Part shown: positions 1 to 64,000 of the stretch, piece by piece
Position numbering within the stretch: the stretch's first letter is position 1
How the letters are laid out: the number at the start of each line of letters is the position of its first letter
Assembly (NCBI GenBank): GCA_027310185.1
Contig: DAIDBH010000017.1
Location: 96,001-160,000 of the forward strand
Reading direction: 5' to 3'
DNA from: Thermoplasmatales archaeon
GTDB taxonomy: Archaea > Thermoplasmatota > Thermoplasmata > Thermoplasmatales > Thermoplasmataceae
DNA length: 64,000 bases
Program-made: the position numbers and the translations under genes
The notes under the pieces: generated by a model
Told to the model about the DNA's origin: nothing
The model's input: only the letters and a program-made list of their open reading frames with translations
Databases searched by the model: none

Positions 1-226
1 TTATCATCATCGTGAATACGAGAAGGGCACTTACTGCACCCACATAAACAAGCAATTCTATGGCTCCAACAAGTGTCGCTCCAAGAAATATGAAATTGGC
101 AGAGAGCACAAAAAGGAATGCCATTAGGAATATAATGCTCCTGACTATATCCTTCTCTTCTACAGAGATGGCAGCAAGAACTATGAGAATTATTGCGAAT
201 ATAAGGGTGATTATTGTGTAGATCAT
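1..226 (-). CDS. nuoJ: NADH-quinone oxidoreductase subunit J (runs off window edge)
   Basis: Manual translation MIYTIITLIFAIILIVLAAISVEEKDIVRSIIFL...ELLVYVGAV; hydrophobic with NuoJ VYxGAV motif; start overlaps nuoI stop (ATGA). Confidence 0.85.
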   Translation of the reverse strand, partial: MIYTIITLIFAIILIVLAAISVEEKDIVRSIIFLMAFLFVLSANFIFLGATLVGAIELLVYVGAVSALLVFTMMI

Positions 227-663
227 CTTCTTACCTCGTCCTCCCCTTTCTCAAGGTCCGTTGGGGAGTACATGAAATTATTCTTCGTTCTTGCAGTCTC
301 AAACACTTCCTTGAGGTATATTGCATCTGTTGGACAGATCTCCTCGCAGTTCCTGCATACTGTGCATGTACCAAAATTAACAGTTGGATATATCTTCCTC
401 TTATTCCTCTGATTCTCCTTGTCCAGGTTCATCATGGTAATGGAGAGATTTGGGCATACCTGCTCACATAGTGTGCAACCCACACAGTCATCTGTGCTCA
501 AATAGACCCTGAACCTGAATCTGTCGGGTATATCACCCTTAACTTCTGGATACTGAACAGTGACTGGCTTCTGAAAGAGATGTTTAAATACTGTGAACAT
601 CCCCATAACGGAACCTACAATTGGGATTCTTTTTGGTTCCTTCACTTCTTTTATTTCTATCAT
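223..663 (-). CDS. nuoI: NADH-quinone oxidoreductase subunit I (2x[4Fe-4S])
   Basis: CVGCTLCEQVCP and CTVCRNCEEICP ferredoxin motifs, VTVQYPE; start placed at ATG 663 overlapping nuoH stop. Confidence 0.92.
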   Translation of the reverse strand: MIEIKEVKEPKRIPIVGSVMGMFTVFKHLFQKPVTVQYPEVKGDIPDRFRFRVYLSTDDCVGCTLCEQVCPNLSITMMNLDKENQRNKRKIYPTVNFGTCTVCRNCEEICPTDAIYLKEVFETARTKNNFMYSPTDLEKGEDEVRR

Positions 664-1700
664 GCTATCCCTCCAAATATTATGATTCCTGTAATTATAA
701 GATTGATAAATGAGATTGGCAGTAGATATTTCCACCCAAAGTTCACGAACTTATCTATTCTCACCCTTGGCATGGAAAGCCATATTGTCAGCGATATCAC
801 TACCAGAACAAGAGTCTTTATCATAAGCCAGATAAATCCAGCATAGTTCGTGTACGGACCGAGATAACCACCAAGATATATGGTACTTATTAGCATTGAG
901 CCAAGGAAAATTGTTCCGAATAGCCCAAGGTAAAATAGACCGAATCTAAGCCCACTGTATTCGGTGGTGTTTCCGGTAACTAGCTCACTGTCACTTTCAC
1001 CCATATCAAATGGAGAATATGATGCCCTGGCTGCCATGGATATTAGGAATACGAAAAATCCCAAAGGTTCCAGGATTGCAAAAGGTATTGACTGGGCAAC
1101 GACAACCCCGTTTATGTCCAGTGGATCAGATACCTTGACCGATGCCATCATTACAACAGCAAGAATTGAAAGCATCATGGGAACCTCGAAGGATATATCC
1201 TTTGCAACTCCTCTCAATGCTCCAAGTACGGCATACTTATTGTTTGAACTTATTCCTGACAGTATCTCGCCTATGGGCATTATGGCCAGCAGAGCGAATA
1301 TTATTATAAGGCTCACATCAGAGTGGGTTACTGTTAGCTGTCCGAACCATGCGAGAGGTCCGTAGGGAATGAATACAAAACCCATTATGAGCCCAAAAAA
1401 TATCAGAATTGGTGCAACCTTGTAAGCAAGATCGTCTCTTCCTTCTGGCAGAATGGATTCCTTCTGTATTAATTTCAGGCCATCAGCCATAACCTGTAAA
1501 ACTCCTCCCTTGCCTACCCTGTTAGGCCCGATCCTCATCTGGACCCTTGCCATATATTTCCTGAAGAAATATACCATGCCAGCGATAACAACAACTGAAA
1601 ATATGATCACAATCAGGGTCTCAATTATATAGGCCAGAATGTAAGATGGATAATGCCCCAGTGCTGATAATATATCAGCAATCCTCAGGAGCAAATTCAT
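660..1700 (-). CDS. nuoH: NADH-quinone oxidoreductase subunit H
   Basis: Q.RIGPNRVG..G.LQ..ADGLKLI.KE and PFDM.ES.SELV.G..TEYSG motifs. Confidence 0.95.
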   Translation of the reverse strand: MNLLLRIADILSALGHYPSYILAYIIETLIVIIFSVVVIAGMVYFFRKYMARVQMRIGPNRVGKGGVLQVMADGLKLIQKESILPEGRDDLAYKVAPILIFFGLIMGFVFIPYGPLAWFGQLTVTHSDVSLIIIFALLAIMPIGEILSGISSNNKYAVLGALRGVAKDISFEVPMMLSILAVVMMASVKVSDPLDINGVVVAQSIPFAILEPLGFFVFLISMAARASYSPFDMGESDSELVTGNTTEYSGLRFGLFYLGLFGTIFLGSMLISTIYLGGYLGPYTNYAGFIWLMIKTLVLVVISLTIWLSMPRVRIDKFVNFGWKYLLPISFINLIITGIIIFGGIA

Positions 1701-2821
1701 CTATCCACCTCCCCGAAAACGAGATCTATGGAACCTGAAATTGCAACCATATCAGCAATCAGTACATCCTTAGCCAGATATGGCAAAACAGAAAGATTCT
1801 TGAAAGATGGGCTTCTCACATGAACCCTGTATGGTTTTACAGATCCGTCTCCTACGAGGTAGACTCCAAATTCGCCCTTTGTTGACTCTGTTCTTGCGTA
1901 CACGTCCCCCTCTCCTCTCAGTCTTACCATGAGGGATTTTTTCGCCTTTGGGTTGAAATATGGGCCGTCAGGTATCTTGTCCAGGGCCTGATTGATGATC
2001 CTGACTGATTGCCTCATTTCCTCAAATCTAACAACAAACCTAGCCAGCACATCTTTTCTCTTTGAAATTGGAATATCGAAATTTACCTTGTCATATGCAA
2101 GATAGGGTTCCGCTTTTCTAACATCATATGGTATACCGGAGGCTCTCAGCATTGGTCCTGTTACTCCGTAATCAAGTGCAACCTCAGGTTCAAGAATACC
2201 TATATTCTTTGTTCTTGATATAAAAATATCATTCTTTACAAACAGGTTGTAAACCTCTTCAAGATTCTTTGGAAACTGTTTTGTGAACTCCTTAATCTTA
2301 TAAATTATCTTATCATTAAAATCCTGATAGACCCCACCTATGCTCATGTAGTTTGTTTCCTGCCTGGATCCACATATTTCAGTGAATAGATCTAGAACTT
2401 TTTCTCTCTGCTCGAACACGTAGAAGAAAGGTGTCAGCATTCCAAGATCAAGTCCAAAGGCTCCTGCCCATACGAGGTGAGAAGCAATCCTGTTCAGTTC
2501 TGCCATGACTGTCCTTATCCATACAACCCTTTCTGGTGGTTCTATGTTGAGAAGCTTTTCCGCTGCTTCAAGATAACCCACTTCCATGTTCATGGCTCCC
2601 ACATAATCCATCCTGTCGAAATATATGAGGGCATCACAGTAGAAATCAAGTTCGCATATTTTTTCAGCGTTTCTGTGAAGATATCCTATAACAGGCTCTA
2701 CCTTTTTCACTGTTTCTCCATCAAGCAATAATTTTAACCTGAGCACTCCGTGAGTAGATGGGTGTTGAGGTCCCATGTTAAGTTCAATATATTTCTCCTT
2801 CAATCCGCTGTTTTCTATCAT
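1697..2821 (-). CDS. nuoD: NADH-quinone oxidoreductase subunit D
   Basis: LNMGPQHPSTHGVLRL, GYLHR and C-terminal DLVFGEVDR motifs. Confidence 0.96.
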   Translation of the reverse strand: MIENSGLKEKYIELNMGPQHPSTHGVLRLKLLLDGETVKKVEPVIGYLHRNAEKICELDFYCDALIYFDRMDYVGAMNMEVGYLEAAEKLLNIEPPERVVWIRTVMAELNRIASHLVWAGAFGLDLGMLTPFFYVFEQREKVLDLFTEICGSRQETNYMSIGGVYQDFNDKIIYKIKEFTKQFPKNLEEVYNLFVKNDIFISRTKNIGILEPEVALDYGVTGPMLRASGIPYDVRKAEPYLAYDKVNFDIPISKRKDVLARFVVRFEEMRQSVRIINQALDKIPDGPYFNPKAKKSLMVRLRGEGDVYARTESTKGEFGVYLVGDGSVKPYRVHVRSPSFKNLSVLPYLAKDVLIADMVAISGSIDLVFGEVDR

Positions 2822-2823
2822 TA

Positions 2824-3291
2824 TTACCACCCATCTCCAGGATCGAAGCTTACCTGATCGTTTCCTTCATCGTCCATGTTCACATACTGTATCTTGCTCA
2901 GATCATAGTCTTTCCTGAGTGGATAACCAACCCACCCTTCTGGAAGGAGGATTCTTTTGAGATTAGGATGTCCTTCGAATATTATTCCCATCATATCATA
3001 CTGCTCCCTTTCATCCCAGTTCGCACTTTCAAAAAGTGATGTGACACTTGGCATCCTTGAATCTCTAGTTTCTGATTTTATAACAAGCATCTCCTCCGTC
3101 TTTGAATTCGTGAGATGATACACGACTTCAACCCTGTCCCTGAAATCGACTGTACTTATGAGACTGAGTGAATCAAATCCTCCGTTCTTCATATCCTTCA
3201 TAAGTTCCAGCAGGTTTTCCTTCGGTATCCTCAGAACCTTTCTGCCATCCTTGCTTTTTTCTTCTTTAACTTCATAGGCCATCAGGTTCAC
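2824..3291 (-). CDS. nuoC: NADH-quinone oxidoreductase subunit C
   Basis: [36 protein letters not shown]. Confidence 0.95.
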
Positions 3292-3752
3292 CTCTCTGCT
3301 TCATTTCTTATCTTTTTCTGTAAGAGTATTATTCCATTCGTTAGTGCTTCTGGTGTTGGAGGGCATCCTGGAACATACACATCCACCGGTACCACCCTGT
3401 CAACACCGAGAACCACTGAATAACCCTGGTTATATGGGCCACCCTGAATTACGCAGACTCCCATTGCGATAACATATTTCGGGTATGGCATCTCATCATA
3501 CAGTCTCCTGAGTCTTGGGGCCATTTTCTTGGTTACAGTCCCTGAAACAATCATTAAATCAGACTGCCTTGGAGAATTCCTGAACACCTCACTCCCAAAT
3601 CTTGAAACATCAAGCCTTGATGCCTGTACCGCCATCATCTCAATGGCACAGCAAGCAAGTCCAAAAGTCAGTGGCCATATTGAGTTGCTCCTTGCCCACT
3701 CCATGGCCTTATCCATTGTTGTAGTTACAAAGCCTGTATCCCCAGTTTTCAT
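3288..3752 (-). CDS. nuoB: NADH-quinone oxidoreductase subunit B
   Basis: [30 protein letters not shown]. Confidence 0.96.
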
Positions 3753-4189
3753 TTAATCCACCTCATATACCCCTTTCTAAAGGCGTAAAAAACTACACTC
3801 ATCGGCATTGAAATGAAGATTATTGTTTCAATGAATGCATATACACCAAGACTCTTGAAGTCGAATGCCCATGGAAGAAGAAGGGCCATATCTACATCAA
3901 AAAGTATGAAAAGAAGCACAATAACGTAATACTGTACCCTCACAAATGACCGGTATGAACCTCTTGCAACCTCTCCGGATTCGTATGGTTTTGTATAGAC
4001 AGAGCCCTTTACAGGAGAGGATTCCTTGGAAAGATTTGAGATGATATCTGAAGGCTTGAAAGAAATCTTTGCCGCTGGACCCTTTGCCCTTCCTTTATCC
4101 AGGCTTGGGAGAATTGTGAAAACAAGGTACATAGCCAGTGCGAGTAAAACGATAGTGATAAGCGCAGGTATGTATCCATACAGTAACAT
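3749..4189 (-). CDS. nuoA: NADH-quinone oxidoreductase subunit A
   Basis: PYESG loop and YY...LLFILFDV motif; first gene of the nuo operon. Confidence 0.9.
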
Positions 4190-4223
4190 AGTTCCATATT
4201 TTAGGAAAATATTTAAGTGTTGT

Positions 4224-6038
4224 TTAATTTGAATCCTTATTTCTCACCGTGTTTATTAACCTGGCGACAAGTGATGGATCTATAACACCTTCATTCATGG
4301 AACTGAGTTTCCTCAATATATCAGTCATGTTTGAATTTATATCTATTTCACATTTCCTGATCAGGTTCATTAAGGACTCTTCTGGAAGTGGTTTCAGCAG
4401 GTTAAGGTTTAATATTTCTCCAATGGAATTGCCTGAATACAAAAGATCTATTGCCCTTTCCATTGAATATCTCCCCAGTGAGTTCTTAACGCAGAATTCA
4501 ATCACGGTTTGTATCTGATCCCAGCTTACCTCCCTTCCATATTTTTTGTTCATTTCTGGGATCGTCTGGATGATTATTCTGGATAATACCTTTCCATTAT
4601 TTTCATTCGCAAGATCTGTGAATCTTTTCACTTTTCCATCTGATATAAGTGTTTCAGCATCCTGTGTTGATATTCCATACCTCCTGCTGACACTATGCAT
4701 GAAGGATTCCAGTGCTTCAGGAATTTCCCTGGAAGCTTCTTCCAGAAGAAACTCATCTATCTGGATTACAGGAATGTCTGTTTCCGGATACATCCTGCTG
4801 CTTCCAGATAGTGGCCTCATATACCTGGTTGTGTTGTCTTCAAGTGCAGCCCTGGTTTCTGAGAAATCCATTGACATCAATTTGGCTATTCTTTCCTCTA
4901 TTACCCTTGCTGCATCCTGCACAGTGTCCGGTTCTATGATCAGTAACAGGAATGAATCATTCTTCTTCAGATTGAGTTCGTCTGCGACCATATCCCTATC
5001 ACTTGTTGTTAGTCCGTAGGCTGGCAACTCCTCATAGTGAATTACACCCCTTATGTTAATCTGCTTCAGTGCATCTGCAATTTCCCTGCCGAACCTGAAC
5101 TTATCTGTCTTCATCACTCCCCTGAAGTTTGCCAGTCGTGATGCATATATCATCCTCCCATCGTCCAGTCCTTTCAATATCATCTTTGAACCTGTTTCCT
5201 TAAACATGCCTGTGATGTCCCTGAATTCCAGTTTCTCATGGCCTCCATTGGCCCTTACTCTTTCCACTGCCTCTGCCAGCCATTTCTGCCTTGCTGCTTC
5301 ATTTTCAAGTATATCCCTTATGGCGGAGAGTTTTGATACTCCTTTTATTTCTACCCTTCCATATCCCATGGAAAAATTTACATCCTGCCGTATTGCATCT
5401 GCTCCCTTTTTCAGAAGTCCCATGACTAGCATCCTGTTTCCTATTTCCCTTGCTATGGCAATTGCATCTTCTGCATTCTTCATGTCTGGAGCTGTGGAAA
5501 TCTCTATAAGTGGCAATCCAAGCCTGTCAAGTGAATAAACTACCATATTACCTTTTTCTTCTATTTTCCTGCAGGAATCTTCCTCAAGACAGATCGTTGT
5601 TATTCCTGCTCCGGCATTTCCTGTTTTTATCTCACCGCCAATTCCAATCAGTGAAGTCCTCTGGAAACCACTTGTATTTGATCCATCTATTACGACCTTC
5701 CTCATTACAGAAACCCTGTCCATGATTGATGAACTGAATGCCATGGACATTGCAAGTGCTGCCTTCAATGCTATCCTGTTGATCTCTATTGGAGGTTCCT
5801 CGTCTGCTTCTACAAGGCAGGAATTGTCAGAAACAATGTACTTGAATATCCTGTCTCTGGCTTCTTCATAATATGTGGATATATCTTTTGAACCTATTTC
5901 ACCCGAGGATGAGTGCAGCCTTCTAACAAATGACTGTTCAGTAAGTTCTCCTTCTGAATTGCACCTGCAAAAAAGCTTTCCCACATCCATCTGCATATGC
6001 ACTTCAAGTCCTATCATTGTATTCTCAGGGATGGTCAT
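4224..6038 (-). CDS. gatE: Glu-tRNA(Gln) amidotransferase subunit E
   Basis: IGLEVH.Q, KLFC, DGSNTSGFQRT, LDRLG.PLIEI, IRQDVN, RMYPETDIP. Confidence 0.95.
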   Translation of the reverse strand: MTIPENTMIGLEVHMQMDVGKLFCRCNSEGELTEQSFVRRLHSSSGEIGSKDISTYYEEARDRIFKYIVSDNSCLVEADEEPPIEINRIALKAALAMSMAFSSSIMDRVSVMRKVVIDGSNTSGFQRTSLIGIGGEIKTGNAGAGITTICLEEDSCRKIEEKGNMVVYSLDRLGLPLIEISTAPDMKNAEDAIAIAREIGNRMLVMGLLKKGADAIRQDVNFSMGYGRVEIKGVSKLSAIRDILENEAARQKWLAEAVERVRANGGHEKLEFRDITGMFKETGSKMILKGLDDGRMIYASRLANFRGVMKTDKFRFGREIADALKQINIRGVIHYEELPAYGLTTSDRDMVADELNLKKNDSFLLLIIEPDTVQDAARVIEERIAKLMSMDFSETRAALEDNTTRYMRPLSGSSRMYPETDIPVIQIDEFLLEEASREIPEALESFMHSVSRRYGISTQDAETLISDGKVKRFTDLANENNGKVLSRIIIQTIPEMNKKYGREVSWDQIQTVIEFCVKNSLGRYSMERAIDLLYSGNSIGEILNLNLLKPLPEESLMNLIRKCEIDINSNMTDILRKLSSMNEGVIDPSLVARLINTVRNKDSN

Positions 6039-7282
6039 CAGAGAAACACCCCCATTTCTTCCCTCTCCAGTAATTCTCCATGCATGTTTGTTCTCATCAT
6101 GATCTCAAATTCTTCCTCCTCATAGTTACCGAGAACATGCATCATCTTGACATATGCAGTTTCAGGCAGTATATTGCCCACTGATATTATGCCTGATTTC
6201 TTCATTTCCCTTCCTGTTGAATATATGTCCAGGTTAGTTGTTCCAAAGATGCATTGTGTTGTGATTACCGCTTTCATTCCCTCCTTCACCCTTTCACTGA
6301 TTGACTGCAGAAATTTTGTTGCTATATGGCCAAGTCCTGTTCCCATTAAAATGATCCCCTTCTTACCATCCATTGACCTGAAAAGCTCTTCTTCCGTTAG
6401 GCCAGGGTATGTGTAAACGATGGATACCCTCTTTTCCAGGTTGGTTTTGAGTATATTTTCCTCAGCCCTTCTTCTGTAAGCTCTATCAAGGTTCACCAAT
6501 CCTTCCTGGAATGTTCCTATGGGATGTTCACCAATGGCCTTGAATGCATCCCTCCTTGTTGAATGCATCTTTCTTGATCTGGTTCCCCTGATCAGGTCTA
6601 TCCTTTCGTCTGATGAGTTATGATGCATGGAAATTCCAACCTCCCCGAAGTCTGTTGTTGCGAAATCCACCGCTGCCTCAAGGTTGAGATATGAATCGCT
6701 GCTCGGCCTGTCTGAACTTCTCTGCGATCCGACCAGAATTATTGGTCCGGACTGCGTCTCGAACATGAATGCAAGTGCAGATGCTGTGTACGACATGGTA
6801 TCGGTACCATGGGATATCACAACGCCTTCAGAATTATTCAGCTCATCCCTGGCTTTTTTTGCCAGGCTAATCCACTGATCTGGCTCCATGTTTTCACTGA
6901 GAATGTTGGAGAAGTCAACCCTCTTCAACCTGTATCTGTTTTCCATATACCTGAACTTGGATGTGAGTTCTCCAATATCCAGCGATGGAAATACTGCACC
7001 GGTTCTGTAATCCACCCTGCTCACTATGGTTCCGCCTGTGGTTATAAGTGACACAGGCTTGCCCGTTCCTGACTCCTTTGCCTCTTCACCCTTACTTAAA
7101 GCCTGGAGTTTTCCCTTCTTCACAATAACAAATGAATCTGGCCTGACTGAAATGTTATAACCATTTTCCAGTTTTACGTTGAAGAAATCAGTATCAGTGG
7201 AGATAAGGGTTCCGATCATTTCCTTTCCCTTCCAGCTGAATTTAATTGTGTCACCCATTTCAGGTTTCCTTGAATCTGGCAT
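6038..7282 (-). CDS. gatD: Glu-tRNA(Gln) amidotransferase subunit D
   Basis: Asparaginase-like TGGTI.SRVDY.TG, HGTDTM, GSQRSSDRPSSD; adjacent to gatE. Confidence 0.95.
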   Translation of the reverse strand: MPDSRKPEMGDTIKFSWKGKEMIGTLISTDTDFFNVKLENGYNISVRPDSFVIVKKGKLQALSKGEEAKESGTGKPVSLITTGGTIVSRVDYRTGAVFPSLDIGELTSKFRYMENRYRLKRVDFSNILSENMEPDQWISLAKKARDELNNSEGVVISHGTDTMSYTASALAFMFETQSGPIILVGSQRSSDRPSSDSYLNLEAAVDFATTDFGEVGISMHHNSSDERIDLIRGTRSRKMHSTRRDAFKAIGEHPIGTFQEGLVNLDRAYRRRAEENILKTNLEKRVSIVYTYPGLTEEELFRSMDGKKGIILMGTGLGHIATKFLQSISERVKEGMKAVITTQCIFGTTNLDIYSTGREMKKSGIISVGNILPETAYVKMMHVLGNYEEEEFEIMMRTNMHGELLEREEMGVFL

Positions 7283-7378
7283 GAATCAATATGGTTGATT
7301 CTTATTTTAATCTTTAAAAAGAATTTCAAATTACTGTAGATATGATTTCGTTCTTGTTTCTATAGAACATGTGTAGAT

Positions 7379-8167
7379 TCATATCAGTCTACTCATTTTA
7401 TTTATTCCGAGCATATTTCCAAGTTCCATTGCATTTAAGGGAGCATTTCCGTTAGGATGATTATTGAAAAATATGAAAATTTCGCCAAACTGTCCTTCAT
7501 ATCTATTGATTTCATCTTTTATTGCTACCAGTTCGTTTGAATTGTAGTCATAATTGAATTTTTCCATTCCAGATTCTTTTACGGAAAATGACTGATTTCT
7601 TCCATGCAGTCTTATGTAGGCTTTTCCATTTTTTGAGCTGTTTAATCTTAAGTGATTTATGTAATTGTCTGTGAACGCTATGTTGAATCCTGCATCCTCA
7701 ACCAGTTTCTGGATTTGCTGGAAATTATTCTCTTCAAATATTCTCGGCTCGCAGTAAATATTGTTCTCATTACCTGTGATTTCAGACATTTCTACAAGAT
7801 ACTCCTCTATGTTGTGCATCTTTATCCATGGGGGCAGTGTGAATAGAAATTTTGAATCCTCATCCCTCCTATTTGCTGGATTCAAAACATTTTTCAAGAA
7901 AAGTTCCATGCTTTCCTTCCTATCTTTCATATGGCCAAAATGACTTACCGATGATGGGATTTTTATGGATAACTTGATTTCCTTGGAGATTTTCCTTATT
8001 GAATTCTCGAAAGCCTCCATTGGTGGCGTTGAATAATATGTTGAATCTATTTCTAATGCACTGAAAAAATTTGTGTAGTAATTTACAGATGGCCTGGTTC
8101 CTTCAGGATAGAATTTTCCAACCCACTCCCTGTATGCCCATCCACAAGTTCCAAGAAATATCTTCAA
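7379..8167 (-). CDS. DUF72 (YecE-like) family protein
   Basis: GTCGWAY.EW.G.FYP, EIDSTYY, YIRLHGR, FFNNH. Confidence 0.85.
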   Translation of the reverse strand: MKIFLGTCGWAYREWVGKFYPEGTRPSVNYYTNFFSALEIDSTYYSTPPMEAFENSIRKISKEIKLSIKIPSSVSHFGHMKDRKESMELFLKNVLNPANRRDEDSKFLFTLPPWIKMHNIEEYLVEMSEITGNENNIYCEPRIFEENNFQQIQKLVEDAGFNIAFTDNYINHLRLNSSKNGKAYIRLHGRNQSFSVKESGMEKFNYDYNSNELVAIKDEINRYEGQFGEIFIFFNNHPNGNAPLNAMELGNMLGINKMSRLI

Positions 8168-9309
8168 GGATTCAGTTCCCTCAGTACTTCCCTTGCAATT
8201 ATTACCCTCTGGATCTGGTTTGTGCCTTCGTATATCTGTGTTATTTTTGCATCCCTCATGTGCCTTTCTGCGTCCAGATCTATTGTGTATCCATAGCCAC
8301 CGAATATCTGGAGTGAATCTGTTGCGATCCTGTTTGCGACATCAGATGCAAAGAGCTTTGCCATTGAAGATTCCTTTATGCATGGTTCATGTCGATCCCA
8401 TCTTTCCGCTGCATTGTAAGTTAACAGTCTTGCTGCTTCGATTTCTGTTGCCATATCGGAGATCATGAACTGGATTCCTTCCATGCTTGAAATGCTCTGG
8501 CCGAACTGTTTCCTCTGCTGCGAATAAATGACAGCCTCCTCAAAGGCAGCCTCTGCTATACCCAGAGCCTGCGATGCAATCCCTATCCTGCCAGCGTCCA
8601 GTGTCTCCATTACCACCTTGAATCCTTCGTTCAACTTACCCACAATATTTGATTCCGGAACCCTTACATTTTCAAATATGAGCTCCACGGTTGATGATCC
8701 CCTGATCCCCATCTTGTGGATGTCCCTGCTGATCTTGAATCCTGGTGTGTCTGAATCAACCACGAATGTTGTTATTCCCCTGTGTCCCTTTGATGGATCT
8801 GTTACAACATCAACAACAAAAAATTTTGCAAGTCTTCCGTTTGAGATGAAAATTTTAGTACCATTTATTACATACTCACTTCCGTCCTTGACTGCGGAAG
8901 TTTTGATGGCTGCCGCATCACTGCCTGCCCCTGGTTCTGTAAGTGCCAGTCCGCCTATCTCACCTTCAGCAACCCTCTTCAGATATTTACTTTTCAAATC
9001 TTCGGAACCAAACATCAGAACCGGTTCCCCGAATAGGGTTAAAGCACCATCTAGGACCAATGATGTGCTTGGGCAGGCCTTTGATATGATTTCAATTGCC
9101 CTCATCAGGAAGCTGAAGCTCATCCCGTATCCACCGTATTCCTTTGGAATGTAACTCGCAAATAACCCAAGTTCCTTCATTCTATCAATGAGTTTTTGTG
9201 GAACTTCCTCCTTGAGATCAATCTCCCTTGCAAGTGGTTTCACCTCTTCGTTGGCAAATCTCTTGATGTATTCGAGAACATCCTTTTCCTCTTCCTTAAG
9301 TCCACTCAT
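8164..9309 (-). CDS. acyl-CoA dehydrogenase
   Basis: ALTEPGAGSDA, KMGIRGS, GGYGY, IYEGTNQIQR. Confidence 0.95.
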   Translation of the reverse strand: MSGLKEEEKDVLEYIKRFANEEVKPLAREIDLKEEVPQKLIDRMKELGLFASYIPKEYGGYGMSFSFLMRAIEIISKACPSTSLVLDGALTLFGEPVLMFGSEDLKSKYLKRVAEGEIGGLALTEPGAGSDAAAIKTSAVKDGSEYVINGTKIFISNGRLAKFFVVDVVTDPSKGHRGITTFVVDSDTPGFKISRDIHKMGIRGSSTVELIFENVRVPESNIVGKLNEGFKVVMETLDAGRIGIASQALGIAEAAFEEAVIYSQQRKQFGQSISSMEGIQFMISDMATEIEAARLLTYNAAERWDRHEPCIKESSMAKLFASDVANRIATDSLQIFGGYGYTIDLDAERHMRDAKITQIYEGTNQIQRVIIAREVLRELNP

Positions 9310-9486
9310 AAATGGATAATGTTATTCCTGATATTATTTTTTAGTAGGTTTAATACTTTAGTGGATAGGGTGTCATGTTCCTTAATTATGTGGAAATTAT
9401 CAGTTTATTAATAGCAAAACCAATTTATTTTAAGCCTTTCTTTTCTATTGCAAAAGATTTTTACTTATGCATTGATGCCAATCCCA

Positions 9487-10137
9487 ATGGAATTTAAAGC
9501 TAAACTGGTTACATGGGAGGATATTGAGACGTGGTGTGAGGAGATCGATAAAAAGATGCTGAAAGACGGGACACCGGATGCAATTATTGGACTGTCAAGG
9601 GGAGGTCTCGTTCCTGCAAGGATACTCTCTGATATGATCCTCATGAAGAACCTTTATGCCATAAAGACTGAACATTGGGGTCTTACTGCAACAGTGGATG
9701 GAAAAGCTGATCTGAAGTATGGACTGAATGTTTCCATTGAGGGAAAGAATGTTCTCGTGGTAGATGATATTACGGACACAGGACAGAGCATGAAGCTTGC
9801 ATATGATTATATTAAAACACTCAAGCCAAGGTCCATAAAGACCTCTACGATGCTTCATATCGGCCACTCCTCCTTTGTTCCAGACTACTATGCCCAGTTT
9901 GTTACCGATAAGGAATGGACATGGTTCATCTTCCCGTGGAACGTTTATGAGGATATCACGAATCTATCATCCAAGATAGAAATGAAATCAAATTCTGTGG
10001 ATGAGATTGAGAAGAAGCTGAAGGAGAGTTTCGATCTCTCGGTAAAAAAGAATGTTCTGGAAAAGGTTCTGATGCAGATGGTACATATGGGAAAGGCAGA
10101 ATTGAGTGATGGAAAATATACTTACATTCAGGCCTGA
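9487..10137 (+). CDS. type I phosphoribosyltransferase (purine PRTase-like)
   Basis: LSRGGLVPAR and VLVVDDITDTG PRPP-binding motif, W.IFPW. Confidence 0.85.
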   Translation: MEFKAKLVTWEDIETWCEEIDKKMLKDGTPDAIIGLSRGGLVPARILSDMILMKNLYAIKTEHWGLTATVDGKADLKYGLNVSIEGKNVLVVDDITDTGQSMKLAYDYIKTLKPRSIKTSTMLHIGHSSFVPDYYAQFVTDKEWTWFIFPWNVYEDITNLSSKIEMKSNSVDEIEKKLKESFDLSVKKNVLEKVLMQMVHMGKAELSDGKYTYIQA

Positions 10138-11057
10138 ATAATTGTACCGGATAAACCTTCGATCACATTATTTGCATCCTTAAGTGAGCCTATCCTTGCA
10201 ACTTTTCCTCCCCGTTCAACAAAACTCATTGCTGCAAGAACCTTTGGTCCCATGCTACCCTTTGAGAATTGCCCCTTATCATAGTATTCCCTTATCTCTT
10301 TTAATTTAACTTTACCAAGTGCTCTTTGAGTGCTTTTACCGAAATCTATGAATGCATTCTTCACGTCTGTAAGTATCACGAATTCCTCTGCTTCAAGCAT
10401 GTGTGCCAGTACATAGGAAGCCAGATCCTTGTCAATAACTGCATCCACTCCACTGTAATAATTGCCTTTTTTTATCACTGGAATACCGCCCCCACCGGTG
10501 CATATTGGCAGGAATCCTGCGTTCAGGGAGCTCATTATTGCATTCTTTTCAAGTATATCAAGAGGCATTGGGGAGGGGACACATCTTCTCCATCCCTTCT
10601 CAGTTTTCATGAACTCCCAGTCTGTACTGCTTTTAAGATCATTGTATTCCTGCTCTGAATAAACTCTTCCAACAGGTTTTGTTGGATTCTTGAAGGCCTG
10701 ATCACCCTCGTTAACGATTGTTCTTGTAAGTATATTGATTGCTTCCTTTCCTATTCCAGATACTGATCTTACCTGCTCATATGCTTCAATCAAAATCTCC
10801 CCGATCAGACCTTGAGACATTGCTCCAAGTGCGTGCATTGGCATTGGGGGAGGCAATTCGTTTGAATTTTGATTCCTCAGTATTAGGTCTCCGATCTGAG
10901 GCCCGTTACCGTGAGTTATAATGACATCTTCCTTTACGATTATATCAGACAATGATTCAAAGGCGTTTACGGCTCTCTTTACCTGTGTTTCATAATCCCT
11001 GGAATCACCACTTTCCATCAGGGCGTTTCCTCCAAGTGCGATTACAATTTTGCTCAT
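10128..11057 (-). CDS. arcC: carbamate kinase
   Basis: IVIALGGNA, THGNGPQ.G, GGGGIPV, AVIDKD, GSMGPKV. Confidence 0.93.
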   Translation of the reverse strand: MSKIVIALGGNALMESGDSRDYETQVKRAVNAFESLSDIIVKEDVIITHGNGPQIGDLILRNQNSNELPPPMPMHALGAMSQGLIGEILIEAYEQVRSVSGIGKEAINILTRTIVNEGDQAFKNPTKPVGRVYSEQEYNDLKSSTDWEFMKTEKGWRRCVPSPMPLDILEKNAIMSSLNAGFLPICTGGGGIPVIKKGNYYSGVDAVIDKDLASYVLAHMLEAEEFVILTDVKNAFIDFGKSTQRALGKVKLKEIREYYDKGQFSKGSMGPKVLAAMSFVERGGKVARIGSLKDANNVIEGLSGTIIQA

Positions 11058-11184
11058 TAGATCACGGAAAACATAGATTTGTTGCATCTATATAAGAGAA
11101 AGCTCGGTTTTTAAATGCTGGCTCATGAAGTTGCGGAATTAAAGACTGTGAGAGGACTTTTAAATCATCGTGCTATTTTACATT

Positions 11185-11571
11185 ATGAATATGGAAATTC
11201 GAATGAAGAGCAAAAAGAGCTTTGAGGAGGTGTGCTCAGAGGTTTCAAAAAAGGTTAGTGAAGTAGGTTTCGGAGTACTGGCTGAGATAAAGACGAGTGA
11301 TGTTTTGAAATCAAAGGGGTATGAGTATTTTCCCCTCAGGACTTACGAGATATGTAACCCTGGATATGCGTCAAAGATATTGAATACTGACGTCAGGTTT
11401 GAGTCACTGCTTCCCTGCAGAATTGTGATAAAGGGAACAAAAGATGGGAGTGAGGTTATAGGACTTCTGCCTGAAGCCATGGCTGGACTGGTTGGAAACA
11501 GAAATGTGGAAGATACAATGCTGAAGGTTCAGGAAGTAATTAAAAAAATTGTTGCTGACCTCGCCAGATAA
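11185..11571 (+). CDS. DUF302 family protein
   Basis: GFGVLAEI, ICNP.YA, LLPCRIV. Confidence 0.8.
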   Translation: MNMEIRMKSKKSFEEVCSEVSKKVSEVGFGVLAEIKTSDVLKSKGYEYFPLRTYEICNPGYASKILNTDVRFESLLPCRIVIKGTKDGSEVIGLLPEAMAGLVGNRNVEDTMLKVQEVIKKIVADLAR

Positions 11572-11652
11572 ATTATTTCTAATGAATATATCTCATGAAT
11601 AATTGATGAATATTCTGCGAACCTCTTTTATGTCATCAAGAAATACCTGATC

Positions 11653-12468
11653 ATGAAGTTAACAGTAGCACACACGCCAGACCCGGATGACGCATTCATG
11701 TTTTATGCAATGATCACTGGAAAAATTAAGACCAGTATGGAGTATGAACAGATAATAAAGGATATTGAAACACTGAATCATGAAGCTGAAACAGGGATGT
11801 ATGATGTAACGGCAATATCTGCAAATGAGTATGCAGATGTAAATGAAACATATGCTCTCACAAGATCGGGAGCAAGTTTTGGACTCACCTATGGACCACT
11901 GGTTGTTGGTAAGAGTGAGGTAGATTTCAAGAAGGCGATTATAGGATCACCAGGACTTGGAACATCTTCGCACCTCCTATTCAGGATGTTTGTGGAGAAA
12001 GACGCAGACCTTAGGCCAATGAGATTTGACCTCATACCTGATTCAATCATGAAGGGAGATATACAGGCAGGAATAATAATTCACGATGAACAGCTTACTT
12101 ACCAGAATAAGGGCCTGATAAAACTTGCAGCGATCTATGATAAATGGAAGGAATACGCAGGTGACCTGCCGGTTCCACTTGGATTTAATGCAATAAGGAA
12201 ATCACTTGGAAAAGAAGTGATTGCCAATTACATTAAAGATTTTGAGAACTCTATAAAATATGCACAGCAGCATGTGGAAGAGGCAGCAACTTATGCAATG
12301 AAATACGCGAGATACAAGGACCTTGAGCTGGAGACAAAATTCATCCAGATGTATGTTAACGATCTTTCAATAGACTTTGGAGAAAAGGGAAGGAAAGCCC
12401 TAAAAATGTATTATGATCGGGCTTTCAAGATGGGGTTGTTGCCAGAGTTCAAGATGGAAATAGTGTAA
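11653..12468 (+). CDS. mqnD: 1,4-dihydroxy-6-naphthoate synthase (futalosine menaquinone pathway)
   Basis: AHTPDPDDAFMFYA, DIETLN, GAS.G..YGP, IIHD/E, LP.PLG, MYVN. Confidence 0.8.
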   Translation: MKLTVAHTPDPDDAFMFYAMITGKIKTSMEYEQIIKDIETLNHEAETGMYDVTAISANEYADVNETYALTRSGASFGLTYGPLVVGKSEVDFKKAIIGSPGLGTSSHLLFRMFVEKDADLRPMRFDLIPDSIMKGDIQAGIIIHDEQLTYQNKGLIKLAAIYDKWKEYAGDLPVPLGFNAIRKSLGKEVIANYIKDFENSIKYAQQHVEEAATYAMKYARYKDLELETKFIQMYVNDLSIDFGEKGRKALKMYYDRAFKMGLLPEFKMEIV

Positions 12469-12579
12469 AAATTTCCTTAGTTATTAAGCCTTCCATCAAA
12501 TTCCAGACCTATTTGCTCTTATGATATCACCTTCTAGAATATTGCATATTTTTCTACGATACTCATGCAGGTGAACCTA

Positions 12580-13464
12580 TCACTTGATAGCAAAACTCTC
12601 ATTACTCCATATAAAAGTAAAATTATCCCATGTCATTTTTATCTGCGTAAAAATTAAGTAGTTATTTAATTCATCTAAATCTTTGGAATTTAAGGTGTTT
12701 ATGATAACTGTTTGATTGCACTGTATCGTAAAATTTTCATATGATATTCTTGAAACTTTTTTATCACTCATGTTGTAATAAGAAGTTGATATGATTACAT
12801 GAGCGATAGAATGCTTAGAATCCCCAATACAGAAAGCTTTTTCTGAAACATTACCATGTCTAGATTTATTTACTAAGTCAAGACCCTCCACGTGAATTAT
12901 ATAATTATTCATTTCAACACTTTTTGCAGATAGTTCTGTGTTATTGATCCCCCTCACTCCTAAGTAAGGAACTATAGCATAATTTCCAGGTATTGCCGGT
13001 TCGAATATTGGTTTTGTTGTTTGGTTTCCCTGATATTGGATGATTGTTCCGTTCCAGTTCACGGATATGAAAGTTTCTTTATTGGCTTTTATGGTTTTAA
13101 CCGGTATGGTTGTGTATAATGCCGTTGCACCATTAGTCTGCCTGTAATTTGATGTACAGTTTATAGCCTTTGTGAACACGTTATTATCATAACAATTAAT
13201 GTTGTTGAATACAGTTGATTGGTTTCCGATGTAATAAAGTTGTAGCCACGGGTTTGAATAAACTGATGTTTCAAAACTTGCTCCATTGAATGGTTCAATT
13301 GATATGGTGATATTGGTACCCTGATCAGGTTTTGTGTAATTTGATTGTGCAGCAAAATAACAGTTATAGTAGGGTTTTATTGATGATTTATATACGTAAA
13401 CTCCAGAAGTAGTAAAGATTGCAATTATGAGTATAATTATAAGTATCCTAAACTCTTTTTTCAC
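12580..13464 (-). CDS. hypothetical secreted/membrane-anchored protein, AT-rich
   Basis: N-terminal hydrophobic anchor, Asn/Thr-rich with many N-x-S/T sequons. Confidence 0.65.
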   Translation of the reverse strand: MKKEFRILIIILIIAIFTTSGVYVYKSSIKPYYNCYFAAQSNYTKPDQGTNITISIEPFNGASFETSVYSNPWLQLYYIGNQSTVFNNINCYDNNVFTKAINCTSNYRQTNGATALYTTIPVKTIKANKETFISVNWNGTIIQYQGNQTTKPIFEPAIPGNYAIVPYLGVRGINNTELSAKSVEMNNYIIHVEGLDLVNKSRHGNVSEKAFCIGDSKHSIAHVIISTSYYNMSDKKVSRISYENFTIQCNQTVIINTLNSKDLDELNNYLIFTQIKMTWDNFTFIWSNESFAIK

Positions 13465-14118
13465 TTTTTATCATCCTGAAGTTTTATTTATAATTTTATG
13501 AAGCTGTTGAATCATAGTTTTAGCCTCCTCCCATTTTAACACAAGAGCATGAGTAGTAACCTATTTAACCAAATGTACCAGTTCGACTTGTAGATCGATT
13601 GGATGCACAATTATCAAAATGTCATTAGTATTTATTTTTAAACTCGTTTTTAGTATATTGGCTGATGGATATGTTTATTTCCATTACCCGACTATTTTAT
13701 CTAATTTTGCTCTAATTTACTTTTTTTATCAGGTTTAAGCTCTTTCGTTGCTTAGATATATCTTTTCTTACAATTATGACTTATCTTCGGAAATTTGGTA
13801 TTGCTAGATATCTATGAGTAACTAACATATCCATTCATGGCTGGGTCTATATAGTATTGGAGAAATGAAGAATTCTCATCGTAATGAGCCTTCCAGGATT
13901 TTGGCTTCTCCATTCAACTATGAGGCCATGTTGCTATTCAGTAATAGATTCTTGTTATGGGAGCTAAACAATAATGGACTTTGCAAATTCCTTAATGGAA
14001 AAGAGAGAATAATAGAAATTTTATATTTTGACTTAAATAACTTGAGTTACTTTCCTTATTAACTAAGATTTCTAATCTGTGTGAGTTAGGTAATTTTCAA
14101 AGAAAATTGAGTAGAGAT

Positions 14119-15873
14119 CTAGTTCCTTACCTCTTCTGTCTTCATTGTTGAAGGGGATGCAGAAGGAGTAGGTGTTGGCGATCCTGTTTCGTTTATGATT
14201 TCCTTCTTGGAATCATCATATATGACCTTCCTGCCCCTGAGTGCTGAAAGTATTGCTCCAATTATGAAGATGAAGAATCCTGCTATAAATGCCATCCTTA
14301 AAGATGTCATGAATGATCCTGCAAGTGCAGTTGGGAACCATATCTTCCCCTCAAGTGTCAGAATTACTGAATGTGGTATTAAAGCGCTCAACCCTGCAAG
14401 TGCAGGTTCTGAAAGGATTGTACCCACCGGGTTATACCCCAGGAACGCTGAAAACAGTGCTGAGGTTGGGGGCAGCTTGTCAAATATGGGTATGAGAACA
14501 GGTGCACCGGACGTTGCAAGTGCGGGACCGAAAGAGCCCGGTATGAGTCTTGTTAAATATACCAGGACTATCGTGAAGAATATTCCCATGCTTGCGGTCT
14601 GCCCTGTGTTCTGCAAAGTTGCCCTCATTCCAGAAGCAACACCTCTTAGCTGTGGTTTTACTGAATTCATCACTGCCGTTATGTTAGGAGCTGCGAACAT
14701 TCCCATTCCTGATCCCATCATGAACAGCATTAAGGCAAATGGAACGTATGCAAAATTGTATGGCAGAGTTGCCAGCAACAGGAATGCAACTGCACTGATC
14801 AGCAATCCTACAGTGGATATGAGTCTTGCCCCTATCTTATCAGATAATGCGCCACTTACAGGACCAAACACCACAAATCCCAGCATCATAGGAATTGTAT
14901 AGATTCCGGCCCAGAATGGTACAGAACTGTAACTGTATCCATGAAGTGGAAGCCATATTCCCTGAAGAAGGATGATTATCATGAACATCAGTCCACCCAT
15001 ACCCATTGACTGTAGCATGCTTGCAAAACTCCCGGTTGCAAATGCCCTGTTCCTGAACAGGGAAAGATTGAACATTGGCTGTTCAACTGCTCTCTCTATG
15101 AATATGAATGCAACAACCATTATGACTCCAATAGTCATTGATGCAACTACATATGGGTTTCCCCATCCCATGCTTGAGTTGTCATATGGCATAAGACCGT
15201 AGGTTACACCCAGAAGTATCAGTGTAAGGCCTCCTGCAAATGCAATATTTCCTGGAATGTCCAATTTTTGTTTCTCGTGACGTGTCGAAGTTTCCTTAAG
15301 CTTGGCATAGGACCAGATTGTTCCGATGATACCAACTGGAACGCTCACCAGAAACACATCTCTCCAGTATATTGTTGCCAGTATTCCTCCCAGTATTAAA
15401 CCAATAAGGGACCCTGCAAGTGCTGCTATCTGGTTGAGACCCATAGCCTTGCCTCTTTCATTTGCCGGGAAACTGTCTGTTATTATTGCTGCAGAGTTTG
15501 CAAAAAGGAATGAAGCTCCTACTGCCTGAACCATCCTGAACAGGATTAATTCAAGTCCTGCCGTATCTCCTGTTCCCGGTGTAAGATATAGTAATATTGA
15601 ACCTACTGTAAAAATCAGAAACCCAAGGTTGAATAGCCTGACCCTTCCAAATATATCGGATAATCTTCCAAATGTCACAAGAAGAACTGCAGTTACCATC
15701 ATGTAACCCATCAAGATCCATAGAAGATATTGGAACGAAGAGCCAAGGAAGGGGTTCAGGTGTATACCTTTGAAGATAGCTGGTAATGATATCAACACTA
15801 TGGTGCTGTTGATTGATGCCATCAGGACACCCAGTGTAGTATTGGATAATGCGACCCATTTATACTGAACCAT
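14119..15873 (-). CDS. MFS transporter (DHA2/EmrB-like)
   Basis: GRLSDIFGR motif A, many transmembrane helices, ERGKAMG. Confidence 0.9.
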
Positions 15874-15956
15874 CTTTAATCATGCGCATATTTCAGGGTT
15901 GTATAAATACTTAATTCATAATTGATTAAGTAATGAAATATTAATAACTATTTTAT

Positions 15957-16505
15957 ATGCAAAAGCAATTATGCATCATGTTAGGCAGAAAGGGAGCTAT
16001 AGTTTTAACCGTAGCGCTTCTCATAATATTTTCTGGAATGACCTATGTGACCATATTCAACAGTAAGACAGCCCTGTCAACATCTGGTGGTTATCTTAAT
16101 GTTACAGCATCACAATCACAAAAGCAGCTTGGGTTTGTAAAAGAACCGGGCTGCATAGAATTTAACATAACTGTTAAGACTGATGCATCCACCGTGTCCA
16201 TATTTTCCTTTGGAAATGTTTCGACAGGTTCAGGCAGTTATACAAACCTTACGTCTTTCATCAATACATCATCGACGTATAACGGCCTGGTCGTAAATTC
16301 AACAGACAGATACAACTATGTGACCGTGACTAACTTTAAGAATGATACTATAATAAACCTGAAAATGATGGTTTCATCACCTGCGTTTGAGAATATGCAG
16401 TCATTCAATCCTCAAAACAGAGATACGGTGTATCCTGTGACGATCCTGGTTATAGGCTCGAACGATGGGGCTGATGGAACCGGGTTCGGACTGGTTAAAC
16501 TGTGA
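15957..16505 (+). CDS. hypothetical secreted protein
   Basis: Signal-like hydrophobic N-terminus, Ser/Thr/Asn-rich. Confidence 0.6.
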   Translation: MQKQLCIMLGRKGAIVLTVALLIIFSGMTYVTIFNSKTALSTSGGYLNVTASQSQKQLGFVKEPGCIEFNITVKTDASTVSIFSFGNVSTGSGSYTNLTSFINTSSTYNGLVVNSTDRYNYVTVTNFKNDTIINLKMMVSSPAFENMQSFNPQNRDTVYPVTILVIGSNDGADGTGFGLVKL

Positions 16506-16649
16506 GTTGTTCAGATATGTTTTTCAGGAAAAAAAGTATGGAAAAAGTGGAAAAACAGGTCAATAGAATGCAAATTTATGTATTTATGTTTGCCGGTATT
16601 TTCAAAATATTTATGAACCATAAGATTTTAACTGACTGAGGGTGAAAAA

Positions 16650-18332
16650 ATGACGAGATTTGTATTAATATCAGATAGCACATTGAGTTATGAATACAGG
16701 AATTTTCCACTTCTAGATTTTCTACCCTGTGCGCCTGGAAAGGCAATACCAGAAAGAGTTTACAAATTCCTGAAGGGGCCGGCTCCACCTGCTAAGCCCA
16801 ATGGCGAGACAGTGTTTGCACCATATGCAATAAGGAAGCTTGAAGCCAGCCTTCTTACAAAATTCAAGAGAGAAGAGATAGCTGTTGCACACGAGGATCA
16901 TCTTGAAAACTTTATCAAGGATGATACTGAAATAATAGCGGTCTCAACCATGGATCCACTTGGTATTGGACCGACCACAATGTCCTACTATGCCCTATTC
17001 GGTGGCAATCTCGATGCATGGGTAAGGAGAGACTGGGATAAGCTTATGGACAGGATCAATGTGGTGAGAAAGGGAAAGAAGGCAAAACTGATCGTTGGTG
17101 GACCCGGTGTATGGGAATTCACAATTCTCAGAGATGAGATAGAGAAATACCATTATGATTACGTTTTTTCAGGTGAGGCAGACGATATCGCACCAATGTT
17201 ATTTGATCAGATAGCAGCGAATGATATAGATAAAAATGTGTTCAGAACTGGTTTCGTAAGTTATGATGAGAACTTCAAGAGGGTTACGATCAATGATCCA
17301 CTTTTCCTGTCAAGAGGATTTTCCAAAGCCGCATATCCAAGGCTTGAAGAGATACCAAGAATTGTTGCACCATCCATGAAGGGAATGGTTGAAGTCATGA
17401 GAGGTTGTGGTGTGGGATGTGATTTCTGTGAAGTAACACTAAGGCCACTTAGATATGAACCCACTGAAAATGTTGTTGCTGAACTTAAGATAAATGCAGC
17501 CGCAGGTTTGACGAACGGTTGGCTTCACTCTGATGAATTCTTCGGGTATAAGCATGGTAATTTATTTGCGCCAAATGAAGAAGCCCTAACAGAACTTCTT
17601 ACAGCAGTAATGAATGTTAAGGGTATCAAGACATCTAATCCAACCCATGGTCGTGTTTCCATCCCTGCAGGTTATCCGGAGATGATGGAAAAGCTTTCAA
17701 AGATCCTGAAAACTGGACCGAGAAACTGGATAGGTATCCAGACGGGAGTCGAGACTGGTAGTGATGAACTGGCCAAGAAACATATGCCTAACAAGACCCT
17801 TCCGCTCAGGATAGGTCCAGATGGAAGCTGGCTGGATATTGTCTGGCAGGGTGTATATGTGGAAACAAAGAACTACTGGAGACCTGCATTCACCTTACAG
17901 GTTGGCCAGAATGAGGAGACTGAAGATGATAACTGGCAGACGGTAGAGATGATAAACAGACTCAGTAATTCCTATTCTGAAGGAGGCAGACCCTTTGAGT
18001 TCACGGTAACACCACTGGTAAATGTTCCCCTTGGGAGGATAAAATCAAGATCACTCAACACAAATATGCTTACAAAGGATATGATGGCAGTCTACTATGC
18101 ATCGTACAGGCATCTATCAAAAATGGCTACAAGAGACGGTTTCAGGGATACTGACGGGAACTTCCTTTCAAGGATAGGAACTGGATCTCTTATTTCTGGC
18201 GGCGGTTACCTTATGATGAAATACATTGAGAAGAGGGCTGCAAAGATGGGAGTAGACATAGAAAAAGTAAAACACTATGGAGTGGAGCATTCCCGGGATA
18301 TTACATCTCTATCGGCACTTGCAAGAGCATAA
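16650..18332 (+). CDS. B12-binding-domain radical SAM protein, probably GDGT ring synthase (Grs) family
   Basis: RGCGVGCDFC (CxxxCxxC), APYAIRKLEASL, IVGGPGVW, QTGVETGS; the N-terminal pattern resembles GrsA/GrsB as I recall them. Confidence 0.7.
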   Translation: MTRFVLISDSTLSYEYRNFPLLDFLPCAPGKAIPERVYKFLKGPAPPAKPNGETVFAPYAIRKLEASLLTKFKREEIAVAHEDHLENFIKDDTEIIAVSTMDPLGIGPTTMSYYALFGGNLDAWVRRDWDKLMDRINVVRKGKKAKLIVGGPGVWEFTILRDEIEKYHYDYVFSGEADDIAPMLFDQIAANDIDKNVFRTGFVSYDENFKRVTINDPLFLSRGFSKAAYPRLEEIPRIVAPSMKGMVEVMRGCGVGCDFCEVTLRPLRYEPTENVVAELKINAAAGLTNGWLHSDEFFGYKHGNLFAPNEEALTELLTAVMNVKGIKTSNPTHGRVSIPAGYPEMMEKLSKILKTGPRNWIGIQTGVETGSDELAKKHMPNKTLPLRIGPDGSWLDIVWQGVYVETKNYWRPAFTLQVGQNEETEDDNWQTVEMINRLSNSYSEGGRPFEFTVTPLVNVPLGRIKSRSLNTNMLTKDMMAVYYASYRHLSKMATRDGFRDTDGNFLSRIGTGSLISGGGYLMMKYIEKRAAKMGVDIEKVKHYGVEHSRDITSLSALARA

Positions 18333-19433
18333 TTGGGAAAGATAATAAAAAACCCTGAACCTCTGGAAACGGCGTATATTCCAGGATATCTCATTAACAG
18401 GGACAGTGAGCTGGATTCTCTGCAGAAGAATGTAGTATTTCCTGTGATGAGCGGTTTATCAAGCAATATTTTTATTTATGGACAGTCGGGTACGGGAAAG
18501 ACCGTTACCCTCAAATTTCTTTCATCCATGGAAACCGGCTGTTATTTCCACTATGAAAACGCCATATCTGCGGGTTCCTTCAAGAGGATTGTGGTAAAGA
18601 TTCTCAATTCACTTGGAAAACAGGTCTCAGAGAAACAGCCATTTGATTCCCTGTTCATGAGTCTTAAGAGGTATATTTCCAGGCCGATCATACTCGTTGT
18701 GGATGAATGCCTGAATCTTGTAAAGACTGATCCTGATGGACTCTACAATGTACTGAGGTCAGCAGAACTCTATGACCTTAGGATGGGCTTGATCCTTGCA
18801 TCAGTAGATAACCCTGCCCTTCACATGACATCCAGGGAGATCAGGAGGATCGGTATTTTCAATGAAATGAAATTCAGCAAGTATTCTACTTCAGATCTTT
18901 CAGGCATCCTGGATTACCGTTCAAGAGAATCACTTTATGACGGTGTTATTGAACCGGAAATTATTGAAGGTATAGCATCCATATGCTCCAGGTCTGGAAG
19001 TGCGAGGATGGCCATAGAGATATTGCAGAAAGCAGCCTTCATGAGTGAATATGAGAACAGGAGGATGATTGACCTGGAAACTGTAAGGAAAGCTTCTGCA
19101 ATGATCAACCCGTATATCACTGAAAGTAAATTGATGGAACTGGACCAGAAGGAACTGCTCATCCTTCTATCAATTTGCCAGGTACTTGAAAGGGACATCG
19201 ATGCAACAATGGAACATATAACTGACCAGATAGGCATCAATTTTGAAACCAGGGATCAGACCATCCCTGACCTGCCACTTATTTACAGGGCCATAAGACA
19301 TCTTGAGTCCCTGGATATAGTGGAGAGTGTGAGAGAAAGTTCAGGCAGGGGAAAGGGCGTTAAAAAGAGGTTTTTCATGGATGATCTACCTGTTTCAGTC
19401 CTCATACAGAAAATATTTGAAATAATAGAATGA
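18333..19433 (+). CDS. cdc6: Orc1/Cdc6 family AAA+ protein
   Basis: Walker A GQSGTGKT, Walker B ILVVDE, GSARMAIEIL, C-terminal winged helix with GRG. Confidence 0.85.
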   Translation: MGKIIKNPEPLETAYIPGYLINRDSELDSLQKNVVFPVMSGLSSNIFIYGQSGTGKTVTLKFLSSMETGCYFHYENAISAGSFKRIVVKILNSLGKQVSEKQPFDSLFMSLKRYISRPIILVVDECLNLVKTDPDGLYNVLRSAELYDLRMGLILASVDNPALHMTSREIRRIGIFNEMKFSKYSTSDLSGILDYRSRESLYDGVIEPEIIEGIASICSRSGSARMAIEILQKAAFMSEYENRRMIDLETVRKASAMINPYITESKLMELDQKELLILLSICQVLERDIDATMEHITDQIGINFETRDQTIPDLPLIYRAIRHLESLDIVESVRESSGRGKGVKKRFFMDDLPVSVLIQKIFEIIE

Positions 19434-19437
19434 GGCT

Positions 19438-21453
19438 TCAGAACCACCATGAAAGATCTGGCTGTTTTTTTATAATTAGCTGCGAGAACAGGAAGTCGAA
19501 AGGCTCAAAGTTTCTAAGGAGAATCTTTGTATAGAATTTCCTGTCAACCGGTTGATCATCAAAATTGACAACCTTTTTTGCTGAATCGTTGATTATAACA
19601 TTCATGGACTGCCCTGGCATGATCTCGATTCCATCTTCCATCAGAGACTCCATTGAGGCTTTCTGTATGTTGTTTACCCTGTAATCCTGATAATATTTTG
19701 ATGGCCTCAACGTGAGTAAAAAGTCACTTTTCTGGAATTTGTCAATGTTTCCCATATACCTGTTTTTTAATTCCACATATCTTGACTGTATGTAGTGATC
19801 ATTCACTCCGGGTTCAAGTTCTTCAAGAAGCCTCAGGACATCCTCCTGTGCTTTTATCACAACTGTCGGAGAGTCTGAACGCCTGATTCCTATCCCCCTC
19901 ACCTTGTAGCTTCCATCATATTTCAGGCCGAAATACCTGTTCAGGGCACCAAGACCAGATCTTGCAGGCAGAAATACCATCCATTTATAGTACCCATCCA
20001 TCACTATATTTATTGAAGTCTCCTTTCTAACCCTTTTCAGTAGTTTCTGTATATCCCCATTACCCTGAATAAACAGCGAATCCACTATTCCATGTATGGG
20101 TGTAAACCCCTCAGATTCTCCTATCCTCATGGCCATCTCAAGTGCCCATCTTCCAACGGAGGTTATGGCCTCATGCATCTCTATCTTTCCAAACCTTGCG
20201 TTCTTGAACCCTGTATACCCAAATGATGTTAGAAGAAGCCATTTCAGCACCTTATCCCTCATTTCAAAATCCTTCCTGATCCTCTTGTTATACTTGTATA
20301 TGAGCCTCCTCTTGAGAAGAATATCAAGTGATGATGGAATGAATCCCTTTAAAACACTGGTGCTGTATGGATTGTCACCTGGCAGTTTTACCTGTTTATC
20401 AATCCCGATTGTCTCAGGAGACATGTTGAAATGATGCATTATGGATGGATACATTGATGAGAAGTCAATCTCGTATACGTTCCTGTAGAATCCCGGTAAT
20501 GGCTGAAATACATATCCTCCACGATCACTTTCCATGAAAACATTCAATGGCTTTGGATCTTCATGATCGTCCTTGTCTGTGATTATAAGAATCCCTGATC
20601 TTATGGCCTCATAGTTTTCCATGGATGATACGGCGGTTCCAGGTGTTACCCTGCATACTGTCTCCGGAGAGAGTCCAGTTATGCGACTTATCTCGAATAT
20701 GCCTTCAAGGCCACCTTCTTCATACATGAATGAGTTACTGTTTATTGATATCCTTCCATTTATGTGTATTGATGGCGTTGAATATGAGACCCTTCCATAT
20801 GACATGAATGACCTGCCACCAGATGTTCTGTATCCTATCCTCTTACCGATGATCATGTCAATGCGTGAAAGGAATGCTGCCATTGAGCTTGCATCGTCGT
20901 ATATTATTATGGGAGAACTCTGGAAATTATCCATGAAAAATTTCATGGCATCCATTTCATTGGTGAATTCCGTGCTATTTATTTCAGCATGCTTCCATCT
21001 GTATCCGTTGTATTTAACACTGCATTTCATGCAGGGTATTTCTGGATCATGATCCAGTGGGCTTTCTATGGAAAAATAGGTTAAATTGCCTGCAGACATG
21101 ATCTTCAGTCCCGGATCGAGAAGACCGTTATATATCCGGAATTTTCTTCCGTATCCTATGCCCTTGATTATTTTTATGAATTCCCTTTCCCTGTTCTGGG
21201 CTATATAAATTCTCAGGCCTTCAACCCTTGAATATACATCCCTTTCCACCGAATGCTCATAAACTATGTCCCCGGCATCTTCAATCTGCCTTTCTAGAAA
21301 ATCCATATCAAAAGGGTCTCCAGTGACAAATATCCAGTTTCTCCAGTGGATCTTTTCATATCTTAACCTGCCATTTTCATAAACCCACAGGAGAGGATTC
21401 CTGCCTGTTGTAAGATTGACTATTGTTCTACTGCTCATGGTTGATTCTGCCAA
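19438..21453 (-). CDS. polB2: archaeal family B DNA polymerase, PolB2/Dpo2 type
   Basis: Motif A YEIDFSSMYPSIM; K.LL..SFGYTG; motif C altered to HGIVDSLF; degenerate exonuclease domain. Confidence 0.85.
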   Translation of the reverse strand: MAESTMSSRTIVNLTTGRNPLLWVYENGRLRYEKIHWRNWIFVTGDPFDMDFLERQIEDAGDIVYEHSVERDVYSRVEGLRIYIAQNREREFIKIIKGIGYGRKFRIYNGLLDPGLKIMSAGNLTYFSIESPLDHDPEIPCMKCSVKYNGYRWKHAEINSTEFTNEMDAMKFFMDNFQSSPIIIYDDASSMAAFLSRIDMIIGKRIGYRTSGGRSFMSYGRVSYSTPSIHINGRISINSNSFMYEEGGLEGIFEISRITGLSPETVCRVTPGTAVSSMENYEAIRSGILIITDKDDHEDPKPLNVFMESDRGGYVFQPLPGFYRNVYEIDFSSMYPSIMHHFNMSPETIGIDKQVKLPGDNPYSTSVLKGFIPSSLDILLKRRLIYKYNKRIRKDFEMRDKVLKWLLLTSFGYTGFKNARFGKIEMHEAITSVGRWALEMAMRIGESEGFTPIHGIVDSLFIQGNGDIQKLLKRVRKETSINIVMDGYYKWMVFLPARSGLGALNRYFGLKYDGSYKVRGIGIRRSDSPTVVIKAQEDVLRLLEELEPGVNDHYIQSRYVELKNRYMGNIDKFQKSDFLLTLRPSKYYQDYRVNNIQKASMESLMEDGIEIMPGQSMNVIINDSAKKVVNFDDQPVDRKFYTKILLRNFEPFDFLFSQLIIKKQPDLSWWF

Positions 21454-21655
21454 TCATTTCCATGATTACGGATATGAGAAATGCAGTTTCTGGAGACAGC
21501 CTTGAAAGATCCATCTGGGACGCGTGAATCCTCCCCATGAGGAGTATTTCATCAAATATTTTCCTGTCCCTTTCAGGCATGGAGCTCTCCATGGATTTCA
21601 TTGTCTTTGCAAGACTTTCCATAACCTGCCTTGACGTGTAGGTATTTCTGCCCAT
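21428..21655 (-). CDS. small PolB2-associated protein (arCOG07300-like)
   Basis: MGR.T.T.R... small helical protein directly upstream of polB2, as in the known operon. Confidence 0.65.
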   Translation of the reverse strand: MGRNTYTSRQVMESLAKTMKSMESSMPERDRKIFDEILLMGRIHASQMDLSRLSPETAFLISVIMEMIGRINHEQ

Positions 21656-22089
21656 TTTTCATCACCCCCTGTATCCTGCGTGTAAAATGCCCTCTTCATT
21701 AAATGGTTGGTTCTCACACTTAACGGTGGTTTCCCGATAAATTCAACGAATGCAAAAAGGCCCCTGGTAATAGGCCATATGGCCATTGCATCCATCATGT
21801 AGCTTACAGATTCTGAGTCCCAGTCCTCCACCGCCCTGCTATTCAGAACCATTGCACATGCTGCTGTATCCTGCTCTCCCATTACCCTTATGAGCTGGTG
21901 GGATGTCAGTATCCTCTGTATCCGAACGTCTCCGGCTGAGAGATTTGAGAGGAATGCTGGCGAAAGCATTATTCCATCGGTTATGAGAAGGTTCAGTGAA
22001 TCAGCACCTTCAAATTTCTCCAGTATATGTTCCTGAGCTGTCTCGGAAAATGAGTTGTATACAATTATGGTCAGTGAGCCCCTGTACAT
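21598..22089 (-). CDS. putative inactivated RadA-like protein of the PolB2 operon
   Basis: Operon position; V.IQR..T.HQL motif; no Walker A. Confidence 0.5.
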   Translation of the reverse strand: MYRGSLTIIVYNSFSETAQEHILEKFEGADSLNLLITDGIMLSPAFLSNLSAGDVRIQRILTSHQLIRVMGEQDTAACAMVLNSRAVEDWDSESVSYMMDAMAIWPITRGLFAFVEFIGKPPLSVRTNHLMKRAFYTQDTGGDEKWAEIPTRQGRLWKVLQRQ

Positions 22090-22180
22090 AAATTTGAAAA
22101 CTCTTATTTCCCTTAATAAGCTTTGGCATGAGAAAAAAAATGAAAAAATGTAATTTTTCCCTGAAATTCAAGGTAAACAG

Positions 22181-23245
22181 GTGGATGACATGAGTGGGGA
22201 ACCGGTGAGGAAGAAACTTTCCATAGGGCATGATGAAACTGAGTATGTATGCGGAAAAAATGCAATAGATGTTGAGGATGATGAGGGCATATTCATTGTT
22301 AGTGAAAATGTCAGGAATATGTATCCGGAGAAGGTGAGAAGGTTCTCAGAGGAAAAAATTATCCTTGTTGAAGATGGTGAGAATTCAAAAAGGATTGATA
22401 ATTATGAAAAGGTATGCAGGATGCTGATTGACAGCAACGTAGAGAGGAACAGCTGCCTGACATATATTGGAGGGGGGACCATTGGTGATCTTTCAGGCTT
22501 CATAGCATCCACATACAAGAGAGGACTGAGGTTGAAAGCAATACCCACAACATTACTGTCACAGATTGATAGCTCCATCGGTGGAAAGAACGGAATAAAT
22601 TTTTCTGGCGTGAAAAATGCCATAGGTACATTCAGGAACCCTGAAAGAATAATTGCAGATACTGACTTCCTGATGAAAAATGACCAGCTCATAAGGGAAG
22701 GCATGGCTGAGATGATAAAACATGGATTCTCCCTGGATTATACAATAATTGATACGCTCATGAATAATGATATGGAAAGCGTGAAGAAAGGAGACGTGCT
22801 CAGGGACCTGATCATGAAAAATGCAGAAATAAAAGCTTCCGTGTGTGATGAAGATCCGTATGAACTTCTTGGAAGAAGATACGTACTGAACTTCGGACAT
22901 ACAGTGGCCCATGGACTTGAAGCTATATCTGAAAACAGGGTAACCCACGGATCCGCAGTGATGTACGGAATGATGTTTGAAATGAAGATGTCAGAGCTTG
23001 ATGGAATGATGAAATATGATGGAACTGGTAAAATGAGTGACCTCATGAACAGATATGGCATGAAGATGCCAGAAGTCAGTGATGAAATGCTTGAGGGAAG
23101 CCTCAAGTACATAATGAATGACAAGAAGATAAGGAATGGAAAAATCACGATTCCAATGGCTACTGAACCTGGCATGACAGTTATGACTGATCTGAAAATG
23201 GAAATTTTCAGGGAATTGTTTTTAAAAGCTGGGAGAATGATGTGA
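22181..23245 (+). CDS. aroB: 3-dehydroquinate synthase
   Basis: GGG.IGDLSGF.ASTYKRG, PTTLLSQIDSSIGGKNGIN, LNFGHT..H. Confidence 0.93.
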   Translation: MDDMSGEPVRKKLSIGHDETEYVCGKNAIDVEDDEGIFIVSENVRNMYPEKVRRFSEEKIILVEDGENSKRIDNYEKVCRMLIDSNVERNSCLTYIGGGTIGDLSGFIASTYKRGLRLKAIPTTLLSQIDSSIGGKNGINFSGVKNAIGTFRNPERIIADTDFLMKNDQLIREGMAEMIKHGFSLDYTIIDTLMNNDMESVKKGDVLRDLIMKNAEIKASVCDEDPYELLGRRYVLNFGHTVAHGLEAISENRVTHGSAVMYGMMFEMKMSELDGMMKYDGTGKMSDLMNRYGMKMPEVSDEMLEGSLKYIMNDKKIRNGKITIPMATEPGMTVMTDLKMEIFRELFLKAGRMM

Positions 23246-23246
23246 G

Positions 23247-24074
23247 ATGATGTATGGCCTTCTTGGATCACCTGTGGGCAGGTCCTGGAGTGAGGTTCTA
23301 TTCAACAGGATATTCGAACTGGAAGAAAATGACAATATTTACACAGCAATCAACATCAGTCTAGCAACACTGAAAAGATTCATGGAAAAAGTGGATGTGA
23401 GCTACAAGGGCTTCAACGTCACAATTCCTTATAAGGAGGATATCCTCAGATACACTGAAAACAGGGACCCGCTTGTATGGAAGGCAGGTGTTGCAAATGT
23501 TATAAAACGGGAAGGTAATGGTTTTACCGCCTTCAACACAGATTATGCAGGTCTCCAGGAGCTGTTCACTAAGAATAATGTGAACCTGGATGGAAAGAGG
23601 GTGGCAATTGCTGGAGCTGGTGGCGTTTCCAGGATCCTGATCTACTACATACTTACAAACTTCAGTTCGGACACACTGCACATATTTACCAGAAGCCCGG
23701 AGATGACAGGAAAGAAGATCAAGGGGACATGGCAGTATGAAAATATGAAGATAAGAAGTTATGATGATATTGAAAAATATGATGTCCTGATCAACTGCAC
23801 ACCACTGGGAATGAACCCGGGAGATCCATCACCATTTTCCCCATCTTTTTATGATGAAAAGGCCACTGCCATAGATCTTACATACCAGTATGAAGAAACG
23901 AAATTCATGAAATACGCAACCGAAAAGGGAGGCAAAGCCACCAACGGCAGGGAAATGTTCTTCAGGCAGGCAGAGGAGACTTACAGGATCTTTTTCATGG
24001 ATGAGTGCAAACGGGAAATATTCAGCAGGGCAAGGGGTGATACCTTAAGATGGATGACAGAACACTTATCCTGA
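23247..24074 (+). CDS. aroE: shikimate dehydrogenase
   Basis: GFNVTIPYKE, NTDY.G, GAGG, INCTPLGM. Confidence 0.92.
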   Translation: MMYGLLGSPVGRSWSEVLFNRIFELEENDNIYTAINISLATLKRFMEKVDVSYKGFNVTIPYKEDILRYTENRDPLVWKAGVANVIKREGNGFTAFNTDYAGLQELFTKNNVNLDGKRVAIAGAGGVSRILIYYILTNFSSDTLHIFTRSPEMTGKKIKGTWQYENMKIRSYDDIEKYDVLINCTPLGMNPGDPSPFSPSFYDEKATAIDLTYQYEETKFMKYATEKGGKATNGREMFFRQAEETYRIFFMDECKREIFSRARGDTLRWMTEHLS

Positions 24075-24889
24075 ACATGAACTCTGGAATATCGATTCTC
24101 AGTGCTTTTGTGAACTGGAAAGGAGCGGCCCTGGCACTGGATTACCAGATGGAAATAACTGCAAGGAAGGGAGATGCAAAGAAGAACCAGTGGAATATAA
24201 GGAGGATGCTGTCCATATTGAAGAACTCCTATGGAAAGGATTCAGAACTGCAGATAGATGTAAGCAGGAAAATACCTTCAGGAATGGGGTTGAAGAGCAG
24301 CAGTGCCCTGGTTTCTGGAGTTGTGAAGGCTTATTCCATATTCAATGATATGAACATGGAAACAGAGGATATTGTGACCGTATCAAGCAGGATATCAAGA
24401 CAGATAAAGGTCTCGGCCACAGGTGCATCTGATGATCTGTATGCTTCAATACTTGGAGGTCTGTGTGTAACAGATAACAGGAATGCAAAGCTACTGAGGC
24501 ATTACAGGATAAGGGAAAAACATTACATAATAATAACCTCAAGGGATAGAAGATCGAGTTATGATTATGGCAAGATGGATCTATCGTTCCTGAGAAATGC
24601 ATATGAAAGAATGTTCCAGAGATTAAATTCATACAACTTTGAAGATATAGCCATCATGAATGGATTTTATCTTGGAACAGTGTCTGGCATTGATATGCCT
24701 GGTGAGATATTGAATAAGCTCAGGTTTAACATAATGGGGATAAATGGCAAGGGACCATCCCTGTTTCTTCAGTATGAAAATCCAAAAACACTGGAAAGGG
24801 ATATAGAAATTCTCAGGAGGGGAAATGTGAGCTTTCTAGTTGCTTCAAGCACAAATCTTCCTTCATCACATGAGTGGAAAAATGAGTAG
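24050..24889 (+). CDS. aroK: archaeal GHMP-type shikimate kinase
   Basis: IPSGMGLKSSSA, SATGA.DD, G.GPS; within the aro cluster. Confidence 0.85.
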   Translation: MDDRTLILNMNSGISILSAFVNWKGAALALDYQMEITARKGDAKKNQWNIRRMLSILKNSYGKDSELQIDVSRKIPSGMGLKSSSALVSGVVKAYSIFNDMNMETEDIVTVSSRISRQIKVSATGASDDLYASILGGLCVTDNRNAKLLRHYRIREKHYIIITSRDRRSSYDYGKMDLSFLRNAYERMFQRLNSYNFEDIAIMNGFYLGTVSGIDMPGEILNKLRFNIMGINGKGPSLFLQYENPKTLERDIEILRRGNVSFLVASSTNLPSSHEWKNE

Positions 24890-26138
24890 AATTATAATTC
24901 CAGGAGAACTGAGTGGTAAAGTTGATGCTCCATCTTCCAAAAGCATATCACAGAGAGTTCTATTGCTTTCTGCCTTCCTTCCAGGGCATAAGCGCATAGG
25001 ACCAATTTCTGGATGTGAGGATGAAATGGTTGCACTTGGGATATGCAGTTCCAACGGAATGAAGATAATAAAGGACGGCAAATATTACAACATTTACGGT
25101 TCATTCACTGATCCAGAATCAATAAATGTTGGGGAATCTGGCACTGCCCTAAGAATGGTGCTTGGTCTGCTGGCGTCCAGAAGATGCAGGTGCGCTATAG
25201 ATACCGAAGGGAAACTTTTGGAGAGACCATTAAAACCCCTGATAATTTCACTTGAAGGCATTGGGTGCAGGTTTTCAATGAACGGGAGAACATTGCTTTT
25301 TGATGGGACAGATGCTAGATACGTGAAAGAAATATCCATAAACGGAGAAATAAGCTCACAGTTCACAAGTTCAATTCTTTTATACATGGCACTGAACCCA
25401 ATTGAGGATAAGATCATCCATATGGAGGGAAAGGTCAATTCAGAAGGATACCTCAACATGACCGTTGATGTGCTTAGGAAACTGGGCCTGACCATCAAAA
25501 GAACCGGTAGCGATCTCATGATAAATGGGACATTGAATGAAATGAACACTTCCCTTGATATAGAGGGAGATTATTCATCAGCCTCTTTCCTGATTGCTGC
25601 TGGATTGCTGCTATCCAGGAAGGGGATAGAAATAAATAACCTGAAAAGAGAAAGCATGCAGCCAGACGTGAATATTCTGAATTTACTTGATGGATTTCTG
25701 CAATATGGAGAAAATTCAATAATTGCCATGAAAAAAGATATAACTTCCCCCCTTGAGGTGGACGTCAACATAAACCCGGATCTGGCACCGGTTATGGCCC
25801 TATTGGGAATGTTTTCAAGACATGGGGCGACCATAAGAAATTCAGATAGGTTAACCGGCAAGGAGAGTGACAGGAAGAAGGCGATTATCCAGATAGCTGA
25901 GGCCTTCGGATCAGAAGTTGTTGAAGACGATGGAGATTTGCATATTGGCCCAAGCAAGAACGATGTTTCACCTGCACTCCCAATATTGATGGATCACAGA
26001 ATTGTCATGGAAACAATCCTGGCACAGTCAATGGTAGCAGAGAAGTTCATAGTGCACAATCCTGAAAGCCTGAACAAGAGTTATCCTTCGTTTATAGATG
26101 ATTTGATTTCCCTTGGATTTAAGGAAGAATTGGAATAA
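24882..26138 (+). CDS. aroA: EPSP synthase
   Basis: PSSKSISQR, GESGT..R, ISSQF.S, EGDYSSA, KESDR, DHRI. Confidence 0.92.
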   Translation: MSRIIIPGELSGKVDAPSSKSISQRVLLLSAFLPGHKRIGPISGCEDEMVALGICSSNGMKIIKDGKYYNIYGSFTDPESINVGESGTALRMVLGLLASRRCRCAIDTEGKLLERPLKPLIISLEGIGCRFSMNGRTLLFDGTDARYVKEISINGEISSQFTSSILLYMALNPIEDKIIHMEGKVNSEGYLNMTVDVLRKLGLTIKRTGSDLMINGTLNEMNTSLDIEGDYSSASFLIAAGLLLSRKGIEINNLKRESMQPDVNILNLLDGFLQYGENSIIAMKKDITSPLEVDVNINPDLAPVMALLGMFSRHGATIRNSDRLTGKESDRKKAIIQIAEAFGSEVVEDDGDLHIGPSKNDVSPALPILMDHRIVMETILAQSMVAEKFIVHNPESLNKSYPSFIDDLISLGFKEELE

Positions 26139-26168
26139 GGATTATTAGCAACCAAACAATTTCAATAT

Positions 26169-27821
26169 ATGCTTTTATTTCAGGACATATTGGAATTAAC
26201 AAAATCTGAAGCGAGGAAACACATCGAGACCCTGGATGACAAGGATGTTATTTTCGACCAGACTGATCATGCCCATATTACAATCAGGTTGATAAGATAT
26301 GAAAAAACGGTTGATAACTTTGATACTAAATTACAGGCCATAATGAAAGAATTGAAGAAACTTCCATTTATTAAGTCACTGGAATATGAGAAAGGTTACA
26401 TAAATATCTTTGCAGATGGATGGTATCTCCTGAATGCCATGCATGAATCCCTTGAAACAACGGGTTCCTTTCCTGATTCTTTCCAGGATCCTGAAAGAGT
26501 GTCGGTTGAACATACGAGCACAAATCCGACTGGTCCCATACATATGGGAAGGATAAGGAATTCCATAATAGGAGACTCAATTGCAAGATTGATGGAAAGA
26601 TATGGCTACAGGGTTGTCACTCAGTATTATGTCAATGACTCGGGTAAACAGATGGTATCCCTGTACCTTGGTTATGAAAAGTTCCATAAGGGTGAAAAAT
26701 TAACAAAGGAAATACTGCTGGATGGATATAAGAAGATTTATGGATATTTTGAGCAGAAGGGCGATGAAAAAGAAGTGGAATCGCTGATGGAAAAATATGA
26801 AAAAGGGGATGACAACCTGATATCACAGATAAAGAATATAGCCCAGATAATGCTGGATGATATTGTTTCTGACCTGAATCTACTTAACATAAAGATGGAT
26901 GAGTTCACCTGGGAATCAGAATTTATTGTCACTGGAGAAACAGAGGAAGTCGTCAGAGACCTTTCAGAATATATACAGGAAGAGGATGGGGCAAAATATA
27001 TAGATGTGCCCAATGTCAGGAAGATTTTTGTCAAGAGGAAGAACGGGACAAGCCTCTACGTGACAAGGGATATTGCGTATCATATGTACAAGTTCTCACA
27101 GTATGACAAATGTATTGTTGTGGTTGGGGAGGACCATAAGGAACACGGAAAAATCATGGATTATGTGATGCACCAGCTCCTGGACTATAAGAATTCTCTT
27201 GATTTTGTTTACTATGGAATGGTCAATCTTGAATCTGGAAGAATGTCTACAAGAAAGGGTACTAGCGTCACTGTGAAAGAAGTTTATGAAAAATTATACG
27301 AAAAGGCCAGGAATGAAGTCATGAACAGATATGGAAATGAGGATGATGTTGACAAAATAAGCAGGGATATAGCAGTCTCTTCTCTCAGATTTTATATGCT
27401 GAAGATCAATATGCAAAAACCCATAACCTTCAAGTGGGATGATGCCCTGGATTTCAATGGAGAAACTGCACCTTTCATCATGTATTCTTACACAAGAGCA
27501 AGCAGCATAATGGAGAAATTGAAGGAAAGTTCGGGTGAAGCAACACCTGAGAACCTTGAGAAGGAAGAAGATGATCTCATCCTTGAGATGTATAAATATC
27601 CATATAAGATAATTGATGCAACAAGAAGCCTGAGACCAGATATCATAACTGGTTATATTCTGGATCTATCTAAAAAATTCACTACTTTCTATGAGAAATG
27701 CAAGGTACTTGGTGAAGAAGAAGGAGTTGAACAGAGAAGAGTGAACATTCTGAAGACATACATGAACATCATTGATGACAGTTCACAACTTGTGGGAATA
27801 AAGAATGTAAAAAAGATGTGA
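26169..27821 (+). CDS. argS: arginine--tRNA ligase
   Basis: VEHTS.NPTGP.HMG..RN, YYVND.GKQ, MSTRKG. Confidence 0.95.
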   Translation: MLLFQDILELTKSEARKHIETLDDKDVIFDQTDHAHITIRLIRYEKTVDNFDTKLQAIMKELKKLPFIKSLEYEKGYINIFADGWYLLNAMHESLETTGSFPDSFQDPERVSVEHTSTNPTGPIHMGRIRNSIIGDSIARLMERYGYRVVTQYYVNDSGKQMVSLYLGYEKFHKGEKLTKEILLDGYKKIYGYFEQKGDEKEVESLMEKYEKGDDNLISQIKNIAQIMLDDIVSDLNLLNIKMDEFTWESEFIVTGETEEVVRDLSEYIQEEDGAKYIDVPNVRKIFVKRKNGTSLYVTRDIAYHMYKFSQYDKCIVVVGEDHKEHGKIMDYVMHQLLDYKNSLDFVYYGMVNLESGRMSTRKGTSVTVKEVYEKLYEKARNEVMNRYGNEDDVDKISRDIAVSSLRFYMLKINMQKPITFKWDDALDFNGETAPFIMYSYTRASSIMEKLKESSGEATPENLEKEEDDLILEMYKYPYKIIDATRSLRPDIITGYILDLSKKFTTFYEKCKVLGEEEGVEQRRVNILKTYMNIIDDSSQLVGIKNVKKM

Positions 27822-27902
27822 TACATCAATGGGTACAAACGGATGCAATTTACTGGTTTTAATGATATCGATCAACGTTAAATACGTTGAAAAAATCCCG
27901 CG

Positions 27903-28127
27903 ATGATAGGTATGTCTGGTCTATATCACGTAAAATGCCCGAACTGCGGAAATGAATTCAATGTAAACTATTCTGAATGGAATAGTCTTTCGGATCCATC
28001 GTTAGGTTTAATTTTCAGGTGGGGACCTCATTCGTTTTCAGTAAAGTGTCCACAGTGCCATAAGAGGGAAAGGTATCATGTCACACCTGCAGATGCAGTA
28101 ACTCAAGAAGACGACGCTCAAATTTAA
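27903..28127 (+). CDS. small Zn-ribbon protein
   Basis: Two CxxC pairs (CPNC, CPQC). Confidence 0.6.
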   Translation: MIGMSGLYHVKCPNCGNEFNVNYSEWNSLSDPSLGLIFRWGPHSFSVKCPQCHKRERYHVTPADAVTQEDDAQI

Positions 28128-28248
28128 AATTTATCTGTATACTTAGCTATTGCAATTCATATAAATTTTAGGAGAACATGAAATAAACGCGATTAGCTAA
28201 TAAATAAAAAAAATGATGAATCTAAAAATATTGAAAAAAATTAGATAT

Positions 28249-31206
28249 TTATTGTTTTGTGTTGTTATCTTTCTTTGGGACCTGCTTCTGGTCTGTTATC
28301 TTTTTCTGGCTTGACTGTGGGAGTGACTGCTGCTTTCTCTGTCCTGCTCCCGGGAATTTTCCTTTTGTAAGTCTGTAATATAGAAGAGCCAGTATCAGTA
28401 TTATTACTATAATTGCAACGATAACGAGAAGTACCCTGTCAGATGAGACACCCACACTTACAGTCTTTACAAGCTGGCCGTCCTTCTGGACAAAGCTTGG
28501 TTGGGCTGAGTTTGATGCCTGGAATGACAGACTCTGTGATCCAGAATTTGCAAGTGAGATGTTAATGTCGTATGTTCTGGTCTGGTTAACTGCCAGGCTC
28601 TGAGAGAACGACTTGCTCTTCAAAAGAGCGCCATTATCATATACTACTATGGTAAGACCGGTAACAGCCACTTTACCATGATTCGTAACATTTACCTGTA
28701 TCTCCTTTGTAACGCCCTGAGAGAAGGAACCTGAATAATGTACACCGCTCACAAGCAGTTTTGGTCCACTGTAGGTTGTTGTGTAAGAAACATTATCATA
28801 ACCACTCAGTACAGGGTTTGTTACCTTCAGGGATATGTGGATCTTTGCAACAAGGTTGAATTGAACTTCTACCCATGAAGATGTGTTCCACGCGCTGGCT
28901 GAACTATCATACTTGATAATTGATAGATTTGCTGTGTTTGCAGGTATCTTTGTTCCATTGGCAAACATGAAGGTCCAGTTATAGCGCAGGCTCGACTTAC
29001 CATAATACTTGTCAGCTGAGTAATTAGCTGTCAGTATTACCGGAGACCCAGCAGGTATTGCAGTTATATTCTTATTGGATGGATTCTGGATTGTTACAAC
29101 TGCACTTGGGTTTGTCGTATCATTTACCATGGCCTTTATCTGAACAGATCTTGTTGTGTTTCCCGCACTGGTTACATTCAGTGTTCCAAGCTTTGGAATT
29201 CCGTTGATTGTTGGAGTTGTAAACTGGTAATTTACAGTTGTTCCTTTCAGAGTTGAATTTGGAAACATCCAGCTATAACTTAACTGTACACTGTATTTTT
29301 GCAGATTATAAGTAACGTTCAGCGAACTCAGAGAGGCATCAAAGGTGACCTGTGAGTTTTGAGGTACCATTATTGACACTGTTCCAGTATCAGCCATTGA
29401 TGATGAAATCTTGTGAAGTTTGCCGTTGAATGTGTATGTGAAATTCACGTTAGGTGAATTCGTTTTCTGCAGCACAAGGAAAGTTATGTTAGTAACATTG
29501 CTAAAGCCAGAACTGTCTGTCCCTGTAAGTTTGTATGTGGTTGTTTTGGTAAGTTGAAGAGAGTAATTGTACCCGGTATATTGACTGGTAGAATTCTTCC
29601 ATGAAAATTTCACAGGTGAATTATACTGGTATTGACCTATTATGGGGTTGTAAAGTGTCTTTGACATATTAATGGAGAATGCAGTATTGTATGGGACGAT
29701 AACTACTGTGTTCTTTGCAGTTGAATTCAGTATGGATGAAGTTGTGATCATTCCCTTATAATATACAACTGCATTAGAATTTACAAAGTACGGATTCTGA
29801 ACCTTTCCAAAGGATACTGTTACCATTGAACTTGTGCTTACTGGCATTATTTCGAATGGATTTCCATAGGTTACAGATGAAGATGCAGACTGAACAGAAA
29901 CATTGACGTTATTATAGTTAATGTAAGTCACATAATTTACATTTGATGGAGTGTACTGAGTTCCCTTCTGGTATACTTTCAGTACCAGGTTCTTATAATC
30001 CTTTGATGACATTTTTGCATTTGTGTAATTTGCAAAGGTGTAGAGACTCAGGCTGTATTTGTTGTATACAAGGCTATTCGTATCTACATGGCTTCCTGTC
30101 AGATTATAGTAGGAATTGTTTGCCAGGAATGAATAGTATGTGTTCGCAGGTATGTGTCCCGCTGATTTCAAAACATCATTCATGAAACCATTTGAACTTG
30201 ACAAATTATCCAATACTTCCTGATAGGCAAGACTCATTACTGTACTGTTTGCCATATCTGGGAAGGCAGTCCCTGAATTCAGGTTATAATGTGTTACAAC
30301 GGATAATGTTTGAAGATTCTTGCTCAGGGAATAGTTCTTGAAAACGTTTGATGTTGATGGGGTTAATTTCAAATTTCCTGATACGGATATTGACATTGGT
30401 CCATAACCATTAGCTGCTATCATGAACGCAGTATCTTTTTGTGCACTGACATAGTATAAGCCAGAATTGAATGACACAGTCGTATAATGGTTAATTGTAG
30501 AATTGAATTCAACTATCTTAAACGAATTTATTTTTGCGCCTGATTTTGAATATACTGCCCCAAAATAGTTGACTGCACTGCTTCCAAGCTCTATGGTAAC
30601 CATATTTTTAGATTCCAGTGTAAGAACCTGGGATGTTACTCCCTGACTTGGCTGGTTGTTATAATAACTGTTTGCATAAAACATGGTTCCATTAGGTAAA
30701 TATGCGTTAAAAGAAGTAGAATTGGTTGTTTTTGTCAAAAATGTATAACCTTCAGTGGTTGAAAACATTATTGTTGCAGTTTCTCCATTCAGATTTTTTA
30801 AATTAACTGTAGAATAGGTAAGAACAACTGCCTTCAGGCTGATTTCTACTGCCTGATTTGCAGAATTAACATCCAGGTAGTAATATGTCTTGTTTGTCAG
30901 ATAATGCGCCCCACCTATTATGGAAAGTGTAGGCATCACTGTTACCAAATAACTTCCATAGCTTAGTGAAACGTTTAAGCTGTTGCCAGTATCTGTAAAG
31001 GTATACTGGCCCTGTGAGGCATTTATGTATATTACAGGATTCACTGCAAACCCAACTTGATTTTTCCCTTCCATCACATACATGTTAAGATTAACATGGG
31101 ACGTGGAGGGAGCATAAGAACTCGACGATGATGCTGCGGCGACATTTGCCATGCCCGCAAGAAATACTGCTATCAGAATTGCTGACAACACTTTTTTACT
31201 GTCCAA
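28249..31206 (-). CDS. large cell-surface glycoprotein (PKD/CARDB-like domains, C-terminal membrane anchor)
   Basis: Signal peptide, S/T/N-rich, VTFDAS.S / YSW.F PKD-like motifs, V.VTNHG CARDB-like motif, transmembrane helix plus basic tail. Confidence 0.75.
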   Translation of the reverse strand: MDSKKVLSAILIAVFLAGMANVAAASSSSSYAPSTSHVNLNMYVMEGKNQVGFAVNPVIYINASQGQYTFTDTGNSLNVSLSYGSYLVTVMPTLSIIGGAHYLTNKTYYYLDVNSANQAVEISLKAVVLTYSTVNLKNLNGETATIMFSTTEGYTFLTKTTNSTSFNAYLPNGTMFYANSYYNNQPSQGVTSQVLTLESKNMVTIELGSSAVNYFGAVYSKSGAKINSFKIVEFNSTINHYTTVSFNSGLYYVSAQKDTAFMIAANGYGPMSISVSGNLKLTPSTSNVFKNYSLSKNLQTLSVVTHYNLNSGTAFPDMANSTVMSLAYQEVLDNLSSSNGFMNDVLKSAGHIPANTYYSFLANNSYYNLTGSHVDTNSLVYNKYSLSLYTFANYTNAKMSSKDYKNLVLKVYQKGTQYTPSNVNYVTYINYNNVNVSVQSASSSVTYGNPFEIMPVSTSSMVTVSFGKVQNPYFVNSNAVVYYKGMITTSSILNSTAKNTVVIVPYNTAFSINMSKTLYNPIIGQYQYNSPVKFSWKNSTSQYTGYNYSLQLTKTTTYKLTGTDSSGFSNVTNITFLVLQKTNSPNVNFTYTFNGKLHKISSSMADTGTVSIMVPQNSQVTFDASLSSLNVTYNLQKYSVQLSYSWMFPNSTLKGTTVNYQFTTPTINGIPKLGTLNVTSAGNTTRSVQIKAMVNDTTNPSAVVTIQNPSNKNITAIPAGSPVILTANYSADKYYGKSSLRYNWTFMFANGTKIPANTANLSIIKYDSSASAWNTSSWVEVQFNLVAKIHISLKVTNPVLSGYDNVSYTTTYSGPKLLVSGVHYSGSFSQGVTKEIQVNVTNHGKVAVTGLTIVVYDNGALLKSKSFSQSLAVNQTRTYDINISLANSGSQSLSFQASNSAQPSFVQKDGQLVKTVSVGVSSDRVLLVIVAIIVIILILALLYYRLTKGKFPGAGQRKQQSLPQSSQKKITDQKQVPKKDNNTKQ

Positions 31207-31257
31207 TGTGATCTTCCTCTTTTTCGCTAAATAAACTCATACTTATAAACATTCCTT

Positions 31258-32265
31258 TTAAAGTTCTATTTCCGTAGTTTCTACAGGATTCATAAGATGA
31301 AGCTTGGTTACTATCTGATATGGTGTTGGAATTTTTCCACTGAACTTTAACCACCTCTTCTCGATCTTCATTCCCATTTTGTCAATGAATTTATAAGGGT
31401 TTACAAATGCCATTTTCATTATGTCTTCATGGGAAATTCTGTTCGTATTTTTCTGAATTCTATAAAGAAAGTCCATCTCCTGGAATATGTCTGGATTGAC
31501 CGTCATTACGTTATCCGTACCCAGCATAATATTAAAACCACTTTCCACGAATGAGCTGTAATCCGGCCTGATATTAAAGAAATAATTTGACCTTGGTGTT
31601 ATTGCTATATTCTCAGTAATTGCCTTCAGGGAAGTGAGCTGATCTCTATTGAGGGCTGTACAGTGAATCAGAAGGTCAGGTTTCAGATCGTATAATGGCT
31701 CAATGGGTTCCTGCCTATTTTCACTAAAATGTATTGATACTATGAGTCCCATTTTCCTTGCCTCCTTCCCAATTGATATAATCACGTCATTATCATCATC
31801 GGATACTGCACTGAATCCCACGCCCTGGATTATATCCTTGATTTTTTCAAGATCTTCAGTGCTCTCAGGTCTTCCCAGAGTGATGGCGTTAGGTTCAGCT
31901 TCTCTTATTGCCTTTAAAGTTTCAATGGATTTTGAGCCAGCTTCCCTGTAATCAAAAAAACTACCTGTACCGATTCTCTTCATGAATGAAATAGTGTTTT
32001 TCATCCCCGCGATTATTTTAGAACTGCTTGCATTTTTTAGATTTTTAATTTTAAAGCCTTCTGGACCTACTACTTCCGCGAGTGAACCGAGGGGCTCGTC
32101 CTTGATAAATGAATCACCGATGTGGGTATGAGCATTAATTGGTTTTGGCAGGTAAAAGTCCTCCTCTTTTATGCTTTCATTCTCCTCAAAGCTCTTTTCA
32201 TTACTGTAATAGATACCTTTCTTATATTCTCCATCCATATAGAAAGTGCCCCTGTATTCTGTCAT
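31258..32265 (-). CDS. amidohydrolase family protein
   Basis: INAHTHIGDS, H.SE, LGTDN. Confidence 0.85.
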   Translation of the reverse strand: MTEYRGTFYMDGEYKKGIYYSNEKSFEENESIKEEDFYLPKPINAHTHIGDSFIKDEPLGSLAEVVGPEGFKIKNLKNASSSKIIAGMKNTISFMKRIGTGSFFDYREAGSKSIETLKAIREAEPNAITLGRPESTEDLEKIKDIIQGVGFSAVSDDDNDVIISIGKEARKMGLIVSIHFSENRQEPIEPLYDLKPDLLIHCTALNRDQLTSLKAITENIAITPRSNYFFNIRPDYSSFVESGFNIMLGTDNVMTVNPDIFQEMDFLYRIQKNTNRISHEDIMKMAFVNPYKFIDKMGMKIEKRWLKFSGKIPTPYQIVTKLHLMNPVETTEIEL

Positions 32266-32272
32266 CTTATAT

Positions 32273-33700
32273 TCACCCCTTTATAACACCCATAGGTTTC
32301 AGTCTTGCGATTCCCTCGGCAATTTTTCCGCCTATTATGGAATTATATATCTCATCTATATCTTTATAGCTTTCTGGTGCCTCTTCAGTGAGTGCTGAGG
32401 TACTTGCAAACTTCATTTCAATCTTCAATGCTTCAAGCTCCTTTTCAACAGATTCAGGCGATATTGTTTCCTTGGCCATCTTCCTTCCCAGGACTCTTCC
32501 AGCACCATGGCAGCTGGTTGAGAATGAAATTTCGCTATTTCCTCTGATGCCTCTCAGCACATAGGAAGATGTTCCCATGCTTCCAGGAACAATTACAGGA
32601 TGTCCTATCCCTGCATAATAACCGGATGTAGATTCAGGTGGCAATGCTCTTGTAGCGCCCTTTCTATGAACGAGAACCTTCTGTCTCCTACCATCAATCT
32701 CATGCTCCTCGAATGCCGCAATATTGTGTGAAATATTGTACACCACTTCTGACTCCTCTTCCATGAAGTCATTCCTCATCACTTTTTTTATGGCATTTCT
32801 GATCATGCTTATTATCATCTGCCTGTTAGCAAATGCATAGTTTGCAGCTCCATTCATCGCAGAAATATATCTTTCTGCGTTCTTACTGCTTAATTCCATA
32901 TATGATAGTTGAGCATCCTTCAGCATCCTGTTATGATCTAAACTCCTGATTTCCTGGATATAATCTGTTGCAACCTGATGACCAAGCCCTCTTGAACCGG
33001 TGTGTATCATAACATATACCATATCTTTATGAATCCCATATTCTTCGGAAACCTCGCCGTTCATGATCTGGTCTGCGTACTGCAATTCAATGAAGTGATT
33101 TCCAGACCCAAGCGTACCAAAAAAATTCATTCCACGGGAATAGGCTTTATCTGAGATGGTTGCCGGTTCTGCTCCAAACATGGAGCCGTTGTAATCTGTC
33201 TTGTTTATATCGTCCTCTGTGGCCAGGTCCCTGAAATATAACCACTGAATTCCTTCAGAAGTTATGGTTTCTATATCTCTTCTTGATAACTTATTTCTGC
33301 TTCTTGCCATTCCAACCGGTACCTGCGTAAATATTTCGTTTATTATGTCCCTGATATGCAACCTGCATGTCTTTATGTCCATACCGGTATTCATCAATGC
33401 AACCCCACAATTGATGTCATAACCCACTCCACCAGGAGATACGATGCCATTGCTTGAATCAAATGCAACAACAGATCCGATCGGAAACCCATATCCCTGG
33501 TGAATGTCCGGGAGACCAACAGGCATTCCTATCTTTCCTGGAAGTTCTGCCATGTTGAGCAGCTGTGTAATGGCTTCAGACCCCATTGCCTGATTTATTA
33601 GGCTTTTTGTTCCTATGATCCTGGCCTTTGACTGATCTCTTTCTAATAAATAGGAAAAATCTGTTTCTCTAATAATTTTTATTCCCATCCCAGATGACAT
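32273..33700 (-). CDS. rtcB: RNA-splicing ligase RtcB
   Basis: PDIHQGYGFPIG, GYDINCG, GTLGSGNHF, HTGSRG.GH, HRKGAT, HGAGR. Confidence 0.95.
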   Translation of the reverse strand: MSSGMGIKIIRETDFSYLLERDQSKARIIGTKSLINQAMGSEAITQLLNMAELPGKIGMPVGLPDIHQGYGFPIGSVVAFDSSNGIVSPGGVGYDINCGVALMNTGMDIKTCRLHIRDIINEIFTQVPVGMARSRNKLSRRDIETITSEGIQWLYFRDLATEDDINKTDYNGSMFGAEPATISDKAYSRGMNFFGTLGSGNHFIELQYADQIMNGEVSEEYGIHKDMVYVMIHTGSRGLGHQVATDYIQEIRSLDHNRMLKDAQLSYMELSSKNAERYISAMNGAANYAFANRQMIISMIRNAIKKVMRNDFMEEESEVVYNISHNIAAFEEHEIDGRRQKVLVHRKGATRALPPESTSGYYAGIGHPVIVPGSMGTSSYVLRGIRGNSEISFSTSCHGAGRVLGRKMAKETISPESVEKELEALKIEMKFASTSALTEEAPESYKDIDEIYNSIIGGKIAEGIARLKPMGVIKG

Positions 33701-33738
33701 TTAATAATACTTAATAAACAGTGAAATATTAACACTGT

Positions 33739-33954
33739 ATGGATGATGTCCTGGAAGTTGAAACGCTTGAGGCTGACTTTTCATTCAAGCTTCGCCTGGA
33801 GATATACCTTAGAAACACTGCAATCAGGATCAGGGCACGCTCCAGTACACCCGAAAAATTTGATGACTACATAGCAGAAAGAGAGAAAATAATCAGATCA
33901 ATGATAGGGGAAGGACATAGTGTTTCAGACAGGGGTAAGATAATTTATCCATGA
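33739..33954 (+). CDS. small hypothetical protein
   Basis: Clean ORF divergent from rtcB with normal composition. Confidence 0.55.
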   Translation: MDDVLEVETLEADFSFKLRLEIYLRNTAIRIRARSSTPEKFDDYIAEREKIIRSMIGEGHSVSDRGKIIYP

Positions 33955-34055
33955 ATGAATATTCACAAAAGATCACTGTTACTGTTAAGGATATGGAAAT
34001 TATATTTTTTTCTAAATAAGAATTAATATTCCTTTAGGATTCTGGATGGATTATT

Positions 34056-34385
34056 GTGGCAATTGGAGATAACGTGTTTAAGGAACTGCGGGATGCGCTG
34101 GAAACCGCGAAGAGGCATATCAGGATCATTGAATCTCTCATGAGGGAACAACCTTCGGGAATTATCAAGATTTCGCAACTAACAGGCTTACCTGACCATA
34201 AAATAAGGTATTCCCTTAGAGTCCTTGAAAAAGATGGCATTATAATACCATCAAAGGACGGAGCAATCATTACACCTGATTTCGTTGAAAAGAAGGAAGA
34301 GCTCCTTGATGGCATAAGAGATATCCTGAAGGACATGAATGCACTTGAGGATGAGATAAATAAATCACTTCTGGGTAGAAAGTGA
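34056..34385 (+). CDS. winged-helix DNA-binding protein
   Basis: QP.GIIK.SQ.TG.PDHKIRYSLRVLE.DGII.PS..GA. Confidence 0.75.
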   Translation: MAIGDNVFKELRDALETAKRHIRIIESLMREQPSGIIKISQLTGLPDHKIRYSLRVLEKDGIIIPSKDGAIITPDFVEKKEELLDGIRDILKDMNALEDEINKSLLGRK

Positions 34386-34386
34386 A

Positions 34387-34899
34387 TTGATGGAAGAGAA
34401 CCCATATCAAGTACGGGTTGCCGTCCCTTCTGATGCTGCAGGAATTATTAAGTGCATGCAGAACGTAATGAGTGAGAAGGTATATCTGGTAAGTGAGATA
34501 TATCTTTACACAGAGAGAGGGCAAAAGGATATACTGAGAAATCCAGATGATCTTACTCTTGTGTCTGTTTTTGGTGGTGAAATAATTGGAACCATGAACA
34601 TACAGAGGGGTTTTTACAAGAAAAACAGACACACGGCGAACCTGGGAATTGCTATTGAATCTGGGCACAGGGGAAAGGGTATTGGGAGAAGGATGATCGA
34701 GGAGGGAATAAAGTGGTGCAGGGAGAATGGAATTGCAAAGCTGAATCTTGAAGTATTTTCCTCTAATGTGAATGCAATATCACTTTATAAAAAAATAGGA
34801 TTTACTGTAGAAGGGCAGAGAAAAGGACAGTTTCTGGTTGGAAACGATTATGTTGATGATGTTCTGATGACAATTTACCCTATGGAGTATAAAAAATAG
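34387..34899 (+). CDS. GNAT family acetyltransferase
   Basis: HRGKGIG, N.NAI.LYKK.GF. Confidence 0.9.
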   Translation: MMEENPYQVRVAVPSDAAGIIKCMQNVMSEKVYLVSEIYLYTERGQKDILRNPDDLTLVSVFGGEIIGTMNIQRGFYKKNRHTANLGIAIESGHRGKGIGRRMIEEGIKWCRENGIAKLNLEVFSSNVNAISLYKKIGFTVEGQRKGQFLVGNDYVDDVLMTIYPMEYKK

Positions 34900-35194
34900 A
34901 TTGACAAACACCACTACCGCTTTCGTAGTGAGGCTCCGCGAGAAACCCATGAGATGGAGTCTTTATGTGCTTGGACCTATTTTAACGCGTAGGTACTTTA
35001 TCTTCATGCTAGACCATCTGGCATTTAGGAATACATTTGTACATCAAGTTTCTCTGCCAGCTAACACTTCGATGTGTCTCGAGTGATAACAAAATTTCCC
35101 ATGTTTCCTGCGCTTTCCTGACGATTGGGGGTTTATATTCGCAGATGTTAAACATTGAAAAGTGATTTAAACCCTGTAAGCGATCAGTATACCA

Positions 35195-36154
35195 ATGAGA
35201 TCACTCGGAAAGTCGGATATATTATTCCTGATATTCTTTGCAGACATGACCGTGCTGATGTTATATGGCATGAGTGAACTTCTGAGTTATACATATCTTC
35301 ACGGCGGAATGGTTGCATCAACCATAACTTTGAAGAATATGTTTGTTTATTTTTACTATCCACCTAAAAATATTCTTTCCCTGTATCTTCCAATTCCATT
35401 TTTTGCAGGAATAGGGGTTCTCTTTGCACTCTATTTGTATATTTTTTATTATAATTACAGGACAACATCTACCTCCAGGGGTAAAAACCCACTTGAAACT
35501 CCCATAGGGTATATAGCAGGAATCGGTTCCCTGATATATTTTCTATCCATAGTCCTTGTTCTCTTGCAAGACGCCTTAGGAGCCCCAATCAGTGCAAAAG
35601 GTATCACAGAAATTGAGAACACAGAACCTGTCTTCTTTTATTTTCAACTGATTTATGCTCCCTTTGTGGAGGAACTGGAATTCAGAATCCTGCCTATTGG
35701 CATCTATCTGGCAGTAAGATATTACCTGCAGAATAAAGATTACAAAATCTGGGAGGTATTTCTTGTACCTGGAAGGCTTATGAAGAAATTCCAAAGAAAA
35801 CTTGATCTGTATGACTGGGTAATGATTTTCGGAACCAGTATTCTCTTTGGCTATGCTCATTATGCCTACGGAGACTGGAGCCTTTCAAAAATACCACAGG
35901 CTGCCCTTGGAGGGTTTGCCTTTGCAATTGGATTCATGATCTTTGGACCATTCGTAGACATTCCAATGCACTTCCTTTTCGACGGTACATTCACAGTTGA
36001 CATATTGCCTTCTGGCTCAGCAGCTCTTTCGCCAATAATCATCGGTATAGTACTGGTATTCATATGTGCAATCATCACCATCATACTGATTATAATGAGA
36101 TATTCAAAAAGCAAGATTGAGGTAGATCAGAGTCAATCAATCCAGATTCAATAA
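35195..36154 (+). CDS. CPBP/Abi (CAAX protease-like) membrane protein
   Basis: APFVEELEFR, FG.AH, H..FD. Confidence 0.8.
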   Translation: MRSLGKSDILFLIFFADMTVLMLYGMSELLSYTYLHGGMVASTITLKNMFVYFYYPPKNILSLYLPIPFFAGIGVLFALYLYIFYYNYRTTSTSRGKNPLETPIGYIAGIGSLIYFLSIVLVLLQDALGAPISAKGITEIENTEPVFFYFQLIYAPFVEELEFRILPIGIYLAVRYYLQNKDYKIWEVFLVPGRLMKKFQRKLDLYDWVMIFGTSILFGYAHYAYGDWSLSKIPQAALGGFAFAIGFMIFGPFVDIPMHFLFDGTFTVDILPSGSAALSPIIIGIVLVFICAIITIILIIMRYSKSKIEVDQSQSIQIQ

Positions 36155-36733
36155 GAATCTATTTCCATCTATCCTGAAGTTGTTCTGGAGCATGCTCTGA
36201 ATTATCATAGGATAGTATTTCAACTCGTATTCGTGAATTCTTTCCTGTAATGATTCGGGTGAATCTTCTGCAAGAACAGGAACTGCATACTGAAAGATCA
36301 CTGGCCCACGATCAACTTCACTGTTCACTATGTGGATTGTGAATCCGCTATACTGCACGCCATAATCTATGGCTGCCATGTGCACTTTTATGCCATAGAA
36401 ACCCTTTCCTCCAAAGGATGGAAGAAGAGATGGGTGGATATTTACGATTCGGTCAGGAAATGCCTTCAGAAGGGAGGGTTCTATTATCTTCAGGAATCCT
36501 GCAAGAACGATCAGGTCAGGATTTTTCATCTTCAGGACCCTGGTTGTTTCTGTATCATACTTTAGGACTTCTATCCCGTTCTCCATTGCTATTCCAACTG
36601 CACCGGACTTAGCCCTGTCAGAAACAAGGCAGGATACCTCGAATGGTGAATCTTTTTTCCTTGAATGATCCAGTATTGCCCTGAATGTTGTACCTGAACC
36701 TGATGCAAAAACTGCTATGGATTTTTTTTCCAT
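36137..36733 (-). CDS. purN: phosphoribosylglycinamide formyltransferase
   Basis: ASGSGT, VLAGFL.I, NIHPSLLP.FGG, D.GP. Confidence 0.93.
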   Translation of the reverse strand: MEKKSIAVFASGSGTTFRAILDHSRKKDSPFEVSCLVSDRAKSGAVGIAMENGIEVLKYDTETTRVLKMKNPDLIVLAGFLKIIEPSLLKAFPDRIVNIHPSLLPSFGGKGFYGIKVHMAAIDYGVQYSGFTIHIVNSEVDRGPVIFQYAVPVLAEDSPESLQERIHEYELKYYPMIIQSMLQNNFRIDGNRFLLNLD

Positions 36734-36826
36734 GATGTGGTAATTATCCGTGAAATAAAAGAATGACCATTATTTGGATAAGAATCATTCGTTCAGTTTA
36801 TATGTGTGATATGTGATAAGGAATGG

Positions 36827-37780
36827 ATGGAAATCTGGATTGAGAAATACAGACCAGAAAGGGTAAGTGATGTTGCTGGTCAGAAGGAAACGGTCAAGAT
36901 GCTGGAAGGTTTCATCAAGTCGGGAGAAATGCCACATCTTATATTTGCAGGTCCACCAGGTGTCGGAAAAACAACAATGGCTCTCTGCCTTGCAAGGGAG
37001 ATGCTTGGAGAAAACTGGAGAGATCACCTGCTTGAACTTAATGCATCCAACGAGAGGGGCATTGACGTTATAAAGAATGATGTCAAGGAATTTGCAAGGA
37101 ATGGGTCCATAACTGACGGAAAGTTCAAGATTGTCTTCTTTGATGAATCGGATCAGTTAACTCCAGAGGCACAGGCCGCGTTGAGGAGAACAATGGAAAT
37201 ATACTACAAGAACGTGAGATTCATATTTTCATGTAATTACAGTTCCGGGATCATTCCACCTATACAATCGAGATGTGTTATCATAAGATTCAGGAAAATT
37301 TCAATTGAAGATATGGTAGAGGCCCTGGGAAAAATTGCAGACAGGGAGAAACTTCCTGTAGATAAGGAGATACTTGAGGCAATTTTTGAAAATTCTGATG
37401 GAGATATGAGAAAGGCGGTCAATATTTTGCAGTCCATAAGCTTCATAGAAAAGCCAACGGTGAAGGATGTTTTCGATGTTGCAGGTTCAATAGATGAAAA
37501 GGAGGTTGTGCCTCTGCTCAGTAACATGAGGCACGGGAATTTTGTTGAAGCTTCAAGGATTTCTACCAGCCTGATCGTTGATAAGGGATTTTCAGCAATA
37601 GATATTATAAAGGCGCTTCATAAGTTAATTTCCAGGGAGCAAACCTCTCCAATAATAAAGAGGGAGAGCTTCATGGCCCTTGGAGATGCTGAACTGAGAC
37701 TGGCTCAGGGTGGTTCTGACAACATCCAGCTTGACTATCTTGTAGCAAGGATGTGCAAACTGTCCACAGATAATTTATAA
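36827..37780 (+). CDS. rfcS: replication factor C small subunit
   Basis: [43 protein letters not shown]. Confidence 0.93.
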
Positions 37781-37824
37781 ATTACTTAAAGACATATTTT
37801 CTGATCAGAGTGTTTTATAAGTTC

Positions 37825-39360
37825 TCAGTATTCGTCAATCTTTTTATTTCTCTTTGCATCCATGTCCTTCTTCATCCTGCTTACCATGACCTTCTCCTTT
37901 CTCTGACTTGAATAGTAATATGCCTGATCCCTGGTTCCGTTAAATATCAGTATGTATACCTTTCCTGCCTTGAACCTACCTGTTCTTCCCCTCCTCTGGA
38001 TCGTTCTTATTTCTGATGCAACTGGTTCGTAGAATATTACAAGATCTGTTGAGGGTATGTCCAGACCTTCCTCTGCCACACTGGTGGCAAGCATCACGTT
38101 ATAAATGCCATTCTTGAATTTGTCTATGCCTTCTCTCTGAGAGCTCTGAGACATCCCCTTGTCTCCATCCCTGTTTCCCTGACCAACAAACCTGATTGCC
38201 CTGATAGTTTTTGAATTCTCTTCTAGGTACTTCAAAAGAATTTCTGATGTCTTCCTGTAATGTGTAAAAACGAGACACCTTGATTCTGGATGTTCGCTGA
38301 TGAGTAATTCTGCCATTTCCTTAACCTTCCTGAACTTTGGATTTTCATAATTTTCAGATGTTGTTTTTAAAAGTGTTTCCACCTGCTGAAACGTTGAGTT
38401 TCTCTTCCATAGATTCAGCGTCCTGATCAGGGACTTATCCTCAGAACTTTCCATTTCCTGCAAATAATTATTTCCTATCTCTATACCCTGCGTTTCTATA
38501 TACTCCATCAAAACATCAAGCCGGATTACTGCCGTGAAATAGGGAATTGATGTGAACAATGACTTGTCTCCAGATGTTGCTCTTTTAGACAGGTCACGGA
38601 TGTATTCACTCATCTCAGATCTTGATGCACTCTTCTTGACATAGCTGAATTTTTTCTGTATCTGATCCATGAAGTCCTTCTTGACTTCCCTGAGAAGTGA
38701 AATGCATTTTTCCTGTTCCGGGCTGATCCTGATGAAAACTGGTTCTGTATCTGAACCTTTCACGTAAGGAGCGATATCCGGATCATCATCTGTTCTGATC
38801 ATTACATTGGCAATTTTCAGGTTATCCTTGATTTCATCCACTTTCTCATTTTTAGAGCCGGGACTCGCAGTCATTGCAAGAATTCTCCTGTCTGGTAGGT
38901 TTTGAAACTCCCTTGCCACATTAACGTAAGCATAGTTACCGGTTGCCCTGTGTGCCTCGTCCACAATAAGCAGATAGAAATTATTCATGAAGACTATCTC
39001 CCGCTTAATGTCCTTTTCCACTGTCTGCGGAGTAGATATTATGAACTGTCCTTCTGCCCATTCACTCATCCTCTTATCCACGGGGTCATGGCCCGTTAGG
39101 CTCCTTATTCTTATATCCTGTCCCGCAAATAACTTCGTCATTGTCTGAAAATGCTGGTCCACGAGCGGTCTGGTTGGTGAAATCATAATAACTTTCTTGT
39201 TTTGCTTTATGTATGTGTAAGCCAGCATGGCCGAGACCAGAGTTTTACCAAGTCCGGTTGGGAGTACCAATAAAAGATTTGATCTCAGTGCTTTTCTGTA
39301 TGCTTCTACCTGGTACGGTCTTGGCTTGAGATCATTGAATTCTGGTATATCTTCTTCCAT
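37825..39360 (-). CDS. hef: Hef/FANCM-family DEAH helicase without C-terminal XPF nuclease
   Basis: PTGLGKT, DEAHRA.GNYAY, TASPG, RFVGQ, EEGLDIP, IQRRGRTGR. Confidence 0.85.
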   Translation of the reverse strand: MEEDIPEFNDLKPRPYQVEAYRKALRSNLLLVLPTGLGKTLVSAMLAYTYIKQNKKVIMISPTRPLVDQHFQTMTKLFAGQDIRIRSLTGHDPVDKRMSEWAEGQFIISTPQTVEKDIKREIVFMNNFYLLIVDEAHRATGNYAYVNVAREFQNLPDRRILAMTASPGSKNEKVDEIKDNLKIANVMIRTDDDPDIAPYVKGSDTEPVFIRISPEQEKCISLLREVKKDFMDQIQKKFSYVKKSASRSEMSEYIRDLSKRATSGDKSLFTSIPYFTAVIRLDVLMEYIETQGIEIGNNYLQEMESSEDKSLIRTLNLWKRNSTFQQVETLLKTTSENYENPKFRKVKEMAELLISEHPESRCLVFTHYRKTSEILLKYLEENSKTIRAIRFVGQGNRDGDKGMSQSSQREGIDKFKNGIYNVMLATSVAEEGLDIPSTDLVIFYEPVASEIRTIQRRGRTGRFKAGKVYILIFNGTRDQAYYYSSQRKEKVMVSRMKKDMDAKRNKKIDEY

Positions 39361-39515
39361 TTATCAGGTACATCCTGAGAGATTTAAATATTCTTTCCCT
39401 CCAGTCTTCCAGATCAGTGATGGATTCCGATTTGTGGAAGATCACTTAATTGCACAAAGTTTTCTGTCAAAAGATGACTATAAATTATAATAACTCCGAA
39501 CAAATGCTGAATGAA

Positions 39516-39587
39516 GGGCCGGTAGATCAGGGGTAGATCGCTTGCTTCGCAAGCAAGAGGCCTCGGGTTCAAATCCCGACCGGTCCA
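39516..39587 (+). tRNA. tRNA-Ala(CGC)
   Basis: Cloverleaf: GGGCCGG/CCGGTCC acceptor with G3:U70, anticodon arm CTTGC-TTCGCAA-GCAAG, T arm TCGGG-TTCAAAT-CCCGA, discriminator A. Confidence 0.95.
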
Positions 39588-39596
39588 TTTGTCAAA

Positions 39597-39738
39597 CTAT
39601 ATCTCAATAACTTGAATACCAAACTTTTTGCATTTATTATGCAGTTTTTTTTATCAAAGGGGACTAAAGGTACATTTCTCGAATATGCATCTTAACCTAT
39701 TATCCGGTCACTGAAATTCCTGGTTCCCACCATGGATC
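39597..39738 (-). pseudogene. decayed 3' fragment of vapC (paralog of 61674-62081)
   Basis: High nucleotide identity to 61674-61820, with a poly-T frameshift and an in-frame TAA. Confidence 0.8.
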
Positions 39739-39830
39739 TCTGTTAGCTGGTTTCTTGTCTTATGAGTGAAGTTCACACCCATGCAGGAATGAATTCCTCA
39801 CCGATTGCCGTTCATTCAATCTTCCGATCC

Positions 39831-41270
39831 CTATGTTTTCTTGTAAATCTCGCGTTCTATGTCTGAAAGATCCATAAGAATCACATCACTAATTGGCTCT
39901 TGCAGTGTCCATTTGAATCCGCTCTTAGAAAACACAGCATAGCTATATTTCTTTCCGGGGTACTGCTTTCTCAGTGTTTCCGACTTTGTCCTTAAGGCTT
40001 CAACTATACTTATGGGAACTGGGCTGTTTGTCCACTTGCATTCAGCGAAAAGCAATTCTCCTCGTGTTTCGGAATATGCAACGATATCTATCTCCTCAAC
40101 GTCCCTGCCCTTTTTGTTGGACTCATTCCTGCCCCACCATCTGGAAACCGTATCAAATGATCTGCCCAGTATCCCTTCCAATATGAGCTCCTTCATGAGG
40201 TTCTCAAACTGCTCACCCGCAAAAGTGGGGAAATCATCCACTATGATCTTAAGAATCTCTTCATTGCGAGAATTCTCAATCTCGCTCTTGTGTGGCAGTA
40301 CATACCTGAACCAGAACTTCAGATACGGGTCGGATATCCAGTTTAATCTTCTCTTAAATTTCTCAGAAGCTCCAAAAGGTTTCTCCGGAATAACTAAGCC
40401 CAGTGACATGAGCACGTCCAGATATTTTGATACCATGCTCTTGTCCAGACCGGAATAGGCGCATATCTCCCCCAATGTATGATTTCCGTATGAAATGGAT
40501 CTGAGAATCAGCATGTAATTCCTAGGTTCCCTAAATTCAGTTCTGAGAAGAAAATCTGCCTCCTCGTAGAGGGGCGCTCCTTTTGAAATGATGCTTTTTG
40601 AAACGTTTTCCCAGAATCCCGTATCAGGATCAAGTTTCAGGAGGTAATCTGGTATGCCGCCAAATACAAAGTATGTATTACATAAATCTTCGAACCCATA
40701 ATTCACGAATTCTGACAAGTATCTGAACTTCAGTGGTCGTAACTGCAATTGGCCTGTTCTTCTGCCGTAAAGAGGGCTCCTGTAAGAAAGCACCTCATTT
40801 TCCATCATGCTGATAGAAGAGCCTGAAAGAATCAGCATTACGTTCTTCTCCCTCAGTACGGTGTCATATACCTTCTGGAATACCGACGGTATTGCCCTGT
40901 TAGCCTCTATGAGATATGGGAATTCATCTATGACAATTATGATCTTTGATTCACGTGCTTTTGCTTGAAATGAACTGCTCGAAGTCAGAACAGTGAAAAG
41001 AGAGTGCCAGTCGTCGAAATTAGCCATAAGGATGCTTTCATCACCCAGGAACTTTGACATAATGGCTTTGAAGCTGTTTATGTTCTCCCTGTCTCCCTCT
41101 GCAGTTGCAAGAAAATAAACACCCCTGGTGCCTAGGAACTTGCTGATCAATTCGGTCTTCCCAACCCTTCTCCTGCCATAAAGGATGAATAGTGAGGGCC
41201 CTTTCGCAGACATGGCCCTTTCCAGGATTTTCATTTCTTCGATCCTGTCAACAAACTTTTGTTGAGACAT
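39831..41270 (-). CDS. archaeal AAA ATPase with C-terminal DUF234 (PD-(D/E)XK-like) domain
   Basis: FVDR.EE, YGRRRVGKT, IDEFPYL, SGSS.SMM, WW...EEIDIVA...FAECKW. Confidence 0.85.
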   Translation of the reverse strand: MSQQKFVDRIEEMKILERAMSAKGPSLFILYGRRRVGKTELISKFLGTRGVYFLATAEGDRENINSFKAIMSKFLGDESILMANFDDWHSLFTVLTSSSSFQAKARESKIIIVIDEFPYLIEANRAIPSVFQKVYDTVLREKNVMLILSGSSISMMENEVLSYRSPLYGRRTGQLQLRPLKFRYLSEFVNYGFEDLCNTYFVFGGIPDYLLKLDPDTGFWENVSKSIISKGAPLYEEADFLLRTEFREPRNYMLILRSISYGNHTLGEICAYSGLDKSMVSKYLDVLMSLGLVIPEKPFGASEKFKRRLNWISDPYLKFWFRYVLPHKSEIENSRNEEILKIIVDDFPTFAGEQFENLMKELILEGILGRSFDTVSRWWGRNESNKKGRDVEEIDIVAYSETRGELLFAECKWTNSPVPISIVEALRTKSETLRKQYPGKKYSYAVFSKSGFKWTLQEPISDVILMDLSDIEREIYKKT

Positions 41271-41343
41271 AAGTATTATACTTTAGTCACAACGAATATT
41301 TATACATATCTCGGCGTGATTTACTGAGCTAAACATCCAAGAC

Positions 41344-41382
41344 ATATACCATTATAATATTAAGCAGATCTCGACCTTTCCT
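41344..41382 (+). repeat. degenerate copy of the 39-bp cassette site
   Basis: ATATACCATTATAATATTAAGCAGATCTCGACCTTTCCT aligns without gaps, 26/39 to consensus. Confidence 0.55.
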
Positions 41383-41405
41383 TCAAGTTTTAATTCCTTG
41401 AATTT

Positions 41406-41451
41406 TTGATAGAGTAGAGTTCTGGCATTGCCCAGAACTCTACTCTATCAA
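41406..41451. repeat. perfect 20-bp inverted repeat with 6-nt loop
   Basis: TTGATAGAGTAGAGTTCTGG-CATTGC-CCAGAACTCTACTCTATCAA. Confidence 0.9.
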
Positions 41452-41540
41452 TTACGGAGATGCAGAAGCGGTCAAATGCACCTCAGTGACATATTACCAA
41501 AAATTATGGAGATAGGGTTAAAAAATATGTGTGATTTTTC

Positions 41541-42095
41541 TTATTTTTCGCCAGAATTAATCTCCGCCAGCTTGGACCAATTCCTGTATTTTTTTTCTAT
41601 GTAGTAATCAAGACTATATTTGCTTGTTCCAAAGGCGCCGTTTATCAGTATGAGCAGAAGAAATACAAGCACATAAATTATGCTTGTGCCTATATCGGTC
41701 GCACCGTATATGTAAAAACCGCCGAAACCCTCTGGTACGGACCACATAAAGAAGCTGAAGATTGCCCCAAGGAAATAGACTATTTTCCTCAATAAACCAA
41801 ATAGTATTGCTAACGCAAGCAGAGTCTCAAGTAAAGCAATAAGCAATGCAAACAGGTACGGATCATAGGACGTTACATTGATCCAAAACTGAAACCACGG
41901 CATCATCCAGGACGGCTGCTGAATCATTGAGCTCTGAATCATGGATTCGAACCCACTGAAGAATGCGGGTTGCCATTTGAGCCATGCATCGGCGAGCCAT
42001 ACCACCCCAAACAGAACGCGCATAATCACTTTATATCCGGCCATATTCCTTACAAACCAGTTTCCATTTGCCATAGCATTCATTGTTTGATTCAA
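41541..42095 (-). CDS. DoxX/DoxD-like membrane protein
   Basis: R..FG..WL.DA.LKWQP, E...ALA...G, W...EGFGG; overlaps copA stop. Confidence 0.6.
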   Translation of the reverse strand: MNQTMNAMANGNWFVRNMAGYKVIMRVLFGVVWLADAWLKWQPAFFSGFESMIQSSMIQQPSWMMPWFQFWINVTSYDPYLFALLIALLETLLALAILFGLLRKIVYFLGAIFSFFMWSVPEGFGGFYIYGATDIGTSIIYVLVFLLLILINGAFGTSKYSLDYYIEKKYRNWSKLAEINSGEK

Positions 42096-44167
42096 GTTAC
42101 CACCACTCCTTTTTCATATTTCTGGATAAGCTTTGATACGTTGCGTCTCAACAGAAGTGAATTAAGAACCACGGATGTGGAACTCATCCCCATGGCAAGT
42201 GCTGAAAGTATGGGCAGAAATGAATAGATCGACAGGCCAAACAGTGGGACAAGTAACCCTCCGGCTACAGGGATTAATGCAGTGTTGTAACCAAACGCCC
42301 ATCCAATGTTCTGCTTGACCTTCCCTATGGTTTTTTTGCCTATGATCTTGGCATATACCACATCATTGAGATCGTTTTTGAGGAGTATAATGTCTCCACT
42401 CTCCCTTGCGATATCGGTGCCCGAACCCATGGCAATTCCGACATCGGCTGTTTCCAGAGCCACAGTATCGTTGATTCCATCTCCAGTGAAAATTACATGA
42501 TCCCCTGCTGCCTGATATTTCTTTATTATTTCTGATTTGTCTGCAGGAAGCACCTCGGCGTGAATATCATCGATTCCAAGCTGATTTCCCACTCTTCTTG
42601 CTTCTTCCATGGAGTCCCCGGTTATCATTGAAGACCTAATTCCCATGGATCTGAGGCCTTTTATGGCAGAAACGGCTTCCTTCCTGATGACGTAGGAAAG
42701 TGAAATGAACCCCCTTTCCTCGTTATCAACATTCACTGATACGGTCGATCCCCCTTCCTTCTTTGCTCTTGAGACCCTGATTTCCTTATCATTTACCCTG
42801 CCTGTAATCCCTACGCCGGGAATCTCCTTAATTTCCGTCGCTTCGAATAGAGGAATCTTCTTGTTCTCGGCCAACGCAACTATGGCTCTTGCGATTGGAT
42901 GGTTTGAGGCTGATTCAACAGAAGCTGCTAGTGCAATGACGTTTTCCTCAGAGTCGGCAGGAGAGACAGAAATTCCTGTAACCACAGGATCCGGCTCGGT
43001 AAGTGTTCCGGTCTTGTCAAAAACGGCCCGTGTTGATTTTGACAATCTATCCAGCGCACTTACATTCTTCACTATTATGCCGTTCTCAGAAGATACGTTG
43101 GACGAGATGAGTAGAGTAATTGGTCCAGCAAGGCCAATGGCACAGGGGCAGGCGACAACCACGACAGAAACAAAAGCAAGGATGCCTATTTCAAGCGCCA
43201 GCGGATATCCTACGCTTGAAAGATAGAAGTACCAGAAAAGCGAAGCCACAAGAGCGGATGAAATAACGATGGGAACGAATACCGAGGAGAAAACATCGGC
43301 AATTCTCTGAACTTTGACCCGGCCGGAACTCGCTCTCTGTATGAGTTCGTATATCTGACTCACCGTGCTGTCTTTTCCAGTCCTGGTTACGTTTATTCGA
43401 ATAACACCGTTAAGGTTCTTAGTGCCTGATGCCACAACCTGACCGGCGGACTTCAGAACAGGCTCCTGCTCTCCAGTGAGCATGGATTCGTCCACCTCGC
43501 TCTTGCCTTCATATATTATTCCGTCGACCGAGATCACCTCGCCAGGCTTTACTAATATTTTATCGCCCGGTCTTATCTCATCGGTCTTCTTGTCAGTGAT
43601 ATCACCAAGGCTGGCGATGTAGTGGACAACGTTAGGTATCATTCCAATTAGCTTGCTGGCTGCTCTGTTTGCCTTCACCTTTGTGAGGTTTTCAATGAAA
43701 TTACCTGTTAAAATAAGAGTCACGATGAAAGACGATGCATCAAAATACACCTCGGAAGGTGGAATTGAGCTTGGTCGAGCGATTGTTACATAGGCGGAGA
43801 ACACGAATGCAGTAAGAGTTCCCAAGGAAACTAGCAAATCCATGTTTGCCGATCTGCTCTTTAATGCATGATATGAACCCTCATAGAATCCGTAGCCGGA
43901 ATAGAATTGGACAGGCAACGTCAGGATGAGGAGAAGATAATTCAGGTAAAAAATGGAATGTGAAAAACCATATGTGATAACTATAACTGGTATAGAAAGT
44001 GACCACCCAACAATCAGTCTGCGCTTGAGCTTCCTGGCTTCGGTCTCAGGAGATGAGTACTTCTGCTGGCAGGTTTTTGAACAAAAATAGTATGTTTGCC
44101 CGTCGACTACCGACTTCAGGTCAGTATCCTCCGGTACAAACATTCCACACACTGGATCAGTTGGCAT
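42092..44167 (-). CDS. copA: copper-translocating P1B-type ATPase with N-terminal TRASH/YHS domain
   Basis: DPVCGM..YYFCS..C, TGE, CPC, DKTGT, HP, GDGIND, YN, MxxSS. Confidence 0.93.
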   Translation of the reverse strand: MPTDPVCGMFVPEDTDLKSVVDGQTYYFCSKTCQQKYSSPETEARKLKRRLIVGWSLSIPVIVITYGFSHSIFYLNYLLLILTLPVQFYSGYGFYEGSYHALKSRSANMDLLVSLGTLTAFVFSAYVTIARPSSIPPSEVYFDASSFIVTLILTGNFIENLTKVKANRAASKLIGMIPNVVHYIASLGDITDKKTDEIRPGDKILVKPGEVISVDGIIYEGKSEVDESMLTGEQEPVLKSAGQVVASGTKNLNGVIRINVTRTGKDSTVSQIYELIQRASSGRVKVQRIADVFSSVFVPIVISSALVASLFWYFYLSSVGYPLALEIGILAFVSVVVVACPCAIGLAGPITLLISSNVSSENGIIVKNVSALDRLSKSTRAVFDKTGTLTEPDPVVTGISVSPADSEENVIALAASVESASNHPIARAIVALAENKKIPLFEATEIKEIPGVGITGRVNDKEIRVSRAKKEGGSTVSVNVDNEERGFISLSYVIRKEAVSAIKGLRSMGIRSSMITGDSMEEARRVGNQLGIDDIHAEVLPADKSEIIKKYQAAGDHVIFTGDGINDTVALETADVGIAMGSGTDIARESGDIILLKNDLNDVVYAKIIGKKTIGKVKQNIGWAFGYNTALIPVAGGLLVPLFGLSIYSFLPILSALAMGMSSTSVVLNSLLLRRNVSKLIQKYEKGVVVT

Positions 44168-44178
44168 GTTTATTCTCC

Positions 44179-44319
44179 TTACCTGCTATATTTCAGGGGA
44201 TTCTTGTCGAATTCTTCCTTGCAGTGGCTGCTGCAGAAGTAGAACGTTTTTCCCTGAAACTCACTCTTCAGGTCAGTGTTCTCTTTCACTTTCATTCCGC
44301 ATATCACATCTGTTGCCAT
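44179..44319 (-). CDS. TRASH/YHS-domain metallochaperone (CopM-like)
   Basis: MATDVICGMKV...FYFCSSHCKEEFDKNP.KY, directly upstream of copA. Confidence 0.85.
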   Translation of the reverse strand: MATDVICGMKVKENTDLKSEFQGKTFYFCSSHCKEEFDKNPLKYSR

Positions 44320-44394
44320 AGTTATGAATTGTGATGCGATACATATATTATTACCATTCATAATGTTAAAGTAGTTGAGTAAAATCATTACATT

Positions 44395-44934
44395 ATGAGA
44401 AGAAACATTTCTGAATTGGAACAGAGACTCATATTATTACTCAAGAGAAATTCCAGGATGAGTATAGTTGACATAGCAAGGGAACTGGGTACAAGCAGGC
44501 TTACAGCCAAGAAGGCTCTGGACTCCATAGTATCAAGCGGAAGGATCAAAAAATTCACAATCTCTCTTGCCGATGAAGAAATAGATATGGTTCTTGTATA
44601 CACCGACAATTTAGAGAATATACCAGAAAATATTATCCTGGAACGCTTCTGTTTGATAGATGGATCCTATATGATAATCCTGTACTATGAGGACCTTATA
44701 AAGATAAAGAAGGCAAACATAAAAAGAGTTGAAATAGCAACCTCCAGGGAGGTGAATGAAAACATGACCAGGGCGGAAGGCATCCACTGCGATTACTGCA
44801 GAAAGGAGATCAAGGACAATCCGATCTCATTAGAAATAAGGGGAAAGACATATTATGTGTGCTGTCCGAACTGTGAGAGAGACCTTAAGAAAAGAGGAGA
44901 GGTAATTCTCGAGGAAAATTCCGGACATCAGTAG
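44395..44934 (+). CDS. Lrp/AsnC-HTH + TRASH copper-responsive regulator (CopR/CopT-like)
   Basis: N-terminal L..NSR.S..DIA.ELG HTH; C-terminal CDYC...YY.CCPNC; divergent from copM-copA. Confidence 0.85.
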   Translation: MRRNISELEQRLILLLKRNSRMSIVDIARELGTSRLTAKKALDSIVSSGRIKKFTISLADEEIDMVLVYTDNLENIPENIILERFCLIDGSYMIILYYEDLIKIKKANIKRVEIATSREVNENMTRAEGIHCDYCRKEIKDNPISLEIRGKTYYVCCPNCERDLKKRGEVILEENSGHQ

Positions 44935-45065
44935 AAACAAATACAGATGAAAAGGGGCATGAGGTATTTCCACTCAAACTGTTCTCATAATGTTTAGTAC
45001 ATTGTAGTGTTCTGGACAGTTTGGGCAGTTATATTATAAATAACTGAGAAGAATTATAATTAATT

Positions 45066-45479
45066 ATGAATGGGAAAAGAGATTCCCCTACCGGGAGGGG
45101 TTCGCTGTTTGACAGGTCTGAAAATGACCAGACGGGCAGAAATTCCAACATTTCAGAATTAATATCTGTTGGGAAGGGGAATGTTGAATTGGGAAATGGG
45201 GTGGTAAAGATTGCAGAAGGAAAATATCTCGTCTTGGAGTTGAGCGAAGAAAAGGGCCCTTGCCCCGATAATATGTGCCAATTGAAAGCTGAAATTAATA
45301 TAAGAATTCTTGGCAGCATCAATGATCCATCCTCATATGAAATAATCAGAACAGATAAATTCACGTTGGCCATAAGCAAAGCTGTATGGCATGCTATAGA
45401 TAAAGGCAGGCAGGGTATTTCCATCAGGAAAGGAAGATTTGGTAATCTCAGCGTAAAGGGATTCTCACTAACCTACTGA
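45066..45479 (+). CDS. hypothetical protein
   Basis: ORF co-oriented with downstream cluster, CxxxxC motif. Confidence 0.5.
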   Translation: MNGKRDSPTGRGSLFDRSENDQTGRNSNISELISVGKGNVELGNGVVKIAEGKYLVLELSEEKGPCPDNMCQLKAEINIRILGSINDPSSYEIIRTDKFTLAISKAVWHAIDKGRQGISIRKGRFGNLSVKGFSLTY

Positions 45480-45603
45480 CAACTCTCTGCTCTTTTGTAC
45501 CCCACATAGAAGACGAATGGTCTCACTCTATAAGGTAACTTATCATTGTGTATGCATATACTTACCAAAATTTACAGATTGAATAAGGCATTGTTTTATA
45601 CAT

Positions 45604-45813
45604 TTGCATAATTTCGTAAATATGTCTTGTGGATGTATGAAGAATGCAGGAAATGATATGGGAAAGCAACACATGCACAGCCACGGTGGTGAGGAAAACC
45701 TCCCAGCAGACGATACTAAATCTGCACTGGGCATACTGAATGAGAGGTATGCAAGAGGAGAAATCGCAAAGGAAGAGTATTTAAGCATGAAGAATGAAAT
45801 TTTGTCAAGGTGA
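45604..45813 (+). CDS. SHOCT-domain protein with His-rich N-terminus
   Basis: ALGILNERYARGEIAKEEY SHOCT motif; HMHSH. Confidence 0.75.
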   Translation: MHNFVNMSCGCMKNAGNDMGKQHMHSHGGEENLPADDTKSALGILNERYARGEIAKEEYLSMKNEILSR

Positions 45814-45817
45814 AATA

Positions 45818-46216
45818 ATGGCAACTGAATACAGAGTCAAATCAAAGCATTCCTTCGATGAGGTGTGTGACAAGATAAGAGAGATCGTACCACCAAATGG
45901 TTTCTCAATACTATCTGAGATCAGGACAAGCGACATCTTGAGGTCAAAGGGATTTGAATATCCTAATCTCAGAACGTTTGATATTTGCAATGCCGGTTAC
46001 GCCAACAGGGCACTTTCTCTTGACACACGGGTTGAAACAATTATTCCATGCCATTTGATAGTAAAGGAAGCAGAGAATCATACGGAAGTATCTGTTCAGC
46101 TGCCCAGAGAAATGTTTGACTCCCTCCACACGGAGGAATCTGAGGAAATGGAGAGTTTCATGAGCGAAGTTGAAGCAAAACTTAAGGGTATTGTGGATTC
46201 ATTCGCTGATGAGTGA
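45818..46216 (+). CDS. DUF302 family protein
   Basis: GFSILSEI, ICNAGYA, IPCHL; paralog of 11185-11571. Confidence 0.8.
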   Translation: MATEYRVKSKHSFDEVCDKIREIVPPNGFSILSEIRTSDILRSKGFEYPNLRTFDICNAGYANRALSLDTRVETIIPCHLIVKEAENHTEVSVQLPREMFDSLHTEESEEMESFMSEVEAKLKGIVDSFADE

Positions 46217-47034
46217 AGAGTGTATTACTTGACTTTACAAAGTTTATTGAGGTGTCCGGCGTGAATGATAACGATTGGATAAGCACAGTTTTATCTTCGC
46301 CCTTCATGAAAATAATGGCGGACAGTCTCAACAGGTCTAGCAATGAGATGGATCCAAGGGCAACACCGCTATACAAGGCAGTGATCGGACATGTCGGCCC
46401 TGAACGCACAGTTATCGACATAGGCGCAGGCGTCGGTAGATTTGCCATCCCTCTTGCACAGGATGGAATAAAGGTAACCGCAGTTGAACCCAGTGATGAG
46501 ATGCGCAGACATCTGAAGGAGGCTATAGCAAGCAGTGGTCTATCGTCCGGAATAAATGTAGTCCCGTCTTCGTGGCCTGTAGATAAGGCCCTGACCGCGG
46601 AGGTAGTCTTCGCATCATTTGTCATTCAGTTCTCCAAAAATCCTATGGAATTTATCCATGCCATGGAAAGGTCTGCAAGGAATCAATGTATACTGTCTGT
46701 TCATGTGGACCAGCCACTTGAGTTTTTAAGAAATATCTGGCAAGTTTTCCGTCCTACAGAACCCGTGCCTGTGATGCTCACTTTTTCTGATCTTTATCCA
46801 ATGCTCCTGAACATGGGCATCATAGCCAATGTTGCGATTATAGAGGAAAAGCGTATGTCCAGGCCAGTGATGGAACCTGCCAAGATCATTACACTGCTTT
46901 CCGACCTCCTGAGTATCAGGGATAAGCCTGCAGACATGCAACGACTGAAGGAAATCCTGGAGGGCATGAGAAGCCGGATTCAAGAGCCACCTTCCATGAG
47001 AACTGCCATTGTCTCATGGCAGCCCAGGAGATGA
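46213..47034 (+). CDS. class I SAM-dependent methyltransferase
   Basis: VIDIGAGVGRFA, AVEPS..M. Confidence 0.85.
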   Translation: MKSVLLDFTKFIEVSGVNDNDWISTVLSSPFMKIMADSLNRSSNEMDPRATPLYKAVIGHVGPERTVIDIGAGVGRFAIPLAQDGIKVTAVEPSDEMRRHLKEAIASSGLSSGINVVPSSWPVDKALTAEVVFASFVIQFSKNPMEFIHAMERSARNQCILSVHVDQPLEFLRNIWQVFRPTEPVPVMLTFSDLYPMLLNMGIIANVAIIEEKRMSRPVMEPAKIITLLSDLLSIRDKPADMQRLKEILEGMRSRIQEPPSMRTAIVSWQPRR

Positions 47035-47768
47035 GAATTATGGAACGAATAGATACGGGAAAGGCGAAATCGGACAGGGGTTTTGCATCCGTAACCACCA
47101 TTGTTTCTGTCATCATTATTGCAGTCCTAGTCTTCGCCGCAATATCAGCGGCTGCGTTTGTAATGTACGGTTCTGGAATTGGCGGCTTTGGCTCCGGGGG
47201 GCCTGGAGGCGGTGCCAATTCTATCTTCATAGTGAACAATACATCATTCAATAGGATGAATTCAGTTCCAGCAGGTGTTGCCGTCAACAACAGCAGCAAT
47301 ACCATAAACGTGACTTCGAAGAGCGTAACCCTCATCGTTGAGGCTGCACCCACATGGTACCCCGGGCAGGGGGATTTCTGGTTAATTTATGGACTGGCCA
47401 ATCCAAATATAGTGATCAGGGAGGGCACCACGGTTCATTTTGTGTTCATAAACATGGACAACATTACTCACATGCCTGCTATCACCACCAACAGTCCGCC
47501 ATATAGCTACATGCCTATGCAGGGCAACATGATGGGATCTGGTACGGATTCAGGCTCCGGAATGATGGGATACCAAGGCGGTGGTAACGGTAGCTGGCTT
47601 GCAATAGGTCCCATGCTACCTGGAACTTCGGCGAATGCCAATGATCAGGCATACGCTGCCTCAAACCTAACGGTGACATTCAGTTCCAGTGGGAACTACT
47701 ACTACATATGCCTCATTCCGGGGCATGCACAGATGGGTATGTACGGAGAGATTTCCGTTCAAGGATAA
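47031..47768 (+). CDS. membrane-anchored rusticyanin/sulfocyanin-like blue copper protein
   Basis: N-terminal transmembrane helix; type-1 Cu ligands H...YYYICLIPGHAQMGM; Met/Gly-rich insert. Confidence 0.85.
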   Translation: MRIMERIDTGKAKSDRGFASVTTIVSVIIIAVLVFAAISAAAFVMYGSGIGGFGSGGPGGGANSIFIVNNTSFNRMNSVPAGVAVNNSSNTINVTSKSVTLIVEAAPTWYPGQGDFWLIYGLANPNIVIREGTTVHFVFINMDNITHMPAITTNSPPYSYMPMQGNMMGSGTDSGSGMMGYQGGGNGSWLAIGPMLPGTSANANDQAYAASNLTVTFSSSGNYYYICLIPGHAQMGMYGEISVQG

Positions 47769-47782
47769 GGAGAAGAGAGATT

Positions 47783-48361
47783 ATGTCACAGCAACAGGAT
47801 AGACACTTCAGACCGGGAATAATGCTTTTTCCCATCAGAAAATACATGTCAAGACCCCAACACGATTTTATAAATACCAACGTGAAACGTGGTATGACCG
47901 CGCTCGATCTTGGAAGCGGCCCCGGATTCTTCACGACCATGCTATCGGAAGCGGTAGGAATAAACGGCACTGTTCATGCGGTGGATGGTGATAAAGCCGC
48001 TGTGACGCGACTCCAGAACAGGGCTGGTGCACTTGGCATGGTGAACATCAAGGCATACGCTTCTTCTGCAGCCAGTATTCCATACATACAAAGCAAATCA
48101 ATAGATGTTCTCTTTTCAAACGGCCTCCTCTGCTGCATGCTTGACCACAGGGGGGCAGTGGATGAGATGATGCGCGTTATGAAAACAGGCTCAAGAGGTT
48201 TCATCAGCGTAGCCAAGTTGTTCAGGAAAGATGGCCTTGGCGTTCCAAAGGATGAGTGGAAGGAAATCACGAGATCATTTGATGTGGTAGATTCAGGATC
48301 ATCAGTCGTGATGGATTGGGTAGTTGTTTCTAAGCCCGGAGATGATAAAAATGAATTATGA
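47783..48361 (+). CDS. class I SAM-dependent methyltransferase
   Basis: ALDLGSGPGFFT, E..RV.K.G. Confidence 0.85.
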   Translation: MSQQQDRHFRPGIMLFPIRKYMSRPQHDFINTNVKRGMTALDLGSGPGFFTTMLSEAVGINGTVHAVDGDKAAVTRLQNRAGALGMVNIKAYASSAASIPYIQSKSIDVLFSNGLLCCMLDHRGAVDEMMRVMKTGSRGFISVAKLFRKDGLGVPKDEWKEITRSFDVVDSGSSVVMDWVVVSKPGDDKNEL

Positions 48362-48830
48362 CGCAACGAGAAGAAACCGCATGGGCACCACGTCAAGATT
48401 AGGTGTGAACCTGATACTGCTGGAATTCTTTTTGCTGATTATTCAGTTCGTAATCGGAATGTGGATGAATCTTTTTGCCGTATTCCCATCCTTTGGTCAA
48501 TCTTTTTTCATGTATGGAATGATGCAGGTAATGTTTTCCGTACCGGAACTCATGGTTCACATGATGCTAGGAATTTTTATCGGACTGGTGTCCTTGATGA
48601 TTTTCTTTGTATTTGCAATGGCGGGTGACTACAGGCTTTCAGCGTTAAGCGCCGTGGCATCCATATCCATACTCACCGCCGGCATCGGAGGCCTTGAATT
48701 CTTGTTCTCCGGATTTACGAACAACATATTCTCTTTCCTCATGTCCTTAGGGTTCATTTTTACCATTGTCGCCTATGCCTCTATATTATACATGATTTCC
48801 AGCAGTGATCGACGAACCGGAACTCCATAA
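48351..48830 (+). CDS. hypothetical multi-pass membrane protein
   Basis: QF..GM..NLF, H...G; about 4 transmembrane helices. Confidence 0.65.
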   Translation: MNYDATRRNRMGTTSRLGVNLILLEFFLLIIQFVIGMWMNLFAVFPSFGQSFFMYGMMQVMFSVPELMVHMMLGIFIGLVSLMIFFVFAMAGDYRLSALSAVASISILTAGIGGLEFLFSGFTNNIFSFLMSLGFIFTIVAYASILYMISSSDRRTGTP

Positions 48831-48832
48831 AC

Positions 48833-49906
48833 ATGCAAAATTTTTTTAAAAGACTTCTGGCATTATTTCTTGTTGCGGCGTCAAGTTTTGTTCTTTCATA
48901 TATATATTCAGAAGACCTTTACCTGAAGCTCGGTTCCGGTACGTTGGGCATCTTTTACGCAGAATTTTCTATAGGTACTATACCATTAATATTTTACCTG
49001 TTCATTTGGTGGAGAAAACACAAATACCAAGAGGAGGACAAGTTCATTCATTTTTTAAGAATTTCATTCGGCTACTTGTGGATTCTTGACGCACTCCTGC
49101 AGATGCAACCCGGGATGAACGAATACTTCGCTGCAATGATAATTGCCCCTAACATCAGCGCAGGGGGAATAACCGGCTATGTTTCAACCTTTGCCCTTTC
49201 TTTGTGGAATATGCATCCTGTTGTGTTTGATGTTGCATCTTCCCTGATCCAGTTATATATAGGTGGAGTTCTTTTAACACAAAATAGAGGAAAGATATAC
49301 TCTTTAACACAAATGATAGCCATATTATGGGGATTTTCCATCTGGATTTTTGGAGAAGGATTCGGAGGCACTTTCGGTTCGGGAGCTACCATTCTTACCG
49401 GGTTTCCGGGCTCTGTATTAATCTATGTCTACGCATCTCTAATACTCCTTCTATCATCGAAAAATCGCGGAGGAATGATACGTAAATCATCTTATTTTTT
49501 CGGAGGCCTGATATTCATACCATCATTAATTGTACAACTTATGCCGTCTAATGGCTATTTGGGGAACATGTCAGTGATATTTATGCCGATGCCGTCTCCA
49601 TCGGGAATACTGAATTTTGCAAATGAATTTCAGTATTATTTCACCCAATCGCCAGTATGGCCAGACATTGTGACTCTTTTTCTTATTCTGGCATCTGCCG
49701 CTGGATGGATACTTGGAAAGTCCTATGGCTATGTTTTTTCTGGCATTCTTGCATCCTTTTCGTGGATAGTTTTCCAGGGTCTTGGTATACTGGGAATCTT
49801 GAGTACAGACCCAAATACCGGCCTGCCCATGTTAATAATAAGCATCTTCTTCTATCTCTGGACTAAAGAATATTTCACGTCAAGCAATGGGTTGACAAAT
49901 GATTAA
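48833..49906 (+). CDS. multi-pass membrane protein with DoxX-like domain
   Basis: LRI.FG.LW.LDALLQ.QP, W.FGEGFGG, TDPNTG; shares motifs with 41541-42095. Confidence 0.65.
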   Translation: MQNFFKRLLALFLVAASSFVLSYIYSEDLYLKLGSGTLGIFYAEFSIGTIPLIFYLFIWWRKHKYQEEDKFIHFLRISFGYLWILDALLQMQPGMNEYFAAMIIAPNISAGGITGYVSTFALSLWNMHPVVFDVASSLIQLYIGGVLLTQNRGKIYSLTQMIAILWGFSIWIFGEGFGGTFGSGATILTGFPGSVLIYVYASLILLLSSKNRGGMIRKSSYFFGGLIFIPSLIVQLMPSNGYLGNMSVIFMPMPSPSGILNFANEFQYYFTQSPVWPDIVTLFLILASAAGWILGKSYGYVFSGILASFSWIVFQGLGILGILSTDPNTGLPMLIISIFFYLWTKEYFTSSNGLTND

Positions 49907-49939
49907 ATAAATTGCTGTAATATATATGCAAGAGGTAAA

Positions 49940-50791
49940 ATGAGCAGTAACCAGGGTAACACGCCATATAGGGATCTCCTTACGGCTTCAATATACTGGA
50001 TAATACTTGGTATATTCCTGTATTCATATTTCCAGACGAGAAATCCCCTATCGCTGTCCGTTGCGACGGACAGGGTGGTTGACGCTTTATCCATTTCATT
50101 CATTTTCCTAGTGAACAGAATAGCGCGAAAACCTGGTGATGAATATCACTCCTATGGTTTCCACAGAGTTGAAGTTATACTGAATGCAACAGTCATCCTC
50201 CTTTTCGTGGCTATGGCTATTTACTCAGCATTAATGACCACTCAGCTTCTTCTGACAAACGCAATCAGATCACCGGCCTCTACGGTTGTATCCTCAATTG
50301 TTGCCGTTCCATTGCTTTTGCTGGCGGCGTTTACCATGCAGAGAGATAAGAAATCAAACTTCAGGGTTATGTTCATACACACCCTCCAGGACCTTGAAAT
50401 AATATTAGTCACACTGGTGTTCTCTCTTGCTTCAGAATATTTTATCGGGCCATCGTTGAGTTATATTGGAAGCTATGCAGTTATCCTGATCATACTGTAT
50501 GGAAACAGGAATATGTTCAGAAGAAATTTCAACATGCTCATGGAAGGTTCGCAGGTAAGTGTAAGGGAAGTTGAGGACAGGATCAAGAAAGAGTTTCCGA
50601 ATGCGCACCACCTTCACATATGGGACATCTGCCAACACCAGAGAGTTGCTACTTTACATCTTAGTGTTCTTCCATGCACGAAGATCGGTGAACTTGATAA
50701 AACTAATGCTGCTATTAAGAGTCTGCTTTCAACGTATGGGGTTAATCATGTCACGATCCAGTTTGAATCAGCAGACCCCACAAAATCTTGA
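49940..50791 (+). CDS. cation diffusion facilitator (CzcD-like) transporter
   Basis: SYG.HR.E, N.R..F.H...D, LMEG, HHLHIW, H.TIQFE. Confidence 0.88.
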   Translation: MSSNQGNTPYRDLLTASIYWIILGIFLYSYFQTRNPLSLSVATDRVVDALSISFIFLVNRIARKPGDEYHSYGFHRVEVILNATVILLFVAMAIYSALMTTQLLLTNAIRSPASTVVSSIVAVPLLLLAAFTMQRDKKSNFRVMFIHTLQDLEIILVTLVFSLASEYFIGPSLSYIGSYAVILIILYGNRNMFRRNFNMLMEGSQVSVREVEDRIKKEFPNAHHLHIWDICQHQRVATLHLSVLPCTKIGELDKTNAAIKSLLSTYGVNHVTIQFESADPTKS

Positions 50792-50976
50792 ATACTGCCA
50801 TTCGATTGAGCCACCTCTGGCTGGGGCAGTTAATAGCTTCTGATGGGAGTGAATGCAATTATTCCTACTGCAACGGTAAGTATGATCCTCGTCAGGTAGT
50901 CTACATATTTTAGATGTATTTTTTCCCAGGGCTTTGGAGGGCCCACTTGAAGAGACATAGTTCATCAGGATTCAGA

Positions 50977-51015
50977 GTATTCCCTTAAGACATTAATCAA
51001 ATCCCGACCGGTCCA
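50977..51015 (+). repeat. 39-bp cassette/att site
   Basis: GTATTCCCTTAAGACATTAATCAAATCCCGACCGGTCCA (36/39 to consensus; last 19 bp identical to tRNA 39569-39587). Confidence 0.95.
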
Positions 51016-51162
51016 TTTTGTCTAAATATATTAGTGGATCTTTACATTTATTTTAATATGGTCAAAACATATTAACAGGATTGTAGAGAAAATGACTCTC
51101 TGCTTCTTCTAGCGAGTTTAAGTGAGAAGAAGTTATTATAAATGTTTAGGATATGGACATGT

Positions 51163-51699
51163 ATGCAGAGATTGGATCTTCTTAAATTGCTTATTTATGC
51201 TAGGGGGTCAACAATGCGGGACAACGAGAGCATCCCATCAAAAACTCACCTTCAGAAGGAAATGTTTATTCTCCTGAAAGAGACAATTTTCCAAAAGGCG
51301 GATGGGTACATATTCGTACCGCATTATTATGGACCGTTTTCCCGCGAACTTGACATCGATCTAAATGAGCTATTAGCGTCTGGTCTTATAAATGATTCGG
51401 ACGGTTTTACCCTTACTCCAGTCGGCTTCAAGGATACCCGAGCACTTTGGAACAGCCAGGATCAGGCTCACAAAACAGCACTTTCAAGAATCAAAGAAAG
51501 ATACAATAGATTAACCTCAGAGAAACTCTTGGACTATGTGTATGAAAAATATAAGAAATATACTGTAAAATCTGCTGTAATACTCGAGAATCTTTATAAT
51601 TACTTCGATTCGTTTGCACTAGAAAATAATGTTACAGTCGATGATCTGGATAGAGCATTCAGCAGAATTAGGCATCCCATAAATGAAAATTGTAACTGA
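51163..51699 (+). CDS. putative antitoxin, SocA/Panacea (DUF4065)/YwgA-like
   Basis: THLQKEMF, F.PHYYGPFSREL..DL..L; overlaps downstream PIN gene. Confidence 0.6.
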   Translation: MQRLDLLKLLIYARGSTMRDNESIPSKTHLQKEMFILLKETIFQKADGYIFVPHYYGPFSRELDIDLNELLASGLINDSDGFTLTPVGFKDTRALWNSQDQAHKTALSRIKERYNRLTSEKLLDYVYEKYKKYTVKSAVILENLYNYFDSFALENNVTVDDLDRAFSRIRHPINENCN

Positions 51700-52123
51700 T
51701 TCCAACGTATTTTTTCGAGCGATTCTTGGCCGAAAAGTTGGAACTGCAAGTAAGATGGTGATCCAACTGATCATAGATGGCAAAGTTACATCTTACACCA
51801 GCGATGTCTTAATGGGAGAAATGGGGAGGATAGTTAAGAGTGATCCAAAACTAAGTAAAATCGATCCTATCTATTTTCGGCAATTTGTGGACGATGTTGA
51901 CAGTTGGCTTAGTTACGTTCCCATGAAAAACTTGGAGCATGACCAGAAAATGCTAAACAGGATCGGAAATGATTGGTACCTTATTGCGATAGCCAGAAGC
52001 ATCCATGCCGATTACATTATCACTTACGATAAAGATTTGATTTCCATGAAAGGAGAATTAAGAAACCGTGACGATGTCGAGGTTTTGACTTCAGAAGAAT
52101 TTATTGAAAAATATAAAAAATAA
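51683..52123 (+). CDS. PIN-domain toxin
   Basis: MKIVTDSNVF, ND.YL, ADYIITYDKDL. Confidence 0.85.
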   Translation: MKIVTDSNVFFRAILGRKVGTASKMVIQLIIDGKVTSYTSDVLMGEMGRIVKSDPKLSKIDPIYFRQFVDDVDSWLSYVPMKNLEHDQKMLNRIGNDWYLIAIARSIHADYIITYDKDLISMKGELRNRDDVEVLTSEEFIEKYKK

Positions 52124-52195
52124 ATACCGTCTGGAAAGATTCAATGGGTAACCCAGTAAAGCCAGTTTATTGTGTCTTATCATAGATTTACCATC

Positions 52196-52234
52196 GTATT
52201 CGCTTAAAACTTTAATCGAATCCCAACCGGACCA
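52196..52234 (+). repeat. 39-bp cassette/att site
   Basis: GTATTCGCTTAAAACTTTAATCGAATCCCAACCGGACCA (36/39). Confidence 0.93.
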
Positions 52235-52540
52235 TAGGTATTCGAATCTTTGGAGAACTTTTTCGTTTAAAATTTACGATCTTTCTATCAGGAAAGATCT
52301 GACCTTTATAAATGAGATGAATTGCGAAAAAACAAAAACATATGTTAGTCTTAAAGACGACGTATCCATAGACAGAGAGAAAGTCCTATTGGAGATTGTA
52401 CAAAGCCACCTGAATACTTGAAGGGGGAGCTGTTGATAAATCAGCAATATCTGATACTTCGGGAATTGGAGATTTGTATTCGTACTGTCTTGTAAATTTG
52501 ATCTAAAAACCTTGAATACTTCTTATTGATTATCTTCTAT

Positions 52541-53095
52541 ATGTCTAATAAAGAGGAAATCTTGCTTTCATTCTTCTACGCTTGGGGAAAAACTAAGCGA
52601 AACAATGAAAAAATACCTTCCGTCACACACTTACAAAAAGAAATTTTTCTACTGTCTATGAGGACACCTTTTTCAACGAGGAAGGATTTATTCAAGTTTG
52701 TACCTTTATGGTATGGTCCGTTTTCTATCGGTTTATCACAGGAACTTACCGATTTGCAAAATAAAGGTCTCATTGGATATGATGAGCTCTCTCTGTCTAA
52801 GAACGGGTTTGGAGAGGCTTCAATTGCTTGGAACAAACTCTCGGACGAAGAAAAGAAACAGATAATAGAAGTTAAGTCCATTTACAACTTCTTTTCTACA
52901 ACCGAATTAATCGATCAGGTATACTCTATGTACCCTAAATTTACAAAGAAGTCTGCTTTAAAAAAGGAAGTTGTAGATCAATATTTTTCCGGTTATCTTA
53001 GGGATAATAATTTAACAGAAGAAGATGCCGTCTCTGCTGTCATCATGGCAAAAAAAATAATGAGAGAAAGAGATGCGAGTAATTATCGACACTAA
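52541..53095 (+). CDS. putative antitoxin, SocA/Panacea (DUF4065)/YwgA-like
   Basis: IPS.THLQKEIF, FVPLWYGPFS..L; paralog of 51163-51699. Confidence 0.6.
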   Translation: MSNKEEILLSFFYAWGKTKRNNEKIPSVTHLQKEIFLLSMRTPFSTRKDLFKFVPLWYGPFSIGLSQELTDLQNKGLIGYDELSLSKNGFGEASIAWNKLSDEEKKQIIEVKSIYNFFSTTELIDQVYSMYPKFTKKSALKKEVVDQYFSGYLRDNNLTEEDAVSAVIMAKKIMRERDASNYRH

Positions 53096-53561
53096 CGTTG
53101 TAATTGCTTACTTGGTGTCCGGCTCAAGTAAATCAATTAATTATAGGATATGCCAACGAGTTATGAATGGAAATGACAAAACTTTCTCCTGTGATGTATT
53201 ATATGGTGAATTGAATAGATTGTTGTCCCTTGACCCTGACTTAATTCAAAAAATTGCCTCCGCAGGTAATAAGGAGGGAAGATTCTTTAGTTCCATAGAG
53301 AAAGTTAACCCCCAATATTTAAATGCACGACTAGATCCATTTGTTTCCCAACTAAACTTCATTAAAACAGAAAGTCTGTCAATCGATGAGGATGCACTCA
53401 AAGACATAGGTAACGATTGGTATCTTATTTCAATCTATAAATATGTTCCTATTGATTATATAATAACTTGGAATGTTAAAGACATCTTAAAATATGCCGA
53501 TAAACACAGCGTAGATCCAGAAACAATTCTAAATCCAAGCGAATATCTAGAGAAGATTTAG
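53073..53561 (+). CDS. PIN-domain toxin
   Basis: MRVIIDTNV, IGNDWYLI, DYIITWN.KD; paralog of 51683-52123. Confidence 0.85.
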   Translation: MRVIIDTNVVIAYLVSGSSKSINYRICQRVMNGNDKTFSCDVLYGELNRLLSLDPDLIQKIASAGNKEGRFFSSIEKVNPQYLNARLDPFVSQLNFIKTESLSIDEDALKDIGNDWYLISIYKYVPIDYIITWNVKDILKYADKHSVDPETILNPSEYLEKI

Positions 53562-53570
53562 TACAATTTG

Positions 53571-53609
53571 GTATTCGCTTAAGACTTTAATCAAATCCCG
53601 ACCGGTCCA
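53571..53609 (+). repeat. 39-bp cassette/att site
   Basis: GTATTCGCTTAAGACTTTAATCAAATCCCGACCGGTCCA (38/39). Confidence 0.95.
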
Positions 53610-53919
53610 TTCGAGCAGGTTATCTCTGCATATTCTTTTCGCCCAACATCGTTTAAAATGGCTTTAATCTAATTTTCCTCCACCATACGTCACTTCAAAA
53701 CTGCTTCAGAAGATTGTAAAACACAACAGCATTGTTATTCCACACATTTTCGATGAGTACATTGAGGCAACAACATTTTGGGACGCAATTATTCTTTTCA
53801 GTTTTTCCATTGATTTATTGTTATTCAGTTCATCATGTCAACGCAGGTTGATTATTTTCCAAAGACGCCAGAATAAAATTTGTTGGAACCGCCTGCCAAC
53901 TATTTCTATTTCCTTTCAT

Positions 53920-54532
53920 GAAGATGGCGATTTACATGTTCGATGAGGAGGTGTGGATTTCACAGAAGACAAGGTATGATAAATAGATCACGGATGGAAT
54001 GATGCACAAGCCCCATTATGGAACTTGAAAATCTTAGGACAAAGATGAGATCTAAAAAATGCTTGTTTCACAGCCTGGAGGACGCGAAAGATACAGCAAA
54101 AGAGCCATCGACAAAACTGCGGGACCATGGGTTGGATTCATGGTAACAGAAGTAGATATGGACCGAAAGATACAGCGGTCAACGGGAAGACCAGGACCCA
54201 TGACTGAATACCGCTCCGTGATCTAAAGACGATTCCATGTGGAGCGGAAATCGGAAGAGAGGAACATAGATTTCGATAAAACATGCCACGGCTTGCTTCC
54301 GCTGATCACCAACAACCGATCGAGTTCTTGGAGACTTCTCCATGGTGCAGATAAACTGTATTGAGGCAGGAGGAAATACAGTGAAGAAATTCCTATCGAA
54401 ACTTACACAGCGGGAGGATGATCTGTTGAGCCTGGCACATATCCCCTCCGACTCTTACCGGCAGGGTGGGAATGCTGTTTCGGATGGTTGAGAAATTTTA
54501 GGATAACGCTCAAATTTCATGCGGAAATCAAG
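53920..54532 (+). mobile_element. degenerate IS relic, probably IS1634 family
   Basis: Broken frames give TGRPGPMTEY, DFDKTCHGLLPLITNN and KLTQREDDLLSLAHIPSDSY; ends in TGCGGAAATCAAG, resembling an IS1634 terminus. Confidence 0.5.
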
Positions 54533-54605
54533 CTTAAAAACTCAATCAAATTGTATATTATACTAAACATAAACTATTAGAATATGTACAGTATATTATA
54601 CAAAT

Positions 54606-55907
54606 ATGGTAACAATTGAAGATTTCAAGTACGTTTTAGCACTCTGGGACAGTCACCAAACATCGGATCTTATAGAACGTGATATAAAAATTGATCTGGA
54701 ATCAAAGAAGATAATTGCAATTGCCGGAGCAAGACGCTCTGGAAAAACCTATGTGATGTTTCAGTGCATGAATGATCTTTTACAAAAAGGTGTTAAGAAG
54801 GATAATATTATTTATGTCAATTTTGAGAACGAGAGACTCGTTGGAGTAACGGCCTCTGATCTTGATAGCCTTCTCATTGCACATAAGGAGCTGTTTGATC
54901 CAGACGGGACGATATACGTTTTTCTTGACGAAATACAGACTGTTGAGAATTGGGATAAATGGGTCAGGAAGGTCTATGATACTGGAAAGTATCGTCTAAT
55001 AATAACTGGATCCTCTTCTGAATTGCTAAGTAGCGAAATAGCCACTTCACTGGCAGGAAGAAATCTTACATACATTGTTTATCCATTCTCTTTCAAAGAG
55101 TACGTTGCCGCAAAGGGCCTGAAAGTTAACAAACTGCAAAAATATTCCATTGAAAAGGGAATCATTCTTAAGGTAATGAACGATTTTCTAGAATTTGGAT
55201 CATTTCCGGAAGTAGCAATGACAACCGGCGTTACAAGAAAACTGGAGATACTTTCATCTTACTTTGATGCAATTTTCTACAAGGATATAGTGAGAAGATA
55301 CAGAATCAGGGAAGTTGGAGAGTTAAACATCTTTCTTAAAATCCTTTCCAGTAGCTACGCCTCATATTTCAGTTCAGTAAAGTCGCTTAATTATTTCAGA
55401 AGTACTGGAAGGAAGATAAGCAGGGTAACATTGTTGAATTTCCTTGATTATTCGAAATCAGTTTTTCTTGTGGGTCTACTTGAGAAATACGAAAAGAGTG
55501 TAAGAAAGCGCATATCTATGCAATCAAAGACTTATATAATAGACATTGGTATTTCTAGGCTTTTCTCTGACATTGATAAGGGAAGGGCATTGGAAAACGC
55601 AGTTTTCATTGAGCTATTAAGGAAGAAAGAAGCTACAGAAAGCATAAACTATCTCAAGCTTAAATCTGGCAAAGAAGTGGATTTTATTATTGGAGGTAAA
55701 ACCAAGGAGGTCATACAGGTATCTTACGAAGTCTCTGCACCAAGTACCAGGTCTCGCGAGACCTCCGCACTTGTGGAAGCTGCCAGAGGTATTGGACTGA
55801 AGACAGGGAAAATAATAACCTACGATTATGAAGGGGAAGAATCAATTGATGGGATTTTAATACAATACATACCATTCTGGATTTGGGCTTTATCCGATAT
55901 AAAGTAA
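54606..55907 (+). CDS. AAA_14 ATPase with C-terminal DUF4143 domain
   Basis: GARRSGKT, YVNFE.ERL, FLDEIQ, ITGSSS, K.YIID.G, LEN.V..EL, EVDF. Confidence 0.88.
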   Translation: MVTIEDFKYVLALWDSHQTSDLIERDIKIDLESKKIIAIAGARRSGKTYVMFQCMNDLLQKGVKKDNIIYVNFENERLVGVTASDLDSLLIAHKELFDPDGTIYVFLDEIQTVENWDKWVRKVYDTGKYRLIITGSSSELLSSEIATSLAGRNLTYIVYPFSFKEYVAAKGLKVNKLQKYSIEKGIILKVMNDFLEFGSFPEVAMTTGVTRKLEILSSYFDAIFYKDIVRRYRIREVGELNIFLKILSSSYASYFSSVKSLNYFRSTGRKISRVTLLNFLDYSKSVFLVGLLEKYEKSVRKRISMQSKTYIIDIGISRLFSDIDKGRALENAVFIELLRKKEATESINYLKLKSGKEVDFIIGGKTKEVIQVSYEVSAPSTRSRETSALVEAARGIGLKTGKIITYDYEGEESIDGILIQYIPFWIWALSDIK

Positions 55908-55932
55908 CATCGAATTAATGGCACTCTGGAAA

Positions 55933-55971
55933 GTAATCCCTTAAAGCATTAATCAGATCCCGACCGGTCCA
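55933..55971 (+). repeat. 39-bp cassette/att site
   Basis: GTAATCCCTTAAAGCATTAATCAGATCCCGACCGGTCCA (34/39). Confidence 0.93.
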
Positions 55972-55985
55972 TTCACCATTAAATT

Positions 55986-56480
55986 TCACTTGTTGTCCAA
56001 AGAAATTCCATTCAGGCTTAATCTTAATAATATACTAACAAGACTCTTTCTATCCTGTTCATTTATGGAATTGAAAAAATTCACATCAACCGTTTCTACT
56101 ATTTTTATTGCTCTCTTTGCTATATTGAGTCCTTTTTCCGTGGCTTCCAATATAAACTCCCGCGAATCCTCAGAATTCCTGTACCTTATTATCAGCCTCT
56201 TTTCAACAAGTTTTCTGATAACCTGTGAAGTCATCATCTTATCAGTTTTGGCAAACCTTGAAAGTGTAACCTGATTGATCTTTTTGTCCTCTGTTGACAG
56301 CCATACAACACTTGCAAGAAGTACAAACTGCACATGAGTGAGATTGATCTTTTTCAATTCACTTTGCTGTTTCTTCTGCCAAAGGTTGTTTACCTGCCAA
56401 AGCAAAAACCCTAAGCTGTTTTTGGGAAATCCAAAAATAGATATACGTTTACGTTCCTCATCACTCATTTTACTGGACAT
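55986..56480 (-). CDS. MarR family regulator
   Basis: GFLLWQV.N.WQ, LTHVQF.LL, MMTSQVIRKL, D.R. Confidence 0.88.
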   Translation of the reverse strand: MSSKMSDEERKRISIFGFPKNSLGFLLWQVNNLWQKKQQSELKKINLTHVQFVLLASVVWLSTEDKKINQVTLSRFAKTDKMMTSQVIRKLVEKRLIIRYRNSEDSREFILEATEKGLNIAKRAIKIVETVDVNFFNSINEQDRKSLVSILLRLSLNGISLDNK

Positions 56481-56515
56481 ATTGCATCCCGTTAATAATT
56501 GACTGTGGAATTGCC

Positions 56516-56944
56516 CTATTCCTCTTGAAGCGCAAGCTCGGAAATTTCTCTTATAGTTTCTGGTATTGCAGAAGTTAATGAAAGTCCCATCTCTTTTCCT
56601 ACTTTATCTCCCTCATTACCATCTATTTCTACTCTGACTGTAATCTTTGTTCTATTTTTTTTCAGAGTTTGTAACATGTGAATGAAGCGAATTACAGTAT
56701 TTGTGCCCGGGATTTCTGATTCATTGGTGAAAGATTTTAGCGGCTCTACTGCTATAAGTCTATAGTTCATCCAGTGTCCATCAACAGACTTTATCTTTCC
56801 ATGAGAGCCTTTCACAAATTTTCCCTCCAGAGTGACTTTTTCGATTCCCCTATCCCATTTGGTCCAGGTTTCAATATTAGACCAAAGTTTCCATATAATT
56901 TCTGCCTTTGCATCTGTTTCCACAAAATATTCATATTGCCACAT
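56516..56944 (-). CDS. SRPBCC/polyketide-cyclase family protein
   Basis: IWKLWS.IE.W.KWD, L.G.F..G..G. Confidence 0.8.
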   Translation of the reverse strand: MWQYEYFVETDAKAEIIWKLWSNIETWTKWDRGIEKVTLEGKFVKGSHGKIKSVDGHWMNYRLIAVEPLKSFTNESEIPGTNTVIRFIHMLQTLKKNRTKITVRVEIDGNEGDKVGKEMGLSLTSAIPETIREISELALQEE

Positions 56945-56959
56945 ATTGTTTCACCATGT

Positions 56960-56977
56960 TAGTATGTATGCATACTA
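56960..56977. promoter_or_regulatory. palindromic operator, likely MarR box
   Basis: TAGTATG-TATG-CATACTA just upstream of the SRPBCC-marR genes. Confidence 0.5.
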
Positions 56978-57226
56978 TATGCATGTATACTATTAAAGGC
57001 TTCGAATAGCAAGTTAAAAAATAAAATTTACAACGGTTTTTTAAGTGACTTGAAACAAGGTTCTCATAATGCACCTTGATGTCGGTAAATTTGATTGAAG
57101 AAAATGAGTATAGAGTATTTAGACACTATTATAACACTTCCAATAAGGTTATGTACTTTTCAGAACGATTATACACATTGCATTGTTACCCATAATAATT
57201 ATATACAGGACATTAATTAGTATAAT

Positions 57227-57412
57227 ATGGAAGAAACCACAATACAGATCAAAAAAATCACAAGGGAAAACCTTAAGAAGATAGGCAGGAAAGGGCAAAC
57301 ATACGATGATATAATAGAGAATTTGCTTGAGATCGGAAAGAGAGTTATGTTTTTCGACGAACTTGACAAAATAGCGGATAACGAGGAGTTTATACCTCTT
57401 GACAAGTTATAA
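57227..57412 (+). CDS. antitoxin partner of RelE
   Basis: TTIQI...T...LK..G....TYDDII..L; overlaps relE start. Confidence 0.75.
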   Translation: MEETTIQIKKITRENLKKIGRKGQTYDDIIENLLEIGKRVMFFDELDKIADNEEFIPLDKL

Positions 57413-57677
57413 TGTTCTTGTCTCTAGAACAGCTATCCGAGAATTGAATGCGCTGAAGGAGATCGATAGGGAAAGAATAAAGGATAAACTAAGAGAACTT
57501 AGCAAAGATCCTCATAACAGTCTAAACCACCTCGATACAAAGAAACTTTCTGGGACTAAAAGAACTTATTATAGACTCCGGGTAGGAGACTATAGGGTGA
57601 TTTATTTCACAGAAGATAGAATAATAAAAGTCGTAAAGATAGCTACAAGATCTGATGTTTATTCATGGTTGGACTGA
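57399..57677 (+). CDS. relE: RelE/ParE family toxin
   Basis: KKLSG...YRLRVGDYRVIY, R..VY. Confidence 0.88.
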   Translation: MTSYNVLVSRTAIRELNALKEIDRERIKDKLRELSKDPHNSLNHLDTKKLSGTKRTYYRLRVGDYRVIYFTEDRIIKVVKIATRSDVYSWLD

Positions 57678-57696
57678 ATGTACTTTAGGTTACTTC

Positions 57697-57735
57697 GTAT
57701 TCCCTTAAAACTTTAATAAAATCCCGACCGGTCCA
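57697..57735 (+). repeat. 39-bp cassette/att site
   Basis: GTATTCCCTTAAAACTTTAATAAAATCCCGACCGGTCCA (37/39). Confidence 0.95.
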
Positions 57736-57743
57736 TTCTAACT

Positions 57744-58121
57744 TTACTTGAACATCTTGAGACCGTTCTCAATAAAAATTTCAAAATGCTTATCCAGGGT
57801 ATAAAGTGAGCAGCCGTCATTAATTGCTATTGACGCAATAATAGCGTCCGTTCTTGGAACTGCCTTTCCTTTTCTTTCAGCGCCTAGTTCTAAAAAGGCA
57901 GACAGTTCACTATCTTTTTTAGTGTATTCCAGCGTTGCTATTTGCAAGACTAAGCGAGAGTCCTTTGAGTATTTTTCTATGCCGTAAAGCAACTCATGCA
58001 TGTTGACTGAGCTCGTGCAATATTCTTCTCCACTTTCCATAATTTTAAGCATGAATTCCTGGCCTCTGCTTGATTTCTTATCCATTACTTCTATGATGAT
58101 GTCGGTGTCAAGAAGAATCAT
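57744..58121 (-). CDS. vapC: VapC PIN toxin
   Basis: LLDTDIII, E..YG, DAIIA.IA, LYTLD.HF. Confidence 0.88.
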   Translation of the reverse strand: MILLDTDIIIEVMDKKSSRGQEFMLKIMESGEEYCTSSVNMHELLYGIEKYSKDSRLVLQIATLEYTKKDSELSAFLELGAERKGKAVPRTDAIIASIAINDGCSLYTLDKHFEIFIENGLKMFK

Positions 58122-58330
58122 CTTCTCTTCTCCAACCGTTTATCTTTTATTCCAGCCAGGAACTCATCCCTGTTCTCAAATTCCATGCTTCCACGTAGAG
58201 TCAAAAGGATTTCCTTCTTGCTCTGTGATTTAACAAGTCTATCCAGAAGTTCACTGAAGCTTTCGTTCTCTTTTTTAAACCCTATCAGTTCGTCATAAAC
58301 TGAATTCTTAATGGTTATGGTTTTTGACAT
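58118..58330 (-). CDS. vapB: VapB antitoxin
   Basis: KTITI...VY..L...K...ESFSELL.RL; ATGA overlap with vapC. Confidence 0.85.
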   Translation of the reverse strand: MSKTITIKNSVYDELIGFKKENESFSELLDRLVKSQSKKEILLTLRGSMEFENRDEFLAGIKDKRLEKRR

Positions 58331-58491
58331 AACATATGTTTATGTTTAAACATTACTTATACTTTTAGACAGATAAGGTTAAAATTGCCATACGCCCTCG
58401 AAACCTAAGGTCCTTTTAACATTTTAACAATGCCACTATCTATCCATTTCGAGGTTGGCAACATGCTAATTGATGTCTTGATTTTTTATTC

Positions 58492-58950
58492 TTATGTCAA
58501 TTCCTTTTTGATATTCTCTCCTATGAAATATAGACTGATTGCATAAACTGTCATGACACTGACAGCACTCATTGTCATTCCTATCGACCAGCCGAAGAAT
58601 TGCCCAGACATTAGGAACAAGATTCCGTTTGCTATTGCACCAATCACTCCGGCAAGGATTATGATCGCACATATTCTTAATGACAATAACTGAGTCTTAA
58701 AGCTAAGGATAAGGAATACTAGTGATACTAACAAAATGGCAAATCCCTTAATGATGTGTACCAGAACAAAATCAAAGTGACCCCTTATCCACTTGAAGGT
58801 TTCTAAACTGAATACACAAATGGGAAAATCATTAGCTATGCATGAACATATAGATAAGAAAATACCAAGATATAAAGAAAACCATCCCGTAGCCAAAATT
58901 GGGACATTATAGGTTACAATAGAAGAAAAATCCTTATATTTTACACACAT
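58492..58950 (-). CDS. hypothetical membrane protein (true start uncertain)
   Basis: Hydrophobic ORF; C-terminal half resembles 48351-48830. Confidence 0.45.
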   Translation of the reverse strand: MCVKYKDFSSIVTYNVPILATGWFSLYLGIFLSICSCIANDFPICVFSLETFKWIRGHFDFVLVHIIKGFAILLVSLVFLILSFKTQLLSLRICAIIILAGVIGAIANGILFLMSGQFFGWSIGMTMSAVSVMTVYAISLYFIGENIKKELT

Positions 58951-58960
58951 ATATGTGTGT
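58943..58960. promoter_or_regulatory. perfect 18-bp palindrome, probable VapB operator
   Basis: ACACACATATATGTGTGT, 7 bp before the vapB ATG. Confidence 0.55.
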
Positions 58961-58967
58961 GGATCAG

Positions 58968-59207
58968 ATGGGAAGTAAAAATATATCTATCTCTGATGAA
59001 GCATATCTGAGGTTAGCAGAATTAAAGACTGGAAATGAAAGTTTTACAGACGTTATATATAGACTTACAAATAGGACCAACATACTTGATTTAAAAGGTA
59101 TTATAAAAGAAGAAGAAGGAAAGTCCTTAGAAGAAAATGTTAAAAAATCAAGGAAATTAAGCAAGGAAAGAATAGATAGGATCATAAGAGAGTTAAATGA
59201 ATTATGA
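58968..59207 (+). CDS. vapB: VapB antitoxin
   Basis: KNISISDEAY.RL..LK...ESF.DVI.RL. Confidence 0.85.
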   Translation: MGSKNISISDEAYLRLAELKTGNESFTDVIYRLTNRTNILDLKGIIKEEEGKSLEENVKKSRKLSKERIDRIIRELNEL

Positions 59208-59596
59208 TAGCTGACACTTCATTCCTTATTGACATAATGAAATCTAATAAGGAAGCAATAAAGAAAGCAGAGGAAATTGAAAAAACTGGAAATACTATTG
59301 CCGTTACCTCCATTTCGATTTTTGAATTGTTTGTTGGGGTTAGCCTTAGCATAAAAAAAGATCAGGAAAGAAATAAGATAATTAGAATACTTAAGGGTCT
59401 ATCAATAATAAGTTTTGATGAGGACTCTGCAAGAGAAGCTGGAAAGATATTTGCCCAAAAGAGAACGAATGGATTAGTAATAGATCCGGAAGACTCCATG
59501 ATTGCAGGTATCTGTGCAAGAAAAAATGAAATTTTAATTACACGTAACGTAAAGCATTTCCGTGATATAGAAAATGTGAGAATTGAGAGCTATTAA
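59204..59596 (+). CDS. vapC: VapC PIN toxin
   Basis: DTSFLID, FEL..G, D.MIAG, LITRNVKHF. Confidence 0.9.
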   Translation: MIADTSFLIDIMKSNKEAIKKAEEIEKTGNTIAVTSISIFELFVGVSLSIKKDQERNKIIRILKGLSIISFDEDSAREAGKIFAQKRTNGLVIDPEDSMIAGICARKNEILITRNVKHFRDIENVRIESY

Positions 59597-59629
59597 AAAT
59601 ATTAAGGGCAATGTGCCAGAATCAATTCT

Positions 59630-60009
59630 TTACAGTTCCGAGCTCTTTCTTGTCAATACTTTAGAGCTTGTAATCCCTTGCAGTTTCAAGTCATCCGTTA
59701 CAAAAACGTAACCTGATTCAATAGATGATATAAGATAAGATGAATCGTACAATGTCAGTCCCTCCTCCAATAATAAGGTCAGCACGGAATCAGTTAACGG
59801 TTGAGCTCCATTGAATCAATTAATTCAAATATGACAGCCCCCAATTCTATTGCTTCTTTCTTTGAGATTTTATTTCTAATTTTATGACGTTTCCACAGCA
59901 CGTTGCCTATCTCTCATCTTGTAAGTGGAATCGTTGCCCCAGCGATGAGTACACCATACTTACCGCTCTGAAAGAGGTTGAAAATTGCATAAGCATCCAG
60001 TAGGTTCAT
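59630..60009 (-). pseudogene. vapC pseudogene
   Basis: MNLLDAYAIFN...LTR*EIGNVLWK ... GLTLYDSSYL...FVTDDLKL, with an internal stop. Confidence 0.75.
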
Positions 60010-60226
60010 CTTTCTCGATCTTCCCTGATGTCAGCAATTATTTCATCCAGTTCAACTTTGATATAACGGGTCTAACTCTCTTCATTTTCTTTATTAGGGC
60101 TTTATTACTCGCTTTCCTGATTTCTTCCTTTACAGCCTTTCTTATAATTTCAGTTGGATTCAAACCAAGTATCTTTAATTCTTCTCTCTCTTCTTCTGAG
60201 ACCTTGGCGGATACTGTGGTTTATAT
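60006..60226 (-). pseudogene. vapB-like antitoxin pseudogene
   Basis: TTVSAKV..EEREELK.LG.N.TEIIRKAVKEEI...IREDRER with lost start and a frameshift; abuts the vapC pseudogene. Confidence 0.65.
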
Positions 60227-60338
60227 TTTCGTACTACAAAATATTTTAAGTATATATTAGAATGCTGTATTACCATATATGGTTCAGACTATACTACAAA
60301 GAGAACTTACAAACCCGGGTAACATATTCATAACTATC

Positions 60339-60377
60339 GTACTCACTTAAAACTTTAATCAAAACCCGACCGGTCTA
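60339..60377 (+). repeat. 39-bp cassette/att site
   Basis: GTACTCACTTAAAACTTTAATCAAAACCCGACCGGTCTA (35/39). Confidence 0.92.
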
Positions 60378-61134
60378 CTCTATGAACTTTGCCTGTATTT
60401 GGTTTGTTTTAAATTTCTGGTTTTCCTAGTTTTACTCCTTGATTCCAACCAAAGAACATCATCACAGTATTCCCGTTCTCGTCTAATCGAATCGTTTTCA
60501 AGCTCAAAAATATCAACTGATCTTCTTGAGAATAATTACAACTCTGCTATTACGATTCCTTTTTCCTTGTCTGAAACCAGGTTTAAAACCTTTAACTTTT
60601 CAGGCATGTTTCTATTTGCCCTTATAATTGTCTTCACATAATCACCTTTTCCAATGGCAGTTTATCGCTTAGAGGGAACGTAATGAATCCACGCAACACC
60701 TTTCGAGAGAAACGTTTCGTATAGTTTCTAAACAAGGTTGTTCTTTGAAATGAAGAACTCTGTGATCTTCTCTTCAAGTTCATTTTTTGGTTCTATATTA
60801 ACATCCTTGACTAAACATTACAAACTACGTCAGAGTTACTCAAGAAAGTCCATCACATTTTTCGCATTTCATATGATATTCCTGATACATACTGTCACAT
60901 ATGATGATTGTGTTTTACCGATATATATTCATTAAAATGAATAGAAATGTGCAAATCTCTATACAAATAGAAAATAATGACTTTTCATGCCTAGGAACTT
61001 GCTTTGGATTTCTCTGAGTTCACAAGGACAAAATTATGATTATTTGATGATTTTATCCCCCTTTCCTTAGAAACAAGTTGAAAAAGCAGAGCCTATAAGA
61101 CAAACCTTTATACTATTATTAACTATAGACATCT

Positions 61135-61356
61135 ATGACCACGTCAACTATTCAGGTCAAAGAGGAAACCAAGAAGACCCTGCAATCCATGAAACTTCAT
61201 CCCAGGGAAACCTATGAAGATGTAATTGAGAGGATGATTGAGGACCTAAGCGAATTAAATGAAGAGACCATAAAGGAAGTAGAAGAGGCCAGAAAAGAAA
61301 TAGAATCCGGTAGATTTGTTACACACGAGCAGCTGAAGAAGGATCTTGACCTTTAA
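61135..61356 (+). CDS. antitoxin partner of RelE
   Basis: STIQVKEETKK.L...K....ETYEDVI.R...G.FVT.E.LKK.L. Confidence 0.8.
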   Translation: MTTSTIQVKEETKKTLQSMKLHPRETYEDVIERMIEDLSELNEETIKEVEEARKEIESGRFVTHEQLKKDLDL

Positions 61357-61610
61357 TGGACTATATAATAATCTGGTCTGTTCAGGCTTCTAAGCAATTG
61401 AAAAGCCTTGACCGGTCAATTGCCAAGAGAATTTATGAAAAAGTTGGACAGTTGCGTCAAAACCCGGAAAGATATGTTGAGAAACTTGTTCGATATCCAT
61501 ACTACAGGCTTAGGATTGGGGATTACAGGGTGATTCTTGACATTCAAAAAGAGATGGTTAGAATAATGATTTTGAAAGTCGGACATAGAAGTAGTATATA
61601 TGACAGGTAA
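61356..61610 (+). CDS. relE: RelE family toxin
   Basis: A.KQLK.LD, YRLRIGDYRVI, VGHRSSIY. Confidence 0.9.
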   Translation: MDYIIIWSVQASKQLKSLDRSIAKRIYEKVGQLRQNPERYVEKLVRYPYYRLRIGDYRVILDIQKEMVRIMILKVGHRSSIYDR

Positions 61611-61624
61611 CATTAGATTCCAAG

Positions 61625-61662
61625 GTGTTCGCTCAAAACTTTGACAAATGCCGACCGATCCG
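61625..61662 (+). repeat. cassette/att site (diverged, 1-nt gap)
   Basis: GTGTTCGCTCAAAACTTTGA-CAAATGCCGACCGATCCG (32/39). Confidence 0.85.
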
Positions 61663-61673
61663 TTTTCATCAAG

Positions 61674-62081
61674 CTATATCTCAATAACTTGAATGTCAAG
61701 CTTTTTGCATTTATTATACAGTGTTTTGTCAAATGTGACTAAAGGTACTTTTCTCGAATGTGCATCATAAGCTATTATCCAGTCATTGAGATCTCTGAAA
61801 CTTAGCTTGTTTTCGACCATGAATGCGGATGCCTTCTCCATTATCTTTCCAGATAGCCATGAAACTGTGAAATATTCACTATGCAATAATTCGTCAATCT
61901 TAATTCTAACACTTTCATTATCTATTCCGTATCGGGGAAGCACAAAACCAAGTTCAACAATTGACAGTGAGTTCACTATGGGGTCTTCTGACCTATCGAT
62001 AAACTCTCTTGCACTTTCATGGTGTGGAGAATTCTCTATGGTATCATACACCAGAACATTTGTATCGACAAGCACCGTCAT
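61674..62081 (-). CDS. vapC: VapC PIN toxin
   Basis: VLVDTNVLVY, S..H, VEL, ND..I, LVTFD. Confidence 0.88.
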   Translation of the reverse strand: MTVLVDTNVLVYDTIENSPHHESAREFIDRSEDPIVNSLSIVELGFVLPRYGIDNESVRIKIDELLHSEYFTVSWLSGKIMEKASAFMVENKLSFRDLNDWIIAYDAHSRKVPLVTFDKTLYNKCKKLDIQVIEI

Positions 62082-62314
62082 TTGCTCATCTCTTCCCATC
62101 CCGCCCTTATCTCACTATCAGCATCCATGGATGAAAGCTTTTCTATTGCCCTGAAGGTTATTCGCCCTCTGCGTTTCCTTGTAGAGTTTACACTATTCCG
62201 GAGACGTTGGTTAATGATCTTTGACATATTCTTTGTGCTACCATACTTTTCTATAGATTCTCTGACGATTTCAGCGTAGATTTCTTCATCCAGGTTGATA
62301 GTGGTTTTTATCAT
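62078..62314 (-). CDS. VapB-type antitoxin
   Basis: KTTINLDEE.Y..IV.ES...YG.....SK.IN..LR; ATGA overlap with vapC. Confidence 0.75.
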   Translation of the reverse strand: MIKTTINLDEEIYAEIVRESIEKYGSTKNMSKIINQRLRNSVNSTRKRRGRITFRAIEKLSSMDADSEIRAGWEEMSK

Positions 62315-62700
62315 GAATGTGAATGGTAATACCATATAAACATTTAACGGTAAACTGTCAGTCTTTTAATTAATACGGTTCGCTTATCAAATGCACTATC
62401 TTTTTCGTCTGGAAATAATATTTCAAGAATTCGTGTGACATCCTATTCCAGCTTTCGCAGGGAGCTTCCCACTTCAAAGGTTGCTGGTGGAATCTCCATG
62501 AATTTGGAACCCCCTGTGTCCGAAGGCACTCTATCTTTCATGCTAAGCCATCTGACTTTACAGAAGCATGCACGATTGAAACAATATGCTGTCCGACCTT
62601 TTTCACTTCTGTTTGCGAACACACATCGCAATTTCCCTAAAAAGATAATAGTTTTCGCTACATTTCATCCCCATCTTGCAAAGGTGGAATTCCCGATCGC

Positions 62701-62736
62701 GTATGCTAAAACTTTAATCCAATCCCAACTGGTCCA
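62701..62736 (+). repeat. cassette/att site (diverged left arm)
   Basis: GTATGCTAAAACTTTAATCCAATCCCAACTGGTCCA. Confidence 0.85.
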
Positions 62737-62858
62737 TAAATACCTGTATTAAGAATTATTCTATCATATTTCATTAATAATCTTAATCCAACTTACTTTA
62801 TTGAACGCTTTATCGTGATTAAGAATTACTGGTGAATTGAATAACCATGTTCATCACT

Positions 62859-63059
62859 TTAACTTTCCGGAATAAGGTATACTAGACGAATGGCAATTAC
62901 AGTTGATATTAATCCAACAATGAAACCGATGTTGTAAATTGTGCCATCAGATGAGCCGAATGGGTATTGCAATATCCCAAGCCAGTTTAGCCAGATTGCA
63001 ACGAAGGATATTATAACAGCCGTAGTTATGAGTTTTTTTAGCGTCCTGGTTCTGACCAT
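62859..63059 (-). CDS. small two-helix membrane protein
   Basis: Two hydrophobic segments; TATA-like element about 25 bp upstream. Confidence 0.55.
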   Translation of the reverse strand: MVRTRTLKKLITTAVIISFVAIWLNWLGILQYPFGSSDGTIYNIGFIVGLISTVIAIRLVYLIPES

Positions 63060-63480
63060 GAATAAAAATTACTTAATCATATATAAAACTTATTAGTTAA
63101 TATAGGAAAATAGAATATAATTTCAACCCCATTAGTCCCATTTTTGAGTTAAAAACTTAAGCTAATAACATCCTCTTGTGTCCTGGTGATTTATGTTACA
63201 ATTTTCCTTATGAACATTGAAATGATAACAATAATTTTCTTTGATATTTCAATTCTATTTCTTTCTGTTCTTCTATATGAATGTCTAGACTGAGAAAAAG
63301 AAGTTCATCCCAATCTATTGATATTGAGCACAATATCTATTTTATGGCTTTTTGGACAAAAAGTCATTATGTACTTCTATGAATGGAGAAAATTTCTTAT
63401 ATTCACGACCTCAACTGCCAATGGAACTACTGGAACTATACTCATCTTTCAGATTTATTAAGTAGTCTAACGTGTACAGT

Positions 63481-64000
63481 TTAAAGAGGTAACTTTTTCC
63501 AGTCCATCAGGTCCTTATTATTCAGAGACCTGATTTCAAGTTTTTCAAGTAGATCCAGAAATAGGTCGTCCCTTATCTCCTTCCCGTAAACCTTGTCCAT
63601 AGAATGATGAAACAATGCTGATTTCAAAGCGCTTGTTGTAATGGCCGACTGAAGGCTTGTTGCATTGTCTGCATCACTCCTTATCTGTTTGGAGAAGTCT
63701 TTAGATATATCTTCCTTCTGCAGATCTTTCAGAAAATCGTCAACTATGTTTTCCAACTTCCTACTATTTTCTTCTGCCAGAACAACTCTGACCTTATATG
63801 TTGGTTCAAATTCTATCTTATCATCATTGACTTTAAACCATTTCAACGCATCTTTTTCAAAGAACACTTCTGAAATGATCTTCGCAACGTTCTTGGGATT
63901 TGAGAAGTCAACACCGCTTGTCAGATCGTATGTGACCAGCGATCCATCCTCTGATACTTTCCTCGAATTTTCAATACTTGACTTGATACTATCTTCCGTA
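63481..64000 (-). CDS. hypothetical protein, 5' end beyond window
   Basis: Frame stays open to the edge (...TEDSIKSSIENSRKVSEDGSLVTYDLTSGVDFSNPKNVAKIISEVFFEKD...). Confidence 0.7.
   Translation of the reverse strand, partial: TEDSIKSSIENSRKVSEDGSLVTYDLTSGVDFSNPKNVAKIISEVFFEKDALKWFKVNDDKIEFEPTYKVRVVLAEENSRKLENIVDDFLKDLQKEDISKDFSKQIRSDADNATSLQSAITTSALKSALFHHSMDKVYGKEIRDDLFLDLLEKLEIRSLNNKDLMDWKKLPL

What the first reader, a model, noticed from the sequence alone, without database searches (positions are those of the whole stretch)
39516..62736. tRNA-Ala-anchored, integron-like gene-cassette array in an archaeon
Seen: downstream of tRNA-Ala(CGC), a ~39-bp site (consensus GTATTCGCTTAAAACTTTAATCAAATCCCGACCGGTCCA) recurs in the same orientation at 50977, 52196, 53571, 55933, 57697, 60339, 61625 and 62701. 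Spacings are about 1.2, 1.4, 2.4, 1.8, 2.6, 1.3 and 1.1 kb. Every copy lies between genes and separates self-contained modules (TA pairs, an ATPase, MarR+SRPBCC, metal resistance). Its last 19 bp equal tRNA positions 39569-39587 (T-loop to discriminator); its first 20 bp are shared by the copies but absent from the tRNA. No module encodes a recombinase. Known: tyrosine integrases often cross over in tRNA T-loops and leave a duplicated tRNA 3' end (attR), usually one per large element carrying its own integrase. Bacterial integrons accumulate small integrase-less, TA-rich cassettes. Inference: small non-autonomous cassettes with a common attP-like site are inserted or shuffled by one trans-acting recombinase at this tRNA, a functional analogue of an integron. 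I do not know of a described archaeal system with this structure.
Basis: partly seen in the sequence, partly recalled or inferred. Interest (0 to 1): 0.95.

Follow-up and report, generated by a model that had tools for sequence, protein, structure and literature searches.

The report
Archaeal tRNA-Ala gene-cassette arrays
Two alanine-tRNA genes of this acid-loving archaeon are each followed by a row of short gene packets that all end in the same 39-41-base recombination site, and related genomes carry the same packets in other orders beside a matching integrase, so this looks like a shuffling system for defence and metal-resistance genes.

Summary
tRNA-Ala(CGC) at 39516-39587 is followed by eight same-strand copies of a 39-nt site. 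Each has a 22-nt arm that is not tRNA and a 17-19-nt tRNA 3' end. Six copies are strong and two are degenerate. Genome-wide the site occurs only here and behind tRNA-Ala(TGC) on another contig. It is conserved in 15 of 41 relatives.

The missing recombinase is identified. In relatives a 429-aa tyrosine integrase starts 49-50 nt after the tRNA, on a 16-21-kb element that also encodes an Orc1/Cdc6-like protein. In this genome only broken pieces of it remain, at the second array.

Most units are 0.6-3.8 kb, lack an integrase, and carry toxin-antitoxin pairs or other cargo. Related genomes hold the same units bounded by the same sites, in the same orientation, but in other orders, next to other neighbours, or directly at the tRNA. 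Two near-identical genomes differ by six units, with the breakpoint exactly at a site.

Best reading (about 0.7): non-autonomous cassettes moved in trans by this integrase. It works like an integron but is not a member: the sites do not fold like attC and gene orientation is mixed. The closest known kinds are tandem accretion with cis-mobilizable elements and tycheposon islands. No recombination was observed directly.

The parts
39516..39587 (+). tRNA-Ala(CGC), the primary attachment site. Its last 19 nt (39569-39587, T-loop to discriminator) are the shared core.
   Evidence: ARAGORN; Rfam RF00005, 68.6 bits; core identity.
39588..39722 (+). Remnant of the start of a PIN cassette, abutting the tRNA 3' end. 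It is 84-90% identical to 61669-61797, which follows the site at 61625.
   Evidence: families D5 and D6; flank alignment. The same cassette start follows sites in several other genomes.
39588..50976 (.). Unit 1, 11.4 kb, no integrase. Genes: ATPase_2/DUF234 ATPase, DoxX, P-type ATPase with YHS domain, TRASH regulator, DUF302, two methyltransferases, cupredoxin, a 357-aa protein of unknown family, CDF efflux protein.
   Evidence: Pfam. The copper module is 74% identical, inverted, to cargo of the integrase element in G012 array b.
50977..51015 (+). Site 1 (type-1: 22-nt arm + 17-nt core), 64.8 bits on the site matrix.
51016..52195 (+). Cassette A: 185-aa protein with no Pfam family plus a PIN_3 toxin.
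   Evidence: Pfam. Found directly after tRNA-Ala(CGC) in G071, and between two sites in G047.
52196..52234 (+). Site 2, 59.4 bits.
52235..53570 (+). Cassette B: 189-aa protein plus PIN_3, a paralogue of cassette A.
   Evidence: 84% match in G058 ending at the site.
53571..53609 (+). Site 3, 65.2 bits.
53610..55932 (+). Cassette C: AAA_14/DUF4143 ATPase (54606-55907).
   Evidence: Pfam. 85% match in the arrays of G012 and G011.
55933..55971 (+). Site 4, 60.4 bits.
55972..57696 (.). Cassette with MarR(-), SRPBCC(-) and DUF7557 antitoxin + ParE(+). Probably two modules fused.
   Evidence: Pfam. A MarR/SRPBCC pair also lies in the C3 array.
57697..57735 (+). Site 5, 63.4 bits.
   Evidence: Many foreign matches start exactly here, at query position 6798.
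57736..60338 (.). Composite cassette. Module D is PIN(-)/VapB(-), followed by a 152-aa ORF(-), module E (VapB+PIN) and module F (91-aa ORF).
   Evidence: Pfam. D, E and F occur separately and in other orders elsewhere. D sits directly at tRNA-Ala(CGC) in G054 at 92% identity.
60339..60377 (+). Site 6, 58.2 bits.
60378..61624 (+). Cassette G/H: DUF7557/VapB-like antitoxin plus ParE (61135-61610).
   Evidence: Pfam. 80% match in G012 ending at a site.
61625..61662 (+). Site 7, degenerate, with a 1-nt deletion.
61663..62697 (.). Cassette I: PIN(-) at 61674-62099, plus a roughly 280-nt piece J.
   Evidence: Pfam. The most widespread module: many genomes have a match starting at the site.
62698..62736 (+). 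Site 8, degenerate arm, 19.9 bits. It is the last recognisable site.
62737..64000 (.). Tail of the island with no further site. Synteny with G012 resumes only about 2.9 kb beyond the window end.

Best explanation
The region is one of two tRNA-Ala-anchored arrays of site-bounded gene cassettes. They are made and reshuffled by a lineage-specific tyrosine integrase of about 430 aa.

The integrase belongs to a 16-21-kb plasmid-like integrative element that also encodes an Orc1/Cdc6-like protein and variable cargo. Its inferred attP is about 60 nt long. A 12-nt arm (GTATTCSCTTAA) and its inverted copy (TTAATCGAATAC) flank a 17-19-nt core identical to the 3' end of tRNA-Ala, from the T-loop to the discriminator base.

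Integration at the tRNA restores the tRNA. It leaves the left arm plus core as a 39-41-nt site at the distal end of the inserted DNA. Every unit in the array ends in such a site, all in the same orientation.

Because the sites are direct repeats, the integrase supplied in trans can excise any unit, or a run of units, as a circle carrying one site. It can then reinsert that circle at the tRNA or at another site. Orientation is kept while order, neighbours and host change. Most units are 0.6-3.8 kb, have no recombinase, and carry toxin-antitoxin pairs, ATPases, regulators, transporters or metal-resistance genes.

Shown here: the anatomy of the sites, their restriction to two tRNA-Ala loci, the identity and position of the integrase gene in relatives, and the site-bounded sharing and permutation of units among genomes. 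Inferred: that this integrase catalyses the events, that circles are the intermediate, and where in the site the crossover falls. In this genome the integrase is a pseudogene, so the arrays are probably inactive unless an incoming element supplies the enzyme.
For: Site anatomy and specificity.
- A genome-wide matrix scan finds the site only behind tRNA-Ala(CGC) on C1 and tRNA-Ala(TGC) on C3.
- Across 100 unique instances, mean conservation is 0.90 in the arm and 0.95 in the core. The 12 bases upstream are at most 0.64 conserved.
- The site is found in 15 of 41 relatives (7 of 18 genera, 3 families), with 0 hits to the reversed control.
- An exact 32-mer scan of 185,579 species' genomes returned 37 stretches. 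By my count of the titles they come from 26 genomes, all Thermoplasmata-type records or, in one case, an uncultured archaeon.

The integrase.
- In complete genome G012 both arrays begin, 49-50 nt after the tRNA, with a 429/430-aa ORF.
- An alignment of 31 homologues has R152, K196, Y270, G299, H300 and Y308 invariant and R273 nearly invariant.
- The profile of that alignment hits the XerA structures 4a8e (2.6e-8) and 5hxy (2.1e-5).
- 8 of the 31 aligned members hit PF00589. Database sources name close homologues 'site-specific integrase'.
- Co-occurrence with the site across 41 relatives: both present in 13, site only in 2, integrase only in 5, neither in 21.
- A metagenome contig has the full site directly followed by the conserved right arm and the start of the integrase gene.
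- In this genome, broken integrase pieces lie right after tRNA-Ala(TGC), fused to an Orc1 fragment.

Units are small and lack an integrase.
- 56 of 59 inter-site spacings are 619-3807 bp.
- tblastn finds no integrase remnant after any internal type-1 site in the 65 sequences searched. The only integrase gene seen directly after a type-1 site is on metagenome contig L091, fetched later.

Shuffling at the sites.
- Of 41 site pairs with at least one flank homologous up to the site, 1 shares both flanks, 21 only the upstream flank and 19 only the downstream flank.
- A 913-bp RHH+PIN cassette is 94.1% identical over its full length between two genera, with no homology in 600 nt beyond either bounding site. 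A 1196-bp cassette behaves likewise at 90.7%.
- G011 and G012 have flanks 99.3% identical but differ by six units (29 kb) and a different integrase element. The breakpoint is exactly at a site: the arms differ at 4 positions, while core and downstream sequence are identical.
- Homology endpoints inside arrays fall within 15 nt of a site 20 times out of 221, against 2.7 expected and a maximum of 10 in 2000 random placements.
- Pieces of window 50900-62800 recur in 48 of 61 genomes of the family as module-sized matches that begin or end at sites.
- By my reading of that table, 30 contigs hold at least two modules on one strand. 13 have them in this genome's order and 17 in another. Only 1 further contig has modules on opposite strands.
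- In six fetched contigs, all 25 module matches have the orientation of the sites. 12 start inside a site or the tRNA 3' end. Two cassettes abut tRNA-Ala(CGC) itself.
Against: - No recombination product was observed.
- The integrase-site link rests on position and co-occurrence only.
- Two genomes have sites but no integrase match. One of them, G022, is a single contig.
- In this genome the integrase is broken.
- Most homology endpoints, 201 of 221, are not at sites.
- The 99.4% block shared by the TGC arrays of G011 and G012 starts at a place with no site.
- The copper module is inverted between genomes, so other rearrangement processes also act.
- The test of whether arm variants travel with the upstream cassette was inconclusive: 3.29 against 3.37 mismatches, p = 0.19. 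The crossover point is therefore not mapped.
- How a new cassette acquires its site is unexplained.
- A different kind of site, a 44-nt tRNA 3' half, occurs in the same array in G041. At least one other integrase therefore uses this tRNA.
Confidence: 0.7

Rival explanations
1. Accretion and decay only. Full-size elements carrying the integrase integrated again and again at the tRNA. Each later lost its integrase and most of its genes by deletion, leaving short remnants between displaced tRNA ends. The small units never moved on their own.
For: Tandem integration followed by decay is the textbook route to such islands (passages read in PMC5704250; 10.1101/2020.12.28.424599; PMC8371274). Integrase-bearing elements of 16-21 kb do sit at the tRNA-proximal end. 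In this genome one is visibly decaying, with the integrase truncated and fused to an Orc1 fragment. Toxin-antitoxin genes would be the last to be lost.
Against: Decay would have to remove the integrase gene exactly up to the preceding site every time. No integrase remnant follows any internal type-1 site in the 65 sequences searched. The same short unit recurs in different genera with both boundaries at sites and with unrelated neighbours. Units appear in permuted order with orientation kept, and directly at the tRNA. 56 of 59 spacings are under 3.9 kb.
Confidence: 0.15
2. Homologous recombination at the repeats. The 39-nt sites are relics of past integrations. They now serve only as short stretches of homology at which the host recombination machinery deletes, duplicates and exchanges segments. 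The integrase plays no present part.
For: Direct repeats of about 40 nt can support deletion. Arrays persist, and differ, in genomes with no detectable cognate integrase, such as G022 and G000. Module exchange by homologous recombination between tandem elements has been proposed for archaea (passage in PMC8371274).
Against: The 22-nt arm that is not tRNA is held at a mean of 0.90 conservation across three families, while adjacent bases are unconstrained. That argues for a binding site under selection. Reinsertion at the tRNA itself and between genera is hard to obtain with 17-39 nt of homology. Sites co-occur with the integrase.
Confidence: 0.1
3. A true integron, with an IntI integrase and attC sites, or alternatively a regulatory or RNA repeat unrelated to recombination.
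For: The layout looks alike: an array of short, toxin-antitoxin-rich units, each ending in a repeat. Canonical integrons have been reported in archaeal genomes assembled from metagenomes (10.1101/2022.02.06.479319, passages read).
Against: The sites are conserved in sequence and do not fold as single strands, with z-scores from -0.58 to +1.48. The best structure hits of the integrase profile are XerA, and IntI4 reaches only E = 0.028. ORFs lie on both strands, 76 on + and 60 on -. Rfam finds only the tRNA.
Confidence: 0.03

Closest known systems
Tandem site-specific accretion with cis-mobilizable elements (CIMEs) next to integrative elements in streptococci (definition read in passages of PMC5704250)
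   Same: Units bounded by att sites that lack their own integrase lie in tandem with an integrase-bearing element at the 3' end of a tRNA or other target gene. They can in principle be excised by that integrase.
   Different: CIMEs are described there as decayed elements, usually one or two per locus. Here the system is archaeal, with up to 8-11 sites per array. Most units are 0.6-3.8 kb. Many genomes share them in permuted order. Nothing shows that they descend from decayed full-size elements.
Integrons: IntI, attI and attC gene cassettes, including those reported in archaeal metagenome-assembled genomes (10.1101/2022.02.06.479319, passages)
   Same: There is one tyrosine recombinase gene beside a primary site. 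An array of short units without recombinase follows, each ending in a recombination site in the same orientation. Cargo is rich in toxin-antitoxin pairs, and cassettes are reshuffled and shared between taxa.
   Different: The primary site is a tRNA gene. The sites are double-strand sequence motifs, not folded attC hairpins. The integrase is not IntI-like and rides on a plasmid-like element. Genes face both ways, so there is no common promoter.
Tycheposon islands of Prochlorococcus (10.1101/2020.12.28.424599, passages)
   Same: Elements with tyrosine recombinases target tRNA genes. Successive integrations push older elements into the island, leaving partial tRNAs and remnants. Cargo is adaptive.
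   Different: In the passages read, those elements carry their own integrases and the partial tRNAs mark decayed elements. Here the partial tRNA always comes with a conserved 22-nt arm, and the small units themselves recur intact in other contexts.
Archaeal integrases that do not split on integration (the second class in the review PMC8371274, passages; the name 'pNOB8-type' is recalled, not from a call)
   Same: A tyrosine recombinase targets a tRNA 3' end, and its gene stays intact in the integrated state.
   Different: This is a family confined to the Thermoplasmata lineage with no hit in the plasmid or phage collections searched. It is 85-100% identical across genera. It is associated with arrays of small cassettes.

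Membership tests
Integron | attC sites: variable in sequence, imperfect inverted repeats that fold as single-stranded hairpins | tested here: not met
   Six strands of three sites folded as DNA gave MFE 0 to -4.5 kcal/mol and z-scores from -0.58 to +1.48. The sites are conserved in sequence, at 0.90-0.95.
Integron | IntI-type integrase | tested here: not met
   Profile against PDB: XerA 4a8e at 2.6e-8 and 5hxy at 2.1e-5, IntI4 2a3v only at 0.028.
Integron | Cassettes mostly single ORFs in one orientation, expressed from a common promoter | tested here: not met
   The 46 unique cassettes hold 136 ORFs of at least 50 aa, 76 on + and 60 on -. Most cassettes hold 2-4 ORFs. In the window, 3 of 7 small cassettes hold minus-strand genes.
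Integron | Integrase gene adjacent to the primary insertion site at the head of the array | tested here: met
   The integrase starts 49-50 nt after the tRNA in G012 (both arrays), G011 and G041, and as a pseudogene on C3 of this genome. This is not the case in the window's own array.
tRNA-targeting tyrosine-integrase integrative element | Tyrosine recombinase with the catalytic Arg, Lys, His/Tyr-x-x-Arg, His and Tyr residues | tested here: met
   R152, K196, Y270, H300 and Y308 are invariant and R273 nearly invariant in 31 sequences. PF00589 hits 8 of 31. XerA structures are hit.
tRNA-targeting tyrosine-integrase integrative element | Direct repeat of the tRNA 3' end at the distal boundary, with the tRNA restored | tested here: met
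   The 19-nt identity block recurs 8 times behind an intact tRNA.
tRNA-targeting tyrosine-integrase integrative element | Demonstrated excision and integration | not testable with these tools
Cis-mobilizable element (CIME) / tandem accretion | Bounded by att sites and lacking integration and transfer genes | tested here: met
   No PF00589 match and no integrase homologue on the window's contig.
Cis-mobilizable element (CIME) / tandem accretion | Derived by decay of a formerly autonomous element | tested here: inconclusive
   No integrase remnant lies behind internal type-1 sites in the 65 sequences searched. However, the C3 element of this genome is visibly decaying, and unit 1 shares cargo with an integrase element.
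SSV-type ('suicidal') archaeal integrase | attP lies inside the integrase ORF, so integration splits the gene | tested here: not met
   The ORF starts 49-50 nt downstream of the core and is whole (residues 1-429, no stops) in the integrated state in 7 genomes.

The most novel reading that the evidence does not exclude
Thermoplasmata-lineage archaea of acidic habitats have a cassette system that evolved independently of integrons. A dedicated tyrosine integrase, delivered by a plasmid-like element, uses two tRNA-Ala genes as docking platforms. It excises, reinserts and exchanges between genera 0.6-4-kb units that have no recombinase and each carry a 41-nt half-attP. This would create a shared, combinatorial pool of toxin-antitoxin, defence and metal-resistance genes.
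Probability: 0.55. Interest if true: 0.85.

Novelty: new variant of a known kind. Interest (0 to 1): 0.72.

Why it matters
If the integrase does move these units, this would be a second route to a gene-cassette platform, independent of integrons. It would be built from an ordinary tRNA-targeting integrase and a half-attP tag, and found in archaea.

It would explain how acidophilic Thermoplasmata-lineage archaea share defence, toxin-antitoxin and metal-resistance genes across genera. The integrase is 85-100% identical between genera, and cassettes are up to 94% identical.

It would also give a compact site-integrase pair of about 40-60 nt that could be tested as a genetic tool for organisms that are hard to manipulate.

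Finally, it shows how 'genomic islands' already catalogued in these genomes are structured internally. It may also help explain why contigs in metagenome-assembled genomes so often end at these sites.

Tried and rejected
Canonical integron: rejected. The sites do not fold, the integrase profile is closest to XerA, and gene orientation is mixed.

Structured RNA or another Rfam family: only the tRNA was found.

SSV-type split integrase: rejected. The integrase ORF lies outside the core and stays intact when integrated.

The 357-aa ORF at 48833-49906 as a hidden recombinase: no Pfam hit at E up to 10. The weak core-like match inside it at 49811-49832 (73%) is taken as chance.

Free element in virus, plasmid or phage collections: none found. 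The site pattern gave 0 viral contigs, and the integrase gave no match in plasmids or phages.

Direct sequence match of the integrase to Pfam or PDB: none for the G012 copy alone. Only the profile and other family members gave hits.

Mapping the crossover from arm variants: inconclusive.

A terminal site at the right border of the island: not found.

Literature: five searches and passages of six papers gave no description of this array structure. Supplementary tables were not seen. Table S2 of PMC5155288 and Table S3 of PMC12302457 may list these islands and their direct repeats.

None was retried. Read evidence for circles and a fold-level check of the integrase are therefore missing.

Full report
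OBSERVATION. The window is contig C1:96001-160000 of a 1.88-Mb, 19-contig genome. It is of the same genus as G012, whose integrase a database source labels Cuniculiplasma divulgatum.

tRNA-Ala(cgc) lies at 39516-39587. The repeat finder adds 55933 and 60339. The 16-nt core with up to 3 mismatches gives the tRNA plus 8 copies, 9 against 0.30 expected. The two distal copies, 61625-61662 and 62698-62736, are degenerate and carry small indels.

The last 19 nt of a site equal tRNA 39569-39587. The first 20-22 nt are shared by the copies and absent from the tRNA. Conservation begins abruptly at GTATTC and ends two bases (TT in 74 and 71 of 93 instances) after the discriminator.

The units between sites hold:
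- a 185-aa ORF + PIN_3;
- a 189-aa ORF + PIN_3;
- an AAA_14/DUF4143 ATPase;
- MarR + SRPBCC + DUF7557/ParE;
- PIN/VapB, a 152-aa ORF, VapB/PIN and a 91-aa ORF;
- DUF7557/ParE;
- PIN.

Between the tRNA and the first site lies an 11.4-kb unit with a P-type ATPase, TRASH regulator, cupredoxin, methyltransferases and a CDF transporter. No recombinase lies on this contig.

(a) A matrix scan of the whole genome finds the site at only one other place. That is the minus strand of contig C3 behind tRNA-Ala(TGC), which has the same 3' end. Sites lie at 25324, 23362 and 22743, with weaker ones at 21979 and 11347. tRNA-Ala(GGC), whose 3' end differs, has none. The C3 array holds a type III restriction-modification and helicase block, then MarR, ParE/DUF7557 and MazF units.

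(b) The 135 nt after the tRNA (39588-39722) are an 84-90% copy of the 135 nt after the site at 61625. The same cassette start therefore abuts both the tRNA end and a site end.

THE RECOMBINASE. G012 is a complete genome of the same genus. Both of its tRNA-Ala genes are followed, after 49-50 nt, by a 429/430-aa ORF. About 9 kb further on lies an Orc1/Cdc6-like gene.

That copy has no Pfam or PDB sequence hit on its own, but the family evidence is consistent:
- It has 1986 database relatives. The best 120 are 85-97% identical, and the named ones are labelled Cuniculiplasma, Acidiplasma or Ferroplasma and called 'site-specific integrase'.
- It has 2043 representative clusters at E up to 0.001.
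- In an alignment of 31, R152, K196, Y270, G299, H300 and Y308 are invariant and R273 nearly so.
- The profile hits the XerA structures 4a8e (2.6e-8) and 5hxy (2.1e-5), and IntI4 only at 0.028.
- 8 of 31 members hit PF00589.

It is therefore a tyrosine recombinase of a lineage-specific family. It does not split on integration.

In the window's genome, the only close copies are frameshifted pieces covering residues 1-161, right after tRNA-Ala(TGC). They are fused to the C-terminal part of the Orc1-like gene. A 38-40% paralogue lies on C17.

Across 41 relatives, site and integrase (at least 60% identity, fragments included) occur together in 13, site alone in 2, integrase alone in 5 and neither in 21. 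Related genomes are not independent, and the site search was strict.

The sequence between the tRNA and the integrase start is conserved. It contains TTAATCGAATAC, the inverted copy of the first 12 nt of the site's arm. One metagenome contig shows the full site, this right arm and the integrase start in a row. That is either the attP form or a cassette inserted in front of the integrase. The inferred attP is about 60 nt long, with inverted 12-mers around the tRNA-derived core.

ARE THE SMALL UNITS MOBILE?

Size. I examined 65 sequences from this and other genomes, holding 124 sites. 56 of 59 inter-site spacings are 619-3807 bp and 3 exceed 10 kb. Overlapping loci make some of these duplicates; there are 46 unique cassettes.

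No integrase remnant lies behind any internal type-1 site in those sequences.

Cargo elsewhere includes RHH/PIN, ParE/DUF7557, Fic, SnoaL-like, peptidase S51, an ABC-2 transporter, a split P-type ATPase, regulators and an insertion sequence.

Flank test. There are 100 unique site instances. Among them, 41 pairs have at least one flank homologous right up to the site. Of these, 1 shares both flanks, 21 only the upstream flank and 19 only the downstream flank.

Whole-cassette test. A 913-bp RHH+PIN cassette of G012 is 94.1% identical, end to end, to one in G019, a different genus. The 600 nt beyond both bounding sites share nothing. A 1196-bp cassette behaves likewise at 90.7%.

Close pair. G011 and G012 are 99.3% identical in the flanks. 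Behind tRNA-Ala(CGC), G011 has one integrase element, one site, then the shared part. G012 has a different integrase element plus six more units (29 kb) before the same site. Identity starts exactly at that site: the arms differ at 4 positions, and the core and all downstream sequence are identical.

Order test. Window 50900-62800 matches 48 of 61 genomes of the family as module-sized pieces whose ends fall at sites. By my reading of that table, 30 contigs carry at least two modules on one strand. 13 have them in this genome's order and 17 in another. G014 has them in reverse order with orientation unchanged. Only 1 further contig has modules on opposite strands.

I fetched six of these contigs. 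All 25 module matches have the orientation of the local sites, and 12 begin inside a site or the tRNA 3' end. In G071 and G054 a small cassette without integrase (A and D of the window) directly follows tRNA-Ala(CGC).

RESULTS THAT CUT THE OTHER WAY.
- Only 20 of 221 homology endpoints within arrays lie within 15 nt of a site. This is enriched over 2.7 expected and a maximum of 10 in 2000 trials, but it is a minority.
- The shared block of the TGC arrays of G011 and G012 starts where there is no site.
- A copper-resistance module is inverted between genomes.
- Arm variants are not clearly linked to the upstream cassette.
- In G041 the same array also contains two 44-nt tRNA 3' halves starting in the anticodon loop, with unrelated arms. 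This is the mark of another integrase type.
- No site marks the right border of the island, which runs about 2.9 kb past the window.
- A fold of the integrase could not be made.

MECHANISM. The best-supported reading is as follows.
- The integrase recombines the 39-41-nt site with the tRNA-Ala 3' end and with other sites.
- Integration restores the tRNA and leaves arm plus core at the distal end of the insert.
- Because all sites are direct repeats, the enzyme can cut out any unit as a one-site circle and put it back at the tRNA or at another site. Orientation is kept and order changes.
- Circles could also join the integrase element and travel with it between cells.

The anatomy and the comparative pattern are shown. 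The catalysis, the circle and the crossover point are inferred. In this genome the enzyme is dead, so the window shows a frozen array.

COMPARISON. Functionally the system resembles an integron. It fails three defining tests: folded attC sites, an IntI-type enzyme, and one gene orientation.

As a family it belongs with tRNA-targeting tyrosine-integrase elements. Its nearest described relatives in behaviour are:
- tandem accretion with cis-mobilizable elements (PMC5704250, passages);
- tycheposon islands (10.1101/2020.12.28.424599, passages);
- tandem integration in archaea, which is known in general (PMC8371274, passages).

Genomic islands with toxin-antitoxin, restriction and metal genes were already reported for Cuniculiplasma (PMC5155288 and PMC12302457, passages). 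The passages I saw do not describe the site arrays, and the supplements were not visible. Canonical integrons in archaeal genomes assembled from metagenomes (10.1101/2022.02.06.479319, passages) are a different thing; that text mentions neither Thermoplasmata nor tRNA.

VERDICT. It is a new variant of a known kind. Interest 0.72.

Noticed in passing
G041:C11 (loci L088, L089); reverse-complement coordinates 19517-19561 and 24176-24219: A second kind of att relic lies in the same tRNA-Ala(TGC) array. It is a 44-nt tRNA 3' half starting in the anticodon loop, with unrelated upstream arms. One copy sits directly in front of the integrase gene. This suggests another integrase family with an anticodon-loop crossover uses the same tRNA.
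   Followed up: partly
G000 contig C3:35522-36462 (locus L009 about 17520-18460): The cognate integrase is a frameshifted stub (residues 1-161) fused to the last 156 residues of the Orc1/Cdc6-like gene. About 9 kb of the element has been deleted. A type III restriction-modification and helicase block follows.
   Followed up: partly
G000 contig C17:32154-33479 and 35490-35680: A full-length paralogue of the integrase (38-40% identity) lies here, with fragments of a closer copy (65% and 47% identity over residues 62-125) 2 kb away. This is probably another integrated element. Its target site was not examined.
   Followed up: no
G000 C18:149347-149508 and C14:79195-79347: PF00589 fragments lie immediately beside tRNA-Ile (149159-149233) and tRNA-Val (78883-78955). 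These look like relics of other tRNA-targeted integrations.
   Followed up: no
window 51142-51699 and 52526-53095: Two paralogous 185/189-aa proteins with no Pfam family each precede a PIN_3 toxin gene. The same pair recurs in other genomes. They may be an undescribed antitoxin family.
   Followed up: no
loci L056, L060, L062-L065, L068, L070, L073, L081, L087 and integrase hits: In many metagenome-assembled genomes the site, or the integrase gene, lies within a few hundred bases of an end of the fetched stretch or contig. Assemblies therefore seem to break at these repeats, and arrays are probably under-represented in such genomes.
   Followed up: no
sequence just after sites in many loci: About a dozen cassettes in different genomes begin with a similar 20-40-nt stretch (TTCTGAATTTTYCTGATTC...). 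This may be a conserved cassette start or promoter. Its meaning is unknown.
   Followed up: no
G012:C1:177484-178764, 1397575-1398876, 865304-866569, 593202-594506: The complete relative genome carries four further paralogues of this integrase family (73%, 52%, 44% and 38% identity) at other loci. The family therefore has several specificities within one genome.
   Followed up: no
window 1-39000: This part was not examined, apart from a weak Orc1/Cdc6-like match at about 18345-19412 (C1:114345-115412). That is probably the chromosomal replication initiator.
   Followed up: no

Follow-up and report, generated by a model that had tools for sequence, protein, structure and literature searches.

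The 3' end of a vapC toxin gene occurs twice in the DNA analysed here, a 64,000-nt stretch of a Thermoplasmatales genome (the window), and each of the two ends is probably the left junction of a mobile vapBC cassette of ~0.8 kb that is present in two copies within an array anchored at a tRNA-Ala gene. The anchor is a tRNA-Ala(CGC) gene on the plus strand at 39516..39587 (ARAGORN; Rfam tRNA, 68.6 bits), and the core search identified the last 18 nt of this gene (39570-39587) as the recombination core. Sites composed of an arm and a copy of this core divide 23 kb into cassettes that carry toxin-antitoxin, defence and metal-resistance genes. Directly observed are the sites, the register and length of the unit, its unrelated neighbours and the conserved flanks on the outside.

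Immediately behind the tRNA gene, a 9-nt spacer (TTTGTCAAA, 39588..39596, plus strand) leads from the core to the vapC stop; this is the canonical vapBC register, the gap being the same in 16 of 29 foreign loci. The remnant (39597..39722, minus strand), defined by repeat search, alignment and translation, corresponds to approximately the last 41 codons of vapC. Its stop codon (CTA, 39597-39599) lies 9 nt past the tRNA end, and its similarity to vapC fades past ~39722. The intact vapC, in the same orientation at 61674..62099 (minus strand), encodes a 141-aa PIN-domain protein (Pfam PIN, 7.5e-16). Its stop codon (61674-61676) lies 11 nt past the core copy at 61645-61662, the two extra nucleotides relative to the canonical spacing of 9 nt being due to an insertion. 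An earlier note on this DNA had described a decayed near-copy of the vapC 3' end after the tRNA gene, with stop codons 9 nt from the tRNA end and 11 nt from an internal site. Both offsets were confirmed on the sequence, and the near-copy is ~85% identical (39588-39722 against the gene at 61674-62099), with two repeat pairs connecting the copies, 39592-39650 with 61669-61727 (90%, 59 nt) and 39649-39722 with 61724-61797 (84%, 74 nt). The poly-T frameshift and stop codon ascribed to the tRNA-proximal copy were likewise found: the alignment against the intact gene places a 2-nt insertion within the T run, and the translated remnant has three internal stops relative to the intact VapC C-terminus, which ends in ...KTLYNKCKKLDIQVIEI before its stop.

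The intact gene has an upstream partner, an 85-aa open reading frame at 62078..62335 (minus strand, from the ORF list) that overlaps the toxin start by 22 nt. This partner has no family match in Pfam or NCBIfam and is kept alongside vapC in all cassettes compared; its gene position suggests the role of a VapB antitoxin. The layout of a type II VapBC system, a PIN toxin with a small overlapping partner gene upstream, is found at 61674-62335.

An 18-22-nt copy of the tRNA-Ala 3' end marks the point at which the likeness begins in both copies, and the sequences remain colinear from CAAAT(C/G)CCGACCG(G/A)TCC via the spacer into vapC. Of the 30 bases that precede each core, only 4 are shared between the copies, a chance-level agreement; the upstream sequence is the tRNA body on one side and the repeat-family arm GTGTTCGCTCAAAACTTTGA on the other. 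The pairwise alignment therefore places the beginning of homology at the core, and neither tRNA-specific nor relE-side sequence is included. An ordinary segmental duplication within the genome, in which the vapC end was copied together with adjacent sequence, could be suspected from the two same-orientation copies in one genome, but it is hardly credible because homology does not run upstream of the core. It is further disfavoured by the recurrence of the same junction in other genomes and by sequence identities. In a gapped alignment over 136 nt the remnant is 84.6% identical to the intact copy of its own genome, and it is 83-87% identical to foreign vapC copies; the intact copy is 94-95% identical to the foreign copies over the same stretch. 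Since the remnant is no closer to its own intact counterpart than to foreign copies, a comparison that faster decay of the pseudogene could blur, the identities would fit two separate acquisitions. The earlier note had proposed that a related cassette was placed twice, once at the tRNA gene and once at an internal site. The two placements are in agreement with these data, but the internal position of the intact copy does not show insertion at an internal site: insertion at the tRNA gene followed by outward pushing by later arrivals would fit equally well.

Searching the window for the core CAAATCCCGACCGGTCCA with up to three mismatches gave nine matches, against 0.01 expected from shuffled sequences. 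The internal cores, all in direct orientation, are at 50998, 52217, 53592, 55954, 57718, 60360, 61645 and 62719. Seven of these eight are preceded by the arm CTTAAAACTTTAAT with at most two mismatches, and the eighth arm, at 61631, has three mismatches as judged by eye. The arm consensus is ~21 nt long (GTATTCnCTTAAAACwTTAAT), and the repeats reach ~40-45 nt according to the repeat search and an nhmmer site model. The resulting sites, all on the plus strand, are S1 (50977..51018, arm and perfect core), S2 (52196..52237, three core mismatches), S3 (53571..53612, perfect core), S4 (55933..55974, one core mismatch), S5 (57697..57738, one core mismatch), S6 (60339..60380, two core mismatches), S7 (61625..61665, diverged arm GTGTTCGCTCAAAACTTTGA and core with three mismatches, ahead of the intact vapBC) and S8, the last one (62698..62739, three core mismatches, partial arm). 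Site S7 was found by core search and nhmmer, and the other seven by core/repeat search, arm search and nhmmer. The number of core mismatches tends upward with distance from the tRNA gene (0, 3, 0, 1, 1, 2, 3 and 3).

Two additional plus-strand sites are more decayed. A degenerate site after the ATPase gene (41353..41378) has an E-value of 0.11 with the nhmmer site model and ~17 of 22 matching bases by eye. A possible vestigial core with a 6-nt insertion lies just ahead of the ATPase stop (39789..39816); it was assigned with low confidence from local alignment to ATPase cassettes of two other loci (L104 and L105), which runs beyond the ATPase stop through their core, and it was not detected by the nhmmer site model. 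A perfect 8-nt palindrome, GACCGGTC, is present at 39578-39585 and in every core copy, and could plausibly form the centre of the region in which a tyrosine recombinase binds or the strands cross over. The sites form no stable hairpin: six folds of four sites, on both strands for two of them, gave minimum free energies of 0 to -2.6 kcal/mol and z-scores of -0.10 to +1.88. The Rfam scan of 36000-64000 returned the tRNA only.

The array has the setting known for tRNA-targeted elements, with direct repeats of the tRNA 3' end bounding the inserted DNA, an intact tRNA gene, and insertion between flanks that are conserved in relatives. Two genomes of the same genus (G011 and G012) match window positions 39300-39590 at 83%, the match ending at the tRNA end + 3 nt. 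The distal flank (63494-63986) is 79% identical to G012:C1:1764329-1764821 and G011:C3:109023-109515. It belongs to a minus-strand gene (63481..64000, 176 aa, running off the window) whose ortholog lies just beyond the last site in two same-genus genomes; the distance from the last site is 758-825 nt in this genome (G000) and G012. Between these flanks the arrays measure ~23 kb here, ~52 kb in G012 and ~20 kb in G011. A DDE_Tnp_1 transposase gene is located ~8 kb past the distal array end (L009 8933-10369; G000:C1:166933-168369).

A second array in the same genome lies behind tRNA-Ala(TGC) on the minus strand of contig C3 (~21976-36586; locus L008 4977-19585), with cores at 36530 (tRNA), 25341, 23379, 22760 and 21996 and a further weak site at 11389-11353. 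Its first 11 kb comprise a type III restriction-modification system, a large helicase and a ParE-like gene, followed by MarR, RelE/DUF7557 and MazF cassettes. The gene located 5' of this tRNA was considered as an integrase and shows no integrase likeness. No arm+core pairings were found in the genome beyond these two arrays. Across the 61 genomes searched, this one counted, arm+core is present in 28, including 23 of 36 within its own family.

The observed arrangement could arise as follows. Each cassette would carry one site at its distal end, in which an arm of ~21 nt precedes 18-22 nt copied from the tRNA 3' end; the copy would span from the T-loop to the discriminator base and include the palindrome GACCGGTC. 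Through recombination within the core, the cassette would become linked to the tRNA gene or any preceding site, the tRNA would be restored, and arm and core would end up behind the cassette, whose first bases would as a consequence keep one register after the core. Successive events would stack cassettes between the tRNA and the conserved distal flank. Next to the tRNA gene, the original order would have been tRNA, vapBC cassette, site, ATPase cassette and site, and a deletion of ~600 nt that began within vapC and ended close to the following core would have fused the ~135 nt of vapC to the ATPase cassette. What remains beside the tRNA gene is probably the leading edge of a cassette whose middle was deleted later, and this cassette may have come in as part of a larger composite segment. 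The most decayed sites (~39789 and 41353) are those nearest to the tRNA gene, which would not be predicted by a simple rule that the newest cassette lies next to the tRNA, so that either entry of a composite segment or insertion at an internal site has to be assumed. If the first 11.4 kb entered as one composite piece, as they may have done, this would explain why the register at the tRNA is clean while the sites just inside are worn.

These first 11.4 kb appear to comprise several units with decayed internal sites, because their sub-blocks recur separately and the CDF gene follows a site in another genome (G109), on the same contig as a vapBC cassette. Besides the vapC remnant, the segment includes a gene for a 479-aa ATPase_2/DUF234 protein with an HTH domain (39831..41270, minus strand; Pfam). 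Its homologues in three loci (L102, L104 and L105) follow a core after 13 nt, counted to the stop codon, and form a cassette of their own there. A paralogue with 77% identity (G000:C3:7482-8945) is located outside the C3 array, ~2.4 kb beyond its weak site at 11353. Behind the ATPase gene there is a metal-resistance mosaic (41379..50976; Pfam) with genes for DoxX, a P-type ATPase, a YHS protein, a TRASH regulator, DUF302, methyltransferases, a cupredoxin and a CDF transporter, the blocks of which are found separately in other genomes. Matches in other genera cover 41513-44320 (93-95%), 45895-49890 (83-87%), 48191-50986 (96%) and 49930-51002 (75%). The first of these, with DoxX, P-type ATPase and YHS, is matched in four genomes of three other genera (G119, G063, G078 and G065), and in G078 it shares one contig with a vapBC cassette.

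Among the contents of the intervals between sites are PIN toxins with partners, ParE/RelE toxins with DUF7557/VapB-like partners, an AAA_14/DUF4143 ATPase, and MarR with an SRPBCC protein. Such a pair closes the cassette ahead of S7 (61135..61610, plus strand; Pfam), a DUF7557/VapB-like antitoxin (61135-61356) and a RelE/ParE toxin (61356-61610) that scores below the NCBIfam cut-off for RelE_StbE. Cassette genes occur on both strands and include whole two-gene toxin-antitoxin operons.

VapC homologues were found in 35 of the 103 genomes of the family. A core with up to four mismatches ends exactly 9 nt before the vapC stop in 16 of the 29 foreign loci read, and thus vapC abuts such a site in other genomes as well. 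As for the other 13 loci, one has just 13 nt of upstream sequence available, in six the core, inspected by eye, is degenerate or partly deleted (L024, L027, L032, L034, L035 and L048), and the six without a core are more distant homologues with at most 73% identity. In two of the 16 loci with the 9-nt register (L038 and L039) the cassette is directly behind real tRNA-Ala genes, TGC and CGC, and the others of these 16 are behind an internal arm+core; in L031 it follows a partial tRNA-Ala copy. Real tRNA genes were also considered for L064 and L031 and rejected, as ARAGORN predicts none and both have partial tRNA-Ala copies of ~40-45 nt. The idea that the tRNA 3' end and the repeats are equivalent junctions is borne out by the occurrence of the vapBC register both behind tRNA-Ala genes (L038 and L039) and at internal sites.

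From site end to site end, the vapBC unit measures 776-807 nt in 11 loci, typically ~802 nt. It is 1074 nt long in this genome because of ~270 extra nucleotides (62435..62697) that are absent from the ~802-nt cassettes of other genomes, homology to which ends at 62354-62434. The extra stretch includes a 105-aa open reading frame without a family match, and metagenome contigs diverge at ~62500 into continuations that are related yet different. In comparisons of loci, all 66 pairs of cassette bodies are homologous, against 2 of 45 pairs for the 400 nt upstream and 3 of 66 for the 400 nt downstream; two loci are identical (L042 and L043), so the independent loci are one fewer than counted. The shared bodies, the mostly unrelated flanks and the constant unit length agree with the earlier suggestion that modules move as units.

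This constancy also bears on the origin of the array. It could be the wreckage of independent integrase-bearing elements that entered at tRNA-Ala, with integrase-less cassettes that are immobile on their own. Tandem tRNA integration with partial tRNAs and integrase fragments is described in the available text for Prochlorococcus islands (bioRxiv 10.1101/2020.12.28.424599), tandem integration is said to occur in archaea in the accessible parts of PMC8371274 and PMC6563490, and degraded integrase fragments adjoin sites in relatives of the present genome. We nevertheless regard such an origin as rather improbable. The ~802-nt integrase-less vapBC unit, with both boundaries intact, occurs in at least 10 genomes from several genera, where its contexts are unrelated, and this requires either movement of the unit or an unlikely repetition of identical decay, and the ATPase cassette has its own fixed register in three genomes.

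Metagenomes contain other arrangements at the same sites. Between 69 and 93% of the words sampled from 54001-64000 are present in 16 runs from six other studies, all of them carrying the label mine drainage, mine tailings or metagenome. Contigs of four runs from four studies were compared on 44001-64000 at 90% likeness. Nine of the 15 listed joints have at least one end at a site boundary, and seven have both ends there; many joint sides measure 21-29 nt, and such joints often reflect other organisms or repeats. The joint from 51018 to 61669 is found in all four runs with sides of 21-22 nt and reads core, TTTG and TCAAGC..., i.e. the canonical 9-nt register. The joint from 52222 to 57725 has a side of 53 nt and that from 53613 to 61669 a side of 41 nt. 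At 50976, 51017, 53571 and 57697 there are loose ends that continue in diverse ways. These joints represent other arrangements in relatives at the same sites rather than excision in this strain. In one run (X5), contig depth over the vapBC bins is 2.4-4 times that of neighbouring bins, where depth is not copy number.

No PF00589 genes were found on contigs C1 and C3, and no integrase was found among the genes tested in 39.6-64 kb, in the C3 array and in the 14 kb beyond the window. A tyrosine integrase located inside the element next to the att site is thus absent from the arrays of this genome and is observed in relatives only, intact in L134 and degraded or truncated in L063, L064 and L074. 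One integrase clade adjoins the sites in these relatives (L063, L064, L066/L134 and L074); in the four loci read, the gene reads towards the core and its stop is 1 nt past the core. Just one of five integrase-site adjacencies has an intact gene, that of L066/L134, which encodes a 430-aa protein with PF00589 and a C-terminal zinc ribbon. The L063 integrase is degraded, that of L074 is a fragment, and L064 has a 296-aa form beside a 45-nt partial tRNA-Ala, not a whole gene. The fifth adjacency, known from coordinates only, is a fragment (G027:C1:1014240-1014422) ~11 nt apart from a site at 1014433-1014463.

The 430-aa integrase scores below every NCBIfam cut-off, with 46.5 bits against the 265-bit cut-off of the integron-integrase model TIGR02249. 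Among 53 metagenome loci with relatives of this protein (46-49% identical), 10 start within ~80 nt of tRNA-Arg, tRNA-Ser or tRNA-Asp, which suggests that the wider clade targets tRNA genes; a single weak site match (L142) is present in these loci. Close intact homologues in three genomes (G027, G113 and G068) have no site within ~5 kb. The best relatives within the present genome (C12:3702-4835 and C6:46298-47530) were considered as well; they are 41% identical, and the surrounding ~9-10 kb contain no tRNA or site. An N-terminal integrase fragment with 54% identity (C14 79171-79653) adjoins tRNA-Val(CAC) and thus probably represents the remains of an element with a different tRNA target. Based on these comparisons, the 430-aa zinc-ribbon tyrosine integrase is a candidate recombinase that would act in trans. 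The cassettes in this genome may be frozen, because the genome is 99.5% complete and its own integrase relatives are just 41% identical and off-site. A search of viral contigs for arm+core gave no matches.

The absence of an integrase in or beside either array of this genome is also what ordinary homologous recombination would predict, with the ~40-nt arm+core providing short homology once DNA has been taken up or passed between cells. Length and similarity of the sites would suffice for this role, and module exchange by homologous recombination between tandem integrated elements is mentioned in the accessible part of a review of archaeal recombinases (PMC8371274). Several observations make homology-driven exchange unlikely in our opinion: the 21-nt non-tRNA arm is conserved across unrelated cassettes and genera and the integrase clade is found at the sites in a fixed register in five places, both as expected of a site of the attP type, and the vapBC register is base-exact in 16 loci. 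The arm, the integrase and the register would nevertheless also be compatible with homologous recombination, and the data as a whole do not distinguish the two modes of exchange at the 40-nt sites.

As to its kind, the array belongs with known structures, being a tandem tRNA integration with integron-like and tycheposon-like traits. According to the available text on tycheposon islands of Prochlorococcus (bioRxiv 10.1101/2020.12.28.424599), these share with the present array insertion at the 3' part of a tRNA gene, outward pushing, scattered partial tRNAs and integrase fragments between conserved flanks, and adaptive cargo for defence and for nutrient or metal handling. In contrast to the islands described there, most units here are 0.8-2.6 kb long and lack integrase and replication genes, and the array has a conserved non-tRNA arm by the core, an archaeal host and a zinc-ribbon candidate integrase. 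The integrase with primase, helicase or polymerase that characterizes tycheposons was not found in cassettes S1-S8 or in 39.6-51 kb.

With integrons and CALINs, including the archaeal integrons as described in the accessible text of Ghaly et al. (bioRxiv 10.1101/2022.02.06.479319), the array shares small cassettes that each end in one site, one fixed entry point, and the occurrence of the same cassette in many arrays and different neighbourhoods; without a neighbouring integrase it resembles a CALIN as presented there. The differences are that the sites do not fold into attC-type hairpins, that the entry point is a tRNA gene and there is no IntI-type integrase by an attI site, and that the cassettes are not promoterless co-oriented single genes but occupy both strands and contain whole operons, so that no common promoter is implied.

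Other similar systems are bacterial, namely cis-mobilizable elements and the accretion of integrative elements (PMC5704250) and the ssrA islands of Dehalococcoides (PMC3146451); the available text describes att-flanked units there that lack a recombinase of their own. As presented in the same parts of these sources, such units are thought to be moved by the integrase of a related element and accumulate in tandem at one target gene. Those elements are described there as bacterial, mostly larger, and tied to conjugative elements or to a serine recombinase, whereas here very small archaeal cassettes share a 40-nt site. The accessible text of PMC5155288 and PMC12302457 reports that Cuniculiplasma and other archaea of acid mines have islands near tRNA genes that serve defence (restriction-modification, vapBC) or metal resistance. 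Those islands were predicted by composition tools, and serial att sites, cassette units and register are unmentioned in the available portions; 'tRNA-Ala' and 'tandem' are absent from that of PMC12302457, and 'direct repeat' is absent from that of PMC5155288. In the openly accessible literature searched, there is no description of such arrays in Thermoplasmatales.

A broader, tentative reading, to which we give somewhat less than an even chance, is that acidophilic Thermoplasmatales share a family-wide capture system convergent with integrons. It would use entry at tRNA-Ala, sites of ~40 nt, a zinc-ribbon integrase acting in trans from a unit in the same register, and cassettes of 0.8-2.6 kb without an integrase, and would trade toxin-antitoxin, defence and metal-resistance modules within and between genera of acid-mine communities. 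If the cassettes are moved in trans, it can be speculated that defence, toxin-antitoxin and metal modules are shared in an integron-like manner without plasmids or viruses in each cell. If true, this would account for the build-up of 'defence' and 'metal' islands in Cuniculiplasma and its relatives. The 40-nt site and the 430-aa candidate integrase could also become a genetic tool for organisms that have few.

Finally, two loci are unusual in their assigned taxonomy. The cassettes of L025 (G017:C57) and L026 (G013:C23), from different assigned genera, are 98% identical and the next 400 nt are 99.75% identical, reflecting either a very recent intergenus transfer of a multi-cassette segment or a binning artefact. 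Locus L100 (1-168) has a 56-residue match to the VapC C-terminus with 82% identity at the start of a 2.9-kb contig from a Paracaedibacteraceae-labelled MAG, which is either a mis-binned archaeal contig or a case of interdomain transfer.
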